Source: Nannocystis pusilla
GTDB lineage: Bacteria; Myxococcota_A; Polyangia; Nannocystales; Nannocystaceae
Length of the DNA: 64,000 nucleotides
Assembly (NCBI RefSeq): GCF_020073745.1
Contig: NZ_JAIRAU010000047.1
Location: 93,990 to 157,989, forward strand
Direction: 5' to 3'
Positions 1 through 64,000 of the stretch are shown piece by piece (positions within the stretch are counted from its first letter, which is position 1; each line of letters opens with the position of its first letter). Position numbers and translations under genes: made by a program. The notes under the pieces were generated by a model. The model was not told where the DNA came from and searched no databases. It was given only the letters and a program-made list of their open reading frames with translations.

Positions 1-918
1 CGCCGGGGAAGCCGACGATCACGTCGGTGCCGACGCCGATCCCCGGCACGACCTCGGCGAGGCGAGGCACCAGCGCGCGCAGGTCGGCGGCCGTGTGGGC
101 GCGACGCATCCGCCGCAGCGTGTCGTCGTCGCCGCTCTGCACCGGCAGGTGGAGATACCGGCACAGCCGCGGCTCGCGGGACAGCAGCGTCACCAGGTCG
201 TCGTCGACCTCGTGCGGATCGACCGAGCCGAGGCGCAGCCGCGCCGCTCCGACGTGCGGCAGCAGCTCGGCGACCAGCCGCGACAGCGACGCCCGCGGCC
301 GCAGATCGCGGCCGTAGATCCCGAGGTGCACCCCGGTCAGCACCACCTCGGGCACCCCGGCCGCCACCAGCTCCTGCAGCTGCGCGCGCACCTCGTCGGG
401 CGCCACGCTCGCGCTGCGCCCGCGGACCTGCGGCACCACGCAGAAGCTGCAGCGGTAGTCGCAGCCGTCCTGGATCTTCAGGTAGGCCCGGCTGCGCCGC
501 GGGTCGGCGGCGGGACGCAGCCGGGCCACGCGGACCCGCCGGGCCAGGTCGACCGGCGCGACGTGGATCTCGGGGACATGTCCTTTTCCACATGTCCCCG
601 AGAACAGGTCCACCAGCCGCTCCTTCTCGCGGTTGCCGACCACCAGCGTCACCCCCGGCAGCGCCGCGGCCTCCTCGGGGGCGGCCGTCGCCCAGCAGCC
701 GGTGACCACCACCTTCGCGCCGGCGCGCGCGGCCCGACGCACGTGCTGGCGCGCGTCGGCGTCGGCCTCGTGGGTGATCGTGCAGGTGTTGACGACCACC
801 AGCTCGGGCGCGGCCTCGGCGTCGACGACCGTGTGGCCGGCCGCGCGGGCCATCTGTTCGAGGGCGTCGGACTCGAACTGGTTGAGGCGACAGCCGTGCG
901 TGGCGAACGCGACGCGCA

Positions 919-919
<1 letters not shown>
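1..919 (-). CDS. MiaB/MtaB-like radical SAM tRNA methylthiotransferase, partial. The N-terminus is at 919 and the C-terminus runs off the window start.
   Basis: Translation gives MRVAFATHGCRLNQFESDAL...VVNTCTITHEADADARQ...YLKIQDGCDYRCSFCVVPQVRG. This is the MTTase N-domain plus the CxxxCxxC radical-SAM motif. The ATG overlaps the stop of the upstream kinase gene (TGATG). Confidence 0.8.
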
Positions 920-2970
<2,051 letters not shown>

Positions 2971-2985
2971 CGCGCTCGCAGGACG

Positions 2986-3588
2986 CTAGCACGGCCGGCG
3001 CGGGCGGAAAAGCTGGCGCCGACCCCGAGAACGCGCTGGCTCGGCCGCCAGCGCCCGCCACTGCCCGGGCGCGAGGCCCTCGACCGTCCACGGTCCGATC
3101 GCCCAGCGAACCAGACGCAACGTCGGCAACCCCACCGCGGCCGTCATGCGACGCACCTGGCGGTTTCGGCCCTCGCGCAGGACGAGCTCCAACCAGCAGG
3201 TCGGGATCGTCAGGCGCGTGCGAATCGGCGGTGTTCGCTCCCACAACGCCGGTGGGTCGACGAGCCTCACCTCGGCGGGTGCGGTCGGGCCGTCGCGGAG
3301 GACCACGCCGGCGCGCAGGCGGTCCAGCGCCGCCTCCGTGGCGATGCCCTCGACCTGCACCAGATAGCGCTTGGGCAACTTGTGTCGCGGATCACTGAGC
3401 CGGTGTTGCAGCGCCCCGTCGTCCGTCAACACCACCAGGCCCTCGCTGTCGAAGTCGAGGCGACCGGCGGCATACACGCCAGGCACGTCGATGAATTCGG
3501 CGAGGGTCGGCCGACCCTCGCGGTCGGTGAATTGCGTCAGCACCCCGTAGGGCTTGTTGAACAGGAGCACCTGCGACACGACGTTCAA
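2986..3588 (-). CDS. rluE: 23S rRNA pseudouridine synthase RluE
   Basis: [16 protein letters not shown]...[28 protein letters not shown]...[25 protein letters not shown] matches the RluE/RsuA family closely. The start was chosen as TTG or GTG near 3580-3588. The upstream part of the 874-aa ORF is a GC artifact. Confidence 0.8.
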
Positions 3589-3789
3589 TTCTGACGCTGC
3601 CCCGGGTCTCGCGGCCGCCGCAGCGACGCTTGCATCCTCACGAACCTCGTGTTCGCCGCGCTGGCGGGCTCTGGGGGTGAGATCCCCCGGATCTTGGAGC
3701 GTAGCCGTGCCTGTGGCCTGGACGCCCTCGGTTCGAGGAAGTACCACAGTGCGACGGCGCCTGCGCGCCGCGGCTCGAAACGAGGAATC

Positions 3790-5598
3790 GTGAGCACCAC
3801 CAGCTTCTCCGTCGACCTCCGCGATCTCCACTTCGTCCTCTTCGACCAGCTCGCCGCGCACGAGCAGCTCGCCGCGATCCCGCGCTTCGCCGAGCTCGAC
3901 CGTGAGGTGTACGAGGCCACCCTCGACGAGGGCAAGCGCCTGGCGACCGAGGTGCTGGCGCCGATCAACGCCCCGGGCGATCTCGAAGGATGCACGATCG
4001 ACGGCGACGGCAACGTGAAGACCCCGAAGGGCTACCGCGAGGCGTGGGACACCATGCGCGCCGGCGGCTGGCTGGCGGCCTCGGCGCCGAGCGAGCTCGG
4101 CGGCAGCGGCCTGCCCTTCACCATGCACGTCAGCCTGAGCGAGATGATGTGCGGCGCCTGCATGGCGTTCATGATGTACGCCGGCCTCAGCGTCGGCGCC
4201 GCGCGCGTGATCCTGGCCCACGGCCCGGCGGACACGCGCGAGATGATCGCCCGCAAGATGTTCACCGGCGAGTGGGGCGGCACGATGTGTCTCACCGAGG
4301 CGGGCGCCGGCAGCTCGGTCGGCGACAACCGCTGCCGGGCCACGCCGACCGACGAGCCCGGGGTCTACCTGCTCGAGGGCGAGAAGATCTTCATCAGCGG
4401 CGGCGACCAGGATCTCACGGACAACATCGTCCACCTGGTGCTCGCGCGCACCCCGAACGCCGGCAAGGGCACCAAGGGCCTGTCGCTGTTCATGGTCCCC
4501 AAGTACGAGTTCACCGCTGACGGCGCGCTCGGGGCCCGCAACGCCGCCAAGGTGCTGCGCATCGAGGAGAAGATGGGCATCCACGGCTCCTCGACCTGCG
4601 TGCTCGGCCTCGGCGGCGACGCGCCGTGCCGCGGCGTGCTGATCGGCCAGGAGAACCAGGGCATCGAGCTGATGTTCCTGATGATGAACGAGGCGCGGAT
4701 CGGCGTCGCCGTGCAGGGCCACGCCGTCGCCGCCGCCGCTTACAACTACGCCCGCGGCTACGCCCGCGAGCGCATCCAGGGCCAGTCGATCCGCGAGGCC
4801 CGCAGCCAGGACGCCCCCAGCGTGGCGATCGTCCACCACCCCGACGTGCGCCGCATGCTGATGACCCAGAAGGTCTACACCGAGGCGATGCGGTCGCTCC
4901 TGCTGCGCATGGCGCTGATCGTCGACCGCGAGCACGGCAGCGAGGACGCGGCCGAGCGCGAGCGCCTGCGCGGCCGCATCGACCTGCTCACCCCGATCCT
5001 CAAGGCCACCTGCACCGACCTCGGCTTCGAGGTCGCCGTCGGCGCGGTCCAGGTCTACGGCGGCTACGGCTACATCGGCGAGTACCCCGTCGAGCAGCTC
5101 GTCCGCGACGTCAAGATCTGCTCGATCTACGAGGGCACCAACGGCATCCAGGCCATGGACCTGGTCGGCCGCAAGCTGCGGGTCGGCGGCGGCGCGCTGT
5201 TCATCGACTGGATGCAGGAGGCCCAGGGCCGGCTCGCCGCCGCCGCCGAGGCGGGCCTGAACGGCCCCGCCGAGGCCATCGGCAAGGCCGTGCAGCTGCT
5301 CGCCGCCAGCGCCATGCACCTCGCCGGCCTCGGCAAGGCGCGCAAGGTCGAGGCGGCGATGATCCAGGCCGTCCCCTTCACCCGCATGTTCGGCCTGGTG
5401 CTGCTCGCCATCGAGTGCGTCGAGCAGGCCCTCGTCGCCGCCCGCCTCCGCGAGGCCCGCGGCGACGACCCGCTGCTGGTCGGCAAGCAGCGCAACCTCG
5501 AGTTCTTCGTCGCCGCGCTCCTCCCGCAGGCGATCGCCCTCGGCAAGAGCATCCAGTCGGACGACGAGAGCCCGCTCGACCCGGCCCTGTTCACCTGA
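3790..5598 (+). CDS. acyl-CoA dehydrogenase (long, ~600 aa type)
   Basis: The protein shows ACAD N, middle and C domain patterns ([78 protein letters not shown]). A GTG start lies after the GAGGAA ribosome-binding site (RBS). Confidence 0.85.
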
Positions 5599-5620
5599 GC
5601 GTTCAGGCATGCTCCAAAAG

Positions 5621-5665
5621 ACAGGGCCGTGAGGGCATGTCCCCGCGGCCCTGTTCGTTTAAACA
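5621..5665 (+). terminator. stem-loop (stem cagggccg/cggccctg) with a GGGCATGTCCCC motif in the loop, followed by a T-rich tract
   Basis: An inverted repeat at 5621-5629 and 5645-5654 sits directly after the ACAD stop and is followed by tcgtttaaacattcat. Confidence 0.5.
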
Positions 5666-6001
5666 TTCATCGCCCATCCGCGTCGAGCATGCCTGCTGGC
5701 GAACGGAGACACGGCCGCGGCGCGGGAGGTGGTCGCCCGGGCGTGGGCGGCCTTCTTCACGTCCGGAGCCGGGTCAGGTCACGGAGCGCGACACCGAGCG
5801 CGACGTCGACCGCGGCGCCGTCGATTGGCACGGGTGGACCCCACCGTATCAGCGCGCCTTGGCGACAGTGGTTTGCGCTGCGAAAAAATTGTTCGCGCCT
5901 GGTGAATTGAAAAGCGTGGTGACTCGACTTCGCCGGCGAGGGTCGACGACTGCCGCTCGCGGCCGCCACCCCGCGACACCTCTCACCCCAAGAGCAACAC
6001 G

Positions 6002-7087
6002 ATGCATTCGCCCGGACTTCCTATCCACCTCCCGCTCCACATCGCCCTCTGCGCCCTCGCGGCGCTCGCTACCCCCGCCTGTGACGCCGACGAGGCCGCC
6101 GACGGTGAAATCCCCTCCTTCGACGTCGACGTGCGAGGTGCCCTGGTCCGCTGTGACAACGGCACCTTCGACCTCGAGCAAATGAACGCGACGCTGCGCG
6201 CCTACCCCGAGCTCGGCGAGATCCTCGGCCTCGAGCGCGTGGCCGGCTGCGAGGACGCCCCGAGCTACCTCGCGGGCCTGTCGGCGCACATCGAGAGCTT
6301 CCCGTCGCAGGAGCCGGCGCCCGCGGACGCGGAGTTTCGAATCGCACAGGCGGAGGCCAGCAACCTCACCACCAACGGCGTCCTCCGGCTGAGCAGCGTC
6401 GGCTGCACCGGCGTGCTGATCCACGAGCGCGCGCTGGTCACGGCCGCCCACTGCGTGGCCGCGCTGGCCCCGGCGTCCGGCGAGAAGAACTTTTGGGTCG
6501 ACAACTTCGACATCGACAACTTCGGCGGCGGCAGCTACGTCGGGACGGTACGCGTGAACGTCCACCCCGACTACGCCGGGACCGGCAGCAGCTACGTCGG
6601 CGACGACGGCGACGACATCGCGGTGGTCAAGCTGACCAGCGGCAGCTTCGGCTTCCCCGCCGAGGACCGCCACCGGATCTACACCGGCGCCATGAGCACG
6701 ATCGGCACGATGCGCCTGTACGGTCAGGGCGTCACCTCGCACACGGGCGGCGGCGCCGGCACGCTCCGGCGCATGGTCTACCTGCCCAACTGGAACGGGC
6801 CGGAGCACTTCCTGATGGACGCGGAGACCAGCCGCATGTGCAAGGGCGACTCCGGAGGGCCGGTGATGGACGTGCTCCCCGACGGGGTCACCCGGGTGGT
6901 CGCCGGGCTGGCGACGTCGATCGAGATCGGCAGCCCCGGCGACATGTGCGCGACCACCGGCGGGAAGCAGCGCGCGGTTCGCCTGCAGAACAAGGTCCGC
7001 TGGATCGACGACATGATCGGCGGGACCGACAGCGATGACTGCACACCGCTGGTCATGGACGGGTGGTCCTACGAGCGCTGCTGGTGA
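6002..7087 (+). CDS. secreted trypsin-like serine protease (S1 family), lipoprotein signal
   Basis: The catalytic triad context is present: TAAHC (His), DIAVVKL (Asp) and GDSGGP (Ser). The N-terminal signal carries a Cys. Confidence 0.8.
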   Translation: MHSPGLPIHLPLHIALCALAALATPACDADEAADGEIPSFDVDVRGALVRCDNGTFDLEQMNATLRAYPELGEILGLERVAGCEDAPSYLAGLSAHIESFPSQEPAPADAEFRIAQAEASNLTTNGVLRLSSVGCTGVLIHERALVTAAHCVAALAPASGEKNFWVDNFDIDNFGGGSYVGTVRVNVHPDYAGTGSSYVGDDGDDIAVVKLTSGSFGFPAEDRHRIYTGAMSTIGTMRLYGQGVTSHTGGGAGTLRRMVYLPNWNGPEHFLMDAETSRMCKGDSGGPVMDVLPDGVTRVVAGLATSIEIGSPGDMCATTGGKQRAVRLQNKVRWIDDMIGGTDSDDCTPLVMDGWSYERCW

Positions 7088-7130
7088 GCGCGCTGCACAC
7101 CGTCGTCTCGAGCATGGCGTCTTGCTCGCA

Positions 7131-7480
7131 GCGACGACCACCTCCGCCTCACGACAAGCGGGGCCGCCACACTCTTCTGGGGCGGCCTCGCTACGGCGGC
7201 GTGGGACGCAGCGACGACCACCTCTGCCTCACGACAAGCGGGGCCGCCACACTCTTCTGGGGCGGCCTCGCGGCGGCGGCGTGGGACGCAGCGAGGGGCC
7301 CCATGCCTGACGCGCAGACGCGGGATGATTCTTCGGACATGCCCCATCGACCACTCCGCGTCGAGCATCTGGCATGGCAGGTCTCGCGTCGCGAGGGACC
7401 CGCGCCGCCGCCGCGAGGCCGCCCCTCCCCGCTCCCCACGGCCCCGCGTCCTCCCGCACGCGATCCTCGACGCCTCATTC
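7131..7480. repeat. dispersed repeat copy: 2 x 80-bp tandem units followed by a ~190-bp tail that is ~90% identical to 42483-42690
   Basis: The unit gcgacgaccacctc[ct]gcctcacgacaagcggggccgccacactcttctggggcggcctcgc is present twice. The tail contains GGACATGCCCCATCGACCACTCCGCGTCGAGCATCTGGCATGGCAGGTCTCGCG, as the 42.5 kb copy does. Confidence 0.85.
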
Positions 7481-7523
7481 CTTGCCCGGAGCGGTGACGC
7501 TCCGCGACTGCTCCGAGAAAGCG

Positions 7524-7557
7524 GCATGACCGCCAGGACATGTCCCGGCGGTCATGC
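7524..7557. terminator. 34-bp near-perfect palindrome centred on GGACATGTCC (gcatgaccgcc-a-GGACATGTCC-c-ggcggtcatgc)
   Basis: The 11-bp arms are perfect reverse complements. The site lies between the convergent protease and PBP genes and is probably a bidirectional terminator or protein-binding site. Confidence 0.55.
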
Positions 7558-7574
7558 TGTTGCCTTGCCGGAGC

Positions 7575-9140
7575 TCAGGGAACCGCGGCCCACGCGCCGG
7601 TGGTGTCGGGGCACGCGGGCGTGAACACGGCCGTCTTCACCCACTTCTCGCCGGACTCGTCGAGCGTGTGGGCCGCGAGCGGGCTGCACACCTCGCCCTT
7701 GGCGTCGAAGTCGAGCGGCCCGGTGATGCCCGTGAGGTCGACGGACTTGCCGGTGGCGAACGCCGACAGCGCGGCGGGCACGAACATCTTCGGACCCGCG
7801 CCGAAGTCGACCGGCACGCCCGACTTGTCGGACAGCTTCTCCATCGCGTCGGCGACGCGCAGGCCGACGACGATGTCGCCGGACTTCACCGCGGCCATGC
7901 CGATCAGCGACGCCATCGTCGCGTCGTAGGCGAGGCCGGCCTCGGGCGCCAGCGACGACTCGCCGAGGCGGGTGCGCAGCTTGGCGAGCTGCGGGGTGTC
8001 GAGGTCCGGGGTGATGGCGACGACGACGCCGGCGAGCTCCTTGTCCTTGAGCGCCGCCACCGCGGGCATCGCCCGCTGCGGCACGTAGATCTTCTGCGGC
8101 AGCGGGGCGCCGGTCGTCTTGTAGTACTTGATGATGTCGGCGACCTCGGAGCGGCCGAGCAGGACCAACATCTGCGGCGTGTCGAAGCTCGTGAGCGCCG
8201 CGTCGAGCTTGGCCTTCGCGCCCTTGGTGGCGTCGTCGAGCCCGCGGTACGAGGCGATGAACTGGCTGCCGGGGACCTGGGGGATCTGGCTGGGACCGCC
8301 GGTCTCCTCGGTCGCCACGGCGTTGTAGAGGCCGAGCCCGTACGCGTCCTCCGCCAGCAGCAGCACCGCGTTCGCGTCGGGCACGCCCGTGAAGTCTTCG
8401 CCGATCCGGGCGCCGAGCGCCGGGCCCTGGTACTTGGCGCCGGCCATCGCCTGGAAGACCAGGTTGGCCGAGGTGTCGAGCTCGGTCATGTCGGCCGTGA
8501 CCATCGGCCCCATCGTGAACGCGTTGACGCCGGGGGCGAACGTCACCTGGTCGACCACCGCCGTGAATTCGACGTCGTCGACCGGGCCGATGAGCACCGG
8601 GATGGCCAGCGTGTCGCCGAGGTGCCGGCCGGCCGACGTCGCCGACGCGACCTCGCTCTTGGTGTCGCAGACCACCAGCGCGATCTTGTCGCCGTTCGGC
8701 AGCTCGCCGGAGCCGTTGAACTCCTCGACCGCCGCTCGCACGCCCTTCTCCATCGCCTCGCCGAGCGCCGCGTCGGCGCCGGTCTTGGGCAGCATCACGC
8801 CGATGAACGCGACGTCGTCGCTGACCTCGCCGCCGGGGTAGATCGGGGCGCCGCACTCGTCGGTCTCGGTCGACGCGCACTCGCGCGGCGCGCTCGAGGT
8901 GGCGCAGATGAACGCCTCGCCGAGGCCTGCGCACTGCGAGTTGGCGTCGCAGCCTTTCTCGCGGACCTGGCAGGTGTTGGCCGCGCAGTACATCGGCTTG
9001 TTGTCGTCGAAGAAGGCCGCGCAGTCGGCGTCCTCGTAGCACTCGGTGAAGTCGAGCGTCGCCGAGCACGCGCCCGCGATCACCCCGAGGACGCCGCAGA
9101 CAGAGATCCGGGTCAGCATATGCGAGAAGACAGACGACAT
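7575..9140 (-). CDS. periplasmic substrate-binding protein, type-I PBP (Leu/Ile/Val-binding-like), lipoprotein with Cys-rich N-terminal region
   Basis: There is a signal plus lipobox (VCGVLGVIAGAC) and an LIVBP-like fold (IGVMLPKTGADAALGEAMEKGVRAAVEEFN...KIALVVCDTKSE). No ABC permease or ATPase is adjacent. Confidence 0.7.
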   Translation of the reverse strand: MSSVFSHMLTRISVCGVLGVIAGACSATLDFTECYEDADCAAFFDDNKPMYCAANTCQVREKGCDANSQCAGLGEAFICATSSAPRECASTETDECGAPIYPGGEVSDDVAFIGVMLPKTGADAALGEAMEKGVRAAVEEFNGSGELPNGDKIALVVCDTKSEVASATSAGRHLGDTLAIPVLIGPVDDVEFTAVVDQVTFAPGVNAFTMGPMVTADMTELDTSANLVFQAMAGAKYQGPALGARIGEDFTGVPDANAVLLLAEDAYGLGLYNAVATEETGGPSQIPQVPGSQFIASYRGLDDATKGAKAKLDAALTSFDTPQMLVLLGRSEVADIIKYYKTTGAPLPQKIYVPQRAMPAVAALKDKELAGVVVAITPDLDTPQLAKLRTRLGESSLAPEAGLAYDATMASLIGMAAVKSGDIVVGLRVADAMEKLSDKSGVPVDFGAGPKMFVPAALSAFATGKSVDLTGITGPLDFDAKGEVCSPLAAHTLDESGEKWVKTAVFTPACPDTTGAWAAVP

Positions 9141-9166
9141 GGTCGCAAAGCTCCAGCGTTCGCGGC

Positions 9167-10033
9167 TCAGAAGCGATAGACGTAACCGAGGCCGACCTGG
9201 CTCGGCGAGACCTTGGGCTGCATCGCCTGCACGGCCTTCGACTTGCGCGCCTTCGGCACCAGCAGGAGCACCATGCCGACCACCGCCATCACGCCGCCGG
9301 CGATGAACAGGCCGTCGGCCGCGGCCGCCAGCGACTTGCCCTTTTGACCGGCCTCGCGCTGGTCGTCGAGCGTCTCTGCGGCCTCGAACTTGTTCTCTTG
9401 CCCCTTCGCCAGGCCGCCCGCGATCCCGCCGCCGATCAGCAGCGCCGCGCCGACGCCGAACATCGTGTAGCCGATCGGCCGCAGGATCTTGGCCTTGTTC
9501 TGCGGCGACTTGTCGTCGCCGGGCGGCGACTGCGGGCCGAGCTGCGGCCCGACCGGCTGCGTCGACTCCGGCTGCTTGGCCGGCTCGGGCTGCTTCGGCT
9601 TCTGCTTGGCCTCTTCCTTCTCGCGGATCTCGACGATCTTCTCGAGCGTCGCCAGCCGCTGCAGCGCCGTGTCACGCAGACCGATGTCGACCGACTCGTC
9701 GGCGATGAACCTCTGGTAGTAGGAGATCGCCGCGTCGACGTTGTTGGCCTGCTCCTGGATCCGGCCGATGTTGAACAGGATGTTCGGGTCGGGCTGCACC
9801 TTGTAGGCGCGCTCGAACAGCGCCACCGCGGCGGCGTAGTCCTTCTCGCGGTACTTCGCCCGCGCCTGCTCGGCCAGGCTCTCGAACGTCTCGCCGTTGG
9901 CGTCGGTCGGCGGCGGCTCGGCCAGCGCCGCACGCACGGCGATCGGGACGTACACCGCGGCGGCCGCCGAGCGGGCGGGCATGCTCGAGGCGAGAAACGC
10001 AGCGGCCACGAGAGTGACGATCGGCTTCTTCAT
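9167..10033 (-). CDS. TPR-repeat protein with signal peptide and C-terminal membrane anchor
   Basis: TPR-like helices (YREKDYAAAVALFERAYKVQPDPNILFNIGRIQEQANNVDAAISYYQRF) are followed by a Pro/Lys-rich linker and a Gly-rich transmembrane helix. Confidence 0.65.
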   Translation of the reverse strand: MKKPIVTLVAAAFLASSMPARSAAAAVYVPIAVRAALAEPPPTDANGETFESLAEQARAKYREKDYAAAVALFERAYKVQPDPNILFNIGRIQEQANNVDAAISYYQRFIADESVDIGLRDTALQRLATLEKIVEIREKEEAKQKPKQPEPAKQPESTQPVGPQLGPQSPPGDDKSPQNKAKILRPIGYTMFGVGAALLIGGGIAGGLAKGQENKFEAAETLDDQREAGQKGKSLAAAADGLFIAGGVMAVVGMVLLLVPKARKSKAVQAMQPKVSPSQVGLGYVYRF

Positions 10034-10092
10034 GGGGGGGCCTGTGGGGCGGGGTCGACGGCGGCGACCCTCACGAACCCGAGAGCTAGAGA

Positions 10093-12165
10093 CTAACGCT
10101 TTTTGCTCGGACCGACTGGCAACAAATCGTCATCCGGCGCGGGGTTCGGCTTCGGCTTGACCTGTCCGTCGGGCGGCCGCTTGGTCCCGCCGCCCCCCGG
10201 TTTTTTGGTCCCGCCCGGCGGCTTCGGCTGCTCCACCGCCGGCTGCGGGATCGGCGGCGTCCCGGCCTTGGCCGTCAGCATGTAGTCGTAGGGCTGGTCC
10301 TTGGCCGCGCTGACGCTCAGCGCCGTCTGCATCGGCCCGTAGCCGGGCGCGGCCAGCGTGAGGTTGTATTTGCCGGCGTGCAGCGGCACCTCGACCGTGG
10401 TCGAGCCGAGCGGCCGTCCGTCGAGCGTGACTTCCGCAGTCACCGGGGCCGACCGGATCGTGATGATTGCGAACCCCATGTCCGGGTTCAGCTCCGGGAA
10501 CAGCCCCTTGATGCGCTGCTTCGCCTCTTCGTTGGCGGCGTCGAGCGCCAGCACGTCGCGGTAACCCTTGACCGCGCTGATGCGATCGCCGTCGCGCTCG
10601 TACTTGCGGGCGCTGGCCAGCGCCTTCTGCACCTCGAGCTTCGAGCGCAGCTCGTCCGCGCGGTCGGACAGCTCCGGATCGCGGGCGAACTCCTCCTCGG
10701 CGATCTCGAGCTTGCGCTCGGCCTGCGGCAGCTTGCCCTCGTCGATGAGCTGCGCGATCTTGTCGAGGTTGCTCTCGAGCTGCTCGCGGCCGCCCTCCTC
10801 GCGGGTCGCCACCTCGGGGCGGTCGGCCTCGGCCTCGTTGCTGCTGCCGCCGCCGAACGCGTAGATCAACACGGCCAGCACCGAGAAGGCCGCCGCGCCG
10901 ATCAGGATCAGGTTGAGGGTGCGCTGGCGGGCCGCGGCCTCTTGCGCCTGCGGACCGACCACCAGCAGCGTGCGCCCGTCCTGGCTCTGCACCAGGCTCC
11001 CGCCCTCGAGCGGGATGCCCTGGGCCTTGAGCTGGTCGAGCGTCGCTTGCGGGAACTGGGCCGTGATCGGCATCACCGGCGACGGCATCGACTGTGCCAG
11101 TGCACCGGCCCCCGACATCGGCTGCGCAAGCGGCGCGGCGGCCGCGGCGGGTGCCGACCGCGGCCGGCCGAACGTGCCGACCACGATATTCTCCGGCGAC
11201 GGGATCGGCTTGCTGTGTTCGGTGCTGCTCTGCGGCTCCTCCGGCTCGAGCGGCTCCGTCCGCGGCTGGGCGCGCGGCAGGCGGAACATCGAGAACGGCA
11301 CCTGGTCGATCAGCCCCTCGACGACCTCGTTGGCGTCGCGCGGGCGGCGTTCCCGGCTCTTCTCGAGGCACCGGCTGATGAGCTCCAGGACCCCCTCCGG
11401 GACGCCGTTGTCGGGCGGCAGGAGCTCCTGGATCGGCTGCGCCTTCTCGTGGACGTGCTTGTACAGGACCGACGCGTCGTTGTCGGCCTGGAACGGCATC
11501 ACGCCGGTCAGCATGAAGTAGAACAGGATGCCGACCGCGTAAACATCGACGCGCTGGTCGATCTTCTCGCCCAGGATCTGCTCCGGGGACAGGCAGGTGG
11601 GCGTGCCGAGGACGTTCTGCTTGGTGATGTCGGACGAGCCGGAGACCAGCTTGGCGAGCCCGAAGTCGAGGATTTTGACGTAGTTGGCCCGGCCCTGCCG
11701 CTCGCACAGCATGATGTTGGCGGGCTTGATGTCGCGGTGGATGATCCCGCGCGAATGGGCCTCGCCGAGGCCTTTGAGGACCTGCGCGGCGATCGGCACG
11801 AAGTCGGCCAGCGTGAGGTGGCCGCGGCGGCGGACGAACCGGTCGAGCGTCTCGCCCTGGACGTACTCCATGACGATGAAGGCCCGCCCGTCGACCTTGC
11901 CGAAGTCGTGGATGGTCACGATGTTGGGGTGCTGCAGGCTGGAAAGCCCGCGGGCCTCGCGTTCGAAGCGGGCCAGCGCCTCGGAGTCGCCGACCCAGTC
12001 GGGCGCCAGCACCTTGAGGACCACCGGGCGATTCAGGTCGATCTGCGTCGCCTGGTACACGACGCCCATCCCACCGCGGCCGAGCCGGCGCTCGATCAGG
12101 TAGCGCCGAGCGAAAGTCGTCCCCAGCAGGGGGTCTGCTTGTGCTTGGTCTTCCGGTTTGCTCAT
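10093..12165 (-). CDS. Ser/Thr protein kinase with C-terminal PEGA domain
   Basis: GRGGMGVVYQA, HRDIKPANIM and DFGLAK motifs are present. The C-terminus (ITIRSAPVTAEVTLDGRPLGSTTVEVPLHAGKYNLTLAAPGY) is PEGA-like. Confidence 0.85.
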   Translation of the reverse strand: MSKPEDQAQADPLLGTTFARRYLIERRLGRGGMGVVYQATQIDLNRPVVLKVLAPDWVGDSEALARFEREARGLSSLQHPNIVTIHDFGKVDGRAFIVMEYVQGETLDRFVRRRGHLTLADFVPIAAQVLKGLGEAHSRGIIHRDIKPANIMLCERQGRANYVKILDFGLAKLVSGSSDITKQNVLGTPTCLSPEQILGEKIDQRVDVYAVGILFYFMLTGVMPFQADNDASVLYKHVHEKAQPIQELLPPDNGVPEGVLELISRCLEKSRERRPRDANEVVEGLIDQVPFSMFRLPRAQPRTEPLEPEEPQSSTEHSKPIPSPENIVVGTFGRPRSAPAAAAAPLAQPMSGAGALAQSMPSPVMPITAQFPQATLDQLKAQGIPLEGGSLVQSQDGRTLLVVGPQAQEAAARQRTLNLILIGAAAFSVLAVLIYAFGGGSSNEAEADRPEVATREEGGREQLESNLDKIAQLIDEGKLPQAERKLEIAEEEFARDPELSDRADELRSKLEVQKALASARKYERDGDRISAVKGYRDVLALDAANEEAKQRIKGLFPELNPDMGFAIITIRSAPVTAEVTLDGRPLGSTTVEVPLHAGKYNLTLAAPGYGPMQTALSVSAAKDQPYDYMLTAKAGTPPIPQPAVEQPKPPGGTKKPGGGGTKRPPDGQVKPKPNPAPDDDLLPVGPSKKR

Positions 12166-12259
12166 GGCTTCTCGGGGGACCCTGTGACGTTAACACACCT
12201 TCCCCCGGTGTTGCGCGTCTTCGGCAAAACCCGGCGGTAGTTGCCGCAATGGCGCGCTC

Positions 12260-13768
12260 GTGGAAGCGCGGGACGACGCAGTCGACAGCTTGTGGCATGC
12301 TCCGGCCGTGCCCACGACCCTGAGCTTCGCCCCGACCATTCCCGCTCTGCTCCACGGCAGCCGCGCCGTCCTCGTCGTCGCGGCGGCCGGCGTCCTCACC
12401 GGCGAGTTGCCGGCGTTCCTGCCGGCGCCGGCGCAGTCGCTGCTCGCCGAACTCGCGCGGGACACCAAGCCGGGCGAGCTCGGAGCGGTATCCGGAACGC
12501 TGACCGGCCTGTCGGAGCCGCGCCGGTTGCTCCTCGGCGTGCTGCCCGACCACGGGTCTCGCTACAATTCGCCGAGTCGCGCCGAGAGCGTCCGCCGCGT
12601 GGTCGCCGGGGCGGACCTCGGCAGCACCAAGGCCGGCATCATCCTGATCCTGCCGGATCCGGCGCACCTGCTGGCCACCGTCAACGCGGTCGGCCGCGCT
12701 CTCCCGCTCTACTCGAGCAAGAGCGGCGCGAGCAGCGGCGCCGAGGTCCAGATCCTCGCGCTCGACCTCGCCGGTCAACCGATCCCGATCCCGCCCGAGG
12801 TCGAGTCGACGATGCACGCCACGCGGATCGCCGCGCTGCACGTGGATACGCCGCCGACCGAGCTCAATCCGGAGGAGTTCGCCGCGCGCGCGCGCGACCT
12901 GTTGACCGCGATTCCGCGGGTCGAGCTGCGCGAGATCGTCGGCGATGCCCTGCTCCAGGAGGGCCTCGCCGGCATCCACGCCGTCGGCCGCTGCGCGGTC
13001 AAGCCGCCGCGCGTGCTCATCGCCCAGTACACCCCGGCGGCCGGGGGCGGCCGCCCGATCGCGCTGGTCGGCAAGGGCATCACGTACGACACCGGCGGTC
13101 TCAGTCTCAAGCTCAGCGGCGCGATGAACTCGATGAAGGGCGACTGCGGCGGCGCAGCCGCCGTGCTCGGGGCCTTCTGCGTGCTGGCCGCCAATCATTG
13201 CAAGCACAAGCTCTCGCTGGTCCTCTGCATCGCCGAGAACGCCGTCGGCCCCGGCGCCTACAAGCCCGACGACATCCTCCGCATGCACTCCGGCAAGACC
13301 GTCGAGATCAACAACACCGACGCGGAGGGCCGCCTGCTGCTGGCCGACGGCGTCAGCTACGCCGCGCGAGCGCTCGGCGCCGAGGTCGTGTTCGACGCCG
13401 CCACCCTCACCGGCGCCCAGCTGATCTCGACCGGGCTGCTCCACGCCGCCATCGTCAGCAACGACGAGTTCCTCGAACAGACCATCATCGCCGCCGGCAA
13501 GCACTGCGGCGACCTCGTCCACCCGCTGCCGTTCGCGCCCGAGTTCTACAAGCAAGAATTCGAGAGTAATGTCGCAGATATGGTCAATTCTGTAAAGAAT
13601 CGCATGAACGCCCAGTCGGCCTGCGCGGCGCAGTTCGTCTACTGGCACATGGACGACACCAAGGCGTTGTGGTGCCACATCGACCTGGCGGGGCCGAGCT
13701 TCCCGAAGAACCGCGGCACGGGCTTCGGCGTGGCTCTGCTGTCGGAGACGATCCGCCGGATCCCCTGA
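12260..13768 (+). CDS. pepA: leucyl aminopeptidase, M17 family
   Basis: The M17 signature NTDAEGRL and VGKGITYDTGGLSLK are present. The true start may be the in-frame GTG near 12309. Confidence 0.85.
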   Translation: MEARDDAVDSLWHAPAVPTTLSFAPTIPALLHGSRAVLVVAAAGVLTGELPAFLPAPAQSLLAELARDTKPGELGAVSGTLTGLSEPRRLLLGVLPDHGSRYNSPSRAESVRRVVAGADLGSTKAGIILILPDPAHLLATVNAVGRALPLYSSKSGASSGAEVQILALDLAGQPIPIPPEVESTMHATRIAALHVDTPPTELNPEEFAARARDLLTAIPRVELREIVGDALLQEGLAGIHAVGRCAVKPPRVLIAQYTPAAGGGRPIALVGKGITYDTGGLSLKLSGAMNSMKGDCGGAAAVLGAFCVLAANHCKHKLSLVLCIAENAVGPGAYKPDDILRMHSGKTVEINNTDAEGRLLLADGVSYAARALGAEVVFDAATLTGAQLISTGLLHAAIVSNDEFLEQTIIAAGKHCGDLVHPLPFAPEFYKQEFESNVADMVNSVKNRMNAQSACAAQFVYWHMDDTKALWCHIDLAGPSFPKNRGTGFGVALLSETIRRIP

Positions 13769-13779
13769 GGAGGTGCGGC

Positions 13780-14466
13780 ATGTACGGCTACGGCAACTGG
13801 ACCCTGCCTGGCAGCTGGCACGCGGTGCTGGCCGACGAGATGGCCAAGCCATACTTCAAGGACCTCGTCGACTTCGTCAACTATGAGCGCGAAAACAATA
13901 CGGTTTATCCGACCGAGGAAGATGTCTTTCGCGCCTTCGAACTGACCCCCTTCGAGCAGGTCAAGGTCGTGTTGCTCGGGCAGGACCCGTACCACGACGA
14001 GGGTCAGGCCCACGGCCTGTGCTTCTCGGTCCTGCCGGGGGTCAAGCCGCCGGCCTCGCTGGCCAACATCTTCAAGGAGCTGGCCGCCGACCGCGGGTGC
14101 AGCGTCCCCCCGCACGGCAACCTGCAATCGTGGGCCGAGCAGGGCGTCCTCCTCCTCAACACCGTCCTCACCGTCCGCGCCCACACCCCCGGCTCGCACA
14201 AGAACAAGGGCTGGGAGAAGTTCACCGACGCCGTCATCCGCGCGCTCGGCGAGCGCAACGAGCCGGTGGTGTTCGCCCTGTGGGGTGACTTCGCCAGGAA
14301 GAAGGCCACCCTGGTCGACCAGCGCCGCCACCGCGTCGTGGTCGCCCCCCACCCCTCGCCGATCCTCGGCAAGGGTCCGAAGTTCCTCGGCAGCCGGCCG
14401 TTCTCGGCCATCAACACCGCGCTCGAGGACCTCGGCTACCCGGCGATCGACTGGCAAATCTTCTGA
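13780..14466 (+). CDS. ung: uracil-DNA glycosylase (family 1)
   Basis: GQDPYH and HPSPILG motifs are present. A GAGGAGG RBS lies 7 nt before the ATG at 13780. Confidence 0.9.
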   Translation: MYGYGNWTLPGSWHAVLADEMAKPYFKDLVDFVNYERENNTVYPTEEDVFRAFELTPFEQVKVVLLGQDPYHDEGQAHGLCFSVLPGVKPPASLANIFKELAADRGCSVPPHGNLQSWAEQGVLLLNTVLTVRAHTPGSHKNKGWEKFTDAVIRALGERNEPVVFALWGDFARKKATLVDQRRHRVVVAPHPSPILGKGPKFLGSRPFSAINTALEDLGYPAIDWQIF

Positions 14467-14479
14467 CAGTCGGGCGAGC

Positions 14480-14775
14480 CACGACCCCGGCCGTTGCCGG
14501 TGGTGGCAAAGCGCGACGACCTCCAGCCGCCGCCGCCGGCGATAGACGAAGAAATACGGCAGTCCGACGAGGAAACAACGACGAGTCCCGTACAGGTACG
14601 GCGGCCAGGCCTGGGGGAATCGAGCGATGTCATCGAGGGCCTTGCGGATAGCCCGCTCGACGCGTCGTACGTGGACCGGGCCGAGGCGCGCGGCAAAGCC
14701 GCGCGCCTCTTCGGTCTCGCGTTGCGCCTCCGGATGAAAGCCGACTCTTTTTCCCGGCTCAAACTCGCGCGTCAT
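14480..14775 (-). CDS. RelE/ParE-family toxin, apparently lacking an in-frame stop. The reading frame runs on antisense through ung to 13639.
   Basis: MTREFEPGKRVGFHPEAQRE...RRCFLVGLPYFFVYRRRRRLEVVALCHHRQRPGSW fits the RelE/ParE (TIGR02683-like) pattern. Homology ends near 14480 but no stop codon follows. The 3' end was set by homology. Confidence 0.55.
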
Positions 14776-14789
14776 GCTACGAAATCGGG

Positions 14790-14993
14790 ATGACGACCGA
14801 TTCTTTTGCAGGAGGCCCGCCGCGGATCCTCACGGACGCTGATGAGGTCACGCTGGCCAAGGCGCTGAAGCGCAGGTTGGCGGAGTTGGACCGCGGGGAA
14901 GTCGAGCTCATCCCCGCCGATCAGGTGCTGCGAGAAGTCTTTGGTCCTCCATCGCCGCAGAAGAAGCGCAAGAACGCGCGCACTTCGCGTTGA
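14790..14993 (+). CDS. putative addiction-module antitoxin component (TIGR02574-like), divergent from the toxin with a 14-bp gap
   Basis: The C-terminal LAKALKRRLAELDRGEVELIPADQVLREVFG pattern is typical of the TIGR02574 partner of RelE/ParE toxins. It is a 67-aa ORF. Confidence 0.5.
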   Translation: MTTDSFAGGPPRILTDADEVTLAKALKRRLAELDRGEVELIPADQVLREVFGPPSPQKKRKNARTSR

Positions 14994-15071
14994 GGCGGCC
15001 CGATCCGCAGAAATTTTGTCCTCGCCGAAGTCGGCATTTATCCTACATCACCCACACCGGAGTTTTGTCGG

Positions 15072-15455
15072 ATGACGCACGAACGACGCCAAGATCGCAG
15101 CGAAAACCCCTGCCTCGCCGGGGATCTCTACCTCCGGGCGGTCGCCCAGCGGACCGGCCTGGAGCACCTCACGCTCGCCACGCATGAGGGCCTGCTCCTC
15201 GCGGGCGCGGGTGACAAGGACCTCGGCAATCGCGTCGCCGCGGTCGCCCCCCTCTACGTCGAGGAGCCTGCGTCCCTGCGCGCCGGTCTCATCGACGAGC
15301 TGACCGACGGCCAGCCGATGCAGGTGTGGCGCGTCACCGTCCGCGACCGGCCCTTCTACCTCATCGGCTTCGGCACGCTCACCGACATGTCCGAAGAGGT
15401 CCAGGACGCCTTCGACCGGATCTTCGCCCGCCCCACGCCGCGGGCAGCGAACTGA
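15072..15455 (+). CDS. hypothetical protein (possible Roadblock/LC7-like small regulatory fold)
   Basis: The 127-aa ORF has a codon-usage-consistent frame and a strong hairpin immediately downstream. Similarity to MglB/Roadblock (…THEGLLLAGAGD…) is weak. Confidence 0.45.
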   Translation: MTHERRQDRSENPCLAGDLYLRAVAQRTGLEHLTLATHEGLLLAGAGDKDLGNRVAAVAPLYVEEPASLRAGLIDELTDGQPMQVWRVTVRDRPFYLIGFGTLTDMSEEVQDAFDRIFARPTPRAAN

Positions 15456-15484
15456 GATCCTCCTCGCGTCACGACGCGCGCTCC

Positions 15485-15522
15485 GAGAGCCGCGACGTTT
15501 GGCGTCGCGGCTCTTTGCGTTG
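15485..15522 (+). terminator. intrinsic-terminator-like hairpin gagagccgcgacg-tttgg-cgtcgcggctct followed by ttgcgttg
   Basis: A perfect 12-bp stem starts 30 nt after the stop of the 15072-15455 ORF. Confidence 0.6.
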
Positions 15523-15765
15523 CACGAGCCGCCGAGCTGCGACGCACCTCCTCGGCGCGACCTGTCCGCGTCTCGTCTCGCCGTGAGTCGCCGGCGTTCT
15601 CGTCACGCGGCTTGCGTCTCGCGCGCCTCGCCTCGTCATCTCCCACGCTCCGCGTCTCTCGCGGCAACCTCTCGACGCGCCGCGTCATGTGGCTCGCCTC
15701 AACGTCGCCGCGCTGCGAGCCGCCGCGCACCGACGCGCTCGCCATCACCTCGCGTCTCGCGATCG

Positions 15766-15795
15766 GAGCCGCGACGATCCCTCGTCGCGGCTCCT
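15766..15795 (-). terminator. hairpin ggagccgcgacga-tccc-tcgtcgcggctcc (13-bp stem) downstream of the minus-strand lipoprotein gene. It shares the GAGCCGCGACG stem sequence with the 15485 hairpin.
   Basis: A perfect inverted repeat lies 23 nt past the stop at 15818. No U-tract follows, which is common in high-GC genomes. Confidence 0.45.
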
Positions 15796-15817
15796 CGTCG
15801 CGGCGGCGTCTCGCCTC

Positions 15818-16762
15818 TCAGCTCGGGATCACGCAGACACCGACGTCATCGGTGCCCGGCGGTGGGTCGGCGAAGAACGGCACGCAGTCTTCGCTCGGGG
15901 CGCAGTCGGCGTCGCCACCGGACACCGAGCAGAAGGGCGTGCAGCAGCCGGTCGAGCCCTCGTCGCAGCCTTCGACCGTCTCGGCGGCCTGGCAGCTGAA
16001 GCCCGCGAGGCAGGCGTTGGTGTACTCGCAGGGGGAGTTGTCGTCGCCGGTGTTGGCGCCCGTGTCGGGCGAGAAGCAGATGAAGCCGCCGAACGACGCG
16101 TCGCCGTAGCAGCCCTGCATGCCTTCGCAGTCCTGCAGCAGCGGGTCGCACGACTTCAGGCAGATCGGCAGCACGCCCTCGTTGGCCGTCTCGAGGCAGA
16201 GTTCACCGTCGCCGCAGCTGTTGCCCTCGCCGCAGTACGCCGTGCACGTGCCGCCTTGACCGGTCTGGAAGTCGAAGTTGAGGCAGATCGTGCCCTTCGA
16301 GCAGTTGTCGAGCCCGCTGAAGACCGACTCGCCGGGGTTGATGTTGCACGGGTCGCCGACGACGCCGCCGTTCACCGGCTCCTCGACGCACTTGTTGGCG
16401 TCCCAGTAGTTCATCGCCATCGAGTCGTAGGCCACGCACTTCTGGCCTTCGGGACAGTCCTGGGTCTTCGGGTTGCACATGCTCGTGCCGCCCTCGGTCG
16501 TCGGGTCAGTGGTCGTCGGCGCCTCGGTGTCGGCCTCCGTGCTCGTGCCCGTCGGGCTCGTCGATTCCGTCATCGACCCGGTCGTCGGCCCGGTCGTCGG
16601 CCCCGTGTTCGACTCCGTCCCCGGATCCGTCCCCGGATCCGTCGTCGGAGTGCTCGTGTCGGTCTCGGTGTCTTGCCCCTTCTCGCCGCACCCCGCGGTC
16701 AGCAGCGCGCCGACGAGCGCGGCAATGCCCAAGCCCTTCACGGTTCCCAGCTTCTCAATCAT
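15818..16762 (-). CDS. Cys-rich secreted lipoprotein with Thr/Pro-rich linker (hypothetical)
   Basis: A lipobox (LLTAGCG) is followed by a TDPGTDPGTESNTGPTTGPTTG linker and about 30 Cys in the C-terminal half. An upstream TTGACT-N18-GATAAA sigma-70-like promoter lies at ~16770-16800. Confidence 0.6.
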   Translation of the reverse strand: MIEKLGTVKGLGIAALVGALLTAGCGEKGQDTETDTSTPTTDPGTDPGTESNTGPTTGPTTGSMTESTSPTGTSTEADTEAPTTTDPTTEGGTSMCNPKTQDCPEGQKCVAYDSMAMNYWDANKCVEEPVNGGVVGDPCNINPGESVFSGLDNCSKGTICLNFDFQTGQGGTCTAYCGEGNSCGDGELCLETANEGVLPICLKSCDPLLQDCEGMQGCYGDASFGGFICFSPDTGANTGDDNSPCEYTNACLAGFSCQAAETVEGCDEGSTGCCTPFCSVSGGDADCAPSEDCVPFFADPPPGTDDVGVCVIPS

Positions 16763-16902
16763 GGCGATTTTTATCGCGTGCCGGCTGCGCGGCAGTCAAC
16801 GCCTGCATCCGCGCGGCGCTGCTCCAGCCCCTGCTCTCGCGGCTCCAGCGCCGACGCAGCGGCGCGCCAACGCACCGTCTCATTTTGATACACTCGGCAC
16901 GG

Positions 16903-18456
<1,554 letters not shown>

Positions 18457-18596
18457 GCCCCGGCTCCAGCGCCGTTCGCGGCACCTGTCTCATCACGATC
18501 CACGTGTATCGTTTCGATGCACCCGCGCGCGTGGCTCGACGCGCGGCCGCGGGCGCGGCCCCGGGCAACGTCGCGTCCGGCGCCCGCCGCGGTCGC

Positions 18597-18612
18597 TGGC
18601 ACGGCGCCTGCT
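18597..18612 (+). promoter_or_regulatory. sigma-54 (-24/-12) promoter TGGCACggcgccTGCT upstream of the flotillin gene
   Basis: This matches TGGCAC-N5-TTGCW with exact GG-N10-GC spacing. It lies 27 nt upstream of the AGGAG RBS and ATG at 18639. Confidence 0.55.
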
Positions 18613-18638
18613 AAGTGGCCTCGCGCAGGAGTCGAACG

Positions 18639-20210
18639 ATGACCACCAAGCCCGCCACCACCACGCCCGCCACCCCCGACAGCCAATGGCGCCAGGGCAA
18701 GCCTGTGGAGGACCCCGAGAAGATGAAGCGCTGGGGCTTCATCACCGCCAAGCCGTCCGAGTACCTCATCCACGTGCGCCGCGGACGGATCCGGCGCGCC
18801 AGCACCGGTCAGGGCGCGAGCTGCTTCAAGTGGCCGTGGGACAGCGTGGCCGTCATCCCGACCACCATCAACCGCCTGCAGTTCACCGCCGACCAGGTCA
18901 CGCTCGAGAAGGTCGGCGTGCAGATCACCGGCCTCGCCGTTTACCGGATCGCCGAGCCGGAGCTGACCTTCCGCATGCTCAACTTCTCCTACAGCGAGCG
19001 CGCGCAGGAGAAGCTCGGCGAGATCCTCACCGAGATGTTCGTCGGCGCCACCCGGCGCCTGGTCGCCAACCTGCGCGTCGAGGACGCCATGACCCGGCGC
19101 AAGGAGTCGATCGCGCGCGAGCTGATGGCGGAGCTCGTGCCGATCGTCGAGGGCCGCGGCCGCACCGACGACACCACCGCCACCGGCTGGGGCGTGGTCA
19201 TCGACACCGTCGAGATCCAGAACGTGCAGATCCTGTCGGACACCGTGTTCCAGGACATGCAGGCCAGGTTCCGCGCCGAGCTGGCCCTGCGCGCGCGCAT
19301 GGCCGAGATGGAGAGCGCCCGCGAGATCGCCACCCTCGAGGCGACCTCGTCGCGCCAGATCGAGGAGGCCAGGATCGCCAGCGAGACCGCCACGCGCGAG
19401 CTCAAGGCCCAGGCCGAGAGCCGCACCATGCAGATCGAGCTGGCCGAGGCCGCCAAGCGCGACGAGATCGAGGCGCGCGCCGCCGAGGAGCAGCGCGTGC
19501 GCGACCAGATGCGCCTGTTCGCCGAGCTCAAGGGCTCCACCGAGCTCGCCGAGGAGCGAGCCGCACGCGAGCAGGCGCGGGCCCTCGCCGAGCTCAAGGC
19601 CGCCACCGAGCTCGCCGAGGAGCGAGGCGCGCGCGAGCAGGCGCGCCTGCTCGGCGAGCTGCGGGCCAAGACCCAGATCGAGCAGGAGAAGGCCGCCCAG
19701 GCCGAGGCCGTGCGGCTGGCCCAGCTCGCGCGCGAGCGCAAGTACGCCGAGGCCGAGCGCCAGCTGCTCGAGGTCAAGCACACCACGCAGCAGCGCGAGG
19801 TCGAGCTGGCCGCCCAGCTGGCGCTGAACCGCAGCAAGGCCAGCACCGAGCTCAAGGACCTCGAGAGCGCCGCCGCCGCGCGGCTCAAGGAGCGCGAGCT
19901 GCAGCTCGAGCGCCTCGCCGGCGAGGTCCGGGCCGCCGTGGCCCGGGCCGCCCGCGAGGTCGACAACCTCGTCTCCGACGACCGGATCCGCATGGCCCTG
20001 GTCGAGACCGGCCTGCCCGCGATCGCCGGCGCGTTCGCGCAGAAGTTCGGCGAGGTCAAGATCACCTCGTTCGGCGACGGCGCCGACCCCTCCGCCATGG
20101 TCGCCCGCGGGATCGGCGAGGTCCTCGCGCTCGCCCGCAAGGTCGGCACCGACCTGCTCGCCACGCCGGCCGCGCCTGTCCCTGCGGACAGCAGCCAGCC
20201 GGACCGGTGA
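18639..20210 (+). CDS. flotillin-like SPFH/Band-7 domain protein
   Basis: An SPFH N-terminal region is followed by a long Ala/Glu-rich coiled coil with EA repeats ([20 protein letters not shown]…), typical of flotillins. In-frame start alternatives exist at 18615 and 18723. Confidence 0.75.
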
Positions 20211-20510
20211 AGGTCGTCGCCCCACATGTCCCGAGAGACAGCCCGACCCCTGTGGCGGGCGGCGCCCCACGCCCTGTCTCTTCGGACATCCCAGATCGCC
20301 CGCGCGGAGCGCCGGGCCCATCGTCACGCGCGTCGCCTGTCTTTCTGGACATGTCCTCGCGCGCCGTACGGGCGGCGCCTGCGCGGCTCCTCGCGGCTCG
20401 CCCGGCTCCTTCGTCGCCGCGCCGGCGGCCACCCCCCTGCCCTCCGCCCTCGCGCGGCGCGACCGGTTGACCGGCACCGCGGGCGGTCCACGTTTGCAGC
20501 ACGACGACCG

Positions 20511-21119
20511 ATGCTGCCCGCCTCGACCTCGCCCGCGACGCCGCGCTGGACCTGTCTCTTGCGACAGGCCATTGTCGCGCTGTCGATGGCCGCCTGCGAC
20601 CTCTCGTCCGGCGACGACGACGCCGACACCCGTGAGTCTGTCGCCTGCCCCCTCAACGACCGGTGGGAGCCGAACGACGACCCCGACGATCCGACCGACA
20701 TCACCTGGGACTCGGCCGACGAGGCGTCGGTCTGGCACGAGGTCGACGGCGCCTACCTGTGCCCCGGCGAGGACGACTGGTACCGCTTCAAGGTCGCCGG
20801 CCTCGACTACGACGCGCACTACCTCCTCGTCCGCGCGCTGGTGAAGGACGCCGGCCTGTGCGGCGCCGCCTGCGGGGAGCCGGTGATCGCTGCCGGCCCC
20901 GAGCACGCCATGACGATCGAGGTCTACCGCGCCGACACCCGCGAGCCGCTGATCGCCCACACCGCCGACGGCGGCGTGCTCGCGCTCGCCGGCTCCGGCG
21001 ATGAATACGCCGATGGCTTGCTCCTCCGCGTCCACAGCGACACGCCGACCGCCGAGTACCCGTACCGGCTGAGCGTCTCCGTGCGCAACTACGAAGGCGA
21101 GGACGAGTGTGAGTGCTGA
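20511..21119 (+). CDS. hypothetical acidic lipoprotein (Cys-containing C-terminus ending EDECEC)
   Basis: A lipobox (IVALSMAAC) is present. The upstream part of the 297-aa ORF (20226-20510) overlaps three GGACATGTCC-type motifs and is probably 5' non-coding. Confidence 0.5.
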   Translation: MLPASTSPATPRWTCLLRQAIVALSMAACDLSSGDDDADTRESVACPLNDRWEPNDDPDDPTDITWDSADEASVWHEVDGAYLCPGEDDWYRFKVAGLDYDAHYLLVRALVKDAGLCGAACGEPVIAAGPEHAMTIEVYRADTREPLIAHTADGGVLALAGSGDEYADGLLLRVHSDTPTAEYPYRLSVSVRNYEGEDECEC

Positions 21120-22134
21120 GCCCGCACCGTGGCGCGCCGCGATCGTGGCCCTCACCGGCCTCGCGCTGACCTGCGGCGCGCCGACGCCCACCGAGCCGAC
21201 CGCCACCGTCGACGAGGTCATTCGCGATCGCGTCGACGTCCACGTCCACCTCGTCGGCGGCGCCGTCGACGAGCTGCTCGCCGCGCTCGACCGCCAGGCG
21301 ATCGCCGCCGCCGTCGTCATCGCCTCGCCGCACCTCGATCCCGCCCTCGGCCTCGATCCGGGCCGCGACGCCCGCCTGCGCGGCTGGCGGGAGGCCAACG
21401 AGGCCCTGCTCGCCGCCACCGCCGACCACCGCGATCGCCTGTTCCCCTTCATCACCGTCGAGCCGGCCGAGGTCGGCATCGCCGAGCTCGAGCGCTGGTT
21501 TCAGCGCGGCGCTCGGGGGGTCAAGCTCTACGCCGGCCACCAGGAGCTGCACGCGCGCCCGCTCGACGACCCGGCCCACGCCTCGCTGTTCGAGTGGCTC
21601 GAGCATCACTCCGTCCCCGTGCTCGCCCACGTCAACACCGTCCGCTACCGCGACGAGCTGGCCCGGCTCCTGCGCGCCCACCCGCGGCTCGAGCTGGTGT
21701 GCGCCCACCTGTGCGGCAGCCGGACCGACCTCGATCGCCTGGCCGGCCTCCTGCGCGAGTTCCCGCGGCTGCGCGTCGACACCAGCCACGGCGCCGGCCT
21801 GCCCGGCGTCGACGGCTTCACCGCGATCGAGACCGACCGCGATCGCCTGCGCGCCCTCATCGAGGTCCAGCCCGAGCGCTTCCTGTTCGGCTCCGACCTC
21901 GTCACCGCCCGGGCGGCGGGCCGCGACGCCGGCGCCGCGCGCGAGTGGGACCTGCAGCTGTCCGCCAACCTCGGGTTACTCGAGCGCGAGCGCTTCGAGT
22001 TTTGGCGCCACAGCGCCCGGATCGGCGCGTTCACCCCCGGCGTCTACCACGGCCTCGCGCTCGCCGACCCCGCGGTCTCGCGCGTCCTCGGCGGCAACGC
22101 CCGCGCCTGGCTCGGCGCCTACCGCCGCGAGTGA
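21109..22134 (+). CDS. amidohydrolase-2 family (TIM-barrel metal-dependent hydrolase) lipoprotein
   Basis: The His-rich motif VDVHVHLVGG, ...HVNTVRY... and VDTSHG... indicate an amidohydrolase. A lipobox (LALTCGAP) is present. Confidence 0.65.
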   Translation: MSAEPAPWRAAIVALTGLALTCGAPTPTEPTATVDEVIRDRVDVHVHLVGGAVDELLAALDRQAIAAAVVIASPHLDPALGLDPGRDARLRGWREANEALLAATADHRDRLFPFITVEPAEVGIAELERWFQRGARGVKLYAGHQELHARPLDDPAHASLFEWLEHHSVPVLAHVNTVRYRDELARLLRAHPRLELVCAHLCGSRTDLDRLAGLLREFPRLRVDTSHGAGLPGVDGFTAIETDRDRLRALIEVQPERFLFGSDLVTARAAGRDAGAAREWDLQLSANLGLLERERFEFWRHSARIGAFTPGVYHGLALADPAVSRVLGGNARAWLGAYRRE

Positions 22135-22137
22135 CGC

Positions 22138-23508
22138 CTACTCATCGGACTCTTCGGACATGTCCGATTCGCCATCCGGGCCGAGCTCGAGGTCGATCAC
22201 GATCGGGTTGTGATCCGACACCAGCTTGCCCTCGGCGACCGGCCGCTCGATGACCTGCGGCGCGCGCGGGCGCAGCCCCTTGCCGGCGAACCAGTCGACG
22301 CGCAGCGGCACCCGCCCGCCCCACGGCGCCAGCCGGCGCTCGAGGTACGTCCACATCACCCGGCGCATCGCCTTCGGCATGTAGTCGAGCGCCTTGCGGA
22401 AGATCTCGGGGTCGTAGATGTCGTAGTAGATGGTCCCGCGGGTGAAGTCGTTGAAGCCGTCGATCTCGAACCCGCCCTCGCGCATCGCCGCGAACACCGC
22501 CCGCTCGAAGTGCTCCTCCGGCTTCATGTACTGGGCCGCCATGCCCTCGATGCCGAAGCGTGTCAGCTTGTAGAAGAAGTTGTAGGCCAGGCCGCGGCCG
22601 CTGCTCAGGTCGTACGTGTTGGTGTTGAGGTCGCCGCCGAGGAGCATGCGCTCGCCGCCGAACTCGCGCAGGCGCGCCACGATCTCGCGGATGTGGCGGG
22701 CCCGGTCGCGCGGGCCGGCGAACGGGTCGAGGTGGACCAGCGCGACCGTCAGCGGCCCGTCGGGCAGCAGCAGCTCGCACAGCAGCGCGCGCTTGTTGCC
22801 GATCCGCTTCTCCGTCGCGTGGAACTTGTCGCGCCGCTCGTGCAGCTCAACCGCCTCGAAGCGCAGCACCGGGAAGCGGGTCAGCAGGGCGCAGCCGTGC
22901 ATCGCCTTGGTGTTCGGCACCCCGTGGCCACGCTCGCCGCGGTCGCCCTCGACCAGCACGATGTGATAGTTGGCGAACACGTAGCCCATGCCGAGCGCGT
23001 GGGCCAGCTCCTTGGGCACGTTGCGGTTGCCCGAGCGGCCCATGCCGATGTCGACCTCGGTCAGCAGCAGCAGATCGGCCGCGCTCAGCTCGGGGTCGGA
23101 GGTCAGGAGCGTGTGGAGGCCCTCGAAGCGCTTCCCGCGCTCCACGTTCCAGGCGACCGCGCGGACGGTCCCCGGCCGCCGCGGCGTCAGCGAGTGGCCG
23201 AGCGTCGGCTCCAGATCCCACTCGAAGCCGCGGAGGACCCGCTCCAGCTGCGGGCGGATCGTGCGGAACACCGGGTCTCGCTCCAGGCGCCGGCGCGTGC
23301 GGATCCGGGCGATGTGGGCCAGCGCGTCGGTGAAGTCGTGGTCGAGCTGCGAGCGGAGCGGGAGGGGACCTGGCTCGGAGACCAGGTTAGGATAGGCGAA
23401 GAGATTCGTCGGCACGCGCCTCCCCGGGTCGGACAGATCGGTACCAGATCGCCGGGGCGCTGTCCTGGTCTGCCCCCGCGCGCCTCGGGCAATTTCGATC
23501 TCGCTCAC
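22138..23508 (-). CDS. endonuclease/exonuclease/phosphatase (EEP) family protein
   Basis: An EEP core (AWNVERG...LLLLTEVD...LVHLDPF...GGDLNTNTYD...SDHNPIVIDL) is present. The acidic C-terminal tail ...SDMSEESDE contains a GGACATGTCC copy. Confidence 0.7.
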   Translation of the reverse strand: MSEIEIARGARGQTRTAPRRSGTDLSDPGRRVPTNLFAYPNLVSEPGPLPLRSQLDHDFTDALAHIARIRTRRRLERDPVFRTIRPQLERVLRGFEWDLEPTLGHSLTPRRPGTVRAVAWNVERGKRFEGLHTLLTSDPELSAADLLLLTEVDIGMGRSGNRNVPKELAHALGMGYVFANYHIVLVEGDRGERGHGVPNTKAMHGCALLTRFPVLRFEAVELHERRDKFHATEKRIGNKRALLCELLLPDGPLTVALVHLDPFAGPRDRARHIREIVARLREFGGERMLLGGDLNTNTYDLSSGRGLAYNFFYKLTRFGIEGMAAQYMKPEEHFERAVFAAMREGGFEIDGFNDFTRGTIYYDIYDPEIFRKALDYMPKAMRRVMWTYLERRLAPWGGRVPLRVDWFAGKGLRPRAPQVIERPVAEGKLVSDHNPIVIDLELGPDGESDMSEESDE

Positions 23509-23570
23509 GGCCGCGCGGTACGCGGGGCGGAGACCCGTGGATCGCCCGCGACCCGGGTTATTCTTGTCGC

Positions 23571-24485
23571 ATGCTGCAGTTCGGCCTCGTCGCCATCCTC
23601 GCCTCGCCGCTCCCCTGGACCGCGCCTGGGCCCGCGCCCAGTCCGATCTACGGCGGCGACCTCGTCGAGCCGGGCTCGTGGCCGAGCGTCGTGGCGATCC
23701 TCATGGGCGACGTGCTGTGCACCGGCACCCTCGTCAGCGACACCGTCGTCCTCACCGCCGCGCACTGCCTCGACAGCAACCCCTCGCCGTCGCTCATGCA
23801 CGTGGTCGTCGGCGAGGACGTGTTTTCCCAGTACGACGAGGTCGTCGGGGTCGTCGAGCACGGCTCGCACCCCGACTTCTGCGGCACCGACCCCGACGTG
23901 TGCAAGGTCGACATCTGGGACTACGGCTACGTCGTGCTCGATCGGCCGATCACCAGCGTCGAGCCGACGCGGCCGATCGCCAGCCAGGCCGAGTGGGACG
24001 AGTCGATGTACGTCGGCGCCCCGATCACCGTGGTCGGCTTCGGCGACGACGAGAAGGACCTCAAGGGCTTCAAGCGCCAGGTCGACGTCGAGATCGTCCG
24101 CTTCAGCACCACCGGCCTCGAGTTCCAGGCCGGCGGCATGGGCTTCGACTCGTGCCAGGGCGACTCGGGCGGCCCCGCGTTCGTCACGCTCGCCTCCGGC
24201 GAGCTCGCGCTCGCGGGCGTCGTCTCGCGCGGCTACACCTGCGGCAAGGGCGGCTTCTACGGCATCCCTTACGCCGCGCTGTGCTGGCTGAACCAGGAGA
24301 CAGGCGTCGACCTGCGCACCGACGCGTGCGAGGCCTGCGACTGCCTCGACATCTCGCCGAAGTCGGACGAAGGCTGCGGCTGCCGCAGCGGCGACGCCGG
24401 CGGCTCGTTCGGGCTCGCCGTGTTGCTCGCGCTCGTCGGCCTCAGAAGATCTGGGGCCCGACGACGACGTACGTCTCGGCCTTGA
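23571..24485 (+). CDS. secreted trypsin-like serine protease (S1) with MYXO-CTERM-like C-terminal sorting tail
   Basis: TAAHC, DYGYVVLD and GDSGGP motifs are present. The C-terminal GCGCRSGDAGGSFGLAVLLALVGLRRSGARRRR resembles MYXO-CTERM. Confidence 0.75.
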   Translation: MLQFGLVAILASPLPWTAPGPAPSPIYGGDLVEPGSWPSVVAILMGDVLCTGTLVSDTVVLTAAHCLDSNPSPSLMHVVVGEDVFSQYDEVVGVVEHGSHPDFCGTDPDVCKVDIWDYGYVVLDRPITSVEPTRPIASQAEWDESMYVGAPITVVGFGDDEKDLKGFKRQVDVEIVRFSTTGLEFQAGGMGFDSCQGDSGGPAFVTLASGELALAGVVSRGYTCGKGGFYGIPYAALCWLNQETGVDLRTDACEACDCLDISPKSDEGCGCRSGDAGGSFGLAVLLALVGLRRSGARRRRTSRP

Positions 24486-25212
24486 GCACCTCGAGCAGCC
24501 CGGCCTCGATCGCCGCCTTGTCGTAGCTGGCGAAGTCGAGGCCGCGGAAGAACGCGTCGTAGGTCTTGGCGACCGTCAGCGCCTTGCCGCCCGGCTCCTT
24601 GCCGGTGATCACGAGCGGGCGGCCCTCCACGGAGGTGCTCAGGTCGAGCTCGACGATCGCCGTCTGATTGGTCTTGAAGCCGAAGTTGGCGCCCTCGCTC
24701 CCGTTCGCCAGGTCTCGCGCCGTGCCGGCGAGGTAGACCGTGATCCCCTCGATCGGCGCGTGGCCCTTGACCGTGTACGGCGTGTCGAACGCCTGCTCGG
24801 CCAGCGACGACTGGTAGCGGCCGTACTCGACGCGCAGCTTGCAATATGACCCTTCGGGCAGGTCGACCATGGCGAAGTCGACGAGGTCCTGATCCTGCGC
24901 CAGCTGGTACTCGGGGAACGGACCGTAGGGCAGCTCGAAGTCGAAGCTCTCGCCGGCGCACGACTCGATCTGCGCCGCGGTCATCACGATCACGCCCTCG
25001 GCCAACGAGATTTCCCAGCCCTTGTCGTTGACGAACACGCGGGCAGCGTCGGGCTCGCCGAAATCCGGCAGAACCCCGTTCGCGTCGCGCGTACCGTGGT
25101 GCGAGATGGCCAGCGAAACCTTCGTCGTCGGGTTCAACAGCGACTCGCAAGCTGCCAGGCTCATCGTCGCCAGGGTCGCCAACACAACGCGTCGCGTGCT
25201 CCGCATCATCGT
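24442..25212 (-). CDS. hypothetical lipoprotein
   Basis: The N-terminus MTMMRSTRRVVLATLATMSLAAC carries a lipobox. The gene is convergent with, and overlaps the end of, the protease gene. The start is uncertain (alternatives up to 25293). Confidence 0.5.
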   Translation of the reverse strand, partial: TMMRSTRRVVLATLATMSLAACESLLNPTTKVSLAISHHGTRDANGVLPDFGEPDAARVFVNDKGWEISLAEGVIVMTAAQIESCAGESFDFELPYGPFPEYQLAQDQDLVDFAMVDLPEGSYCKLRVEYGRYQSSLAEQAFDTPYTVKGHAPIEGITVYLAGTARDLANGSEGANFGFKTNQTAIVELDLSTSVEGRPLVITGKEPGGKALTVAKTYDAFFRGLDFASYDKAAIEAGLLEVLKAETYVVVGPQIF

Positions 25213-25357
25213 CATAAGTTGGGGCATCTTAGCCATGAACCCCTGTGACCCGGAACTACTCTTTCGCCAAAGCGCGTGCGCTAGCGAGGTCACGCGGGCG
25301 AACCTGCTCCGGCGAATCCGGCGCAGGACCCGACGGCGGACCGGCGCGGCCCCCGAG

Positions 25358-27232
25358 TCACGGTCCCGCGGGCCTGAGCCCGCGCCGCGGCCGCCTGCCG
25401 CCTGCGACGTGCGACACGCTCGATGTACGCGACGCTCCTCCCTCCGGCGGCACCAGACAAGAAGGTCCGTGACCGATGAGAGCAGCGCGACCGGCTCGCC
25501 GCAGCGCCTCGCGGGCGAGGTGATGCTGCGACTCGTCCCAATAAAGAAGTAGCGACTTCTGCAGCTTCTTCTCGCGCAGCTCTTTCGCCGTGTAGACCGG
25601 CGCGCGCGTGAAGGGATCGCGACCCGTGTAGTACATGCAGGTCGCCATGCTCATCGGCGTGGGAATGAAGTCCTGCACCTGTCGCGGCCGGACGCCCCGC
25701 GCCTTGAGCCATAGCGCGAGATCGACCATGTCGTCGAGCGTGCTGCCGGGGTGCCCCGAAATGAAGTACGGCACCAAATGCTGATCTTTGCCGGCGGCCT
25801 CGCTCGCGCACGCGAACTGCTCGGCGAAGCGCTCGTAGCTGGCGACGCCCGGCTTCTTCATCCGCGCGAGCACCTCGTCCTTCACGTGCTCCGGCGCCAC
25901 GGACAATTGTCCGCCGGTATGGTGTGTGGCGAGCTCGCGGATGAACGCCGGAGATCGTTCTGCCAGGTCGTAGCGGACACCCGACGCGATGAACACGCGG
26001 CGCACGCCCTCGGACTGGCGCACCTTCTTCAGCAGGTCGACCAGCGGCGCGTGGTCGGTGTCGAGGTTCTCGCACACTCCCGGGTGCACGCACGACAGCT
26101 TCCGACACGCGCGCTCGATCTCCTCGCTCTTGCAGCGCATGCGATACATGTTGGCCGTCGGCCCGCCGACGTCGGAGATCACCCCGCGGAAGTCGCCCAT
26201 GCGACGCAGCGCCCGGATCTCGCGCAGCACGCTCTCGGCCGAGCGCGACTGAATGATGCGGCCCTCGTGCTCGGTGATCGAGCAGAACGTGCAGCCGCCG
26301 AAGCAGCCGCGCATCGTCACGATCGAGTGCTTGACCGTCTCGAACGCCGGGATCTTGCTGCCCTCGTACGTCCAGTGCGGGCGGCGCACGAACGGCAGGT
26401 CGTAGAGCTGATCCATGTCGCGCATGTCGAGCGGCAGCGCCGGCGGGTTGCAGTAGAGCGCCCGGTCGCCGTGCGGCTGGATCAGCGGGCGCCCGTTGCC
26501 CGGGTTGGTCTCGTGCTGGAACGCCCGCGACATCTCGAGGAACGCGTCCTTGTCGGCGCTCACCGCCTCGAAGCTCGGCAGGTGCAGCGGCAGCCCGTCG
26601 CGCACGTAGCGGCTCTTCGGCAGGTGCTCCCACTGCCCCTTGGGCAGCATCACCGCGGTGCCGCGGACGTCGCGGATCGTGCCGATGTCTTCGCCCGCCT
26701 TGAGGCGGCGCGCGAGCTCCCACACCGGCCGCTCGCCCATGCCGAAGATCAGCAGGTCGGCCTTGCTGTCGACCAGCACCGAGCGGCGCACCTGGTCGCT
26801 CCAGTAGTCGTAGTGGGCGATTCGCCGCAGGCTCGCCTCGATGCCGCCGAGCACCACCGGCAGCCCCGGGAACGCCTGCCGGGCCAGGTTCGCGTAGACG
26901 ATGCTGGCGCGGTTCGGCCGCTGCTCGAGCGCGCCGTCGGGCGAGTACTGGTCCTCGCCGCGGACCTTCTTCTGCGCCGTCAGCTTGTTGAGCATCGAGT
27001 CGAGGTTGCCCGCCGTGATGCCGACGAACAGCCGCGGCCGGCCCAGGCGTGAGATGTCCTTCGGGTCATCCCAGCGCGGCTGCGCGATCATCCCGACCCG
27101 CAGCCCGCGGCCCTCGAGGAACCGGCCGATCAGCGCCCCGCCGAACGCCGGGTGGTCGACGTACGCGTCGCCGTTGATGATGAGGACGTCGAGCTCGTCC
27201 CACCCGCGCGCGTCCATCTCCTCGCGGGTCAT
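25358..27232 (-). CDS. YgiQ-family (UPF0313) radical SAM protein
   Basis: The N-terminus MTREEMDARGWDELDVLIINGDAYVDHPAFG and the cluster RGCFGGCTFCSI are hallmarks of YgiQ. An Arg/Gly-rich C-terminal tail follows. Confidence 0.8.
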   Translation of the reverse strand: MTREEMDARGWDELDVLIINGDAYVDHPAFGGALIGRFLEGRGLRVGMIAQPRWDDPKDISRLGRPRLFVGITAGNLDSMLNKLTAQKKVRGEDQYSPDGALEQRPNRASIVYANLARQAFPGLPVVLGGIEASLRRIAHYDYWSDQVRRSVLVDSKADLLIFGMGERPVWELARRLKAGEDIGTIRDVRGTAVMLPKGQWEHLPKSRYVRDGLPLHLPSFEAVSADKDAFLEMSRAFQHETNPGNGRPLIQPHGDRALYCNPPALPLDMRDMDQLYDLPFVRRPHWTYEGSKIPAFETVKHSIVTMRGCFGGCTFCSITEHEGRIIQSRSAESVLREIRALRRMGDFRGVISDVGGPTANMYRMRCKSEEIERACRKLSCVHPGVCENLDTDHAPLVDLLKKVRQSEGVRRVFIASGVRYDLAERSPAFIRELATHHTGGQLSVAPEHVKDEVLARMKKPGVASYERFAEQFACASEAAGKDQHLVPYFISGHPGSTLDDMVDLALWLKARGVRPRQVQDFIPTPMSMATCMYYTGRDPFTRAPVYTAKELREKKLQKSLLLYWDESQHHLAREALRRAGRAALIGHGPSCLVPPEGGASRTSSVSHVAGGRRPRRGLRPAGP

Positions 27233-27397
27233 CGGCAGGAACGCCCGCAGGTCGCGCGGCGGCGCCGTCTTGCTGGCCCTGAGCTGGACGAGCGACATGC
27301 GGCGAACACTAGTCGATCCGGCGCCGGCGCGCCCGCGCCCGCGCGTGCGCCACCTCTTGCCGCGGGCTCGCCCGGACCCCCCGGCTTCCTCCTATTA

Positions 27398-28174
27398 ATG
27401 CCTCGCATGACCGACGCGCCCGCCCTCGCCGCTCGCGGCCTGTCGCACCGGCTCGCCGATCGGGTCCTCTACGACGGCCTCGACCTCGACCTCCGCCGCG
27501 GCCGGATCTGCGTGGTCGCCGGCCCCAACGGCGCCGGCAAGTCGACCCTCCTGCGCGCCCTCGCCGGCCTCGACCGCCCCCAGGCCGGCCGCATCGAGCT
27601 GCTCGGCGACTCGCTCGCCGCCCTCTCGCCTGCCGCGCGCGCCCGCCGGCTGGCCTATTTGCCGCAGCACTGCCCGGCCGAGCCCGACCTCCTGGTCCGC
27701 GAGGTCGTCCTCCTCGGCCGCCTGCCCAACCTGCCGCGCTTCGGCCCGCCGCGCGACGTCGACGCCGCCGCCGCCGCCGCTGCTCTCGCGCGGCTCGGCC
27801 TCGGCGCCTTCGCCGACAGGCCTGTCGGCCAGCTCAGCGGCGGCGAGCGCCAGCGCGTCATGCTCGCGCGCATGCTCGCCGCCGAGGCCGCCGTCGTCAT
27901 CCTCGACGAGCCGGCGGCCGGCCTCGACATCGGCCACGCGCTCGGCCTCTACCGCCACTTGCGGGCGCTCGCAGGCGAGGGCGTCGCCGTCCTCGTCGCC
28001 GAGCACGACCTCGACCTCGCCCGCCGCCACGCCGACGACGCCGTGCTCCTGGCCGCCGGCCGCGCCCGCGTCGGTCCCTGCAGCGCCGTCTTCAGCCCCG
28101 AGCACCTCGGCGCCGCGTTCGGCGTGGTCGCCCGCGAGCGAGACGGCCGCCTGTGGTTCGAGGCGTCCACCTAG
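27398..28174 (+). CDS. ABC transporter ATP-binding protein (FecE/HmuV-like), orphan with no adjacent permease
   Basis: Walker A (GPNGAGKST), the signature LSGGERQRV and Walker B (VVILDEP) are present. Confidence 0.8.
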   Translation: MPRMTDAPALAARGLSHRLADRVLYDGLDLDLRRGRICVVAGPNGAGKSTLLRALAGLDRPQAGRIELLGDSLAALSPAARARRLAYLPQHCPAEPDLLVREVVLLGRLPNLPRFGPPRDVDAAAAAAALARLGLGAFADRPVGQLSGGERQRVMLARMLAAEAAVVILDEPAAGLDIGHALGLYRHLRALAGEGVAVLVAEHDLDLARRHADDAVLLAAGRARVGPCSAVFSPEHLGAAFGVVARERDGRLWFEAST

Positions 28175-28408
28175 GGGACGTCGAGCCGCGCCGAACATCG
28201 ATCCATTCGCACGCGGTGACAGGCCCGCGAGCCGCGACGAAGCGGCGGCGGCCGACATCGTTCGCCGCGACAGGCGAGGGAGGGTCGACATGCCTCGCTC
28301 GCGACCCGCTCGTGGGCTCGACCGACGACAGTCGCGCGAACGAAGTCAACCACGCAATTGTTCAGCGTCCCGCTGTCACTTTCTCCTGTCGCCCTCAAGG
28401 AGCCGCCG

Positions 28409-30295
28409 ATGTCCGCGCGAACCGAGCCGATTCACGCCCGCTCACTGCTCGTCGACTGCATGACCGTCTCGCTCGCCGCGCTGGTCCTCGCGTGCGAGCC
28501 CGCCGACGCCCCCGGCGATCCGGGAGCCCTCATCGACGTCGTCATGACCAGCCGCGTCGGCGTCGTCCTCGACGAGTTCCCCGCGGGCACGCGCGACCGC
28601 GCCGCCGAGCTGTTCCTCGCCAAGCCGCTCGCGTTTTGGGAGGCCCGCGCGCGCCGGCAGACGCGCATGACCAACTACCGCCTCGCCTTCCGTCAGTTCT
28701 TCCACGACGACAAGTTGCAGCTCCCGCTCCCGCCCGACGCCGGCCTTCACTACGAGTTCGCCGCGGGCGGCGCCCGTCGCGACAGCGTCGACGGCCACGA
28801 CGTCGTCGTCATCGACTACACCCTCACCGGCACCCTCCTCGGCGACGTCGCCTCGATCCCCGCCTCCGAGCCCGCGCTCGTCGACGTCGGCGGCACCTGG
28901 GAGGAGCCCTTCGTCCTCCCGCTCGACCCCGAGTACCTGCGCCAGCGCACCGGCTACGCCTGCGTCGACGAGGAGGACTTCCCGCCCGACTCCTCCGACG
29001 AGGAGAACATCGCCGAATTCTTCGATCACGAGTGCGACGTCGAGGTCGCGCCCGACTACGCCTGTCACCTCAGCGAGCCGCGGCCGACCGAGTCGTGCGT
29101 CGACGCGCTGCACCACCACGTCGGCGCCGTCGACACCGTCGTCCGCTTCGAGCGGCGCGCCTGGGACCCGCAGCGCGCCGACGAGGTGCGGCTCGGCGAG
29201 GTCACCACCCCCGACGCGCCCGACCTCGCCGTCGTCGGCGACGTCATCGGCAGCTCCGCCCGCCTCGTCTACCGCTACATCGCCCCCGACAGCTGCACCA
29301 TGCGCGAGGGCTGCGTCGGCGGGTCCGGCTGGCGCCGCCTGCTGCAGTTCGACGCCAGCGTGCAGAACGTCGGCGGCGCCGACCTCCACCTCGGCGAGGT
29401 CGACTACTACGGCGACGGCCTCGACAGCGAGCTCGCCGCCCGCAACATCTACGAGTACAGCGACTGCCACCGGCACTATCACTTCCGCTTCTACGGCGAC
29501 TTCATGTACGCCAGCGACGAGCACGCCGAGGGCTTCAAGCAGTCGTTCTGCCTGCAGACCACCTCGCGCGCCGGCAACCACGAGAAGAGCCCGCTCAACA
29601 CCCCCTACGGCAGCTGCGACTACCAGGGCATCGCCGCCGGCTGGGGCGACGACTACATCGCCGGCCTCGACTGTCAGTGGGTCGACGTCACCGACGTCGC
29701 CGTCCCGGGCCCCGCCGTCACCGCGCCCCTGGTCTTCACCTCCAACCCCGATCGTTTCCTCTGCGAGGGCGCGCCCGTGCTCGACGACGCCGGCGCCCTC
29801 CGCTACGAGCCCACCGACCTCCGGACCGAGACCGGCGCCGCCATCGAGCGGCCCATGTGCGAGTTCAGCAGCGGCTGGGACGGCAACAACGTCGGCGAGC
29901 GCCCGGTCGAGCTCCCCGCCGTCGGCAGCTACGTCACCGCCGCCTGCGACCGCGAGCAGGAGGGCCCGCTGCGCAACTGCGGCTTCGCCGAGCAGACCGC
30001 CGCCATCACCTGCAACGCCGGCGAGACCGTCGAGCTCGGGTGCACGATCCCCGCCGGCGCCGCGCCCATGGCCGTGCGCGTGTGCCCCGTCAGCGCCGTC
30101 CTCGGCGTCCCGCTCGCGTGCACCTACGTCCACGCGCTCGGCAACGGCGTCGTCGCCGACGGCGCCATGGCCACCGTCCGCTTCACCTGCCCCGCCCCGC
30201 TCGCCGCCGACGAGCCCGGCGGCGAGGTCTCCCTGTTCACCGCCCCGCTCCTGCGCAGCGACCCGGGCGTCGAGGTCGCGTGCATGCCGCTGTGA
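28409..30295 (+). CDS. lysyl oxidase-like copper amine oxidase (LOX catalytic domain) lipoprotein
   Basis: YSDCHRHYHFRF corresponds to WEWHSCHQHYH (the Cu-binding His). GFKQSFCLQTT corresponds to GHKASFCLEDT (the LTQ Lys). LDCQWVDVTDV corresponds to IDCQWIDITDV. A lipobox (LAALVLAC) is present. Confidence 0.7.
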   Translation: MSARTEPIHARSLLVDCMTVSLAALVLACEPADAPGDPGALIDVVMTSRVGVVLDEFPAGTRDRAAELFLAKPLAFWEARARRQTRMTNYRLAFRQFFHDDKLQLPLPPDAGLHYEFAAGGARRDSVDGHDVVVIDYTLTGTLLGDVASIPASEPALVDVGGTWEEPFVLPLDPEYLRQRTGYACVDEEDFPPDSSDEENIAEFFDHECDVEVAPDYACHLSEPRPTESCVDALHHHVGAVDTVVRFERRAWDPQRADEVRLGEVTTPDAPDLAVVGDVIGSSARLVYRYIAPDSCTMREGCVGGSGWRRLLQFDASVQNVGGADLHLGEVDYYGDGLDSELAARNIYEYSDCHRHYHFRFYGDFMYASDEHAEGFKQSFCLQTTSRAGNHEKSPLNTPYGSCDYQGIAAGWGDDYIAGLDCQWVDVTDVAVPGPAVTAPLVFTSNPDRFLCEGAPVLDDAGALRYEPTDLRTETGAAIERPMCEFSSGWDGNNVGERPVELPAVGSYVTAACDREQEGPLRNCGFAEQTAAITCNAGETVELGCTIPAGAAPMAVRVCPVSAVLGVPLACTYVHALGNGVVADGAMATVRFTCPAPLAADEPGGEVSLFTAPLLRSDPGVEVACMPL

Positions 30296-30348
30296 CGTAT
30301 CACTCAGGACATGTTCACAAGACCATGTCTCGAAGGACAGCACATCCC

Positions 30349-31464
30349 ATGCCCCGCCGCGAGCAACTCGCCTCCCCGCCCCTCGCGCCCCTCGCCCTCC
30401 TGTTCACGGCCCTGGTCGCCGACCCCGCGCGCGCCGGCAACCCCGTCCGTCCGCGCACCCCCGTCGTCCACCTCGACGAGACCTGCCTCGTCACCCTCGA
30501 TCGCGCCGTCACGCCCACCGCCGCGCTCGCGTACACGATCCCGCACGAGGACACCTGCGACCTCCCCCACGGCGCGCCGACCCACCAGTTCTTCGCCCTC
30601 TGCCGCGCGCTCGCCCCCGGCGAGTCGCTCCCGCAGTGGCTGTCCGAGCTCGACCTGCACGCCGCCCTCGCCACCGGCGTCCTCCTCCCGCCCGTCGGCC
30701 CCGCCGACATCGTCGCCCTCGCCCCCGAGTGGTCGGGCTGCATCACCCCGATCGCAGCCCCGCGCCCGATCGACTGCGAGGCCGCGCGCGAGCCCGTCCT
30801 CTGGGAGCTTCACGACATGTCCCCCGGGACATACGCGGTCGCGGCCTACACCTTCCACCCGCCCGCCAACCTGTGGACCCCGCGCCGCGGCCTGTTCCGG
30901 ATCGTCGACAGCGCCGCCGGCGAGCTGCCCCCCGCCGCCGCGTTCGCCAACCGCGAGACCTTCGTGTACGACGGCGAGGCCCTCGACCTCCAGGTCTGCG
31001 TCGGCGCCGAGCCGGGCGCCACCGTCGACCTCGCCTACGCCCTGCACGCCGCCCCGGACACCTGGTTCCCGATCGCCGCCGACCTGCCGATCGCCGGCGA
31101 TCGCCTGCACGTCCCCTGGGACCCGCCCCCCGAGCTCGCGGCCACCGAGCTGCGCCTGCGCGTCGACATCCGCGACCCCTCCGGGCGCACCGCCACCGCC
31201 GTCGCCCCGGAGCTCGTCCACGTCCTCGCCGTCCCCGGCGAGAGCGCCGAGCCGACCGTCCCCGACCCCGACCCCGGCATCTGCCACGCCCCCGGCCCGG
31301 AGCTGCCCGCCGTCGACTGCGAGGAACGCTCCGGCGCAAAAGGACAGGTCTCTGAAGACATATCCCTCAGGACATCCTGCCATCTCGCCGCGGCCTGCCC
31401 GCCCCCGCTGCTGGCCCTGCTCCTGCTCGTCCGCCGCCGGCGCGCCGGCGCGCCACGAAAATAG
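30349..31464 (+). CDS. hypothetical secreted protein with MYXO-CTERM-like tail (…CPPPLLALLLLVRRRRAGA)
   Basis: A signal peptide (LAPLALLFTALVADPARA) and a C-terminal Cys-hydrophobic-RRRR tail are present. An alternative start lies at 30325. The sequence is flanked at both ends by GGACAT-type motifs. Confidence 0.55.
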   Translation: MPRREQLASPPLAPLALLFTALVADPARAGNPVRPRTPVVHLDETCLVTLDRAVTPTAALAYTIPHEDTCDLPHGAPTHQFFALCRALAPGESLPQWLSELDLHAALATGVLLPPVGPADIVALAPEWSGCITPIAAPRPIDCEAAREPVLWELHDMSPGTYAVAAYTFHPPANLWTPRRGLFRIVDSAAGELPPAAAFANRETFVYDGEALDLQVCVGAEPGATVDLAYALHAAPDTWFPIAADLPIAGDRLHVPWDPPPELAATELRLRVDIRDPSGRTATAVAPELVHVLAVPGESAEPTVPDPDPGICHAPGPELPAVDCEERSGAKGQVSEDISLRTSCHLAAACPPPLLALLLLVRRRRAGAPRK

Positions 31465-31502
31465 TTCGACGGCACCCGCCGGTGCCGGGGACTTCACAGG
31501 TC

Positions 31503-32177
31503 ATGACCGCCTCGCGCCCCGCATTGCTCGCCCTATCCCTCCTCCTCGTCACCACGGCCCCCGCCTGCGTGCTCACCCCCGAGCTCATCGGCGAGACGCT
31601 CACCGAGGGCGGGGACTCCGCCGCGACCATCTCCGCCAGCACCGAGTTGACCGTCACGACCCTCACCGGCGCCACGGACATCGGCGCCACCACGGAATCC
31701 ATCGCCAACCCGAACCCGCTGCTCTACGGCCAGCCGTGCGAGCTCATCGCCGAGGCGTGGGAGGAGACCGCCGACCCGCCCGACGGGGACGAAGTCCTCC
31801 AACCGCAGGCCACCGCGCTCTCCTCGAGCGAGCGATGCGCGTCCGGCATGTGCCTCCTGACCTACGACGACCCGCTGCCGGTCGATTGCGAGACCCACGC
31901 CGACTGTGGCAAGCCCGAAGCCGTCTGCTCCGACGCCGGCCAGTGCATGCTCGCGCCCGCGTACGTCGCCGACCACACCCGCTGCACGCAGGCCTGCGAG
32001 ACCGCGGCCGACTGCCCAGACATCCCGGGTTGCCAGACGGGCGTCTCCTGCGCGATCGCCAGCCGCCTCGGCGAAAATTGCTGCCAACCCGTGTGCGCGT
32101 GCAACGACCACCTCAGCGTCAGCCGCAGCGAGGAGCTCGCCGCCATCTGCGCGGCCAATCCGCCCGGGTGCGACTGA
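31503..32177 (+). CDS. Cys-rich secreted lipoprotein (hypothetical)
   Basis: A lipobox (LLLVTTAPAC) and a Thr-rich linker are present. Multiple Cys occur in CxxxxC patterns (CETHADCGKPEAVCSDAGQC). Confidence 0.5.
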   Translation: MTASRPALLALSLLLVTTAPACVLTPELIGETLTEGGDSAATISASTELTVTTLTGATDIGATTESIANPNPLLYGQPCELIAEAWEETADPPDGDEVLQPQATALSSSERCASGMCLLTYDDPLPVDCETHADCGKPEAVCSDAGQCMLAPAYVADHTRCTQACETAADCPDIPGCQTGVSCAIASRLGENCCQPVCACNDHLSVSRSEELAAICAANPPGCD

Positions 32178-32372
32178 CGAGCGCCACCCAGCAGGCAGCC
32201 GAGGACCGCGTGCCGCCGCCGCTCGACCTGCACTCCCGGACATGTCCCCGACGACATGCCATGCCCTCACGCGGCACGAGCGCGCGACCCACATGCACTC
32301 CTGGACATGTCCCCGACGACATGTCCCCTCGCGCCGCTCGCCCGCGAACCCCCCAGCCCCCGGCCCCGCGCC

Positions 32373-33197
32373 TCAGCGCGGCAGGAGCCCGGCCGCTCGC
32401 CCGCGCGCGCGCAGCTCGGCCAGCGCCGCCGCGCCCTCGGCCCCCATGTCGCGGGAGAACTGATTGACGTAGAGGGCGATGTGCTGCCGGCACACCTCGT
32501 CGCTCAGCTCCTGCGCGTGCGCCTTGACGAACGGCCACGCCGCGGCCGGGTCGGCCTCCGCCGCCGCGATCGAGCGGGCGATCCCCTCCTCGACCGCGCG
32601 CACCTGCCAGGCCGGCAGCGAGCGGTGGGCCGCGATCACCCCGAGCGGCAGCGGCAGCCCGGTGGCCGCCTCCCACACCTCGCCGAGGTCCGCCACCTGC
32701 ACCAGCCCGTGGTCGCGGAACACGAACCGCGCCTCGTGGATCACCAGCCCCGCGTCGACCTCGCCGGCCGCGACCGCCGGCATGATGCGATCGAAGCGCA
32801 TCGGCACCACCGTCGCCGACGCCGGGGCGAAGCAGCGCAGCAGCAGGTGCGCGGTCGTGTAGGCGCCCGGGATGGCGATCTTGCGCCCCGCCAGTTCGCC
32901 GAGCTCGCCCGCCGCGCGCGCGACCACCAGCGGCCCGCAGCCGCGGCCCAGCGCCGCACCTGTCCGCAAGACCATGTAGTTGTGCTCGACCCAGAACAGC
33001 CCGTGCGCGCTCAGCTTCGTCACCGGCAGCGGCTCCTCGCCGGCCAGCGCGCGCTCGTTGAGCGCCTCGATGTCGGCCAGCCACGGCAGCGGTCGCAGCC
33101 CCGGCACGAACTCCGGCACGCGCACCAGCGCGTCGAACATCCACGTGTCGTTCGGACACGGCGAGAACCCGATCGCCAGCGGCTCGCTCGCGCTCAT
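32373..33197 (-). CDS. mqnD: 1,4-dihydroxy-6-naphthoate synthase (futalosine pathway)
   Basis: The N-terminus LAIGFSPCPNDTWMFDALV matches the MqnD signature (G[FY]SPCPNDTF). The length (274 aa) is right. Confidence 0.8.
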   Translation of the reverse strand: MSASEPLAIGFSPCPNDTWMFDALVRVPEFVPGLRPLPWLADIEALNERALAGEEPLPVTKLSAHGLFWVEHNYMVLRTGAALGRGCGPLVVARAAGELGELAGRKIAIPGAYTTAHLLLRCFAPASATVVPMRFDRIMPAVAAGEVDAGLVIHEARFVFRDHGLVQVADLGEVWEAATGLPLPLGVIAAHRSLPAWQVRAVEEGIARSIAAAEADPAAAWPFVKAHAQELSDEVCRQHIALYVNQFSRDMGAEGAAALAELRARGRAAGLLPR

Positions 33198-33198
33198 C

Positions 33199-33831
33199 TC
33201 ACATCCCCCAATTCGCGGCCTCCAGCCGCCTCAGCGCCTCTTGCACCCCGGTCACCGCGCGCGGCAGATCCCAGCCGCCCGCGGCCCGTCGTCCGGTCCG
33301 GTTGCTGACGCAGCGCAGCTGGACCCACGGCACGCCCGCGCGCCCGCACGCCCACGCCACCGCCGCGCCCTCCATCGTCTCGACCGTCGCCCCCGTCAGG
33401 GTCGCCAGCTCGCGCGAGCGCGGGTCCGTCCCGCTGCACGCGCTGACCGTCGCCCCGCGCACGATCGGCGCCGCGAGCACCCGGGCCGCCGCCGCCGAGC
33501 GCTCCGCGTCGGCGTGAAACGGCCCGTTCGACCCCAGCCCCAGCCGCGACAGCGGCAGAAACCCCTCGTCGGTCGCCACCCCTTCGTCGGCGAGCCACTC
33601 GTCGCCGACCAGGCACACGTCGCCGACGTCCAGCCTGCTCCCCGGGCCATGTCCCTCGGGATAGGCGCCGCAGACCCCGAACAGCAGCACCCACGCCGGC
33701 CGGCGCCTGTGCAGCGCCTCGCTCATGGCCACCGCCGCGGCCACCTTGCCGACGCCGAGGCGCAGCGCCGAGGGCAGCCCGCGGCCCTCGACCTCGGCGG
33801 CGCAGACGAGCAGCGGCGGGGTCACGACCAC
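33199..33831 (-). CDS. mqnB: futalosine hydrolase (MTA/SAH-nucleosidase fold)
   Basis: …VVVTPPLLVCAAEVEG…GVGKVAAAVAM…LLFGVCGAYPEG… has a PNP/UDP-phosphorylase fold. The gene is translationally coupled to mqnD (stop/ATG 2 nt apart). A GTG start was chosen at ~33825-33843. Confidence 0.65.
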   Translation of the reverse strand: MVVTPPLLVCAAEVEGRGLPSALRLGVGKVAAAVAMSEALHRRRPAWVLLFGVCGAYPEGHGPGSRLDVGDVCLVGDEWLADEGVATDEGFLPLSRLGLGSNGPFHADAERSAAAARVLAAPIVRGATVSACSGTDPRSRELATLTGATVETMEGAAVAWACGRAGVPWVQLRCVSNRTGRRAAGGWDLPRAVTGVQEALRRLEAANWGM

Positions 33832-34140
33832 ACGATAGCGCACCTCGACGCGCGACCCACCGGTGACGCCCCGACCGCCGCGATTCGGGGAGCAATTTCT
33901 TAAACGCACGGTCAAACGTCCGCGGCAACTACTTACTCGCGCGAGTAAACATCTCGGGCCTTCGCGAGCCTCGCCGCCAAAGCCCACCGAAGACCCCCGA
34001 GGCCTCGTCGCCGCCGATCCTGCGCACTTCGGTGCACGCGTAAAACGGCGTGCGCAGCGGCCTTCGCAGGCATCTCCGTCAGCTTGGGAATGCTTGTAAC
34101 GCTGGCCTCGGGTGCGCTAACTAGGCCGCGAGTCTGGTCG

Positions 34141-34818
34141 ATGACACAAACCAACACGGCAGCATTCGTCCGCGTCGAAGGCATCCTGCTCGCCCGCGGC
34201 GTGCTCAGCGCGGCGGCCTACCTGGCCGGCAACGCCAAGAAGTTCGGCGAGCGGGCGCTGCGCCTCGGCCTCGTCGGTCTGGCCGCCCCGGTCCACCGCC
34301 TGCTCGGCCAGACCGACCGCGCGCTGGCCCACCGTCTGGCCCACCTCGCCATCCGCGGCATGAGCCGCGACCGCGTCGAGGTCCTGTGCGAGGAGTACGC
34401 CGAGGATGTCCTGAAGGACACCATCCTCGATCAGGGCCTCGAGCTGCTCAAGCGGCTGCAGGCCGAGGGGCGGCGGGTCGTGCTGCTGTCCGACAGCATC
34501 GAGCCGATCATGAAGCCGCTCGCGCGGCACCTCAAGCACTACGACGAGCTCGCCTACAACCACATCGAGTTCGAGGACGACGAGGCCACCGGCAGGCTGC
34601 TCGATCCGGTCATCGGCTCCAACGTCGGCGGCCGCTGGCTCGACGACTACGCCGCGGCGCACAAGCTCGAGCTCGCCCGCTGCTCCGCCTACGGCGCCCA
34701 CGGGCCCGACATGCTGCTGCTCTCGCGCGTCGGCAAGCCGTGCGCCGTCAACCCCGACTTCGTCCTGCGCCGCAGCGCCAAGGACGCCGACTGGCCGATC
34801 ATCGACTATCGCGACTGA
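34141..34818 (+). CDS. HAD-IB family hydrolase (SerB-like phosphatase)
   Basis: AFVRVEGIL…(DxD-type start)…VVLLSDSIEP…GSNVGGRW… match HAD-IB architecture. Confidence 0.65.
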   Translation: MTQTNTAAFVRVEGILLARGVLSAAAYLAGNAKKFGERALRLGLVGLAAPVHRLLGQTDRALAHRLAHLAIRGMSRDRVEVLCEEYAEDVLKDTILDQGLELLKRLQAEGRRVVLLSDSIEPIMKPLARHLKHYDELAYNHIEFEDDEATGRLLDPVIGSNVGGRWLDDYAAAHKLELARCSAYGAHGPDMLLLSRVGKPCAVNPDFVLRRSAKDADWPIIDYRD

Positions 34819-34846
34819 CCTTACGGACAGGAACCGGAGGACACCC

Positions 34847-36532
34847 GTGAACACGCCGCTCTCGATCAAGCACTGCTACGCCGGCCGCCACGTCTTGCTG
34901 ACCGGCGTCACCGGCTTCCTCGGCAAGGTGTGGCTGGCGATGGTGCTGCAGCACGTGCCCGAGATCGGCAAGATCTACGTGCTCACCCGCAAGAAGGCGC
35001 TGCGCCCGGCGGCCGACCGGTTCGAGCGCCAGGTCCAGACCTCGCCGTGCTTCCGCCCGCTGCACGAGAAGTACGGCGCCGACATGAGCCGCTTCGTCAG
35101 CGAGCGGGTCGAGGTCGTCTCCGGCGACGTCTCGCTGCCCGACATGGGCGTCGAGGATCCCGAGGTGCTCGCCCGCCTGCGCCGCGACATCGACCTCGTG
35201 GTCAACTGCGCCGGCCTCGTCGACTTCGACCCCGACCTGCGCGACGCCATGACGACCAACGTCGACGGCGCCCGCAACGCCGCCAACTTCGTCGCCGCCT
35301 GCGACAAGGCCGTCCTCCTCCACATCTCGACCTGCTACGTCACCGGCAAGAAGAACGGCAAGATCGCCGAGGACATCCGCCCCGACCTCGCGCCCAGCGG
35401 CGACGCCTTCGACGTCGAGGCCGAGAGCGCCGACATCCAGGCCAGCATCGACGCCATCCTCGCCGACCACGAGTCGGCCGAGATGGAGCGCCGCGCCCAC
35501 GACGACGCGATCAAGCAGATCCGGGACAAGGGCGGCGACGAGAACAACGCGATGCTGGTGCGCAACACGGCGCGCCGGATCAAGCGCAACCTGCTCAAGG
35601 ACGCGATGGTCGCCGAGGGCCAGCGCCGCGCCGCCCGCTGGGGCTTCACCAACATCTACACCTTCACCAAGAACATGGCCGAGGCGTGGATCGCCCGCCG
35701 CCTCGATCCTGGTCGCTGGGCCATGTTCCGCCCGGCCATCGTCGAGAGCTCGATGAGCTACCCGTTCCCCGGGTGGAACCAGGGCTTCAACACCTGCGGC
35801 CCGCTGAGCTACGCGCTCGGCAGCTGGTTCCGCCACCTCCCGTGCAAGAAGGGCAACCCCTTCGACATCATCCCCGTCGACTACGTCTGCCGCGGCATGA
35901 CCGTCGCCGGCGCCGCCCTCATGCGGGGCGAGCACGCGCCCGTGTACCAGTGCGGCAGCTCCGACCTCAACCTGCTGACCATCGACCGCGCCGTCGAGCT
36001 GGTCGCGCTGGCCCACCGCAAGCACCTGCGCACCCGCGGCGACACCACCCTCGACCGCGTCCTCAAGTCGCGCTGGGACGCCATCGCCGTCACGCCCGAC
36101 CACCCGATGCGGATCGAGAACGTGCGCAAGATGACCGAGTCGGTCGACGAGTGGCTGCGCGACCCGCCGAAGGACTGGCCGGAGTTCATCCGCCGCCGGC
36201 TCACCGACTTCGCCGAGCACACCGAGGACGCCCTCGAGGCGATCGACAAGATCGAGCGCATGTGCGAGCTGTACATGCCGTTCATCCACGACAACCACTT
36301 CGCGTTCTACACGCGCAACCTGCTGCGCCACCCCGTCGTCGAGCCCGAGTGGGACTGCGACCCGCGCAGCATCGACTGGCGCCACTACTGGATCGACGTG
36401 CACATCCCCGGGCTGCGCAAGTGGTGCTTCCCGCTGTTCGAGAACAAGACCCCCGAGAGCTACGCCCCGCGCCACCCCTTCCGCCTGCGCTCGCCCGAGG
36501 CCGCGCCCGCGCCCCACGCCGAGGTCGTCTGA
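34847..36532 (+). CDS. fatty acyl-CoA reductase (FAR; NAD_binding_4 + C-terminal sterile domain)
   Basis: The Rossmann motif [13 protein letters not shown]…YVLTR, …STCYVTG…, and the YTFTKNMAE active site (Y…K) are present. A ~170-aa C-terminal domain is typical of FARs. Confidence 0.85.
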
Positions 36533-36536
36533 CACC

Positions 36537-37682
36537 ATGGCCATCTTCCTCACCGGAGCCACCGGATACATCGGCTCGTACGTCGCCGCCGGCCTGCTCG
36601 ACGAGCACCCGAACGAGCGGCTCGCCCTGCTCGTGCGCGCCAAGGATCCCGCCGAGGCCGAGCAGCGGCTGTGGAAGTCCATGCAGCTGCACATGGACTT
36701 CCCGCGCTTCCTCGACCTCGTCCGCACCCGCTGCGACCTCTACCTCGGCGACCTGACCTTCCCCGGCCTCGGCCTCGAGGCCGGCGCGCGCGAGAAGCTG
36801 GTCCGCACCATGGACTCGGTCATCCACTGCGCCGCGTCGCTCAACCGCAAGTCGTCGAAGTCCTGCTTCAACGTCAACCTGCGCGGCACCCTGAGCGTCC
36901 TCAAGCTCGCGCGCGACGCCCAGGACCAGCACGGCCTGCGCCGCTTCACCGACATCAGCACGGTCGCGGTCTCCGGCGAGCGCAAGAGCGAGGTCGTCAC
37001 CGAGGACAACACCGTCGACTGGGACAAGTCCGACTACGACCCGTACGCGCGGACCAAGAAGTTCTGCGAGCACATGCTGCACGAGCTCCTGCCCGACGTC
37101 CCGGGGCTCGTGCTGCGGCCCTCGATCGTCCTCGGCGACAGCCGCTTCCCCGAGACCACCCAGTTCGACATGGTGCGGGCGTTCGTCATGCTCGCCAAGC
37201 TGCCGGTCTTGCCGTTCCACCCCGACTGGCGGCTCGACATCGTCCCGGTCGACTACGTCGCCAAGGCGATCGTCACCCTGCACCAGCGCGACAAGCTGGC
37301 GCACGACGCCTACAACCTCAGCTCCGGCACCGCCTCGCTCACCTACCGCCAGGTCGTCGACGCCATGCGGCGCGCCGGCCACCCGGTCAAGCACCGCTTC
37401 GTCCCCGGCCTCAACGGCGCGTTCAACCGCGTGGTCGAGACCGCCTCCAACACCCCGCGCAACTGGGGCGTCTCGCTCCCGGCCTCGCTGCTCAAGGTGT
37501 TCCTGCCCTACCTCACCTTCGACACCGTGTTCGACAACCGCCGGGTCGTCGACGCCCTCGGCGAGGCGCCCGCCTCGTTCGATCGCTACGCCTACGGGCT
37601 CTACCGCTTCGCGGTCGACCACAACTTCAGCTACCCGTACAAGCCCTGGCCCGGCGGCGCGCAGGTGCGGCAGGTGGCCTAG
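36537..37682 (+). CDS. SDR-family thioester/acyl reductase (NAD-dependent epimerase/dehydratase fold)
   Basis: [13 protein letters not shown] Rossmann motif, …HCAASLN…, and YARTKKFCE (YxxxK) are present. The gene is 4 nt downstream of the FAR gene. Confidence 0.8.
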
Positions 37683-37692
37683 CCCTTCGAAC

Positions 37693-39174
37693 ATGTCCAA
37701 GAGCGCACCCGTCAAGAAGACCACCAGCAAGATCTGGGACAAGGTCAAGGAGGTCGTCGACCCCGACCGCGCCCTCCAGGCCACCGTCGCCGCCGCGATC
37801 GAGGGCGTCGCCGTGCGCCACGTGCTCGGCATGTCGCCGGAGACGTGGGAGCCGGGCAAGCCGCTCAAGCTGCTGCTGGCCGGCTACGTCGGCACGCGCA
37901 ACACCGGCGCCGACGTCCGCGTCGAGGAGATGATCCGCCAGCTGCGCCACGTCGTCGGCGACGACGACCTCGAGCTGACGATCATGACCGTCGATCCCAA
38001 GCTGACGCGCGGCTACTTCCGCGCCGTCCACCAGATCGAGCTGCCGGCGGTGTTCCCCAAGTTCATCGCCCAGGAGTGCCCCAAGCACCACGGCGTCATC
38101 GCCTGCGAGGGCTCGATGTTCAAGTCGAAGTTCTCGAGCGCGCTGACCTGCTTCATGGCCGGCTCGCTCGGCCTCGCCAACGCCGAGAACAAGATCAGCG
38201 TCGGCTACGGCGCCGAGGCCGGCAGCATGACCCCGGGGCTGCGCGACTTCGTGCGCGACGCCTGCAAGAAGTCGCTGGTCATCTGCCGCAACGAGCCCTC
38301 GCGTCAGGTCCTGGGCGAGCTCGGGATCCGCACCACCTCCGGGGCCGACACCGCCTGGACCTTCGACCCGGCGCCGCTGTCGCGCGGCGCTCAGCTGCTG
38401 CGCGACGCCGGCTGGGACGGCCGCCAGAAGGTCCTCGTCGTCTGCCCGATCAACCCGTTCTGGTGGCCGGTCAAGCCCGACCTGCTCAAGTACGCCGCCT
38501 ACAAGCTCGGCGGCCAGTACAAGCACGAGCACTACAGCGCCTTCTACTTCCACCACCACAGCGAGGCGGCGGAGAAGAAGTACAACAACTACATCCAGGC
38601 CCTGGCCGACGGCGTCAACGCCTTCGCGCAGGAGCGCGAGTTCTTCACCATCCTCGTCGGCATGGAGCAGCTCGACCGCCACGCCTGCGAGGACCTGCTG
38701 CCGCGGCTCGACCGCGGCGGGTCGCTGTTCGTCAGCGACGAGCACGACATGTTCGACCTCGTCAGCGTGCTGCGCAATTGCAGCATGATGATCAGCTCTC
38801 GCTTCCACGCGATCGTCACCTCGATGCCGGGCCTCGTGCCCTCGGCCGGCGTCACGATGGACGAGCGGATCCGCAACCTCATGAACGATCGCGGCCACCC
38901 GGACATGTTCTTCGAGGTCGACGAGGACGACCTCGGCGAGAAGCTGCTGCACACCCTGCGCCGGCTGTGGCGCGACGCCGACGCCATCAGCGCCGACATC
39001 GCCCGCGCCGTCCCGGCCCAGCTCAAGCTCATGGGCCAGATGGGCATCGACTTCATGGACGAGGTCGTGCGCGTCTACCCGCAGTTCCCGCGGCGCGACC
39101 TCCCGCGCACCTGGGACGCCCACCTGCCGCCGCTGCCGCCGGGCGTGCAGCGCCTGCTGGAGCGCCACGCATGA
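37693..39174 (+). CDS. polysaccharide pyruvyl transferase family protein (PF04230-like)
   Basis: …LLAGYVGTRNTGADVRVEEMIRQL… and the C-terminal …NCSMMISSRFHAIVTSM… motif are characteristic of CsaB/WcaK-type pyruvyl transferases. Confidence 0.7.
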   Translation: MSKSAPVKKTTSKIWDKVKEVVDPDRALQATVAAAIEGVAVRHVLGMSPETWEPGKPLKLLLAGYVGTRNTGADVRVEEMIRQLRHVVGDDDLELTIMTVDPKLTRGYFRAVHQIELPAVFPKFIAQECPKHHGVIACEGSMFKSKFSSALTCFMAGSLGLANAENKISVGYGAEAGSMTPGLRDFVRDACKKSLVICRNEPSRQVLGELGIRTTSGADTAWTFDPAPLSRGAQLLRDAGWDGRQKVLVVCPINPFWWPVKPDLLKYAAYKLGGQYKHEHYSAFYFHHHSEAAEKKYNNYIQALADGVNAFAQEREFFTILVGMEQLDRHACEDLLPRLDRGGSLFVSDEHDMFDLVSVLRNCSMMISSRFHAIVTSMPGLVPSAGVTMDERIRNLMNDRGHPDMFFEVDEDDLGEKLLHTLRRLWRDADAISADIARAVPAQLKLMGQMGIDFMDEVVRVYPQFPRRDLPRTWDAHLPPLPPGVQRLLERHA

Positions 39175-40805
39175 GCGACAACTTCCTCGACGTCATCCAC
39201 GCCGCGGTCCAGAAGACCCGCGAGGAGCACCTGCTCATCGAGCTCCACGGCAAGGAGCGGCGCCCGACCTCGGCCGCGCAGCTGCTGCACCTCGTCGCCC
39301 ACGCGCGCGGCTCCCTCCGCCGCGCCGGCGTCAAGCCCGGCGACCGCGTCGCCCTGCTCGCCCCCAACTCCGCGCGGTGGGTCGCGGCGGACCTCTCGAT
39401 CCTGTTCGAAGGTGCGATCGTCGTCCCGCTCTACAGCCGCCAGGACCCGCGCGAGCTGGCCGTCATGGTCAAGGACTGCAGCCCGGTGCTCGTCATCGCC
39501 GACGGCCCCGAGCTCGCCGCCGGCCTGCGCGGCGCCTGGCCCGAGCACTGCCCGATCGAGGACCTGCGCGACGTCCTCCGCGGCGACCCGGTGCACGAGC
39601 CGCCGCGCCCGGTCGCGCCCGCCGATCCGGTCACCATCATCTACACCTCCGGCACCAGCGGCGAGCCCAAGGGCGTCGTCCTCACCCGCGCCAACGTCGA
39701 CTACATGCTGCCGCAGACCCGCAGCAGCGTCGACCGGATCACCGGCGGGCAGCGGGCCGACAAGGTGTTCCACTTCCTGCCGTTCTGCTTCGCCGGCTCG
39801 CGCGTCATGTTGTGGACGCAGCTGTACCGCGGCAACCCGCTGCTGCTGTCGACCGACCTGCAGAACCTCGTCGCCGAGATGGGCGCCGCCGATCCGCACT
39901 ATTACCTCAACGTCCCCGCCGTGCTCGAGCGGATCAAGAACGGCGTCGGCAAGAAGATCGCGGAGCGCGGCGGCGTCGCCCTCGCCCTCTACCAGCGCGG
40001 CCAGGCCGCCTTCCGCCGCCGGCGCGAGGGCAAAGCTGGCCTTGGGGACAGGCTCACCCTCGCCCTCGCCAAGAAGCTCGTCTTCAGCAAGATCAAGCAG
40101 CAGGTCGGCCCCAGCCTCGAGTTCCTGATCTGCGGCTCGGCCGCGCTCGCCGAAGAGACCCAGTGGTGGTTCGAGCTGGTCGGCGTGCAGGTCTACCAGG
40201 TCTACGGCCTGACCGAGACCACCGCCATCGTCACCATGGACACCCCGGGCGGCGTGCGCCCCGGCTACGTCGGCCACGCCATCGGCGGCTGCGAGCTCAA
40301 GCTCAGCGACGAGGGCGAGCTGCTGGTCCGCGGCCCTGGCATCTTCGCCGGCTACTGGGGGCGCGAGCAGGCCACCGCCGAGGCCATCCGCGACGGCTGG
40401 TTCCACACCGGCGACCAGTGCGAGCTCGACCACACCGGCAACCTGCGGATCATCGGCCGCGTCAAGAACATCCTCGTCCCCGAGTCGGGCCACAACATCG
40501 CCCCCGAGCCGATCGAGGAGAAGTTCATGACCGCCTGTCCGCGCGCCGAGCAGTGCATGCTCATCGGCCACGCGCGCCCCTTCCTCGGCATCATCGTCCC
40601 CGGCGACGTCCCGAAGGAGGACATCGACGCCGCGCTCGAGGTCGTCAACGCCAGCGTCCCGCACTACAAGAAGATCCGCGCCTTCATCCGCGTCGCCGAC
40701 CCGTTCACCATCGAGAACGGCCTCCTCACCGCCAACCAGAAGCTGCGGCGCCGCGCCGTCGAGCAGCGCTACCGCGCCGAGATCGACAGGGCTTACGCGT
40801 CATGA
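39171..40805 (+). CDS. long-chain fatty acid-CoA ligase (AMP-dependent synthetase)
   Basis: The AMP-binding motif IIYTSGTSGEPKGV, YGLTET, and the GWFHTGDQCELDHTGNLRIIGRVKN hinge are present. The ATG overlaps the upstream stop (ATGA). Confidence 0.85.
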   Translation: MSDNFLDVIHAAVQKTREEHLLIELHGKERRPTSAAQLLHLVAHARGSLRRAGVKPGDRVALLAPNSARWVAADLSILFEGAIVVPLYSRQDPRELAVMVKDCSPVLVIADGPELAAGLRGAWPEHCPIEDLRDVLRGDPVHEPPRPVAPADPVTIIYTSGTSGEPKGVVLTRANVDYMLPQTRSSVDRITGGQRADKVFHFLPFCFAGSRVMLWTQLYRGNPLLLSTDLQNLVAEMGAADPHYYLNVPAVLERIKNGVGKKIAERGGVALALYQRGQAAFRRRREGKAGLGDRLTLALAKKLVFSKIKQQVGPSLEFLICGSAALAEETQWWFELVGVQVYQVYGLTETTAIVTMDTPGGVRPGYVGHAIGGCELKLSDEGELLVRGPGIFAGYWGREQATAEAIRDGWFHTGDQCELDHTGNLRIIGRVKNILVPESGHNIAPEPIEEKFMTACPRAEQCMLIGHARPFLGIIVPGDVPKEDIDAALEVVNASVPHYKKIRAFIRVADPFTIENGLLTANQKLRRRAVEQRYRAEIDRAYAS

Positions 40806-41575
40806 TCGACTGGACCTACGACAGCGGCGTCTACGAGCTCACCCTCGCCACGCCGCCCTGCAACGAGATCGGCACGGCGATGCTCGCCGATCTGCGCCGC
40901 TTCATCGACCAGATCGATCGCGACGCCCACACCCTCATCCTCCGCAGCGGCCTGCGCCAGGGCTTCTGCGCCGGCGCCGACCTGCGCGAGCTCTACCGCG
41001 GCCTGAGCGACGTCCCGGCCGAGCAGCACGCCCCGCTGCTGCGCAAGTTCATCGACGAGATCCACGGCGTCATGGACGACCTCGACATGCTGCCGCTGAC
41101 CACCGTCGGCGTCGTCCACGGCGTCTGCTTCGGCGGCGGCTTCGAGCTCGCGCTCACCTGCGACGTCCTCATCGCCGAGAAGTCGGCCCGCTTCTGCTTC
41201 CCCGAGCTGCGCCTCGGCATCATCCCCGGCTTCGGCGGCATCCCTCGTCTGCGCCGCGACGTCGGCAACGGCCTCATCCGCGACCTCCTGCTCAGCGGCC
41301 GCAGCATCAACGCCAAGAAGGCCCAGGCCGCCGGCCTCGTCAGCCAGGTCGTCGCCGGCGGCGAGGGCATCACCGCCGCGCGCGCCCTCGCGGCCCAGAC
41401 CGCCAAGTTCGATCCGACGGCGCGCAAGGCCGCCAAGGCCTTCATCAAGAAGCTCCCGACCGACGAGCTCCTCGCCGAGCGCGAGCTGTTCGTCCGCCTC
41501 GCCCAGGGACCCGCGCTGCTGGCCGCCCTCAAGCGCTTCGTCGAATCCACCGACCTGCGGCCCTACCTGCCATGA
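40802..41575 (+). CDS. enoyl-CoA hydratase/isomerase (crotonase) family
   Basis: The oxyanion-hole region GFCAGADLRE and …VVHGVCFGGGFELALTCD… are present. It is translationally coupled (ATGA) to the ligase. Confidence 0.85.
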   Translation: MIDWTYDSGVYELTLATPPCNEIGTAMLADLRRFIDQIDRDAHTLILRSGLRQGFCAGADLRELYRGLSDVPAEQHAPLLRKFIDEIHGVMDDLDMLPLTTVGVVHGVCFGGGFELALTCDVLIAEKSARFCFPELRLGIIPGFGGIPRLRRDVGNGLIRDLLLSGRSINAKKAQAAGLVSQVVAGGEGITAARALAAQTAKFDPTARKAAKAFIKKLPTDELLAERELFVRLAQGPALLAALKRFVESTDLRPYLP

Positions 41576-41580
41576 GCCTC

Positions 41581-41880
41581 CTTGTTCCACATCGGCGCGG
41601 AGCCTCGAGCTGCGGCTTGTCTCCGCGCAGTCGCGGGGCTTCGAGCTGCGGCTCGTCTCTTGTTCCGCGCCGGCTTGGGGTCTCGAGCTGCTCCTCTCTT
41701 GTTCCGCGCGGGCTTGGGGTCGCGAGCTGCAGCTCCTCTCTTGTTCCGCGCCGGCTTGGGGTCTCGAGCTGCGGCTCCTCTCTTGTTCCGCGCCGGCTTG
41801 GGGTCTCGAGCTGCTCATCTCTTGTTCCGCGCCGGCTTGGGGTCTCGAGCTGCGGCTCGCCTCTTGTTCCGCGCCAGCGC
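41581..41880. repeat. tandem repeat, ~42-bp unit x ~7 (tcttgttccgcgccggcttggggtctcgagctgcggctcctc)
   Basis: Direct tandem copies with >90% identity are visible. All six frames are open but no protein-like composition is seen. Confidence 0.85.
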
Positions 41881-41884
41881 GGGG

Positions 41885-42060
41885 CCACGGAGACCCGGGT
41901 GGGTCGGCCCGGGCGCGGCGGAGCGGGTCCCTCGCGACGCGAGACCTGCCATGCCAGGTGCTCGCCGGCGATATCTTGCTCTCCGCTTTCCGAAGGTTCT
42001 CTCGCCGTCTGCGCGCCAGGCATGGGGCCCCTCGCTGCGTCCCACTCCGCCGCGCCCGGG
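41885..42060. repeat. inverted copy (left arm) of the dispersed-repeat tail. It forms a ~170-bp inverted repeat with 42483-42690.
   Basis: The reverse complement of cgggtccctcgcgacgcgagacctgccatgccag and of aggcatggggcccctcgctgcgtcccactccgccgcg matches 42500-42680. Confidence 0.75.
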
Positions 42061-42150
42061 CCGACCCAGACGATCGTCGAGCGGCCCCGCTCATCACCGC
42101 TCGCCTGTCCCTTCGGTCCTGCTTCCAGGAACCTGTCTGAACGAGCAGGA

Positions 42151-42490
42151 GCGACCATCTCCGCCTCACGACAAGCGGGACCCGCCACGACCTCTGCTCT
42201 CTCGCTCGACGCGACCATCTCCGCCTCACGACAAGCGGGGCCCGCCACGCCCTCCGTTCCCTCGCTCGACGCGACCATCTCCGCCTCCCGACAAGCGGGG
42301 CCCACCACCGCCTTCGCTCTCTCGTTTGAAGCGACCGCCTCCGCCTCACGACAAGCGGGGCCCACCACCGCCTCCGCTCTCTCGTTTCAAGCGACCACCT
42401 CCGCCTCACGACAAGCGGGGCCCCCTACAACCTCCGCTCTCTCGCTCGAAGCGATCATCTCCCCCTCACGACAAGCGGGGCCCACCACAA
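42151..42490. repeat. tandem repeat, 60-bp unit x ~5.7 (gcgaccatctccgcctcacgacaagcggggcccgccacgccctccgctctctcgctcgac)
   Basis: Unit starts recur every 60 bp (42151, 42211, 42271, 42331, 42391, 42451). The same unit family occurs at 7131-7290. Confidence 0.9.
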
Positions 42491-42690
42491 TCTTCTGGGG
42501 CGGCCTCGCGGCGGCGGAGTGGGACGCAGCGAGGGGCCCCATGCCTCACGCGCAGACGCGGGATCAATCATCGGACATGCCCCATCGGCCGTCCGCGTCG
42601 AGCATGTGGCATGGCAGGTCTCGCGTCGCGAGGGACCCGCTCCGCCGCCGCGAGGCCGCCCCTCCCCGCTCCCCGCGGCCCCGCGTCTCC
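42483..42690. repeat. dispersed-repeat tail (right arm), ~90% identical to 7290-7480. It contains GGACATGCCCCATCGG and GTCGAGCATGTGGCATGGCAGGTCTCGCG.
   Basis: Directly alignable with the 7.3 kb copy. A partial copy also occurs at 5630-5705. Confidence 0.85.
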
Positions 42691-42850
42691 GCGCACGCGA
42701 CTCCCGATGCCTCTCGCCCGAGCCGCTCACCACGGCCCCGCGTCCCCGCGCACGCGAGCCGCTCCCCACGGCCCCGCGTCCCCGCGCACGCGATTCCCGA
42801 TGCCTCTCGCCTGAGCTGCTCCCTACGGCCCCGGGTCTCCCCACACGGCG
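42640..42850. repeat. short tandem repeat block (~26-58-bp units: acggccccgcgtccccgcgcacgcga…tcccgatgcctctcgcc)
   Basis: Four copies of cggccccgcgtc[ct]ccgcgcacgcga and two of ttcccgatgcctctcgcc[ct]gagc are present. Confidence 0.75.
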
Positions 42851-42904
42851 CCTGATCTCCGCGTCCCGACAGCAGAAGCCCGCAGAACACTGAGAGCACA
42901 TCCG

Positions 42905-43138
42905 ATGAGCGACACTCTCGACACACTCATCCGTCTCGCCGCCAAGCGCTTCGGCGCCGACCCGGCCAAGCTCCGCGCCGAGGACGACCTGTTCGAGCGC
43001 CTGGGCATCGACAGTTTTCAGGCCGTCGAGCTCATCTCGGACGTCGAGGACGAGTTCGACGTCGAGCTGCCCGACTACGAGCTTCAGGCGATCAAGACCT
43101 TCGCTGCTCTGGCGCAGAAGATCGACGCGAGGCGCTGA
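42905..43138 (+). CDS. acyl carrier protein
   Basis: The 77-aa protein has LGIDSFQAVELISDVEDEF around the phosphopantetheine-attachment Ser (DSF/DSL motif). Confidence 0.85.
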   Translation: MSDTLDTLIRLAAKRFGADPAKLRAEDDLFERLGIDSFQAVELISDVEDEFDVELPDYELQAIKTFAALAQKIDARR

Positions 43139-44853
43139 TGCTCGACCTGGGAAAGCTGTCCTGCCTGGGCGAGGCGCTGCGTGACGCCACCATCACGTAC
43201 AAGAGCCGCGTCGCGCTGATCGAGGCCGATCGGCACCGCGAGAATTCGCGCCACACCTTCGCCGAGCTGCGGACGCAGGCCGAGCGGTTCGGGGCTGGTT
43301 TGCAGGTCCACGGGTTCGGGCCTGGCGATCGTTGTGCGATCGTCATGCAGAACCAGTCGAAGTGGCTCATCGGCGCCACCGGGGCCTTGTGGGCCGGCGC
43401 CGTCCTCGTCCCCATCGACTACAAGTTGACCGCTCCCGAGCAGCACGCCTTGCTCGCGCACTGTCGGCCGCGGGTCGTGCTCGCCGAGTGGCCGGCGTGG
43501 GACAAGCTGCAGCGCGAGGATCCCTCGATCTTCGAGCGCACCCTCGTCATCGTCACCGAGGCGCCGGAGGGCGCCAACGTCGGTCGGGCGCTGCGCTGGG
43601 AGGACCTGCCCCAGGGGTCAGGTTTCACCTTTCACGCGCGGGCGCGCGAGGACGTCGCCTGCATCGTCTACTCCTCGGGCACCGGCGGGGCGGCCAAGGG
43701 CTGTCAGCTGTCGCACCGCAACTATTTGGCGCAGGCCGAGACGCTCGGCAACCTCTACCCGCTGAGCGAGGGTGATCGTTACTTCTCGATCCTCCCGACC
43801 AACCACGCCATCGACTTCATGTGCGGCTTTTTGCTCGCGCTGATGATGGGCGGCGCCGTCGTCCACCAGCGGACCTTGAGGCCGGCCTATCTGGCAAGCA
43901 CCATGAAGAGATACGGCATCACGCACATGGCGCTGGTGCCGACGATCCTCAAGACCCTCGAGAAGAAGATCAAGGACAAGATCGCCGAGCTGCCGAGTTG
44001 GCAGCGGCTCGTGCTCGACGGCCTCATGGACATCAACGAGTACGCCACGCGGCAGGCGCCGAACCACGGGCTGAGCAAGACCTTGCTGGCCCCGATCCAC
44101 GAGTACTTCGGCGGCAAGCTGCGGCTCATGTTCTGCGGCGGCGCCTTCGTCGACCGGCAGAGCGCCGAGTACTTCAACCGGCTCGGGTTGCCGGTCGTCA
44201 TCGGCTACGGCCTCACCGAGGCCGGCACCGTCCTCACCGTCAACGACCTCAAGCCGTTCCGCGGCGACAGCGTCGGCAAGGCGGTCGAGGGCACCGAGAT
44301 CGAGCTGCGGGACGTCAACGAGAGCGGCGTCGGCGAGGTGTGGGTGCGCGGCCCCACCGTCATGTTGGGTTATCTGGACGCGCCCGAGCTGACGCGGGAA
44401 GCGCTCGTCGATGGTTGGCTGCGGACCGGCGACCTCGGCACGATGGACGCTGCCGGGCACCTCAAGCTGCTCGGTCGCAGCAAGAACATGATCGTCACGG
44501 AGGGCGGCAAGAACGTCTATCCGGAGGACATCGAGGCCGCCTTCGGCGACATCGACGACTGCGAGGAGTTCTGCGTGTTCGCGGCCAACTACATCTGGCC
44601 GACCGGCAAGATGACCGACGAGCAGCTGATCGTCGTCGTGCGGCCCAAGGCCGGGCTCGACGAGGCCGCGCGGGCCGACGTCATCGACGCCTTCCGCAAG
44701 CGCAACCGCCAGCTCGCCGACTACAAGCGGATCTCCGCCTACGTCTTGTGGGAGCGCGAGTTCCCGCGCACTGCCTCGCAGAAGATCAAGCGCGACCCTC
44801 TCGCCCGCGAGCTCAAGCCGCTCGGCCGCGCCCTCGCCCTGCGCGACCTGTAA
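43138..44853 (+). CDS. AMP-dependent synthetase/ligase (acyl-ACP synthetase or fatty-acyl-AMP ligase candidate), translationally coupled to the ACP
   Basis: IVYSSGTGGAAKG, YGLTEAG, and GWLRTGDLGTMDAAGHLKLLGRSKN are present. The ATG overlaps the ACP stop (TGATG). Confidence 0.85.
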   Translation: MLDLGKLSCLGEALRDATITYKSRVALIEADRHRENSRHTFAELRTQAERFGAGLQVHGFGPGDRCAIVMQNQSKWLIGATGALWAGAVLVPIDYKLTAPEQHALLAHCRPRVVLAEWPAWDKLQREDPSIFERTLVIVTEAPEGANVGRALRWEDLPQGSGFTFHARAREDVACIVYSSGTGGAAKGCQLSHRNYLAQAETLGNLYPLSEGDRYFSILPTNHAIDFMCGFLLALMMGGAVVHQRTLRPAYLASTMKRYGITHMALVPTILKTLEKKIKDKIAELPSWQRLVLDGLMDINEYATRQAPNHGLSKTLLAPIHEYFGGKLRLMFCGGAFVDRQSAEYFNRLGLPVVIGYGLTEAGTVLTVNDLKPFRGDSVGKAVEGTEIELRDVNESGVGEVWVRGPTVMLGYLDAPELTREALVDGWLRTGDLGTMDAAGHLKLLGRSKNMIVTEGGKNVYPEDIEAAFGDIDDCEEFCVFAANYIWPTGKMTDEQLIVVVRPKAGLDEAARADVIDAFRKRNRQLADYKRISAYVLWEREFPRTASQKIKRDPLARELKPLGRALALRDL

Positions 44854-44883
44854 TCGGCCTCCGGGGCCTGATAGGCTGCACCC

Positions 44884-45792
44884 ATGCACGATCCGGCCGC
44901 ACTCCTCGCAGTCGTCAATCCTGCCGCCGGCGGCGGCGTGTGCGGCAAGCGGGCCCCGGCGGCCGTCGAGCGGCTGCGGCAGTCGGGCGTCAAGGTCGAC
45001 GTCGTCGAGACCAGGGCGCCCGGCCAGGCCACCGACGTCGCGCGCGAGGCGGTCGCCGCCGGGCGGCGCCACTTCATCGCCGTCGGCGGCGACGGCACCA
45101 GCTACGAGCTCATCAACGGCATCTTCTCCGGCGCCTTGCCCGCGGGTGAGCGGCCCTCGCTCGGCATGCTGCCTCTCGGGACAGGCAACTCCTTCCTGCG
45201 GGACTTCACCGACCAGGGCGCCGAGTACGCGATCGAGGCCATCATCGCCGGCAAGACGCGCCCGTGCGACCTCATCCGCTGCACCCACACGCGCGGCGCC
45301 CTGCACTTCATCAACATCTTCAGCATCGGCTTCGTCGCCGACGTCGGGGCCACCCGCAACCGCAGCTTCTCGAGCCTGGGCGAGTTCGGCTACACCCTGA
45401 GCACCGTGCTGCGGGTGGCCGCGCTGCGGCCGTACACCTTCCCGATGCAGATCGATGGCCAGCCCGAGGATCGGGAGCCGCTGACCTTCCTCTCGTTCAA
45501 CAACAGCCGCTTCACCGGCGGCAAGATGATGATGGCGCCCGACGCCAACACGCGCGACGGTCTGCTCGACATCATCCGCGTCGGCCGCCTGGGCCGCGTC
45601 GGGCTCCTGCGCACCTTCCCGAAGATCTTCAGCGGCACCCACGTGCAGCACCCGGCCGTGCGCTGCTACCAGGCGCCTGGCCTCGACCTCCGCCTCGCCG
45701 GCGACATCGACGTGATGGTCGACGGCGAGATGATCAAGATCAACCCGCGGCGGCTGGAGGTCGTCCCGGCCGCGCTCGATGTCCGGACGTGA
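44884..45792 (+). CDS. lipid kinase of the DAGK_cat family (YegS/sphingosine-kinase-like)
   Basis: AVVNPAAGGG, …FIAVGGDGTSYELINGI…, and LPLGTGNSF are the diagnostic diacylglycerol-kinase catalytic-domain motifs. Confidence 0.8.
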   Translation: MHDPAALLAVVNPAAGGGVCGKRAPAAVERLRQSGVKVDVVETRAPGQATDVAREAVAAGRRHFIAVGGDGTSYELINGIFSGALPAGERPSLGMLPLGTGNSFLRDFTDQGAEYAIEAIIAGKTRPCDLIRCTHTRGALHFINIFSIGFVADVGATRNRSFSSLGEFGYTLSTVLRVAALRPYTFPMQIDGQPEDREPLTFLSFNNSRFTGGKMMMAPDANTRDGLLDIIRVGRLGRVGLLRTFPKIFSGTHVQHPAVRCYQAPGLDLRLAGDIDVMVDGEMIKINPRRLEVVPAALDVRT

Positions 45793-45797
45793 TCGTC

Positions 45798-46592
45798 ATG
45801 GTGTTCAAGTTCATCAAGAAGGCAGCTCAGGTCGTCTACTCCGCCGTCGTCTGGACGGTCTCGTTCGCGTGGATGGGCGCCGTCGCCGTCACGTGGGCCG
45901 CCGTGTCCACCGTCGTGCCCTCGCGCAAGACCCACAACTACATCGGCGGCCCCGGCATGGGTGCCGTCCTCAAGATCACGCTGAGCCGCGTCGAGATCAT
46001 CTACGACCCCGAATTCGACCCCGAGCGACGCGGCGTGTTCATGCAGAATCACGTCAACCTGCTCGACGCGCACGCCGCCTGCGCCTCGATCCCGCACGCC
46101 TTCTGCGGGCTGATGAACGCCTGGCAGTTCAAGATCCCGATGTACGGCTGGATCATGAAGCTCGCCGACGGCATCCCGGTGCCGAACGGCTCCAACCGCT
46201 ACCGTGCGATCGCCGAGGCCGCGCGCGACCGGGCCAAGAAGGGCATCTCGATCCTCGCCTTCCCCGAGGCTCACCGCACGCTCGACGGCAAGGTCGCCGA
46301 GTTCAAGCGCGGCGTGTTCTGGATGGCCCGGATCGCCGGCCTGCCGGTCATCCCGCTGGCCACGCACGGCATGTACGATCTGATGCAGAAGGGCTCGTAC
46401 TTGCTGACGCCGACGAAGATCACGATCTACGTCGGCGCGCCGATCGAGACCCGGGGCCTGTCCGACGCCGAGCTCGCGCAGGTCATGGAGCGGACCCACA
46501 AGATCATCGCCGACTTCGCCGAGCGCGGCATCGTGCCCGGGCGCACGGCCCCGATCCCCTCCGACGTGACGCCGATCGCCTCCGGCGCGTGA
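45798..46592 (+). CDS. 1-acyl-sn-glycerol-3-phosphate acyltransferase (LPLAT/AGPAT family), membrane-anchored
   Basis: An N-terminal transmembrane helix, motif I FMQNHVNLLDAH (HX4D) and motif III ILAFPEAHRT (FPEGTR-like) are present. It is 6 nt downstream of the kinase. Confidence 0.8.
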   Translation: MVFKFIKKAAQVVYSAVVWTVSFAWMGAVAVTWAAVSTVVPSRKTHNYIGGPGMGAVLKITLSRVEIIYDPEFDPERRGVFMQNHVNLLDAHAACASIPHAFCGLMNAWQFKIPMYGWIMKLADGIPVPNGSNRYRAIAEAARDRAKKGISILAFPEAHRTLDGKVAEFKRGVFWMARIAGLPVIPLATHGMYDLMQKGSYLLTPTKITIYVGAPIETRGLSDAELAQVMERTHKIIADFAERGIVPGRTAPIPSDVTPIASGA

Positions 46593-46906
46593 TCGTCAGC
46601 GGTCGGCCCCCGTCGTCGATCGGGGTCGGTCGATCCTCCGTCTGCATCTCGCGGCGGCGAGCATGTGGGCTTGGGTGTCATCGCTGCCGCGGCGCTCGTC
46701 ATTCGCGAGCGACCGCGGCAAGATCGTTGCGAGTTTCTTTGCAGGTGCACGCCGCGTCGATCCTGGTGTGTGTCACGGACGCACGAATGCGAGCGCGTAC
46801 GTGACCGGACAGTGGTGCGCCGGACACTTGCGTCCGGATCGCGACCTCCTCGCTTGCGCTCCACATTGACCTCGATCATGCAGTTCGGACAGGAGATGAT
46901 GAGCTC

Positions 46907-47923
46907 ATGACTCGTGGGATCTGCCTTTTGCTCATCGGTTCGGTGGTGGCGTGTGATGTCGTGGGGAGCGCCGACGGAACAGCGATTTCGGCGCGCAACG
47001 ACGCCGACAACGGCATCGCGTTGAATACCGCGCAGCTCAACGGCTGGAACCTCAACGGCATGCGCGTGAACGGCACCGCCCTCAACGGCATGCGCGTGAA
47101 CGGGTGGAACCTCAACGGGTGGAACCTCAACGGCATCAGCCTGGTCGGCAGCAGCTTCTCTGCCACGCATGACGTCGACGGCACACCCGTGCCCGTCAGC
47201 GGCGACGATCTGATCGGTTCGGTGCTCACGCTCGAGGGCGGCGACACCACCTTCGTCCTGCGCTTCGACGACATCTATCTCGACCCGGCCGACCCGAACG
47301 GCGACGTGTGGTTCTACGACATCTCGGTCCAGGACAACGAGACCAGCCAGTGGTCGAGCCTCTGCAACGACCACAACGGTCAGCCGACCCAGGCGATCGC
47401 GATCGCCAACTGGTGGAACCCCACCACCGGCGCCCGGGTCGACGATCCCACGGCGGTGACGTTCGCCTGCCGCGACGCCGTGCTGGCCAAGTGTGTCGAG
47501 TGGGGCTACCGCCCGTGGGCGACCGTCGGCGGCGTCGGGCTCGCCGATCACCACCAGGCGTGCACGCGACTGGCCCGCGCCGACTACTGCGGCGACGGCA
47601 CCCCGCACACCTTCACCGGCACGCCGATCGACGTGTTCGACGCGCTCACTCCGGCGATCCAGAGCCCGGCCACCCTCGATCGTCAGAGCTGGGGCATCGA
47701 GGCCGAGTGGGGCCCGAACGGCGCCGTGTGCATCGGCGACCAGCTGCGCCTCAAGATGTACGACGACAACGGCGTGCCCTACGACTTCCCGGGCTGCTTC
47801 GACGCCCTCGACGACATCAGCGGCTGCGGCGACTTCGACAGCAGCCGCGGCGCCCTCCTCGCCGACCGCTACTGCGACGTGTGGGAGAGCGACCCGGGCG
47901 CCTGCGCGGCCGCCACGTACTAA
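46907..47923 (+). CDS. secreted lipoprotein with N-terminal pentapeptide-type repeats ([10 protein letters not shown] x7) and a C-terminal Cys-rich ADYCGDG domain
   Basis: A lipobox (LLIGSVVAC) is present. The repeat is [35 protein letters not shown]. The C-terminus contains [13 protein letters not shown]. Confidence 0.6.
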
Positions 47924-48741
47924 CCTCTGGCGAACGCCAGCAGGTCGGCGTTCAGCTGGTGCTGGTGCGTCTGCGCCAGCCCGTGCGACCCGCCGGCGTA
48001 CACCTTCAGCGTCGCGCCCTTCACCAGCTTGCTCGACAGCGCGGCCGAGCCGGCGAAGGGCACCATCTGGTCGTCGTCGCCGTGGATGATCAGCGTCGGC
48101 ACCGCGAAGCGCTTGAGGTCCTCGGTGAAGTCGGTCTGCGAGAACGCCTTGATGCAGTCGTACTGGCCCTTCAGCCCGCCCATCATGCCCTGCAGCCAGA
48201 AGCTGTCGCGCATGCCCTGCGACACCTGCGAGTCGGGGCGGTTGGCGCCGAAGAACGGTCCCGACAGGTCGCGGTAGAACTGCGAACGGTCGGCGGTCAC
48301 CCCGCGACGAATGTCGTCGAAGGCCGTCAGCGGCAGGCCGTTCGGGTGCGTCGGCGACTGCACCATCACCGGCGGCACCGCGCCGACCAGCACCGCCTTC
48401 GCCACGCGTTCCTGGCCGTGACGGCCGATGAAGCGCGCCACCTCACCGCCGCCGGTCGAGTGCCCGACCAGGATCGCCTGCTTCAGGTCGAGCGCCGCGA
48501 ACAGCTCGGCGAGGTCGTCGGCGTACTGGTCCATGTCGTTGCCCTGCCACGGCTGACTGGATCGCCCGTGACCACGGCGGTCGTGGGCGATCGCGCGGAA
48601 GCCATGGTCGGCCAGGTACATCATCTGGGCGTCCCAGGCGTCCGCCGTCAGCGGCCAGCCGTGACTGAAGACCACCGGCTGCCCCGTGCCCCAGTCCTTG
48701 AAGTAGATCGTCGTCCCGTCCCTGGTCGTGATGTGCGGCAT
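47920..48741 (-). CDS. alpha/beta hydrolase (non-heme haloperoxidase/arylesterase-like)
   Basis: [18 protein letters not shown]…[10 protein letters not shown] (nucleophile elbow GHSxG)…[11 protein letters not shown]…H are present. The gene is convergent with the upstream gene (4-nt overlap). Confidence 0.8.
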
Positions 48742-48939
48742 CGGCCTCGTCTCCCCGCGCACACTGTAGTGCAGGGTCGCGCCGCGCGAGCCAGGACGCG
48801 CGCCCGCGTCACCGCGGACCTGCATCACGACGGGGGTCGTCGACCCACAGCCGGCTCTGCGCGTGCCCCGCGATCGCGTGACGATCGAAACTGACCTGTC
48901 CCTTCAGACACATGCGAAGAATGCGAGCGCCGAGCACTC

Positions 48940-49530
48940 TCACCAGCGGTCGTCGCGATAGGAGCTCAGCCCCAGGTCCTCGATCCTGCGGATCGGCGGC
49001 GCCGGCTCTTCGGGCGGAGGCGGCGCATCGAGCCGCGAGAGACGCAGCCCCCTGTAGGTCCACTCGATTCGCCACCCACGCGCGGCGAACACCGCGGCCT
49101 CGTCGGCGCTCCGGGCCCCGTCGACGAACCTGCCCGCGACGTACCACGACGGCGTGGGGACGCCCTGCTCCGGAACGACGGCGAACGCGTCCTCCTTGAG
49201 CCACCGGCACGCCAGCGCTGCGGGGAGCCAGCGCACCCCCCAGCTCTCCACGGCGAGGATCTCCAGCGCCGCGGCGCACACGATCGGCGCCTCGGCGTCG
49301 GGTCCGTTGGCCGGGACCGGCACGATGAACGCCGCCAGCCGAGGATCGCCGCGGACGTGCTCGAGCGCGGACCGGCTCGTCTTGCACGCGTCGGACGAGA
49401 ACATCGCGATCTTGTCGGGGCCGATCACGCGCCACGGCGACAGGAACCCGCGCAGCACCGGCGCCAGGGCCACCGCGACCATGCAGCCGAGCAGCCAGGC
49501 GCCGAGGTGAAACAACCACGCGCGACTCAT
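48940..49530 (-). CDS. hypothetical membrane-anchored protein
   Basis: The 196-aa protein has an N-terminal transmembrane helix. Its start overlaps the stop of the upstream gene (ATGA), which implies an operon. Confidence 0.45.
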   Translation of the reverse strand: MSRAWLFHLGAWLLGCMVAVALAPVLRGFLSPWRVIGPDKIAMFSSDACKTSRSALEHVRGDPRLAAFIVPVPANGPDAEAPIVCAAALEILAVESWGVRWLPAALACRWLKEDAFAVVPEQGVPTPSWYVAGRFVDGARSADEAAVFAARGWRIEWTYRGLRLSRLDAPPPPEEPAPPIRRIEDLGLSSYRDDRW

Positions 49531-50240
49531 CGTCGCTGCCCTCGCTGCTGCAACACCGCCAGCAGCCGCGCCTTCCGCTCGCGGAAGAACCTGTGCAGGC
49601 GCTGCGCCTCGGCGGGCATCGAGAGGAGGTCCGGCGGATCCGGGGCCGCGAGGAGGTCCGTCAGCTCCGCACGCTCGCGCGCCTCGTCCTCCGCGCTGGG
49701 CCGACGCGTCGCGTGCGTCACCTTGTCGGTGATCCGCAGGCCGGACGGGTGCGCGAGAAAGACGTCCCCGGGCACCTCGAGCTGCGCGCTCGCCAGCCCC
49801 GGCAGGCGACACTCGACGTACGCCCGACACGGCGATGCCTCGCCCGCGAGCACGAGCGCCTCGATCCCGAGCACCCGCCCGCGTCGATCGGGGTCGAGCC
49901 ACAGCGAGTACTCGACCCGGCAATTCGCGTCCTCCGGCAGCTCGTGCAAGCGCGAGATGCACGCCCGCTTGTCGGCGGCGAGCAGCTCCGGATCGTGGAG
50001 CTGCAGCAGCAGGGGCAGCCATTGCGTCTCGCCGTGGAGCACGTAGCGATCGAGCGGGAAGACCACGTCGGCGGCGCGGAACTCTGGCGCGTCGGTGCCC
50101 AGGCTCACCGTCGTCGGCTCGGGGGTCTCGGACGCGGGCGGCGTGCGCGGCTGCGAGTTTGCCACGGCGATCCCCAGCATCAGCCCCGAGGTCAGCGCGG
50201 CCCCGGCCAGCCCCGTGAGAACCGGCTGCCACCAGCGCAT
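49527..50240 (-). CDS. hypothetical exported protein
   Basis: A signal-like N-terminus (LTGLAGAALTSGLMLGIAVA) is present. It is co-transcribed with the downstream ORF. Confidence 0.45.
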   Translation of the reverse strand: MRWWQPVLTGLAGAALTSGLMLGIAVANSQPRTPPASETPEPTTVSLGTDAPEFRAADVVFPLDRYVLHGETQWLPLLLQLHDPELLAADKRACISRLHELPEDANCRVEYSLWLDPDRRGRVLGIEALVLAGEASPCRAYVECRLPGLASAQLEVPGDVFLAHPSGLRITDKVTHATRRPSAEDEARERAELTDLLAAPDPPDLLSMPAEAQRLHRFFRERKARLLAVLQQRGQRR

Positions 50241-50839
50241 CAGCGCGCTTCCCTGGCGGCCCGGCTATTCCGCCGCCAGCGGCGCGCCGGTGTCGTCGTC
50301 GCGGGCGGGAGGGCGATTGGTGGCACTGTCGGCACGGACCGTCCCCAACGACGGTCGCGCGACGAGACGTGAATTGCAAGGCGAATCTCCCGGGGCGAGG
50401 GCGACCCGCCCCGATGGACCCCCTGGTGATGTCCCTGACCACAGGTCGATGTGGCTTTACCGTCCTGTCCCAAGAGACATGTGATGGACAGGTTGGCGCC
50501 CGCGAGCTCCGTCGCACAGCAGGCCGATGCGAGCAGTACGACCTCGCCGGCCGCGCAGGCGGGTGTCCGGAAATGGGACGGCCGGTGCCGGAACCGGACA
50601 CGCCGCCGGGCACGCCCGGGCCAAGGCTACGAGATCATTGACGGCACGGCGATTGCCAGACGATGTCCGGGGGCCGGGCGAGCACGTGTCTGACCTGACT
50701 CAAGGGACACACCCGGGCCTGCGCCGGCGCGAACAGCGAGAGGACCGCGAAATGCCCGTCAACATGGAGAGCGCACCGAGCCCCGGCTTCGCCGGCCGCA
50801 TGCATTCGTTCGTGGGTCGCGTGACGACGGAGGACCGCC

Positions 50840-53284
50840 ATGTCCGCGCTGCTTAGGGACCTGCGCTTCGCGCTGCGCACGCTGGGCAAGAGCCCGGGCT
50901 ACGCGTGCGTGGCGATCATCACCCTCGCGGTGGCGATCGGCGCCAACACGGCGATCTTCAGCGCCGTCAATCGCGTGCTCCTCAAGCCGCTGCCATTCGC
51001 CGACCCCGAGCGGCTGCTGTACATCTACGAGAGCCGCCCGGAGCTCGGCATGGTGACGCCGTCGTACCCCAACTACATCGATTACCGGGACGGCAACGCC
51101 TCGTTCGACGCCGTCGGGGCGGTCACCATGTCGAACATGACGGCGACCGGACGCGGCGAGCCCGAGCGGTTGAACGTGGAGTGGTACTCGCAGAACTTGC
51201 TGCCGATTCTGGGCGTCGAGCCCGCGCTCGGCCGCAACTTCCTGCCCGAGGAGGACGTGCCGAACGGCAAGAAGGCGGTCCTGCTGTCGCACAGCTTCTG
51301 GACGCGGCGCTTCGCCGCCGATCCCGAGGTCATCGGCAGTCCGATCACCCTCGACGGCAGCGACTGGACGATCGTCGGCGTCATGCCGCCCGGGTTCCAG
51401 TTCGCCTTCCATGTCGACAAGCACATCATCGCCCCGCTCGGCACGCGGGCCGAGGAGGAGGCCTTCCGCCACCGCGCCGCGGTCCTGGCCCTGTTCACGG
51501 TCGCGCGCCTGAAGGACGGCGTGACCCTCGCCCAGGCCACGGAGGACATGAACGCGCTGGGCGACGGCCTGGCGCGCAGATTCCCCGGCGAATACGGGCA
51601 GGCGAGGCCGGTTCTCGCCGACCTGCAGGCGGAGGTCACCCAGGAGCACCGCGGCTGGCTGATGATGATGATGTGCGCGGTGGTCTTCGTGCTGCTGATC
51701 GCGATCGCCAACGTCGCCAACCTGATGCTCGAGCGGGCGATGCGGCGCCAGAAGGAGATGAGCGTGCGCGCGGCCCTGGGCGCGGGGCGCTGGCGGTTGA
51801 TCCGCCAATTGCTGGTCGAGAGCTCGCTCGTCGCGCTGCTCAGCGGCGGGCTCGGGCTCCTGCTGGCGCTGTGGGGCGTCGACCTGCTGACCGCGGCGCT
51901 GCCGCAGAGGCTCGGGCTTGCGATCTTCGGGCCGATCGCGATCGACCGCACGGTGTTGATATTCACACTGCTGGTGGCGAGCGGCACCGGACTGTTGTTC
52001 GGGCTGGTGCCGGCGGTCTACGCCTCGCGCCAGGACCTCGCGCAGGCGATCAAAGAGGGCGACCAGCGCGCGACCTCCGGGTCCCGGCACCTGCGCGCGC
52101 GCAGCTTGCTGGTCGTCGGCGAAGTGGCGCTGGCGCTGATGCTGCTGGTCGCCGCCGGGCTGACGATGCGCGGCCTGGCCCGCCTGCAGTCGGTCGACCT
52201 CGGCTTCGATGCGACCCATGTGCTGACCGCCGCCGTCCCGGTGACACCCGAGCACAACGCGACGGCGGCCCAGCTGCGCATGTTCGTCGGCGAGCTCCAG
52301 CGCCGCGTCGCCGCGCTCCCCGGCGTCACCGCGGTGAGCCTGCAGGCGGGCGCGCCGTTCATCGGCGCCCACCACGACAACTTCCTGCCGCTCGACGATC
52401 CGCGCCCGATCCTCAGCGGTCCGGTGTCGGTGGTGTACTTCGTCGACGTCGGCGGCATCGAGATGCTGCGGAACCGGCTGCTGGCGGGCCGCACGTTCGG
52501 CGCCGAGGACACGCCCGAGGCGCCGCCGAAGGTCATCATCGACAAGGTGCTCGCCGACAAGTTCTTCCCCGGCCAGGACCCGGTCGGACAGCGGCTGCGC
52601 GACCGACTCAGCGAGCAGCCGAGCGTCGAGATCGTCGGCGTCGTCGACCACGTGAAGCACTACTCGCTCGACGACTGGGAGGTCGCGCCGTACCAGATGT
52701 ACTACCTCTATTCGCAGGTGCCCGACAAGCTGCGGCAGGGGATCTCGGGGTTGACCCTGCTGGTGCGCACGCAGGGCGAGCCGGGCGAGCTCGCCCCGCA
52801 GGTCCGCTCGGCCGTCGCCGAGCTCGACCCGAAGCTGGCCGTCCACAGCATCGACACCTACGAGAAGATCATCGGCACGACGCTCGAGTCGCCGCGGTTC
52901 GTCCTCCGCCTGCTGACGATCTTCGCCGGGCTCGCGCTGCTGCTGGCCGCGGTCGGACTCTACGCGGTGATGTCGAACGCCGTGGCCCAGCGGACGCACG
53001 AGCTCGGCGTGCGCCTGGCCCTGGGCGCGCAGCCGCAGGCGGTGGTCGCCCTCGTCGTCCGCCAGAGCGCGCGGCTGATCGCCATCGGCCTCGTCGTCGG
53101 TACCGCCGGCGCGCTGGCGCTGTCACGGGTGCTGGCCTCGACGCTGCCCGACCTCGGCAACGCCGACCCGCTGACCTTCACCGCGGTGGCGCTGATCCTC
53201 GTGGTCGTCGGGTTGACGGCGACCTACGTCCCTGCGCGCCGCGCCACCCGCATCGATCCGATGGTGGTGCTGCGCCACGAATGA
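50840..53284 (+). CDS. ABC transporter permease with two FtsX-like domains (MacB/ADOP-type), orphan
   Basis: The 814-aa protein has an N-terminal transmembrane region, a periplasmic MacB-like domain, 4 transmembrane segments, a second periplasmic domain and 3-4 further transmembrane segments (…LTLLVRTQGEP…). Confidence 0.85.
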   Translation: MSALLRDLRFALRTLGKSPGYACVAIITLAVAIGANTAIFSAVNRVLLKPLPFADPERLLYIYESRPELGMVTPSYPNYIDYRDGNASFDAVGAVTMSNMTATGRGEPERLNVEWYSQNLLPILGVEPALGRNFLPEEDVPNGKKAVLLSHSFWTRRFAADPEVIGSPITLDGSDWTIVGVMPPGFQFAFHVDKHIIAPLGTRAEEEAFRHRAAVLALFTVARLKDGVTLAQATEDMNALGDGLARRFPGEYGQARPVLADLQAEVTQEHRGWLMMMMCAVVFVLLIAIANVANLMLERAMRRQKEMSVRAALGAGRWRLIRQLLVESSLVALLSGGLGLLLALWGVDLLTAALPQRLGLAIFGPIAIDRTVLIFTLLVASGTGLLFGLVPAVYASRQDLAQAIKEGDQRATSGSRHLRARSLLVVGEVALALMLLVAAGLTMRGLARLQSVDLGFDATHVLTAAVPVTPEHNATAAQLRMFVGELQRRVAALPGVTAVSLQAGAPFIGAHHDNFLPLDDPRPILSGPVSVVYFVDVGGIEMLRNRLLAGRTFGAEDTPEAPPKVIIDKVLADKFFPGQDPVGQRLRDRLSEQPSVEIVGVVDHVKHYSLDDWEVAPYQMYYLYSQVPDKLRQGISGLTLLVRTQGEPGELAPQVRSAVAELDPKLAVHSIDTYEKIIGTTLESPRFVLRLLTIFAGLALLLAAVGLYAVMSNAVAQRTHELGVRLALGAQPQAVVALVVRQSARLIAIGLVVGTAGALALSRVLASTLPDLGNADPLTFTAVALILVVVGLTATYVPARRATRIDPMVVLRHE

Positions 53285-53400
53285 GCGCGCTCGGGTGAGC
53301 GCGAGACCGCGTGATCCGCCGGCCTTGAAGAGCATGTCCTGGACGACATGCTCGATCGGTCCTCGCCGCCGCCGGCTTCGACTCCGGCGCGCCGCCGGGC

Positions 53401-54978
53401 TCACAGCGAGCTGCAGTGCCAGGCGGGGTAGCCCCGGTTGCCGCGATCGAAGACGTAGAAGTAGCGCAGGAATCCGTCGGCCCCGGTGAAGAACACCTCG
53501 CTGTGGTTGCGCGGAGGCGAGAACACCATCGCCACGTCCTTGACCGGGCCGGCGGCGGCGAACGTGACGTCGTCGCGCTTCCACGCGCCGCCGTCGACGT
53601 AGGCGTAGACCGGGCGCCCGTCGTCGCGGACGAACACCAGCTCGCTGTGGCGGGCCGGCGAGCAGGTCGCGGCGAGTTGCCCGCGGGTGCTGCCGAAGCT
53701 GCTGCTGTCGTGGTGCCACGCGCCGCCCTCGACGTAGAAGTAATGCACCTTGCCGTCGGCGCCCGCGGCGAACACCTCGCTGTGGTTGCGCGCCGTCGAG
53801 AACACCGCCGACACTGCGCCGACCTGGCCTGCGGCCGCCAGCGAGTCGGCGTCGTGGTGCCACGCGCCGCCGGTGACGTACGAATAGATCAGGCGGCCGT
53901 CGGCGCGGACCCAGAACACCTCGGAGTGGTTACGGGCCGGCGAGAACACCGCCGATACCGCCCCGCCGACCGCGCCGAAGCCCTCGCGGTGGTGATGCCA
54001 CGCGCCGCCTTCGACGTACGCATAATTGAGCTGGCCGCCGGTGCCGGCGAAGAACACCTCCGTGTGGTTGCGGGCCGGCGAGAACACCGCCGACACCGCG
54101 CCCGTCGCCGGGCCGAGCGTGTTGGCGTCGACCGTCCAGCCGCCGCCATGGACGTAGAAGTAGCGCAGGCGACCGTCGCTGCCGCGGGCGATGGCCGCCG
54201 CGTGGCCGCGGTTCGGCTCGTAGACCGCGCTCACCGGGCCCGAGAAGGGCGCGCCGTCGCCGAGGTGCGTGGTGTCGAAGCGCCAGGCGCCCCCGTGGAC
54301 GTAGGCGTAGCGCAGGCGGCCGTTGACGCCGACGTGGAGCCCCTCGGCGTGGCCCCGCGCGCTCGAGTAGACCGCCGCGATCGCGCCGACGTCGCCGACC
54401 GTCCTGGGCCGCTCCGGGGCCGTCGCCGGGATGAATTGCCACTTCTGGTTCTCGCCATGGTGTGGGGTCCACAGCTGCACGGCGACCCCGTCCTGGCCGA
54501 TCGTCTCGGTCGGCGCGTCGAGGCTGCGGCAGGCGATCGCGACCACGAGATCGATCGGGTTGGCGATCTGGTACTTGCGTTCGTCGACGCGGTTGATGTG
54601 CCACAGCTGCTGCGCGTTCGGGAACGGCGTGATGATGTTCTTCGGCTGCGCCTCGCGGTCCCACACCAGCACCGGGTAGCCGTTGAGGCCGCGGCGGTTG
54701 CCGTCGGCGTCGAGGTAGAGGCCCGTGCGCGCGTGGCGGATCCGGAACACGTTGGGGTGGAGCGGCGTCCGGTCGCACTCGCTCGGCAGGACATCCTCGA
54801 GCACCCAGATCTGGTCGATCGAGGCGTCGACCGGGAGCTGCTTGACCTGCGCTCCACTGTCGCCCTCGCCTGGGCTGAGGCTCAGCGCGCGCCCGCTCTG
54901 CGCGTTGACGATCCGGTAGGCCCCCACCACGTACTTGTCGCCCACCTTCGGCAAATCGATCGGTTGATCACCCGACAT
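53401..54978 (-). CDS. ricin-B-lectin (beta-trefoil, QxW) domain protein with 7 C-terminal ~47-aa beta-propeller-lectin-like repeats. No signal peptide is present.
   Basis: QxW motifs (QIWVLED, QLWHIN, QKWQF) are present. The repeat is AVSAVFSPARNHSEVFxxGxDGxLxYxYVEGGAWHHD, seven times. Confidence 0.65.
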   Translation of the reverse strand: MSGDQPIDLPKVGDKYVVGAYRIVNAQSGRALSLSPGEGDSGAQVKQLPVDASIDQIWVLEDVLPSECDRTPLHPNVFRIRHARTGLYLDADGNRRGLNGYPVLVWDREAQPKNIITPFPNAQQLWHINRVDERKYQIANPIDLVVAIACRSLDAPTETIGQDGVAVQLWTPHHGENQKWQFIPATAPERPRTVGDVGAIAAVYSSARGHAEGLHVGVNGRLRYAYVHGGAWRFDTTHLGDGAPFSGPVSAVYEPNRGHAAAIARGSDGRLRYFYVHGGGWTVDANTLGPATGAVSAVFSPARNHTEVFFAGTGGQLNYAYVEGGAWHHHREGFGAVGGAVSAVFSPARNHSEVFWVRADGRLIYSYVTGGAWHHDADSLAAAGQVGAVSAVFSTARNHSEVFAAGADGKVHYFYVEGGAWHHDSSSFGSTRGQLAATCSPARHSELVFVRDDGRPVYAYVDGGAWKRDDVTFAAAGPVKDVAMVFSPPRNHSEVFFTGADGFLRYFYVFDRGNRGYPAWHCSSL

Positions 54979-55189
54979 ATCCCCGCTGTCTCCTTTGCAT
55001 CGGACGCGCCGCCGCCTGAGGCGCGGTCTGCGTCGCGGTGCATCGTCCGCCGCGACGCCGACGAACGCCATCCGCGATGGCTCGTAGGACACCTCTGACG
55101 ATCCTCGTATCCATGGCCGCGCGGCGCGGATCCGTGCTCGATGCGCGACCTACACGCTGCAATCGACGCCGAAGCCCGCGAGCGCGGCC

Positions 55190-56482
55190 TCAGGTCGGCG
55201 TGAGGCGGAACATGCCCGACTGGCTGGCCGGCCGCAGCTTGGCCAGCAGCGGCTCGACCTCGCGGCTCAGCGCCTGCTCGTCGGCCTTGCCGATCGAGGC
55301 GCCGCACGACAGCAGCGCGAACGCGACGTAGTCGTACATCATCTCGCGCACCAGCACCTCGGGCTCGCCGCCGAGGGTCCGGCAGGTGTTGGTCGCGTTG
55401 CGGTCGATCATCTGCCCGTTGAACCCGCCGTGCTCGAACGGACCTGCCCCGCGGAACAGGTCGTCGTAGGACCCGCGGGCGAACCCCGCCATCGCGTTGC
55501 GGAACACGGTGCCGCGGCCGGCCATGTCGGCGCGCTGGTGGATCGCCCGCAGCGCCGTGTTGGCCAGCTCGACCGCCTCGGCCGCCCCGCCGCGCAGCCG
55601 CGGCGGCAGGATGATCACGTGCTGCGACTGCGTCAGCTGGAACAGCATCTCGGTGACCTGGAACTCGCCGAGCCCGGTCGAGCGGCCCAGCTGCTCGACG
55701 CTCTGCACCCCGTCGAGCGCGTTCCACAGCGGCAGCAGCTCGGTCCCCGGGGCCACCGCGCCGGGCCGCTTCTTCGGGATGTACTGCGACGACGGGATCC
55801 ACGGGCGGAAGTAGCGGATCCCGTCGAGCCGCACGATCAGGTGCATCAGCAGCGACGTCGCGCTGTGGACCTGGCGGAACGGCAGGCGCGACTCCTCGTA
55901 GCCGTCGAGGAACGCGTACAGCCCGTCGTCGGCCATCAGCACCGCGAACACGACCTCCTCGACCTGGCGCCCGAGCAGGCTCAGCACCTGCTCCTCGGTC
56001 AGCGCCCCCATCGCCACCGCGGCCACGCCGAAGCGCTCGCCGGTCTTGCGCGCGCGCACCAGCACGTCGCCCAGGACGTCCTCGTGGACCGCGCCGAAGC
56101 GGTAGGCGATGTTGCCGAGCAGCTCGTCGCCGGCGTCGGACTGCACGCCGACGATCGACCCGTGCTCGAAGAACAGGCTGCGCGAGTGCTCCGAGTCCTG
56201 CACCACCAGCTCGCCGCGCCAGCCGACCTGCGCGAGCAGGGCGATCACGTCGGCCATCGCGCCTGGCCCCGTGATCTCGCCGGCGATCCGGACCACCGCG
56301 CCGTCCTCGCGATCGCGGCGACCGTCGGCGCCGACGTAGCGCATGAACACGAGGTGGCGCGGGGACGGCATGATGCGGAACGCGCCCTCACGGGTGCGCA
56401 TCCGCTGCGTCGCCACCTCGCCCAAAGGATGCGCCGCGCCCGTCCCGTCGATCCAGACCAGCTCGTCCTGCGCGTGCTTCAT
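55190..56482 (-). CDS. DUF4388-domain protein (myxobacterial PATAN-like regulator) - tentative
   Basis: The N-terminal ~100 aa resemble the DUF4388 pattern (LGEVATQ…EGAFRIMPSPRHLVF…G). The rest has no recognisable motifs. Confidence 0.45.
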   Translation of the reverse strand: MKHAQDELVWIDGTGAAHPLGEVATQRMRTREGAFRIMPSPRHLVFMRYVGADGRRDREDGAVVRIAGEITGPGAMADVIALLAQVGWRGELVVQDSEHSRSLFFEHGSIVGVQSDAGDELLGNIAYRFGAVHEDVLGDVLVRARKTGERFGVAAVAMGALTEEQVLSLLGRQVEEVVFAVLMADDGLYAFLDGYEESRLPFRQVHSATSLLMHLIVRLDGIRYFRPWIPSSQYIPKKRPGAVAPGTELLPLWNALDGVQSVEQLGRSTGLGEFQVTEMLFQLTQSQHVIILPPRLRGGAAEAVELANTALRAIHQRADMAGRGTVFRNAMAGFARGSYDDLFRGAGPFEHGGFNGQMIDRNATNTCRTLGGEPEVLVREMMYDYVAFALLSCGASIGKADEQALSREVEPLLAKLRPASQSGMFRLTPT

Positions 56483-56796
56483 GCTCGGGGCCGCACTGTA
56501 ACACCTGTCCGTTCGGTTCTCACCCCGCCGTACGCGGCCCGCGGTCCGCTGACCCCGCCCGATGATGACCGCGAAGCCTGCTCTTTCGGTCAGCCGGTCC
56601 GGTCCTGCACTAGCGCATATCCGCCGCATCGGGACGAACCGGCGCGGCGGAAAACAGGCGCGGGAGCTCGAAATGCCGTCGCGGCACGGGTGCCGCGACC
56701 GCGTCCTCGCCGGTCCTCCGCGACGGCGTCACACCGCGGCCGCGGGCCACACGAGCGCCCGAAGGGCCCAGCGCGGGCGTTCGGGCGGGATCGCGC

Positions 56797-58248
56797 TCAG
56801 CCCTCGGGCAGCACCACGAACGCGAACTCGCCGGGGGTCGCGGTCCCGAGCGTGTCGACGGACAGGAAGTAGGTGCCCGGCTGCAGCGGCCCCTCGAGCT
56901 CGCGGTCGCCCCGTTTCACGCACGTGCCGGCGTCGGTCAGCGTCATCAAGTGGAGGTCGACGTCGACGTTGCCCTGGTCGAACACCAGCGCCCGGATCGT
57001 CGTCGGCGCGTCGATCGTCAGCTCGTACACGAACTCGGGCCCGTCCGCGCCCATCGCCATGCACGCGCCCTGGTAGGCGTCGATCGCGTCGCTGGGGCTG
57101 TCGGCGGTGCTGCGCATGTCGGCGAACGGCAGGCCCGGGATCACGATCGGCTCCTCGAGCGTGCCGGCGCCCAGCAGCGTCGGCGCGGTCGCGTCGGGCG
57201 GCGGACCGCCGTCCACGATCACCGTCTTGCCGCGGGCGAGCGCCTCGAGCGTCACGAGGTTGCGGCGGTTGTAGCCGCTGGTGATGCCGCTGAAGCCGAA
57301 CGCGCACGGGGTCGGCGTCGCCATGTCGTCCGCGAGCGCGACGCTGAGGTCGATGCCGTCGGCCGCGAGCCCGGCGTTGGGCAGGCCCGCGAGCGCGAGG
57401 TTGAGGTCGATCAGCGGGATCTTGCGGCCCTGCGCGAGGGCGCGGATGAACGCGTTGTAGCGCGGCACGTAGACATCGATCCCGGCCGGCATCGTGCGCG
57501 CCGGGATGGTCGACAGGATCGGCACCGTGCCGCCGGCGATCAGCGCGTCGACCACGGCGACGAGGTTGTCGGCGAACGTGAACACGCCCTCGGGCGGCGG
57601 CACCTCGAGCTCGGTGGTGCCGAGCAGCACGACCGCGAAGCGCGGGCTGATCTCGGTCACCTCGTTGGCCAGCGGCGACGGGGCGCCGGCCAGGATGTCG
57701 GCCCCGGTCCAGCCCGGCATCGCCGCCAGGCTGACGCGGCTGAACGACGTCGCCCCCATCCCGGCCGCGCTGGCGTTGAAGAAGTCGACCGCGGGCTGCA
57801 GCGCCGGCGGCAGCTCGACGATCTGCACCGCGTCGGCCAGGCAGTTCAAGAAATTGCTGCTGGCGGTGTGCGTCCCGCCGACCTTGGCGAACACGCCGTC
57901 GGTCTTGACCCCGTTGGCCGCGATCGCGGTCATCGCCGCCGCCACGTCGGCCGTGATCGGCGAGTGCACCTCGGTGAACGGGTAGTACTCGCCGAGCACC
58001 GTCGGCTCGCCCGTCGTCGTCGTCTCGGTCTCACCTGTCTCCGAGGTCAGGTTCTCGCCCGTCGTCGTCGTCGTCGTCGTCTCGCTCGTGTCGGTCGCCG
58101 GCTCCGGCCCGGTGGTCGGGTCGGTCGACGTCGGCATCGCCGTCGCCGAGGTCGTGGCGAGCGTCCCGCTGGTCTCGCCGTCGAGCGGCGCTCCCCCTGC
58201 GCACCCGACCGCCAGCGCGGCCATCGGTCCGATAATCCATCGCGTCAT
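56797..58248 (-). CDS. hypothetical secreted lipoprotein with Thr-rich linker
   Basis: A lipobox (ALAVGCAGG) and a TSETTTTTTTGENLTSETGETETTTTG linker are present. Its promoter region carries tandem palindromes and GACATGTCC copies. Confidence 0.5.
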   Translation of the reverse strand: MTRWIIGPMAALAVGCAGGAPLDGETSGTLATTSATAMPTSTDPTTGPEPATDTSETTTTTTTGENLTSETGETETTTTGEPTVLGEYYPFTEVHSPITADVAAAMTAIAANGVKTDGVFAKVGGTHTASSNFLNCLADAVQIVELPPALQPAVDFFNASAAGMGATSFSRVSLAAMPGWTGADILAGAPSPLANEVTEISPRFAVVLLGTTELEVPPPEGVFTFADNLVAVVDALIAGGTVPILSTIPARTMPAGIDVYVPRYNAFIRALAQGRKIPLIDLNLALAGLPNAGLAADGIDLSVALADDMATPTPCAFGFSGITSGYNRRNLVTLEALARGKTVIVDGGPPPDATAPTLLGAGTLEEPIVIPGLPFADMRSTADSPSDAIDAYQGACMAMGADGPEFVYELTIDAPTTIRALVFDQGNVDVDLHLMTLTDAGTCVKRGDRELEGPLQPGTYFLSVDTLGTATPGEFAFVVLPEG

Positions 58249-58517
58249 GGCCCGGCAGGGTACACCATGTCGGCCGCCGCACCGCAGCGCCCGAGAGCGC
58301 GCCCGCGACGGCCCGAGGCGCCCGGCGAACGCGGGCCTGCCCCGCCCCGCCGCTCCGCGCGCGCCGGCTTTCACGCCGCACAGCCCGCTTTTTGGGCGTC
58401 CGCGCGCGTCTTCGCAACCGTGGCACAACCTGTCCTCGCGGACATCCACCTGCTGAATCGGGGCCGCACGGACGCCGCGCATGCAGGCGGACCTGCGCCC
58501 GCGATCTCAGCACCCGA

Positions 58518-58597
58518 GGCGCGACAATTGGCGCGCCTACCTGGCCTGAGAGACATGTCCACGTCGACCGCGCCCGAGGCGCGACAATTGTCGCGCC
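58518..58597. promoter_or_regulatory. two tandem 60-bp units, each carrying a 20-bp palindrome GGCGCGACAATTG(G/T)CGCGCC plus a GAGAGACATGTCC motif (operator-like)
   Basis: Direct repeat 58513-58572 / 58573-58632. The second palindrome is perfect. It lies ~250 bp upstream of the lipoprotein gene start at 58248. Confidence 0.55.
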
Positions 58598-58734
58598 TGC
58601 CTGACCCGAGAGACATGTCCAGGTCGAGCGCCGAGCGCATGTCCGTCGAGACACCCATGCCCCGCGCCGGAGCCGCGCAGAATGACATGTCCATGAAGAC
58701 ATGTCCATGAAGCCATCTCGGCGATGCCAGGCGC

Positions 58735-60102
58735 TCAATCGCCGCGGCCGGCGCGGCCGAGGAAGAAGCCGGCGAGCCCGCCGGTCACGCCCCACGACGT
58801 CCCGCGCGGGATCTCCGGCACCGCCGTCTCGAGCCGCTGCCAGTTGACGGCCGCGAACACCCGCAGGTGCTGCAGGAGCACCCAGTTGAGGCCCGCGGAC
58901 GCGGTCGTGACCCCGTTGCCGGCCAGGTCGCGGGCGCCGACGCGGAAGCGCTCGAAGCGGGCCGACAGCTCGACCGCGCTGTCGCGGACCCGCCGGCTCG
59001 CCAGCCGCGGCAGCAGCGTCGCCGGGTCCTTCTCCTGCCCCGTCACCACCGCCCCGAGCTGCGCGTAGCCGCCGGCGCCGATGAGCTGCGGCAGCGGATC
59101 GCCGGGCGTGAACGGGTCGCCGTCGGTGTCGCGCTCGCGCGAGTCGTACGTGTAGAAGAACTCGCCGCGGGCCGACAGGAAGCGCCAGAACAGCCCGCCG
59201 CCGGCCGTGAAGCGCCGCGACGCCCCGCTGCTCGGCAGCCCGTGGAAGAAGTCGAAGCCGAACGCCGTCGTCACCGTCGGCGTGAAGCCGTTGGTCTTGT
59301 GGTACGCGAACACCGACGCCACCAGGATCAGCTTCGGCGCGCGCCGCAGCCCCGCCAGCGGGCTCAGTTGCACCTTGCCGGCGAACGCGATCTTCGTGTT
59401 GTTGGCCTCGCGGTTCTGGCCGATGCCGGAGAACACCGCCGCCGTCACCTCGGCCCAGCGCCAGAAGTCGTACGCCACCTCGAGCCCGACCTGCCGCCCC
59501 GGCGTGGCCGCCAGCAGCGACAGCGGCGCCCGCGGCAGCTCGTCGACCAGGTCGGGCGCGTTGAAGCGGAGCCCGAACGGCGCCTTGAACTGGCCCACGC
59601 GCAGCCGCAGCCGCGGCGCCGCCGCCCACGCCACGAACGCGTCGAACAGCTGCGGCCCCTTGGCCTGCGCCGCCTCGATCGTCACGAACGCCGTCACCGG
59701 CCCGACGTTCACCCCGCCGCCGATCCGCGCCCCCGCCAGGCTGATGTTGCTGTAGCCCTCGCGCGGCGCCGAGTACCAGGTCGCGTCGGTGCGGATCCAC
59801 CCGTACGGGAACAGCTCGAAGCGCTCTCGCAGCGGTCGCTTCGCGGATGGCTGATCGGCCATGCTCTTCGGGACATCCGTACCGGACGTGTCTGTTCGGA
59901 CATGCTCGTCCGGGCCTCCGGCCTCGTCGCCGCCCGGGCTCGACGCATCAATGTCCGTGCGGAGAGGTTCATTGGCACCTGTCTCGGCGGACATGTCTCC
60001 ACCGCCCTGCCCCGCCGGCCGCTCGGGCACCGGCACGCTGGTCACCTCCTCGGCCGGCGCCGTCGCCAGCGCCGCCCCCATGACGATCGTCGTCGACAGC
60101 AC
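58735..60102 (-). CDS. outer-membrane beta-barrel, phosphate-selective-porin (OprO/P)-like
   Basis: Alternating amphipathic beta-strand pattern, Gly/aromatic-rich (…FKAPFGLRFNAPDLV…WVLLQHLRVFAAVNWQRL). An alternative start at 59862 would put the GGACAT motifs in the 5' UTR. Confidence 0.5.
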   Translation of the reverse strand: MLSTTIVMGAALATAPAEEVTSVPVPERPAGQGGGDMSAETGANEPLRTDIDASSPGGDEAGGPDEHVRTDTSGTDVPKSMADQPSAKRPLRERFELFPYGWIRTDATWYSAPREGYSNISLAGARIGGGVNVGPVTAFVTIEAAQAKGPQLFDAFVAWAAAPRLRLRVGQFKAPFGLRFNAPDLVDELPRAPLSLLAATPGRQVGLEVAYDFWRWAEVTAAVFSGIGQNREANNTKIAFAGKVQLSPLAGLRRAPKLILVASVFAYHKTNGFTPTVTTAFGFDFFHGLPSSGASRRFTAGGGLFWRFLSARGEFFYTYDSRERDTDGDPFTPGDPLPQLIGAGGYAQLGAVVTGQEKDPATLLPRLASRRVRDSAVELSARFERFRVGARDLAGNGVTTASAGLNWVLLQHLRVFAAVNWQRLETAVPEIPRGTSWGVTGGLAGFFLGRAGRGD

Positions 60103-60109
60103 GGGGCGC

Positions 60110-61090
60110 TCAACAGGCCGGCATGACCACGATCTGCTGGGTGTCGCGGGCCGACACGAAGATCCGGCTGACGCCGTCGAACGCGATCCCGCGCGGCTCC
60201 CAGTCGCCCTGGGCGACCGTCGTGATCGCGCCCTCGGCGGTCACGCGGTAGACGTGGCCGGCGCTGTTGGCGGTGTCGTACGACAAGACCAGCAGCGCCC
60301 CGTCGGGCGTCGTCTCCATCAGGTCGAGCGACTCGAACTCGTCCGACACCAGCGTCAGCGCCGGCGTGGCGGCCGTGAGGTCGACCTTGAACACCTGCCG
60401 CTGCGCCTGGTCGCCGACGAACAGCGTGTCGCCGAGCACCGCGATGCCCACCGGCTTGCTGAGCCCTCCGAGCAGCATCGTCTCGACGCCGGCGACCGGG
60501 TCGACGCCGGCGATCCAGCCGGTGTACACGTCGTCGGCGTCGCGCGAGTACGTGGACACCCACAGCAGCCCGCGCGCGTCGTCGTAATCGAGCCCGACCC
60601 GCCGCCACTCGTCGTTCACGCCCGCGATCGCCTCCGGCGCGCCGCCGGGCGCGACCTGGAAGATCGCCCCGAGCCCCGGCATGCCGAACCCGAAGCGCGG
60701 CACGAACAGCGTGCCGTCGGCCGCGAAGTCGAGGTCGCCGAGGCCGTCCGAGCCGGGGTCGTTCGAGGGGTTGGCGATCTCCGCGAACACCGCGATCGTC
60801 CCGTCCTCGTCGCGCACCAGCACGCGGTTGTTGTCGTCGTCGGCGATGTACAGCCGCTGCTCGTCGGCGCGGTAGTGGAGCCCGTTGGGCTCGGCCTGCA
60901 CGTCGATGCGGTACTGCGCGAACGTCTCGCACTGCGCCGGCTCCCCGGTCGTCGGCGCGTCGCCGGTCGTGGCCGTGCCCGGGTCCGTCGCGGCCTCGGT
61001 CGTCGCCGTCTCGCTCTCGCTCTCCGTCGCCAGCTCCGGCACACAGCCGGCGGCCAGCGCCAGCAGGGCAAAATTCACGCGTCTCGTCAT
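60110..61090 (-). CDS. SMP-30/gluconolactonase/LRE-like (NHL/SGL beta-propeller) lipoprotein
   Basis: A lipobox (LLALAAGC), a Thr-rich linker and repeated …LYIADDDNNRVLV… / …LFVGDQAQRQVFKV… blades are present. Confidence 0.6.
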   Translation of the reverse strand: MTRRVNFALLALAAGCVPELATESESETATTEAATDPGTATTGDAPTTGEPAQCETFAQYRIDVQAEPNGLHYRADEQRLYIADDDNNRVLVRDEDGTIAVFAEIANPSNDPGSDGLGDLDFAADGTLFVPRFGFGMPGLGAIFQVAPGGAPEAIAGVNDEWRRVGLDYDDARGLLWVSTYSRDADDVYTGWIAGVDPVAGVETMLLGGLSKPVGIAVLGDTLFVGDQAQRQVFKVDLTAATPALTLVSDEFESLDLMETTPDGALLVLSYDTANSAGHVYRVTAEGAITTVAQGDWEPRGIAFDGVSRIFVSARDTQQIVVMPAC

Positions 61091-61141
61091 GGCTGCTCCA
61101 AAGGTCAGATCGCCGTCGTCACTCATCGCCTGCCTCGCAGG

Positions 61142-62254
61142 TCATGCGGCCGCGAGCTCGGCGACGCGGTCGCCGCAGCCGCGCACGTCGTAGCCGAGCG
61201 ACGACAGCTCGCGCCGGAACGCCGCCGAGGTCATCGCATCGAGGAAGCGCAGCACCCGGGGGTCCGCCAGCAGCGCCCGCGGGATCGCCAGGTCGTAGCG
61301 CTCCTCGGCCAGCGGCACGAACTCGAGCCCGAACGCGAGCGCCGCGTCGCGCGTGGCCACCCCGACCTCGCCCGCCCCGCTGGCGATCGCCTGCGCGACC
61401 TCGAGGTGCCCGCTCGCCCGCACCGGCGCCGCGTCGGCCAGCGTCGCCGGCAGACCGGCGCGCTGCAGCTCGCGCTCGAGCAGCCGCCGCGCGCCCGAAC
61501 CGGCCTCGCGCGCGACCAGCCGCAGCCCGCGGCGCCCGAGGTCGCCGGCGCCGCGGACCTTCCGCGGATTGCCCGGCGCGAGCAGGAGCCCCGCCTCCCA
61601 CCGCGCCAGCGTGATCAGCACCAGCGCCGCGCCGGTGTGCTTGCGGACGTCGGGCACGTTGGCCTCGCCGGTGCGCCCGTCGACCAGGTGCACCCCCGCC
61701 ACGTGCGTGTGCTCGGCGGCCAGCGCCGCCAGTGCCTGCGTGCTCGAGCGCGGCAGCCACACGCAGCGCCCGGCCCCGGCGGCGCGGATGCTCAGCCGAT
61801 CGGCGAGCACCCCGAGGGCGGCAGCGCAGCCCATTACCACCAAGTTGCCCTGCGCCTCGACCCGCGGTCGCACCAGCTCGACCTCGACCGGTCCGCGCCG
61901 CCCGGGCGCCCGCGCCACGATCGCGTCGGCCGCCAGCCGCATCGCCTCGCCGGTCAGCGGATACGCCACCCAGCGCCCGCCGACGTGGGCCAGGGCCACC
62001 CGCCCCGCCGGCACCGCCGACGCCGGCTCGGCCTCGATCCGCAGCTCGCCGGTCGGGACCGCGAACAGATCCTCGACGCGACAGTCCAGCGCCCGCGCCA
62101 GCCGCAGCGCCACGTCGACCGCCGGCGTCGCCCGCCCGGCCTCGATCGCCCCCACGCTCTGGCGCGACAGGTTCGCCGCCTCCGCCAGCTCGACCTGCGA
62201 CATCCCGCAGGCCTCTCGCGCCGCCCGCACCCGGTTGGGCTCGTTTTCGATCAT
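61142..62254 (-). CDS. XRE-family HTH transcriptional regulator fused to a periplasmic-binding-protein-like (PBP2) domain
   Basis: The N-terminal RAAREACGMSQVELAEAANLSRQSVGAIEAG is a canonical XRE HTH. The C-terminal ~250 aa is PBP-like. Confidence 0.7.
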   Translation of the reverse strand: MIENEPNRVRAAREACGMSQVELAEAANLSRQSVGAIEAGRATPAVDVALRLARALDCRVEDLFAVPTGELRIEAEPASAVPAGRVALAHVGGRWVAYPLTGEAMRLAADAIVARAPGRRGPVEVELVRPRVEAQGNLVVMGCAAALGVLADRLSIRAAGAGRCVWLPRSSTQALAALAAEHTHVAGVHLVDGRTGEANVPDVRKHTGAALVLITLARWEAGLLLAPGNPRKVRGAGDLGRRGLRLVAREAGSGARRLLERELQRAGLPATLADAAPVRASGHLEVAQAIASGAGEVGVATRDAALAFGLEFVPLAEERYDLAIPRALLADPRVLRFLDAMTSAAFRRELSSLGYDVRGCGDRVAELAAA

Positions 62255-62373
62255 GACGCGCATTCTTTCCCAGATGAAAAGCAAACTTGTCAAGCGGCTT
62301 CGCCAAACCTCGCCCTGCGCCCGTTCAGCGGCGCCGGCTGCCCCGGTCCGGCGATGCGCGTAGGCTCGCGCGC

Positions 62374-63120
62374 ATGTCCGACGCCGAGTTCCTCACCGCC
62401 GAGTGGCGCGACCTCGTCATGCTGAACTTCGCCGTCGACCCGGCCGTGCTCGCCCCCCACGTCCCGCCCGGCACCGAGCTCGATCTGTTCGACGGCGTCG
62501 CCTGCGTCAGCCTGGTCGGCTTCATGTTCCTGCGCACGCGGTTGCTCGGCTGCCCGGTCCCGTGGCACCGCGACTTCGAGGAGCTCAACCTGCGCTTCTA
62601 CGTCCGCCGGCCCGGGCGGCCCGACGAGCCCCACGTCGGCGCCGACGGCCACAAGCGCGGGGTCGCCTTCTTCAAGGAGATCGTCCCGCGCGCCGCGGTC
62701 GCCATGGTCGCGCGCCGGCTCTACGGCGAGCGCTACGAGGCATGGCCGATGAGACATGTTCGAAAGAACACCTCCCAGGGCGCCGGCGAGGTCGCCTACG
62801 GGGCCCGCGTCGGCGGGCGCTGGCACGAGCTCGGCCTGGCCTTCCGCGGCGAGCCGGCCGCGCCTGCCCCTGGCAGCGAGGCCGAATTCATCGCCGAGCA
62901 CTATTGGGGCTACGTCGCCGGCCCCGGCGGTCCGACCACCGAGTACCGCGTCGAGCACCCGCCCTGGCGGGTCTGGACCGGCGTCGATCCGCGGCTGCGC
63001 CTCGACGCCGCGGCCCTCTACGGCCCGGACCTCGCCCCCGCGCTCGCCGGCCCGCCGCGCTCGGCGTTCCTCGCCGAGGGCTCCGCGGTCACCGTCTACC
63101 GCGGTCGCCGCCTGACCTGA
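62374..63120 (+). CDS. DUF2071 (YqjF-like) family protein
   Basis: WRDLVMLNFAVDPAVLAPHVPPGTELD…VSLVGFMFL… matches the conserved DUF2071 N-terminus. Confidence 0.55.
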   Translation: MSDAEFLTAEWRDLVMLNFAVDPAVLAPHVPPGTELDLFDGVACVSLVGFMFLRTRLLGCPVPWHRDFEELNLRFYVRRPGRPDEPHVGADGHKRGVAFFKEIVPRAAVAMVARRLYGERYEAWPMRHVRKNTSQGAGEVAYGARVGGRWHELGLAFRGEPAAPAPGSEAEFIAEHYWGYVAGPGGPTTEYRVEHPPWRVWTGVDPRLRLDAAALYGPDLAPALAGPPRSAFLAEGSAVTVYRGRRLT

Positions 63121-63163
63121 AGGCCAGGTCCCCTCGAGCCGAGGTGTTCACCGTCAACGAGCG

Positions 63164-63451
63164 CTAGCCCTCGAAGTCGGCGCCGATCACCACCGTCCAC
63201 TTCCGCACGGTCCAGCGCCGCACCAGCCCCTCGCGGACGTACGGGTCGGCGCGCGCGAACGCCTCCGCCGCGGCGCCGTCGGGGCCGCGGAACACCAGCA
63301 GCGCCTCGTCGGCCGGCTCGGCCAGCGCGCCGCCGAGGCGCAGCTCGCCGCGCTCCACGGCGGCGCGGGCCAGGGCCAGGTGTTCCGGCCGCAGCGGCGT
63401 GCGGCGCTCGAGGTAGTCGTCGACGAGTTCGTAGCGGAGCACGAAGTACAT
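63164..63451 (-). CDS. YciI-like (Dabb fold) protein
   Basis: MYFVLRYELVDDYLERRTPLRPEHLA…GELRLGGAL is the YCII signature. The protein is ~95 aa. Confidence 0.7.
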   Translation of the reverse strand: MYFVLRYELVDDYLERRTPLRPEHLALARAAVERGELRLGGALAEPADEALLVFRGPDGAAAEAFARADPYVREGLVRRWTVRKWTVVIGADFEG

Positions 63452-63970
63452 CGCGCGCGAGCATACGCCGGACGCGGGCGTCCGGGATGTCCGCGAGCCA
63501 TGTCCCTCGGATCCCCGCTCCACAAACGCGCCGTCTCTTCCCGGCCCCGGACAGATGACCGCAGCGCCGGGGTCGTCGGCCACCGCCGACTGTCACGACC
63601 CTCGATCGCCCGGTCCCCAAATGACATTTGCGGCGCCCCGGATCCGTCGGCGAGCATTGTCCACTATATACATTATGAGAGCGCAGCCGCGCCCGATATG
63701 CACGCCGCCGCGCCCGCGGACAGGCGGGGCCCGAGAGCGTCGCGCGCGGACGACATCGCCGCACCCGGCCGAGCAATCATCATGGGTTCAATGATCCGAA
63801 TCGCCGGAACTTGCCCCATGAGATCAACGCGCTCACGGCAACCACCTGTCAGCGGCCGTGGGTGAAGTGAAGCAAGGTGCGCCGCGCTGCGCCAAAGTTG
63901 GTGCATCGGCATCGATACTCGTTGACACCCGGTTCGCCGCCCCCGTAACGTGGCAGGGTTGGAGGTGTGG

Positions 63971-64000
63971 GATGCAGCGGCCTGTTTTCATTTCGACGAT
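63971..64000 (+). CDS. start of an unidentified gene (partial)
   Basis: GGAGG RBS plus ATG. A TTGACA -35 lies ~55 nt upstream. Confidence 0.3.

Follow-up and report, generated by a model that had tools for sequence, protein, structure and literature searches.

A palindromic repeat family at gene 3' ends in Nannocystis and its closest relatives

The self-complementary 10-mer GGACATGTCC was identified as the unit of a palindromic repeat family of the Nannocystis lineage that marks gene 3' ends and that, on balance, probably acts as a transcript 3'-end hairpin, either terminator-like or mRNA-protecting. This reading draws on the abundance and phasing of the unit, its location relative to genes, its capacity to form hairpins and its distribution among genomes.

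Results

Abundance of the palindrome

Exact copies of GGACATGTCC occur at six sites in the window, i.e. the whole 64,000-nt stretch of DNA analysed, where 0.05 were expected, and none of 100 shuffles reached this number. With up to one mismatch allowed, 22 sites were counted against 1.79 expected and a shuffle maximum of 5, and the 8-mer core GACATGTC is present at 14 sites compared with ~1.2-2.8 expected under Markov models. The over-representation of the palindrome stated in a preliminary description of this DNA was thereby confirmed, as was its mostly intergenic position (~15 of the 22 sites, by GC3/codon-based gene calls); coding sequence is also enriched, approximately 6-fold. The density of the family is about 1 copy per 4.5 kb, and its extrapolated number is a few thousand copies per genome. 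Coordinates reported previously were corrected at 32228, 32293 and 32306 (now 32238, 32303 and 32317) and at 591 (now 588). Several copies classified there as exact or one-mismatch carry two or three mismatches, and some one-mismatch sites had been missed (Table 1). The copies at 7335 and 42573 (GGACATGCCC) are part of a separate large repeat (7240-7476 versus 42478-42713; 92% identical). Use of ATG-TCC as a Met-Ser start, also proposed earlier, applies only to a few degenerate matches (37689, 50836, 62370), which are probably unrelated to the family.

Table 1. Copies of the palindrome and associated genes in the 64,000-nt window. Energies and z-scores refer to predicted folds.
Position	Strand	Feature	Details
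574, 7536, 20347, 22156, 32238, 32303		exact copies of GGACATGTCC	
588, 20222, 20284, 53330/53344, 58635, 59871/59884/59898, 62370, 62752, 63496		copies listed earlier that carry 2-3 mismatches	
15383, 33645, 37022, 37689, 38901		one-mismatch sites absent from the earlier list	coding sequence or start codon
1-919	minus	mtaB	Pfam domains UPF0004 and Radical_SAM
574..611	.	three phased units GGACATGTCC tttt CCACATGTCC ccga GAACAGGTCC	within mtaB coding linker
3790-5598	plus	acyl-CoA dehydrogenase gene	stop 35 nt before GGGCATGTCC of hairpin 5621..5654
5621..5654	+	apex-type hairpin, GGGCATGTCC tipping locus-specific arms CAGGGCCG...CGGCCCTG	-28.4 kcal/mol, z -6.5
7524..7557	-	apex-type hairpin, GGACATGTCC tipping GCATGACCGCC/GGCGGTCATGC arms	-31.3 kcal/mol, z -6.0
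7575-9140	minus	periplasmic-binding-protein gene	stop 30 nt before GGACATGTCC of hairpin 7524..7557
20222..20356	+	scattered copies 3' of the stop of gene 18639-20210	CCACATGTCC (20222); CGCCCTGTCT-cttc-GGACATCCCA (20270-20293); TCGCCTGTCT-ttct-GGACATGTCC (20333-20356)
22156..22165	-	single exact copy	last codons of, or just past, Exo_endo_phos-family gene 22138-23415 (minus)
28409-30295		lysyl-oxidase-like gene	stop 12 nt before units 30307..30344
30307..30344	+	three phased units GGACATGTTC acaa GACCATGTCT cgaa GGACAGCACA	
32238..32261	.	two-unit hairpin GGACATGTCC ccga CGACATGCCA	-10 kcal/mol; convergent spacer between 31503-32177 (plus) and mqnA-like 32373-33197 (minus)
32303..32326	.	two-unit hairpin GGACATGTCC ccga CGACATGTCC	-15.8 kcal/mol, z -4.6; 47 nt past mqnA-like stop
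53330..53353	.	co-varied two-unit hairpin GAGCATGTCC tgga CGACATGCTC	two compensatory positions; -19.9 kcal/mol; convergent spacer, MacB/FtsX permease gene 50840-53284 (plus) versus 53401-54954 (minus)
58551..58720	-	cluster 3' of porin-like gene 58735-60102 (minus)	-17.2 kcal/mol; two AGACATGTCC copies within a 60-nt x2 repeat (58551, 58611); GCGCATGTCC-gtcg-AGACACCCAT (58635-58658); three-unit array TGACATGTCC atga AGACATGTCC atga AGCCATCTCG (58683-58720)
59871..59998	-	two degenerate arrays, 59871-59907 and 59947-59998	between gene 60110-61090 (minus) and probable porin-like gene start

A 14-nt register

The repeating unit comprises 14 nt, namely the 10-mer and a free 4-nt spacer. In ~1 Mb of Nannocystis DNA, neighbouring copies outside seed pairs were spaced by 14 nt (104 cases), 28 nt (36) or 42 nt (10), and never by 13 or 15 nt. 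Phased arrays contain up to seven units, which are direct repeats and do not alternate in orientation. The clustering already noted is therefore tighter than had been appreciated, since clustered copies lie exactly 14 nt apart, and the supposed inverted pair at 574/591 is actually a direct, 14-nt-phased pair (574/588). Conservation is limited to the 10-mer, which stays the same between species while spacers (loops) and flanks drift; the flank logo contains no conserved head. Conservation declines symmetrically away from the CATG centre, with one-base deviations concentrated at the first and last positions.

Adjacent spacers were identical in seven of 70 cases (1.45 expected), and array copy number varies between orthologous spacers; slippage of the 14-nt unit probably causes arrays to grow and shrink. 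In N. bainbridge, the spacer orthologous to 32303..32326 (locus L058) harbours a six-unit array, an intact four-unit array is found where the window has 59947-59998, and the orthologue of the Exo_endo_phos-family gene ends with the two-unit array GGACATGCCC cttt GGACATGCCC. The spacer of that species orthologous to 58551..58720 (locus L095) contains several, differently arranged copies. Variants at positions 1 and 10 track the direction of replication (GC skew) and not that of transcription, and their polarity is the same for all units of one array, N. punicea being an exception to the replication rule. This replication-linked polarity points to processes at the DNA level as well.

Location relative to genes

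Locations were counted in ~1 Mb of Nannocystis DNA by means of GC3/codon-score gene calls, which are crude and assign about one third of the arrays to "coding" sequence. The number of arrays per kb was 3.98 in convergent spacers, 1.22 in co-directional spacers, 0.32 in divergent (promoter-only) spacers and 0.18 in coding sequence. Density in divergent spacers was thus near the coding level, which itself lies ~20-fold below that of convergent spacers. A gene 3' end is faced by 231 of the 257 intergenic arrays, and 18 face 5' ends only. The distance from stop codon to array has a median of 29 nt downstream with a broad tail, and in co-directional spacers 58 of 119 arrays lie within the first fifth after the stop. 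The 3'-end pattern recurs in source-annotated loci that had not been chosen by motif (L126, L127 and L121). Within mtaB, the units at 574..611 encode ..FSGTCGKGHVPE.. in a variable linker of the protein, and at the corresponding position both N. pusilla Na p29 (L126, 10323/10337) and N. punicea (L127) also have copies.

This pattern argues strongly against a transcription-factor operator, regulon site or promoter element, one of the two readings offered initially, which is virtually untenable. An operator would fit the palindromic nature of the 10-mer, the AT-rich flanks of some copies and the position of a few copies upstream of genes (30307, 58551-58720), but operators should be concentrated upstream in promoter regions, and here convergent spacers are ~12-fold denser than divergent ones. 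Moreover, extrapolation gives thousands of copies per genome, and the surroundings of the copies revealed no sigma-70-like promoters. The XRE-PBP and sigma-54 EBP genes put forward as regulators have no particular link to the motif.

Hairpins and signals in RNA

Hairpins of two forms are predicted, with folding energies of -10 to -31 kcal/mol: either neighbouring copies pair with each other, or a single copy tips locus-specific inverted repeats (apex type). The hairpins described earlier at 5621-5654 and 7524-7557 belong to the latter and were borne out by folding (Table 1). Conservation between N. pusilla Na p29 and N. punicea extends to three apex-type hairpins; the window covers the positions of two of these and contains both. 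The hairpin at 5621..5654 has orthologues in L126 (5260) and L127 (5279) with two compensatory pairs, and in its variant the sense strand has G3 (G.U). That at 7524..7557, which is followed by GCTTTC, is conserved in L126 (5024) and L127 (5083) with one compensatory pair. Between adjacent copies, 82 compensatory double changes were counted compared with 58.6 +/- 6.8 in shuffles, and one of 1000 shuffles reached 82. In three-unit arrays, complementarity of the outer units and of the spacers did not exceed that of shuffled controls.

On the sense strand of the upstream gene, 50 transitions keep G.U pairs and 23 make A.C mismatches (p = 0.002); the sense strand is not G+T-rich (0.49). Stable tetraloops (GNRA, UNCG, CUUG) were found 13 times in sense and twice in antisense orientation. 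The G.U-keeping bias and the sense-strand tetraloops suggest a function in RNA; these signals comprise 73 and 15 events, respectively, and could stem in part from transcription-associated mutation bias.

The arrays are not followed by a U-tract: T-enrichment is limited to the first two positions, and at least five of the following 8 nt are T in 1.3% of arrays. Canonical hairpin-plus-T-tract terminators occur in the window at chance level (5 versus 4.2 and 7 versus 4.3), and a terminator scan of the window flagged no array. At gathering thresholds Rfam gave no match in the window.

Lineage distribution

To determine the distribution of the family, 185,579 species genomes were scanned for two phased copies (pattern GACATGTCC-N5-GACATGTCC). 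Among the matches listed (120 loci), 105 were from Nannocystis, six from one Nannocystaceae MAG and nine from scattered other genomes, the last number being consistent with chance. As these 120 of the loci analysed were ascertained via a tandem pair, the share of tandem arrays in the data is inflated. At loci syntenic around mtaB, the motif was present in relatives with 81% and 70% MtaB identity and absent from those with 59-68%. By these matches and loci, the family is confined to Nannocystis and its closest relatives.

Discussion

Proposed role and alternatives

The best reading of the GGACATGTCC family is that of a new, lineage-specific family of 3'-end hairpins, terminator-like or RNA-stabilising. 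Two neighbouring units would pair to form a stem of 8-10 bp with a loop of 4-6 nt or, alternatively, a single unit would tip locus-specific inverted repeats to give a stem-loop. The hairpin would form within the upstream gene's transcript, some tens of nucleotides past the stop codon, and one hairpin between convergent genes could serve both strands. Mycobacterial RNA polymerase is reported to require a U-tract for termination in vitro (PMC3993855); given that requirement and the lack of a U-tract here, the hairpins may not terminate on their own. They would most likely act as a terminator-like element or, as the missing U-tract makes more probable, as a barrier that, following Rho-type termination, sets the mRNA 3' end and shields it. 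We infer such a role in termination or stabilisation, and also some factor or copying process by which the sequence stays uniform. A genus-wide 10-mer accompanied by free spacers, flanks and outer stems is not explained by structure alone. A tentative extension, to which we give a low probability, is that the 10-mer serves as the recognition code of a putative lineage-specific gene-end factor, a protein that would bind the GGACAUGUCC duplex as RNA or as DNA. If so, termination or 3'-end formation would be factor-dependent, with phased 14-nt units replacing the hairpin-plus-U-tract, and the replichore-linked polarity would hint at an extra single-stranded-DNA step that creates or maintains copies.

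Alternatively, although we doubt it, the units might be phased double-stranded DNA sites at gene 3' ends for an abundant, putative lineage-specific dimeric protein (a nucleoid-associated, topology or roadblock factor), with adjacent dimers binding cooperatively every 14 bp and hairpins arising as a by-product of the palindromic site. Persistence of the 10-mer across species amid drifting spacers and flanks, and the symmetric fall-off of conservation expected of a dimer site, would suit such a protein. So would the very strict register, RNA hairpins in general accepting varied loop lengths, as well as the lack of co-variation of the outer units of triples and the fact that tandem and apex contexts have only primary sequence and duplex in common. 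Binding of duplex DNA predicts neither the G.U-keeping nor the tetraloop bias of the sense strand, however, and a DNA-binding dimer has no need of the locus-specific inverted repeats that apex copies carry and conserve between species; adjacent copies also co-vary beyond shuffled controls.

An improbable alternative is a REP/REPIN-like mobile element, i.e. a hairpin that a RAYT-type (IS200/IS605-like) tyrosine transposase would recognise in single-stranded DNA and copy, with selfish spread into tolerated 3' spacers, which agrees with location, hairpin, copy number and lineage specificity and with an end-position polarity that follows the replichore, as for a process on the lagging-strand template. 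Against it, N. punicea breaks the polarity rule, positions are stable across three species, flanks are not conserved and lack a GTAG-like head, the units form direct, phased repeats, and spacers are unconserved, so that a 24-nt unit is not copied as such; in addition, 15 genes with arrays on either side were inspected by eye over their first 60 residues, and none resembled a small HUH transposase. By analogy with Neisseria DUS and Haemophilus USS, a signal that accumulates through biased uptake with recombination and is tolerated chiefly at terminator positions might be considered, since the motif is short (9-10 nt), invariant, lineage-specific, unrelated in its flanks and often paired as hairpins after genes. 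This is hardly credible: DUS and USS densities are higher than ~1 per 4.5 kb, a palindromic unit in strict 14-nt arrays is foreign to uptake sequences, and natural competence of Nannocystis is without record in the literature searched. Very improbable, too, is a HIP1-like palindrome iterated through methyltransferase and mismatch-repair bias at an internal site such as ACATGT or GACATGTC. The motif is indeed short, GC-flanked, hyper-abundant, lineage-specific and enriched in coding sequence too, and its one-base deviations gather at the end positions as reported for HIP1 (PMC4390886). Repair bias, however, predicts neither strict phasing nor a density ~20-fold higher in 3' spacers than in coding sequence, and HIP1 itself is reported from within and between ORFs (PMC5861425).

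Comparison with known systems

Like canonical intrinsic (Rho-independent) terminators, the family provides a predicted GC-rich hairpin soon after the stop codon, but the U-tract of ~7-9 nt that should directly follow is lacking. With the REP/BIME elements of Enterobacteria and Pseudomonas it shares an extragenic, transcribed location at 3' ends and in convergent spacers rather than promoter-only ones, hairpins, clustered arrays, variable copy number and species or genus specificity. REPs stabilise upstream mRNA. The earlier suggestion of a REP-like family was apt in these respects and in its lineage restriction. The family nevertheless falls outside the REP definition because a GTAG-type head and alternating orientation are lacking: REPs are imperfect palindromes of ~35 nt (~20-40 nt by definition) with a conserved stem sequence and a conserved tetranucleotide head, arranged in alternating orientation with defined linkers and linked to RAYT transposases, whereas the GGACATGTCC unit is a perfect, headless 10-nt palindrome in direct phased repeats with free loops. 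Inverted pairs of DUS are known as terminators, and the family resembles DUS/USS pairs in its invariant motif (9-12 nt), unrelated flanks and post-gene hairpins; uptake sequences differ in being non-palindromic, unphased, widespread in coding sequence and driven by a known process, biased DNA uptake, whereas no tie between the GGACATGTCC motif and competence was seen. HIP1 of cyanobacteria (GCGATCGC) is likewise a hyper-abundant, short, lineage-specific palindrome deviating at outer positions. It is described as lying within and between ORFs with kilobase-scale periodicity and cognate methyltransferases, in contrast to the 14-nt register and the low coding density seen here.

TRIT, the Tuberculosis Rho-independent terminator motif of Mycobacterium, has 147 copies in M. 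tuberculosis, and its authors inferred a sequence-reading factor of unknown identity (Gardner et al. 2011, PMC3152330). Judged from the description in that paper, the two sequences are unrelated. TRIT is a longer, single hairpin centred narrowly ~8 nt before the stop, whereas the GGACATGTCC family lies at a median of +29 nt and is built from a 10-nt palindrome that is either arrayed in a 14-nt phase or placed at the tip of a hairpin, with an extrapolated copy number roughly at least ten times higher. Both are lineage-restricted, sequence-conserved, multicopy palindromic stem-loops that are tightly associated with gene termini, are largely bidirectional and reside in high-GC genomes poor in canonical terminators.

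Abundance and unit structure

The self-complementary 10-mer GGACATGTCC (hereafter, the motif) occurs at six exact sites in the window compared to 0.05 expected from dinucleotide-preserving shuffles, and at 22 sites if up to one mismatch is allowed (1.79 expected). Its 8-mer core GACATGTC is present at 14 sites, as opposed to approximately 1.2 to 2.8 predicted by Markov models of the window. The over-representation claimed in the preliminary description was thus confirmed, and so was the mostly intergenic position of the copies (about 15 of the 22 sites, according to home-made calls from a simple codon-score gene caller that used the window itself for training). Its list of copies had to be amended: some coordinates were about 10 nt off (correct positions: 32238, 32303 and 32317), and several copies listed as exact or one-mismatch have two to three mismatches. 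The two GGACATGCCC copies, which sit in an unrelated large repeat, were excluded from the family. In three samples not selected for the motif, the density of GACATGTC was about one per 4.4–4.6 kb, with 14 copies in the 64 kb of the window and five in 21 kb at each of the N. pusilla Na p29 and N. punicea loci (L126 and L127). Extrapolated, rather than counted, this would amount to a few thousand copies per genome of 12–13 Mb.

A species-representative genome collection (596 Gb) was scanned for GACATGTCC-N5-GACATGTCC, i.e. two phased copies, which yielded at least 120 loci. When the 120 loci listed were printed in 14-nt frames, arrays of two to seven units became apparent, a unit being the motif plus a 4-nt spacer, while the flanks were unrelated between loci. 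Outside the seed pairs, neighbouring copies were spaced by 14 nt (n = 104), 28 nt (n = 36) or 42 nt (n = 10), and spacings of 13 or 15 nt did not occur in these loci. Conservation peaks at the central CATG (0.87–0.92) and declines via G2/C9 and A3/T8 to G1/C10 (approximately 0.6); spacers are nearly free apart from a weak Y-T-N-R preference. Identity between adjacent spacers was seen in seven of 70 cases (1.45 expected), an excess which indicates that recent duplication of 14-nt units has enlarged some arrays. Most spacers, unlike the 10-mers, have diverged.

Taxonomic range

Among the matches listed, 105 of 120 stem from Nannocystis (pusilla, exedens, punicea, bainbridge, radixulma, RBIL2 and MAGs) and six from one Nannocystaceae MAG. 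The remaining nine are scattered over unrelated phyla, close to what chance alone would produce in 596 Gb with 18 bases specified. The MtaB fragment encoded in the window matches, at 100% identity, a protein assigned by NCBI to Nannocystis pusilla; its identity to MtaB of both N. pusilla Na p29 and N. punicea is 90%. The motif is present in 14-nt register in mtaB-syntenic loci of relatives with 81% and 70% MtaB identity, and absent from those of relatives with 68%, 61% and 59% identity. Thus, as far as the matches listed are concerned, the family is confined to Nannocystis and its nearest relatives.

Location relative to genes

Location was determined with the same home-made gene caller throughout in the window plus the 120 listed loci (approximately 1.0 Mb, 813 genes), the latter having been ascertained through a tandem pair. 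Arrays were most frequent in convergent spacers (3.98 per kb), followed by co-directional spacers (1.22), divergent spacers (0.32) and coding sequence (0.18), and omission of the seed arrays left this ranking unaltered. A gene 3' end is faced by 231 of the 257 intergenic arrays (median distance to the stop codon, 29 nt), and 5' ends alone are faced by 18. Of the 119 arrays in co-directional spacers, 58 are located within the first fifth after the upstream stop. The same pattern was seen in L126, L127 and a further locus, L121, all with the source's own gene calls and free of motif-based selection. Such a distribution is the hallmark of a 3'-end element and argues strongly against the promoter or regulon sites envisaged initially. 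Some copies lie within coding sequence, such as a run of three units in the mtaB linker conserved across three species.

Predicted hairpins

Because the 10-mer is its own reverse complement, two units in register pair perfectly into a hairpin, the stem reaching up to 10 bp and the spacer forming a loop of 4 nt; predicted folds of such pairs in the window range from -10 to -20 kcal/mol. Compensatory double changes between adjacent units, as in GGACATGCTT-ttaa-AAGCATGTCC or the 53330 pair of the window, numbered 82 compared to 58.6 ± 6.8 for shuffled partners. The outer units of triples and their spacers did not co-vary. General formation of long hairpins by three-unit arrays via outer-unit or spacer complementarity was also considered and dismissed, as these arrays were no different from shuffled controls.

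In a second architecture, a single copy is placed at the tip of locus-specific inverted repeats (apex-type hairpin). The two larger hairpins noted previously are of this type and follow the convergent acyl-CoA dehydrogenase and periplasmic-binding-protein (PBP) genes. Both are also found in the orthologous spacer of N. pusilla Na p29 and N. punicea, where the alignments contain two compensatory pairs for one hairpin and one for the other. A third conserved hairpin follows a lactamase-fold gene. Apex-type hairpins had appeared rare in a gapless-arm test. This was overturned once a 1-nt offset was allowed and loci not selected for the motif were included; in such loci about half of the exact copies are apex-type.

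Features of the window and related loci (coordinates without locus name refer to the window)
Feature	Position	Predicted fold (kcal/mol)	Description
Exact copies of GGACATGTCC	574, 7536, 20347, 22156, 32238, 32303
Phased copies in mtaB coding linker	574-611; L126 10323-10346; L127 10323-10346		Between UPF0004 and radical-SAM domains; encode ..TC..GHVP..; conserved in three Nannocystis genomes
Apex-type hairpin	5621-5654	-28	35 nt after acyl-CoA dehydrogenase stop
Insertion	5655-7523		Trypsin-like protease gene (6002-7087) and repeats between the two terminator-like hairpins
Repeat region	7127-7476		80 nt x2.1 tandem repeat ahead of 7240-7476; GGACATGCCC copy at 7335
Large repeat	7240-7476; 42478-42713		92% identical
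Apex-type hairpin	7524-7557	-31	30 nt after PBP gene stop
4.2-kb segment	~28170-32370		Lysyl-oxidase-like gene and two hypothetical secreted proteins, one with MYXO-CTERM-like tail near 31400-31460
Non-coding block (1.3 kb)	41576-42904		No codon-phase GC signal; tandem repeats of 42 nt x5.7, 60 nt x5.7 and 93 nt x1.8; 3' part is the second copy of the large repeat, with GGACATGCCC copy at 42573
Tandem repeat	58513-58631	-41 (composite)	60 nt x2; each unit has a separate perfect palindrome GCGCGACAATTGTCGCGC, then a AGACATGTCC copy; the AGACATGTCC copies can pair over 60 nt, enclosing one GCGCGACAATTGTCGCGC palindrome
Degenerate array	59947-59998		Intact four-unit array in N. bainbridge

Turnover between species

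In orthologous spacers the motif is kept and its arrangement is not. Beside mqnA, N. bainbridge carries six units versus two pairs in the window, and 3' of a porin-like gene both have several copies at differing positions. At the Exo_endo_phos gene, a two-unit array follows the stop in N. bainbridge versus one copy within the last codons in the window. The spacer between the acyl-CoA dehydrogenase and PBP genes contains the motif in four lineages, in three as apex hairpins and in the fourth as a phased array. Only 28–330 nt lie between these two genes in N. pusilla Na p29 and N. punicea, and likewise in three relatives further removed; the window therefore carries an insertion between the two hairpins. 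The 4.2-kb segment is missing from the syntenic N. bainbridge locus (L058 1769-1921), where the genes on either side converge directly and a six-unit array lies between them. For the mtaB copies, a 42-nt insertion was rejected: the protein alignment shows a variable linker with no 14-residue insertion. In the four closest homologues, including those of N. pusilla Na p29 and N. punicea, the linker is only four residues longer than in more distant ones.

Signals at the RNA and DNA level

Arrays in co-directional spacers were read on the sense strand of the upstream gene, which leaves small counts. G.U pairing is retained by 50 transitions (A3>G, C10>U, C9>U, C4>U), compared to 23 complementary ones that would give A.C mismatches (p = 0.002). 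The sense strand of these spacers is not rich in G+T (0.49), and the bias was absent when the same sites were oriented by GC skew. Loops of two-unit hairpins matching GNRA, UNCG or CUUG were found 13 times in sense and twice in antisense orientation, again in small numbers. Both signals are modest; they are predicted by selection on an RNA hairpin in the transcript of the upstream gene, and neither would be expected for a site acting as duplex DNA.

Transversions at either end of the motif show strand polarity. In L001-L120, and especially among those of N. pusilla contig_2, xGACATGTCC favours the C-rich strand at about 3:1 (85/42 versus 19/56; Fisher p = 9e-9), and the polarity switches from one replichore to the other on the 11.9-Mb N. 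pusilla contig; N. punicea loci deviate from the rule. Relative to the orientation of the upstream gene these variants were unbiased (28 versus 33 transversions). Polar transversions that flip with the replichore suggest an additional, replication-tied process at the DNA level, possibly template switching at palindromes. GC skew of the window is negative over almost the entire 64 kb (cumulative -2.35), hence its plus strand corresponds to the C-rich (lagging-sequence) one of a replichore. Among the eight end-position variants in the window, seven have the xGACATGTCC form on that strand.

Against a classical terminator, no U-tract follows the arrays, and intrinsic termination by mycobacterial RNA polymerase requires one (PMC3993855). 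Neither canonical hairpin-plus-T-tract terminators nor sigma-70-like promoters exceeded chance frequency in window positions 20001-40000 and 44001-64000, so that standard scans for such signals are uninformative in this genome. Taken together, the lacking U-tract, the chance-level terminators and the mycobacterial precedent speak less for an autonomous terminator than for a hairpin that would define or stabilise 3' ends, possibly in concert with Rho or a different factor.

Discussion

Myxobacteria with genomes of 12–13 Mb and 70% GC have few recognisable terminators, and operon ends are consequently hard to annotate. Nannocystis is a natural-product producer, and a single 10-mer flagging the 3' ends of a large proportion of genes would serve as a practical landmark for its annotation and engineering. 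Strict 14-nt phasing and replication-linked polarity are unusual and could inform on the origin and spread of short palindromes.

No Rfam family was detected in the window at gathering thresholds. Literature searches for the motif in bacteria matched only p53 response-element papers and unrelated primers, those for palindromic repeats of Nannocystis or myxobacteria returned nothing relevant, and a HIP survey paper does not mention the motif.

We classify the motif family as an extragenic 3'-end palindromic hairpin family, set apart from others of that kind by a perfect 10-nt palindrome in strict 14-nt register or at hairpin tips. Of the REP-like character proposed at the outset, location and clustered arrays hold, as in REP/BIME elements, but the head sequence and alternating orientation that define the latter are lacking. 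Uptake-sequence terminators and HIP1 each have individual traits in common with the family. In behaviour, TRIT comes closest: it too is a palindromic hairpin of conserved sequence that is restricted to one lineage, largely bidirectional and placed at gene termini, and the high-GC genome that carries it is likewise poor in canonical terminators. Structure alone does not demand one sequence, and genus-wide uniformity implies either a process of copying or drive or a putative motif-reading factor of the kind suggested for mycobacterial TRIT (PMC3152330). Beside TRIT, Nannocystis would be a second high-GC lineage with a sequence-conserved palindromic hairpin at gene ends, which makes it more pressing to ask whether such motifs are read by unknown factors.

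Follow-up and report, generated by a model that had tools for sequence, protein, structure and literature searches.

A conserved ten-gene lipid-synthesis operon in Nannocystis pusilla and a possible phosphoenolpyruvate-dependent route to ether lipids

Gene content and layout of the locus

The locus described here lies within a 64,000-nucleotide stretch of Nannocystis pusilla DNA (the window) and is a real, uncharacterised lipid-synthesis operon of ten co-oriented genes. Nine of these (g1 to g9) had been listed in a preliminary description of the sequence; all nine were found on the + strand with a strong GC3 coding signal, and their domain assignments agree with profile matches. That list had, however, overlooked both an upstream gene for a HAD-like protein (g0) and a 1.33-kb insertion inside the operon. 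The features are as follows.

34141 to 34818, + strand: g0, HAD-IB-like protein (PF12710, E 3.5e-17; longest ORF from TTG 34084)
34847 to 36532, + strand: g1, FAR, eukaryote-type fatty acyl-CoA/ACP reductase (NAD_binding_4, E 1.8e-49; weak Sterile)
36537 to 37682, + strand: g2, stand-alone thioester reductase, R-domain-like SDR (NAD_binding_4, E 1.3e-44)
37693 to 39174, + strand: g3, PyrT, PS_pyruv_trans-like (44.7 bits against a cutoff of 25.3)
39171 to 40805, + strand: g4, ligase 1 (ACS1), acyl-CoA-synthetase type (AMP-ligase with AMP-binding_C_3)
40802 to 41575, + strand: g5, crotonase-fold enoyl-thioester hydratase (ECH_1, E 6e-37)
41576 to 42904, no strand: lineage-specific non-coding insertion inside the operon (GC3 signal absent; repeats)
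42905 to 43138, + strand: g6, acyl carrier protein, ACP (PP-binding, E 1.6e-13)
43138 to 44853, + strand: g7, ligase 2 (ACS2) (AMP-binding, E 6e-71)
44884 to 45792, + strand: g8, soluble lipid kinase, YegS/DgkB family (DAGK_cat and YegS_C; TIGR00147)
45789 to 46592, + strand: g9, AGPAT/PlsC-family acyltransferase (PF01553, E 1.2e-14)

The intergenic gaps from g0 to g9 are, in order, 28, 4, 10, -4, -4, 1329, -1, 30 and -4 nt. Because of these sizes, the genes are rightly described as mostly translationally coupled, with most junctions overlapping or nearly so. Specifically, the g0 stop lies 28 nt 5' of the FAR start, the ligase 1 start overlaps the PyrT stop (ATGA), and the ACP stop and ligase 2 start share 1 nt. 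The mechanical ORF list overcalls several starts (e.g., 39377-41575 and 45264-46592), and g0 probably starts at ATG 34141.

The 1329-nt spacer between the crotonase and ACP genes shows no GC3 coding signal in any frame, and a long ORF at 41572-42855 was rejected as spurious, as it has neither a Pfam match nor a GC3 signal. Tandem arrays were detected by TRF at 41641-41875 (42 bp, 5.7 copies), 42150-42488 (60 bp, 5.7 copies) and 42666-42837 (36/93 bp), together with imperfect inverted arms of about 200 nt (41878-42087 and 42477-42685) and weak terminator-like hairpins within the 42-bp units. A 6-bp direct duplication, ATGAGC (41572-41577 and 42905-42910), bounds the insertion, which is missing in 95%-identical Nannocystis relatives (N. 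pusilla and Nannocystis sp. RBIL2); there the crotonase stop overlaps the ACP start. A related copy with 84% identity over 344 nt is present at 7135-7476 in the window, and a comparison with Rfam gave no match. In this strain, a repeat element has entered between the two genes and uncoupled the halves of the operon.

Conservation across phyla

The same ten-gene order (HAD-like protein, FAR, thioester reductase, PyrT, ligase 1, crotonase, ACP, ligase 2, lipid kinase, AGPAT) is shared by members of Myxococcota and Bdellovibrionota and by many Acidobacteriota, and its recurrence in dozens of genomes from at least three phyla places the arrangement far beyond chance. Co-conservation in relatives had been named beforehand as a test of the preliminary assignment, and the shared order supports it. 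Carriers were found in Nannocystales, Sandaracinaceae, Bradymonadia, Bdellovibrionota and Acidobacteriota. In soil Terriglobales the cluster is very abundant; none of the carriers was shown to be a cultured Acidobacterium whose lipidome is known. Orthologous loci have unrelated, variable flanks. The literature searched holds no description of the cluster, in keeping with the earlier statement that the arrangement was new.

With respect to individual members, FAR, PyrT, crotonase, ACP and ligase 2 are present in every cluster seen whole. The thioester reductase and ligase 1 are almost always present, ligase 1 being missing from seven Myxococcota loci, and conservation is lowest for the AGPAT, which only 9 of 25 acidobacterial loci have. 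Variants include a minimal locus without a separate thioester reductase (L090), one with a methyltransferase and a SnoaL protein in place of the kinase and acyltransferase (L089), and Blastocatellia clusters with FabH, DUF4199 and DUF4185 inserts. The L090 and L089 variants and the Blastocatellia FabH hint at other or more varied products.

Enzymes encoded by the operon

Alignments revealed intact catalytic motifs in FAR, the thioester reductase, crotonase, ACP, kinase, acyltransferase and PyrT. The exception is g0, in which the catalytic DxDxT motif is replaced by F-V/F-R-V-E-G, the Asp nucleophile being Arg in 37 of 37 aligned orthologues; this protein, which lacks the catalytic Asp, cannot be a canonical phosphatase. 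A HAD-like gene precedes FAR in 28 of 29 acidobacterial and 28 of 34 other loci, and wherever an acidobacterial locus carries the two (28 loci), they are fused. The HAD-like protein is probably an accessory domain of FAR. The closest solved relative of FAR itself is a fatty acyl-CoA reductase (7eoz, E 3e-34). GxxGxxG and YxxxK are invariant among aligned FAR orthologues, and the Sterile domain, which scores below cutoff in g1 (21.5 bits), exceeds it in acidobacterial orthologues (40 bits).

The second reductase, g2, is closest among solved structures to MxaA and to PKS/NRPS and CAR reductase domains, has Y170-x3-K174 in the window protein, and scores 142 bits against TIGR01746, under the cutoff of 213. 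Together with ligase 2 and the ACP it reproduces the module of carboxylic acid reductases and NRPS-like A-T-R enzymes, but as three separate proteins, with the reductase gene not in their half of the operon but between FAR and PyrT. Ligase 2 adjoins the ACP in all relatives that have it and is presumed to be the ACP-loading adenylating enzyme. The best NCBIfam match of ligase 1 is FadD11, far under cutoff. The phosphopantetheine Ser37 of the ACP is invariant in 54 of 54 sequences. The crotonase likewise retains its catalytic Glu pair (E115 and E135; 58 of 58 sequences), and among solved structures it is closest to methylglutaconyl-CoA hydratase and 3-hydroxypropionyl-CoA dehydratase. The kinase surpasses the TIGR00147 cutoff (150.2 against 118.65 bits) with GGDG invariant in 46 of 46 sequences, and the AGPAT has a conserved H88-x4-D93 and an N-terminal hydrophobic anchor at residues 15-34.

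PyrT has a GT-B fold and is a divergent representative of the PEP-dependent pyruvyl-transferase superfamily. It belongs to PF04230, and motif comparison (PMC10435577) indicates that the PEP-binding R, RxH and R/K(+20) positions are kept. It thereby shares with CsaB, Pvg1p and WcaK the GT-B-like two-Rossmann fold and the PEP-binding Arg, Arg-x-His and basic (+20) residues, but it falls under equivalog cutoffs, carries additional helices at both termini, and has no sequence match to any solved structure. Its subfamily is distant from the classical polysaccharide pyruvyl transferases, with no more than 1487 representatives reaching E<=1e-3. A PyrT relative is encoded in at least 589 species genomes, with identities of 65-70% within Myxococcota and about 51% between phyla. 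Unlike that of CsaB, Pvg1p and WcaK, the context of PyrT is purely lipid: among Pfam-annotated loci, no glycosyltransferase or sugar-nucleotide genes lie beside it, with one exception in Paraliomyxa. That locus (L014) is rearranged and contains a GT87-family gene.

Fusions provide a further link between these proteins. In L090, FAR and PyrT share one reading frame broken by a single TAA, and in L091 PyrT is fused to ligase 1, each on one metagenomic contig. Along with the HAD-FAR fusions, these arrangements link FAR, PyrT and ligase 1 to one another. The preliminary description had regarded PyrT and the second reductase as head-group extras, a view at odds with the presence of both in the conserved core and with the fusion of PyrT elsewhere to FAR and to ligase 1.

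Candidate pathways and comparison with known systems

The operon has, in all likelihood, been conserved vertically and serves to build a lipid from a fatty alcohol; in this respect the earlier proposal of a fatty-alcohol-derived, co-conserved biosynthetic cluster is supported. In terms of mechanism, we tentatively favour, as one possibility among several, that an alkyl-glycerol ether lipid is made by a PEP-dependent route, each chemical step of which we infer. A fatty acid would be activated by a ligase and its thioester reduced to the fatty alcohol by FAR. PyrT could then move the enolpyruvyl group of PEP onto the alcohol oxygen with release of phosphate, a step that would make the ether bond and yield an O-alkyl enolpyruvate (2-alkoxyacrylate). 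Following thioesterification of the new carboxylate with CoA or ACP by a ligase (either ligase could serve either step), the crotonase would add water at the beta carbon to give a 2-O-alkyl-glyceroyl thioester, which the thioester reductase would convert to 2-O-alkyl-glyceraldehyde or -glycerol. Phosphorylation by the lipid kinase and acylation by the AGPAT, or by housekeeping PlsC where the AGPAT is missing, would lead to a phosphatidic-acid analogue.

This route appears to fit the enzyme tally at each step (two ligases, two thioester reductases, a PEP transferase, a hydratase, a kinase and an acyltransferase), and the dispensable members, ligase 1 and AGPAT, seem to be the ones that housekeeping FadD and PlsC could replace. 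The hydratase keeps both Glu residues but has no acyl-CoA dehydrogenase to provide an enoyl substrate, which the enolpyruvyl ether would supply; its acryloyl-CoA/3-hydroxypropionyl-CoA dehydratase relatives may also be counted in favour. The proposed PyrT chemistry, with a fatty alcohol as acceptor and an enol ether rather than a sugar ketal as product, resembles that of MurA in outline, in that an alcohol oxygen adds to C2 of PEP, after which the enolpyruvyl ether is processed at its double bond. The analogy is one of mechanism only, as MurA belongs to an EPSP-synthase-like family with a fold unrelated to that of PyrT, and whereas the peptidoglycan vinyl group is reduced by a flavoenzyme (MurB), here the crotonase would hydrate it after thioesterification. 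Against this scheme, thioester-reductase domains normally use carrier-bound substrates and crotonases CoA esters, so that the hand-over between CoA and ACP branches is hard to place. Also against it, the scheme predicts a 2-O-alkyl ether, and the known myxobacterial ether lipids are 1-O-alkyl (PMC9131029).

A less probable explanation is that of the preliminary description, an unfused ElbD-type pathway that makes a 1-O-alkyl ether lipid by Myxococcus elb chemistry. Ligase 2 and the ACP would load a fatty acid, FAR or the thioester reductase would reduce it, the AGPAT and kinase would act on the glycerol backbone, and PyrT and the crotonase would be accessory or head-group-modifying. ElbD combines FAR-like, ligase, ACP and AGPAT domains, with ElbB a HAD protein, ElbA/E NAD-SDRs, and ElbC of unknown function (PMC9131029). 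All known elb domain types are present here (PMC9131029, PMC13012113), and split ElbD variants have been reported in Poribacteria and Acidobacteria (bioRxiv 10.64898/2026.06.23.733905). Moreover, Nannocystis, Sorangium and Polyangium are reported not to conserve the canonical elb cluster, and Sandaracinus and Enhygromyxa to lack it (PMC12224551); in Nannocystis its role could therefore fall to this locus. The two systems share a phylum, a repertoire of HAD-like, NAD-SDR, FAR-type reductase, adenylating ligase, ACP and AGPAT domains, a presumed end point in a fatty-alcohol-derived glycerolipid, and, both being without AGPS, an unexplained ether-forming step. Nonetheless, "unfused ElbD" is valid for domain content only, because the AGPAT is least conserved, the reductase and ligase 1 are nearly constant, and the five-gene core is invariant. 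In contrast to elbABCDE, the domains are separate genes with two ligases and two reductases, the AGPAT is missing from many loci, the HAD-like protein is catalytically dead and without its nucleophile, and the distribution is different. What the Nannocystis cluster adds is a PEP-transferase-like enzyme, a crotonase and a lipid kinase; the first two lie in the invariant core yet outside the elb domain types in reviews, and the PyrT fusions likewise speak against this assignment. No ElbD-like multidomain gene was found among the scanned called genes of the window.

Other lipid systems share parts of the set. The eukaryote/myxobacterial FAR-GNPAT-AGPS plasmanyl pathway (MXAN_1676-1674; FARAT) likewise draws its fatty alcohol from a eukaryote-type FAR with a Sterile C-terminal domain and uses an AGPAT-family acyltransferase, but here FAR is fused not to an acyltransferase but to the HAD-like protein (Acidobacteriota) or PyrT (L090), and AGPS (FAD-linked alkyl-DHAP synthase) was found neither in the cluster nor among the scanned called genes of the window. 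The Caulobacter sphingolipid/ceramide-phosphoglycerate locus shares the ACP and acyl-ACP synthetase pair and a DAGK_cat-family kinase (ceramide kinase CpgB), whereas the Nannocystis cluster is without serine palmitoyltransferase, ceramide synthase and CpgA/C/D-type genes. Serine palmitoyltransferase, already noted as missing, was absent from all scanned called genes of the window, and the cluster has no linked sphingolipid, AGPS or beta-oxidation genes. A pyruvyl-transferase-like gene is not mentioned for the Caulobacter pathway (PMC11324152).

Two further readings are improbable. In the first, the PyrT acceptor is a hydroxylated lipid head group or diol (such as an alkanediol, a monoalkyl- or monoacylglycerol, or a glycolipid), which is pyruvylated or carboxyvinylated to give an anionic pyruvate-ketal lipid whose hydrophobic part is made by the other enzymes. 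For the pyruvyl-transferase family, no chemistry other than ketal formation on a diol has been demonstrated (PMC10435577, PMC8615578), and the PEP-binding residues are kept in PyrT; however, the true hydratase, second ligase and second reductase would be left without a role, the conserved cluster is without sugar or diol-forming genes, and the PyrT subfamily is distant from the classical enzymes, with no solved-structure match. The second reading, which we likewise doubt, is that the product is not a bulk membrane lipid but a specialised metabolite with lineage-specific tailoring, such as a surfactant, signal or storage lipid (e.g., an alkyl glycerate or lactate ether, or a wax-like ester). 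The variable tail of the cluster (mostly kinase and acyltransferase, the methyltransferase and SnoaL pair of L089, the Blastocatellia inserts) and an A-T-R logic akin to NRPS-like reductive release are consistent with this, but strong PyrT conservation, kept gene order and abundance in Terriglobales fit a core physiological lipid better, and the kinase and AGPAT suggest phospholipid assembly.

Finally, a catabolic or fatty-acid-recycling operon (beta-oxidation-related activation and hydration), to which two acyl-CoA-ligase-like genes, a crotonase and an acyl-CoA dehydrogenase gene at 3790-5598 in the window might point, is very improbable, as that dehydrogenase lies 29 kb off and is not syntenic in relatives, and FAR, reductase, ACP, kinase, AGPAT and PyrT form an anabolic set. 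Synteny of the orthologous loci effectively refutes beta-oxidation: these clusters hold no ACAD, HADH or thiolase (some Blastocatellia have a FabH-type ketosynthase) and their flanks are unrelated, so the locus is not the polyketide or fatty-acid degradation operon named in the preliminary description as a test.

Returning to the PEP-dependent reading, the ether-forming enzyme of aerobic Acidobacteria has been reported as unknown (PMC13159169). Taken together, the core enzymes of this operon suggest, without proving, a new ether-lipid route from a fatty alcohol and phosphoenolpyruvate.

Gene content of the cluster and a repeat insertion

At a G+C content of about 70%, the window holds numerous spurious ORFs, from which the true genes were told by a third-position GC frame plot. 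Together with profile searches, this plot bears out all nine genes claimed in the preliminary description, which lie on the + strand at 34847-46592 and carry the domains assigned to them there. That list was nonetheless incomplete: it overlooked a HAD-like gene immediately upstream that is a member of the cluster, and it also passed over a 1329-nt non-coding stretch (41576-42904) that parts the crotonase from the ACP. From the HAD-like gene onward, five of the nine junctions consist of an overlap of 1-4 nt or a 4-nt gap.

Genes of the cluster in the window
34084/34141-34818, + strand, HAD-like protein, 28 nt upstream of FAR
34847-36532, + strand, fatty acyl-CoA reductase (FAR), PF07993
36537-37682, + strand, stand-alone thioester-reductase SDR (TR), 381 aa, PF01370/PF07993
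37693-39174, + strand, PS_pyruv_trans-like protein (PyrT), PF04230
39171-40805, + strand, AMP-ligase 1
40802-41575, + strand, crotonase (ECH), ECH_1, E 6e-37
42905-43138, + strand, ACP
43138-44853, + strand, AMP-ligase 2
44884-45792, + strand, YegS/DAGK lipid kinase, TIGR00147
45789-46592, + strand, AGPAT (AT), PF01553

With respect to its surroundings, the cluster is divergent from a futalosine-pathway-like pair on the - strand (VitK2_biosynth/MqnA-like and PNP_UDP_1 nucleosidase, 32373-33831). The same pair is found upstream of the cluster in one related locus (L002) and is absent there in another (L001), and its link to the cluster is probably coincidental. An ADYC-domain protein (46907-47923) lies directly downstream. 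Elsewhere, the window encodes a 611-aa protein with a lysyl-oxidase domain (28460-30295; PF01186, E 3e-17) and a ricin-B-lectin protein (53401-54954) with 138/279-bp tandem repeats inside its coding sequence (53490-54178).

The 1.33-kb stretch lacks a coding signal in every frame by GC3, and a 427-aa ORF within it is spurious. It is made up of tandem arrays (42-bp x5.7, 60-bp x5.7 and 36/93-bp) together with inverted repeats, imperfect and about 200 nt long, and it sits exactly at the overlap of the crotonase stop with the ACP start. The insert is absent from the 95%-identical Nannocystis relatives; N. pusilla and RBIL2 show a direct overlap of the crotonase stop codon with the start of ACP (…CCATGAGCACC…). 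The 6-bp sequence ATGAGC is found at both ends of the insert in the window, and this repeat looks like a target-site duplication that restored the ACP start codon. At 7135-7476 lies a related element with an 80-bp x2.1 tandem, which matches 42392-42713 at 84% identity over 344 nt. It is intergenic, flanked by a trypsin-like gene (6182-7087) and, on the - strand, a periplasmic-binding-protein gene (7575-9119). Given this second copy, the insert is part of a dispersed repeat family of the genome, possibly a mobile (MITE-like) element. The 42-bp units contain weak terminator-like hairpins; the insert matched no Rfam family, and a sigma-70 promoter scan of it found nothing. Searching metagenomes with the 60-bp core gave only chance matches of 23 nt within unrelated terminator hairpins.

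Conservation and variation in three phyla

When an alignment of PyrT was scanned against one genome per species, relatives turned up in the genomes of at least 589 species, from Myxococcota, Bdellovibrionota and Acidobacteriota. Nannocystis pusilla Na p29 and Nannocystis sp. RBIL2 encode proteins with 95% identity to the PyrT of the window, which assigns the window to a Nannocystis species. Comparison of the ten window proteins with 83 fetched loci by tblastn revealed a recurring order of HAD, FAR, TR, PyrT, ligase 1, ECH, ACP, ligase 2, kinase and AT. This ten-gene order was observed in Nannocystales, Polyangiales, Sandaracinaceae and Bradymonadia, in two Bdellovibrionota MAGs, and in about 40 Acidobacteriota MAGs (Terriglobia, Acidiferrales, Blastocatellia). 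Among acidobacterial loci with enough flank, the upstream genes are present in 28/29 (HAD), 29/29 (FAR) and 29/29 (TR) cases, and downstream the counts are 25/25 for each of ligase 1, ECH, ACP and ligase 2, 24/25 for the kinase and 9/25 for AT. In Myxococcota the cluster is sometimes in two pieces, HAD-FAR-TR-PyrT and (ligase 1)-ECH-ACP-ligase 2-kinase-(AT), and ligase 1 is absent from seven loci. The genes flanking the cluster vary by lineage, and none among the flanks of the orthologous loci is a beta-oxidation, serine palmitoyltransferase (SPT) or AGPS gene. The preliminary description had staked its assignment on co-conservation in relatives and on orthologous loci free of beta-oxidation flanks; since the order is retained across lineages and no such flanks were found, neither point tells against it.

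Further variation is seen in Blastocatellia-type clusters, in which a FabH/KAS III gene lies between crotonase and ACP (14335-15333, 15281-16282 and 14182-15183 in the fetched loci L045, L077 and L089, respectively) and which also carry DUF4199, DUF4185 and SnoaL. In L089, a long-read MAG, an O-methyltransferase and a SnoaL protein stand where the kinase and AGPAT would be. Such differences in gene content suggest lineage-specific variation of the product. The best 120 matches to the Terriglobales and Blastocatellales orthologue queries included no cultured Acidobacteria, all bearing MAG or metagenome names, and a 9.5-Mb acidobacterial contig with the cluster is a long-read MAG and no isolate.

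Gene fusions provide an additional view of which enzymes belong together. The HAD-like domain and FAR form a single polypeptide of about 780-830 aa in 28/28 acidobacterial loci having both, with the domain order HAD, NAD_binding_4 and Sterile (L050 6379-8874, L077 5411-7756, L089 5656-8073 and 25 other loci). Other fusions occur in two metagenomic contigs among the PyrT representatives, whose source organisms have a G+C content of about 40-43%. In the first (L090, 5754-8813), the FAR N-terminal domain and a "Sterile + PyrT" protein share a reading frame with a single TAA between them, followed by ECH, ACP and ligase 2. In the second (L091, 553-3456), PyrT and a ligase-1-type enzyme are one 967-aa protein, after which come a TR homologue, a KR-type SDR and a 1093-aa A-R protein. 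These three kinds of fusion, the latter two seen in one contig each, link FAR, PyrT and ligase 1 to one another. A frame test also flagged a PyrT-ligase 1 fusion in locus L019 and an ECH-ACP fusion in locus L005; the former is an artefact with an ordinary ATGA overlap at the junction, and in the latter the ECH stop codon and the ACP start overlap, a pattern shared with other relatives.

Predicted activities of the encoded enzymes

The HAD-like protein departs from HAD motif I, DxDx(T/V) with its nucleophilic Asp. The corresponding segment is F-(F/V)-R-(V/A)-E-G both in the window protein and in 37/37 aligned orthologues, and the replacement of Asp by Arg spans three phyla (loci L001-L070). With Arg in place of the nucleophile, this protein cannot be a canonical phosphatase, and from its motif it is a predicted, conserved pseudo-phosphatase. 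The adjacent FAR matches PF07993 (E 2e-49), and its GxxGxxG and YxxxK motifs are invariant among orthologues. Its Sterile domain scores 21.5 bits in the window protein, under the cutoff, and 39-40 bits in orthologues, over it. The closest solved structure is the FAR 7eoz, and the enzyme resembles eukaryote-type FARs.

PyrT passes the curated threshold of PF04230 (44.7 bits vs 25.3), a profile that its orthologues and the fusion proteins match as well. The CsaB equivalog model covers it at full length with an E value of 9e-20, but at 71 bits against a cutoff of 213, and the WcaK model is not reached (20 bits vs 399). The subfamily is compact and divergent: a search of 1.84 billion representatives gave 272 at E<=1e-30 and 1487 at E<=1e-3, and no sequence relative was found among solved structures. 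R199, R370-x-H372 and R392 are present in every one of 84 sequences. In an hhalign comparison with E. coli WcaK, CRN and SRFH of PyrT fall on lRe and tRLH, and R392 falls on a Lys 20 residues past the His. Mutagenesis of CsaB has identified R148, R306/H308 and K328 as PEP-binding residues (PMC10435577), and the spacing suggests that R199, R370-x-H372 and R392 are their counterparts. In terms of the acceptor, the conserved cluster has no glycosyl genes in the Pfam-annotated orthologous loci, a gene context that would speak against a saccharide.

The remaining enzymes retain their characteristic residues. The crotonase keeps both catalytic glutamates (E115 and E135) in 58/58 sequences, and its closest solved relatives are short-chain hydratases, 3-hydroxypropionyl-CoA dehydratase among them. 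The ACP serine is conserved in 54/54 sequences. The lipid kinase exceeds its TIGR00147 cutoff (150.2 bits vs 118.65) and has GGDG in 46/46 sequences, and the AGPAT scores 54.7 bits vs 23 for PF01553 with an HX4D motif in which H88 is found in 18/18 and D93 in 17/18 sequences. The thioester reductase, in which GxxGxxG and YxxxK are present, is closest to terminal R domains of MxaA, PKS/NRPS and CAR; with ligase 2 and the ACP it may constitute a split A-T-R module.

Relation to known systems and a possible route to ether lipids

The closest known system is the elb ether-lipid operon of Myxococcus xanthus, which has HAD, NAD-SDR, FAR-like, ligase, ACP and AGPAT domain types in common with the window cluster (PMC9131029, PMC13012113). 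Its multidomain enzyme ElbD (MXAN_1528) unites FAR-like, ligase, ACP and AGPAT domains in one protein, whereas in the window these are separate genes (FAR, ligases 1 and 2, ACP, AGPAT), and no ElbD-like multidomain protein was found among the window genes scanned. The likeness to the ElbD domain set drawn in the preliminary description thus holds for domain type only and does not extend to a single multidomain protein. The HAD-family ElbB and the NAD-dependent epimerase/dehydratase-type ElbE are matched by the HAD-like protein (PF12710) and the thioester reductase (PF01370/PF07993), again by domain type alone, the former being without the catalytic Asp. PyrT, crotonase and kinase are absent from the elb domain types as reviews list them. 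Moreover, according to a pan-genome study, conservation of the elb (VEPE/AEPE/TG-1) cluster does not extend to Nannocystis, Polyangium or Sorangium, and Sandaracinus and Enhygromyxa lack it (PMC12224551). In view of these differences and of the silence of the searched literature, which connects no pyruvyl transferase with ether lipids or FAR, we regard the locus as a new variant among bacterial fatty-alcohol/ether-lipid clusters and as no member of the elb family.

Other assignments fit less well. A sphingolipid locus was rejected on gene content and synteny, no SPT being adjacent to the ACP/ligase pair; as the preliminary description had stated of SPT, no aminotransferase-class gene occurs in the cluster, the scanned window genes or the Pfam-annotated orthologous loci. 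A beta-oxidation operon was rejected because acyl-CoA dehydrogenase, 3-hydroxyacyl-CoA dehydrogenase and thiolase are lacking from the cluster and the orthologous loci, and the sole ACAD of the window lies 29 kb away. An AGPS-type pathway was likewise rejected on gene content and synteny, with no AGPS among the scanned window genes. The Caulobacter Cpg pathway was dropped as a precedent with a pyruvyl-transferase-like gene, as PMC11324152 mentions none.

Taken together, we consider it likely that the cluster is a conserved operon that serves the synthesis of a lipid derived from a fatty alcohol. A true hydratase without a source of enoyl thioester, two ligases, two thioester reductases and a PEP-type transferase without sugar genes lead to the simplest scheme using every part, a PEP-dependent, seven-step path to a 2-O-alkylglycerol lipid that we favour tentatively among the mechanisms considered, while holding it less likely than not. 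FAR would supply a fatty alcohol, onto which PyrT would move the enolpyruvyl group of PEP to create the ether bond. The acrylate carboxyl would then be converted to a thioester, C3 hydrated by the crotonase, and C1 reduced by the reductase to give the 2-O-alkylglycerol, with phosphorylation by the kinase and acylation by AGPAT or PlsC to follow. The dispensable parts of the cluster, ligase 1 and AT, are those with housekeeping substitutes. Against this scheme, the products of known PF04230 enzymes are sugar ketals, the myxobacterial ethers known so far are 1-O-alkyl, a hand-over between CoA and ACP counts as an objection, and the variable cluster tails may mean other products.

To our knowledge, alkyl ether lipid synthesis in aerobic bacteria is largely unsolved, and the chemistry of ElbD is not known. 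Aerobic Acidobacteria are suspected producers of the brGDGT palaeoclimate biomarkers; they are without Ger, the sole proven bacterial alkyl-ether enzyme, elb is known among them from subdivision 4 only, and the enzyme forming their ether bond is not known (PMC13159169, PMC11868695). With still less confidence than for the scheme itself, we raise the idea of a new AGPS-/Ger-independent, O2-free ether-lipid route, in which the PyrT-like enzyme would join a fatty alcohol to C2 of PEP and glycerol would be built on the alkyl chain to yield an sn-2-type alkyl glycerol. Its wide occurrence in Terriglobia and Blastocatellia from soil would make the operon a candidate for the as yet missing machinery of ether formation in aerobic Acidobacteria.

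The operon is tightly conserved and uncharacterised, and combines a FAR of eukaryote type with an enzyme resembling PEP transferases. The proposal is testable because culturable hosts (Nannocystis, Paraliomyxa) carry the operon. If true, the PEP route would be a categorically new way to form ether bonds and would bear on where ether-bound iso-diabolic acid lipids and brGDGTs come from. Even with the mechanism wrong, the wide spread of the operon indicates that its product is probably a significant, overlooked bacterial lipid.
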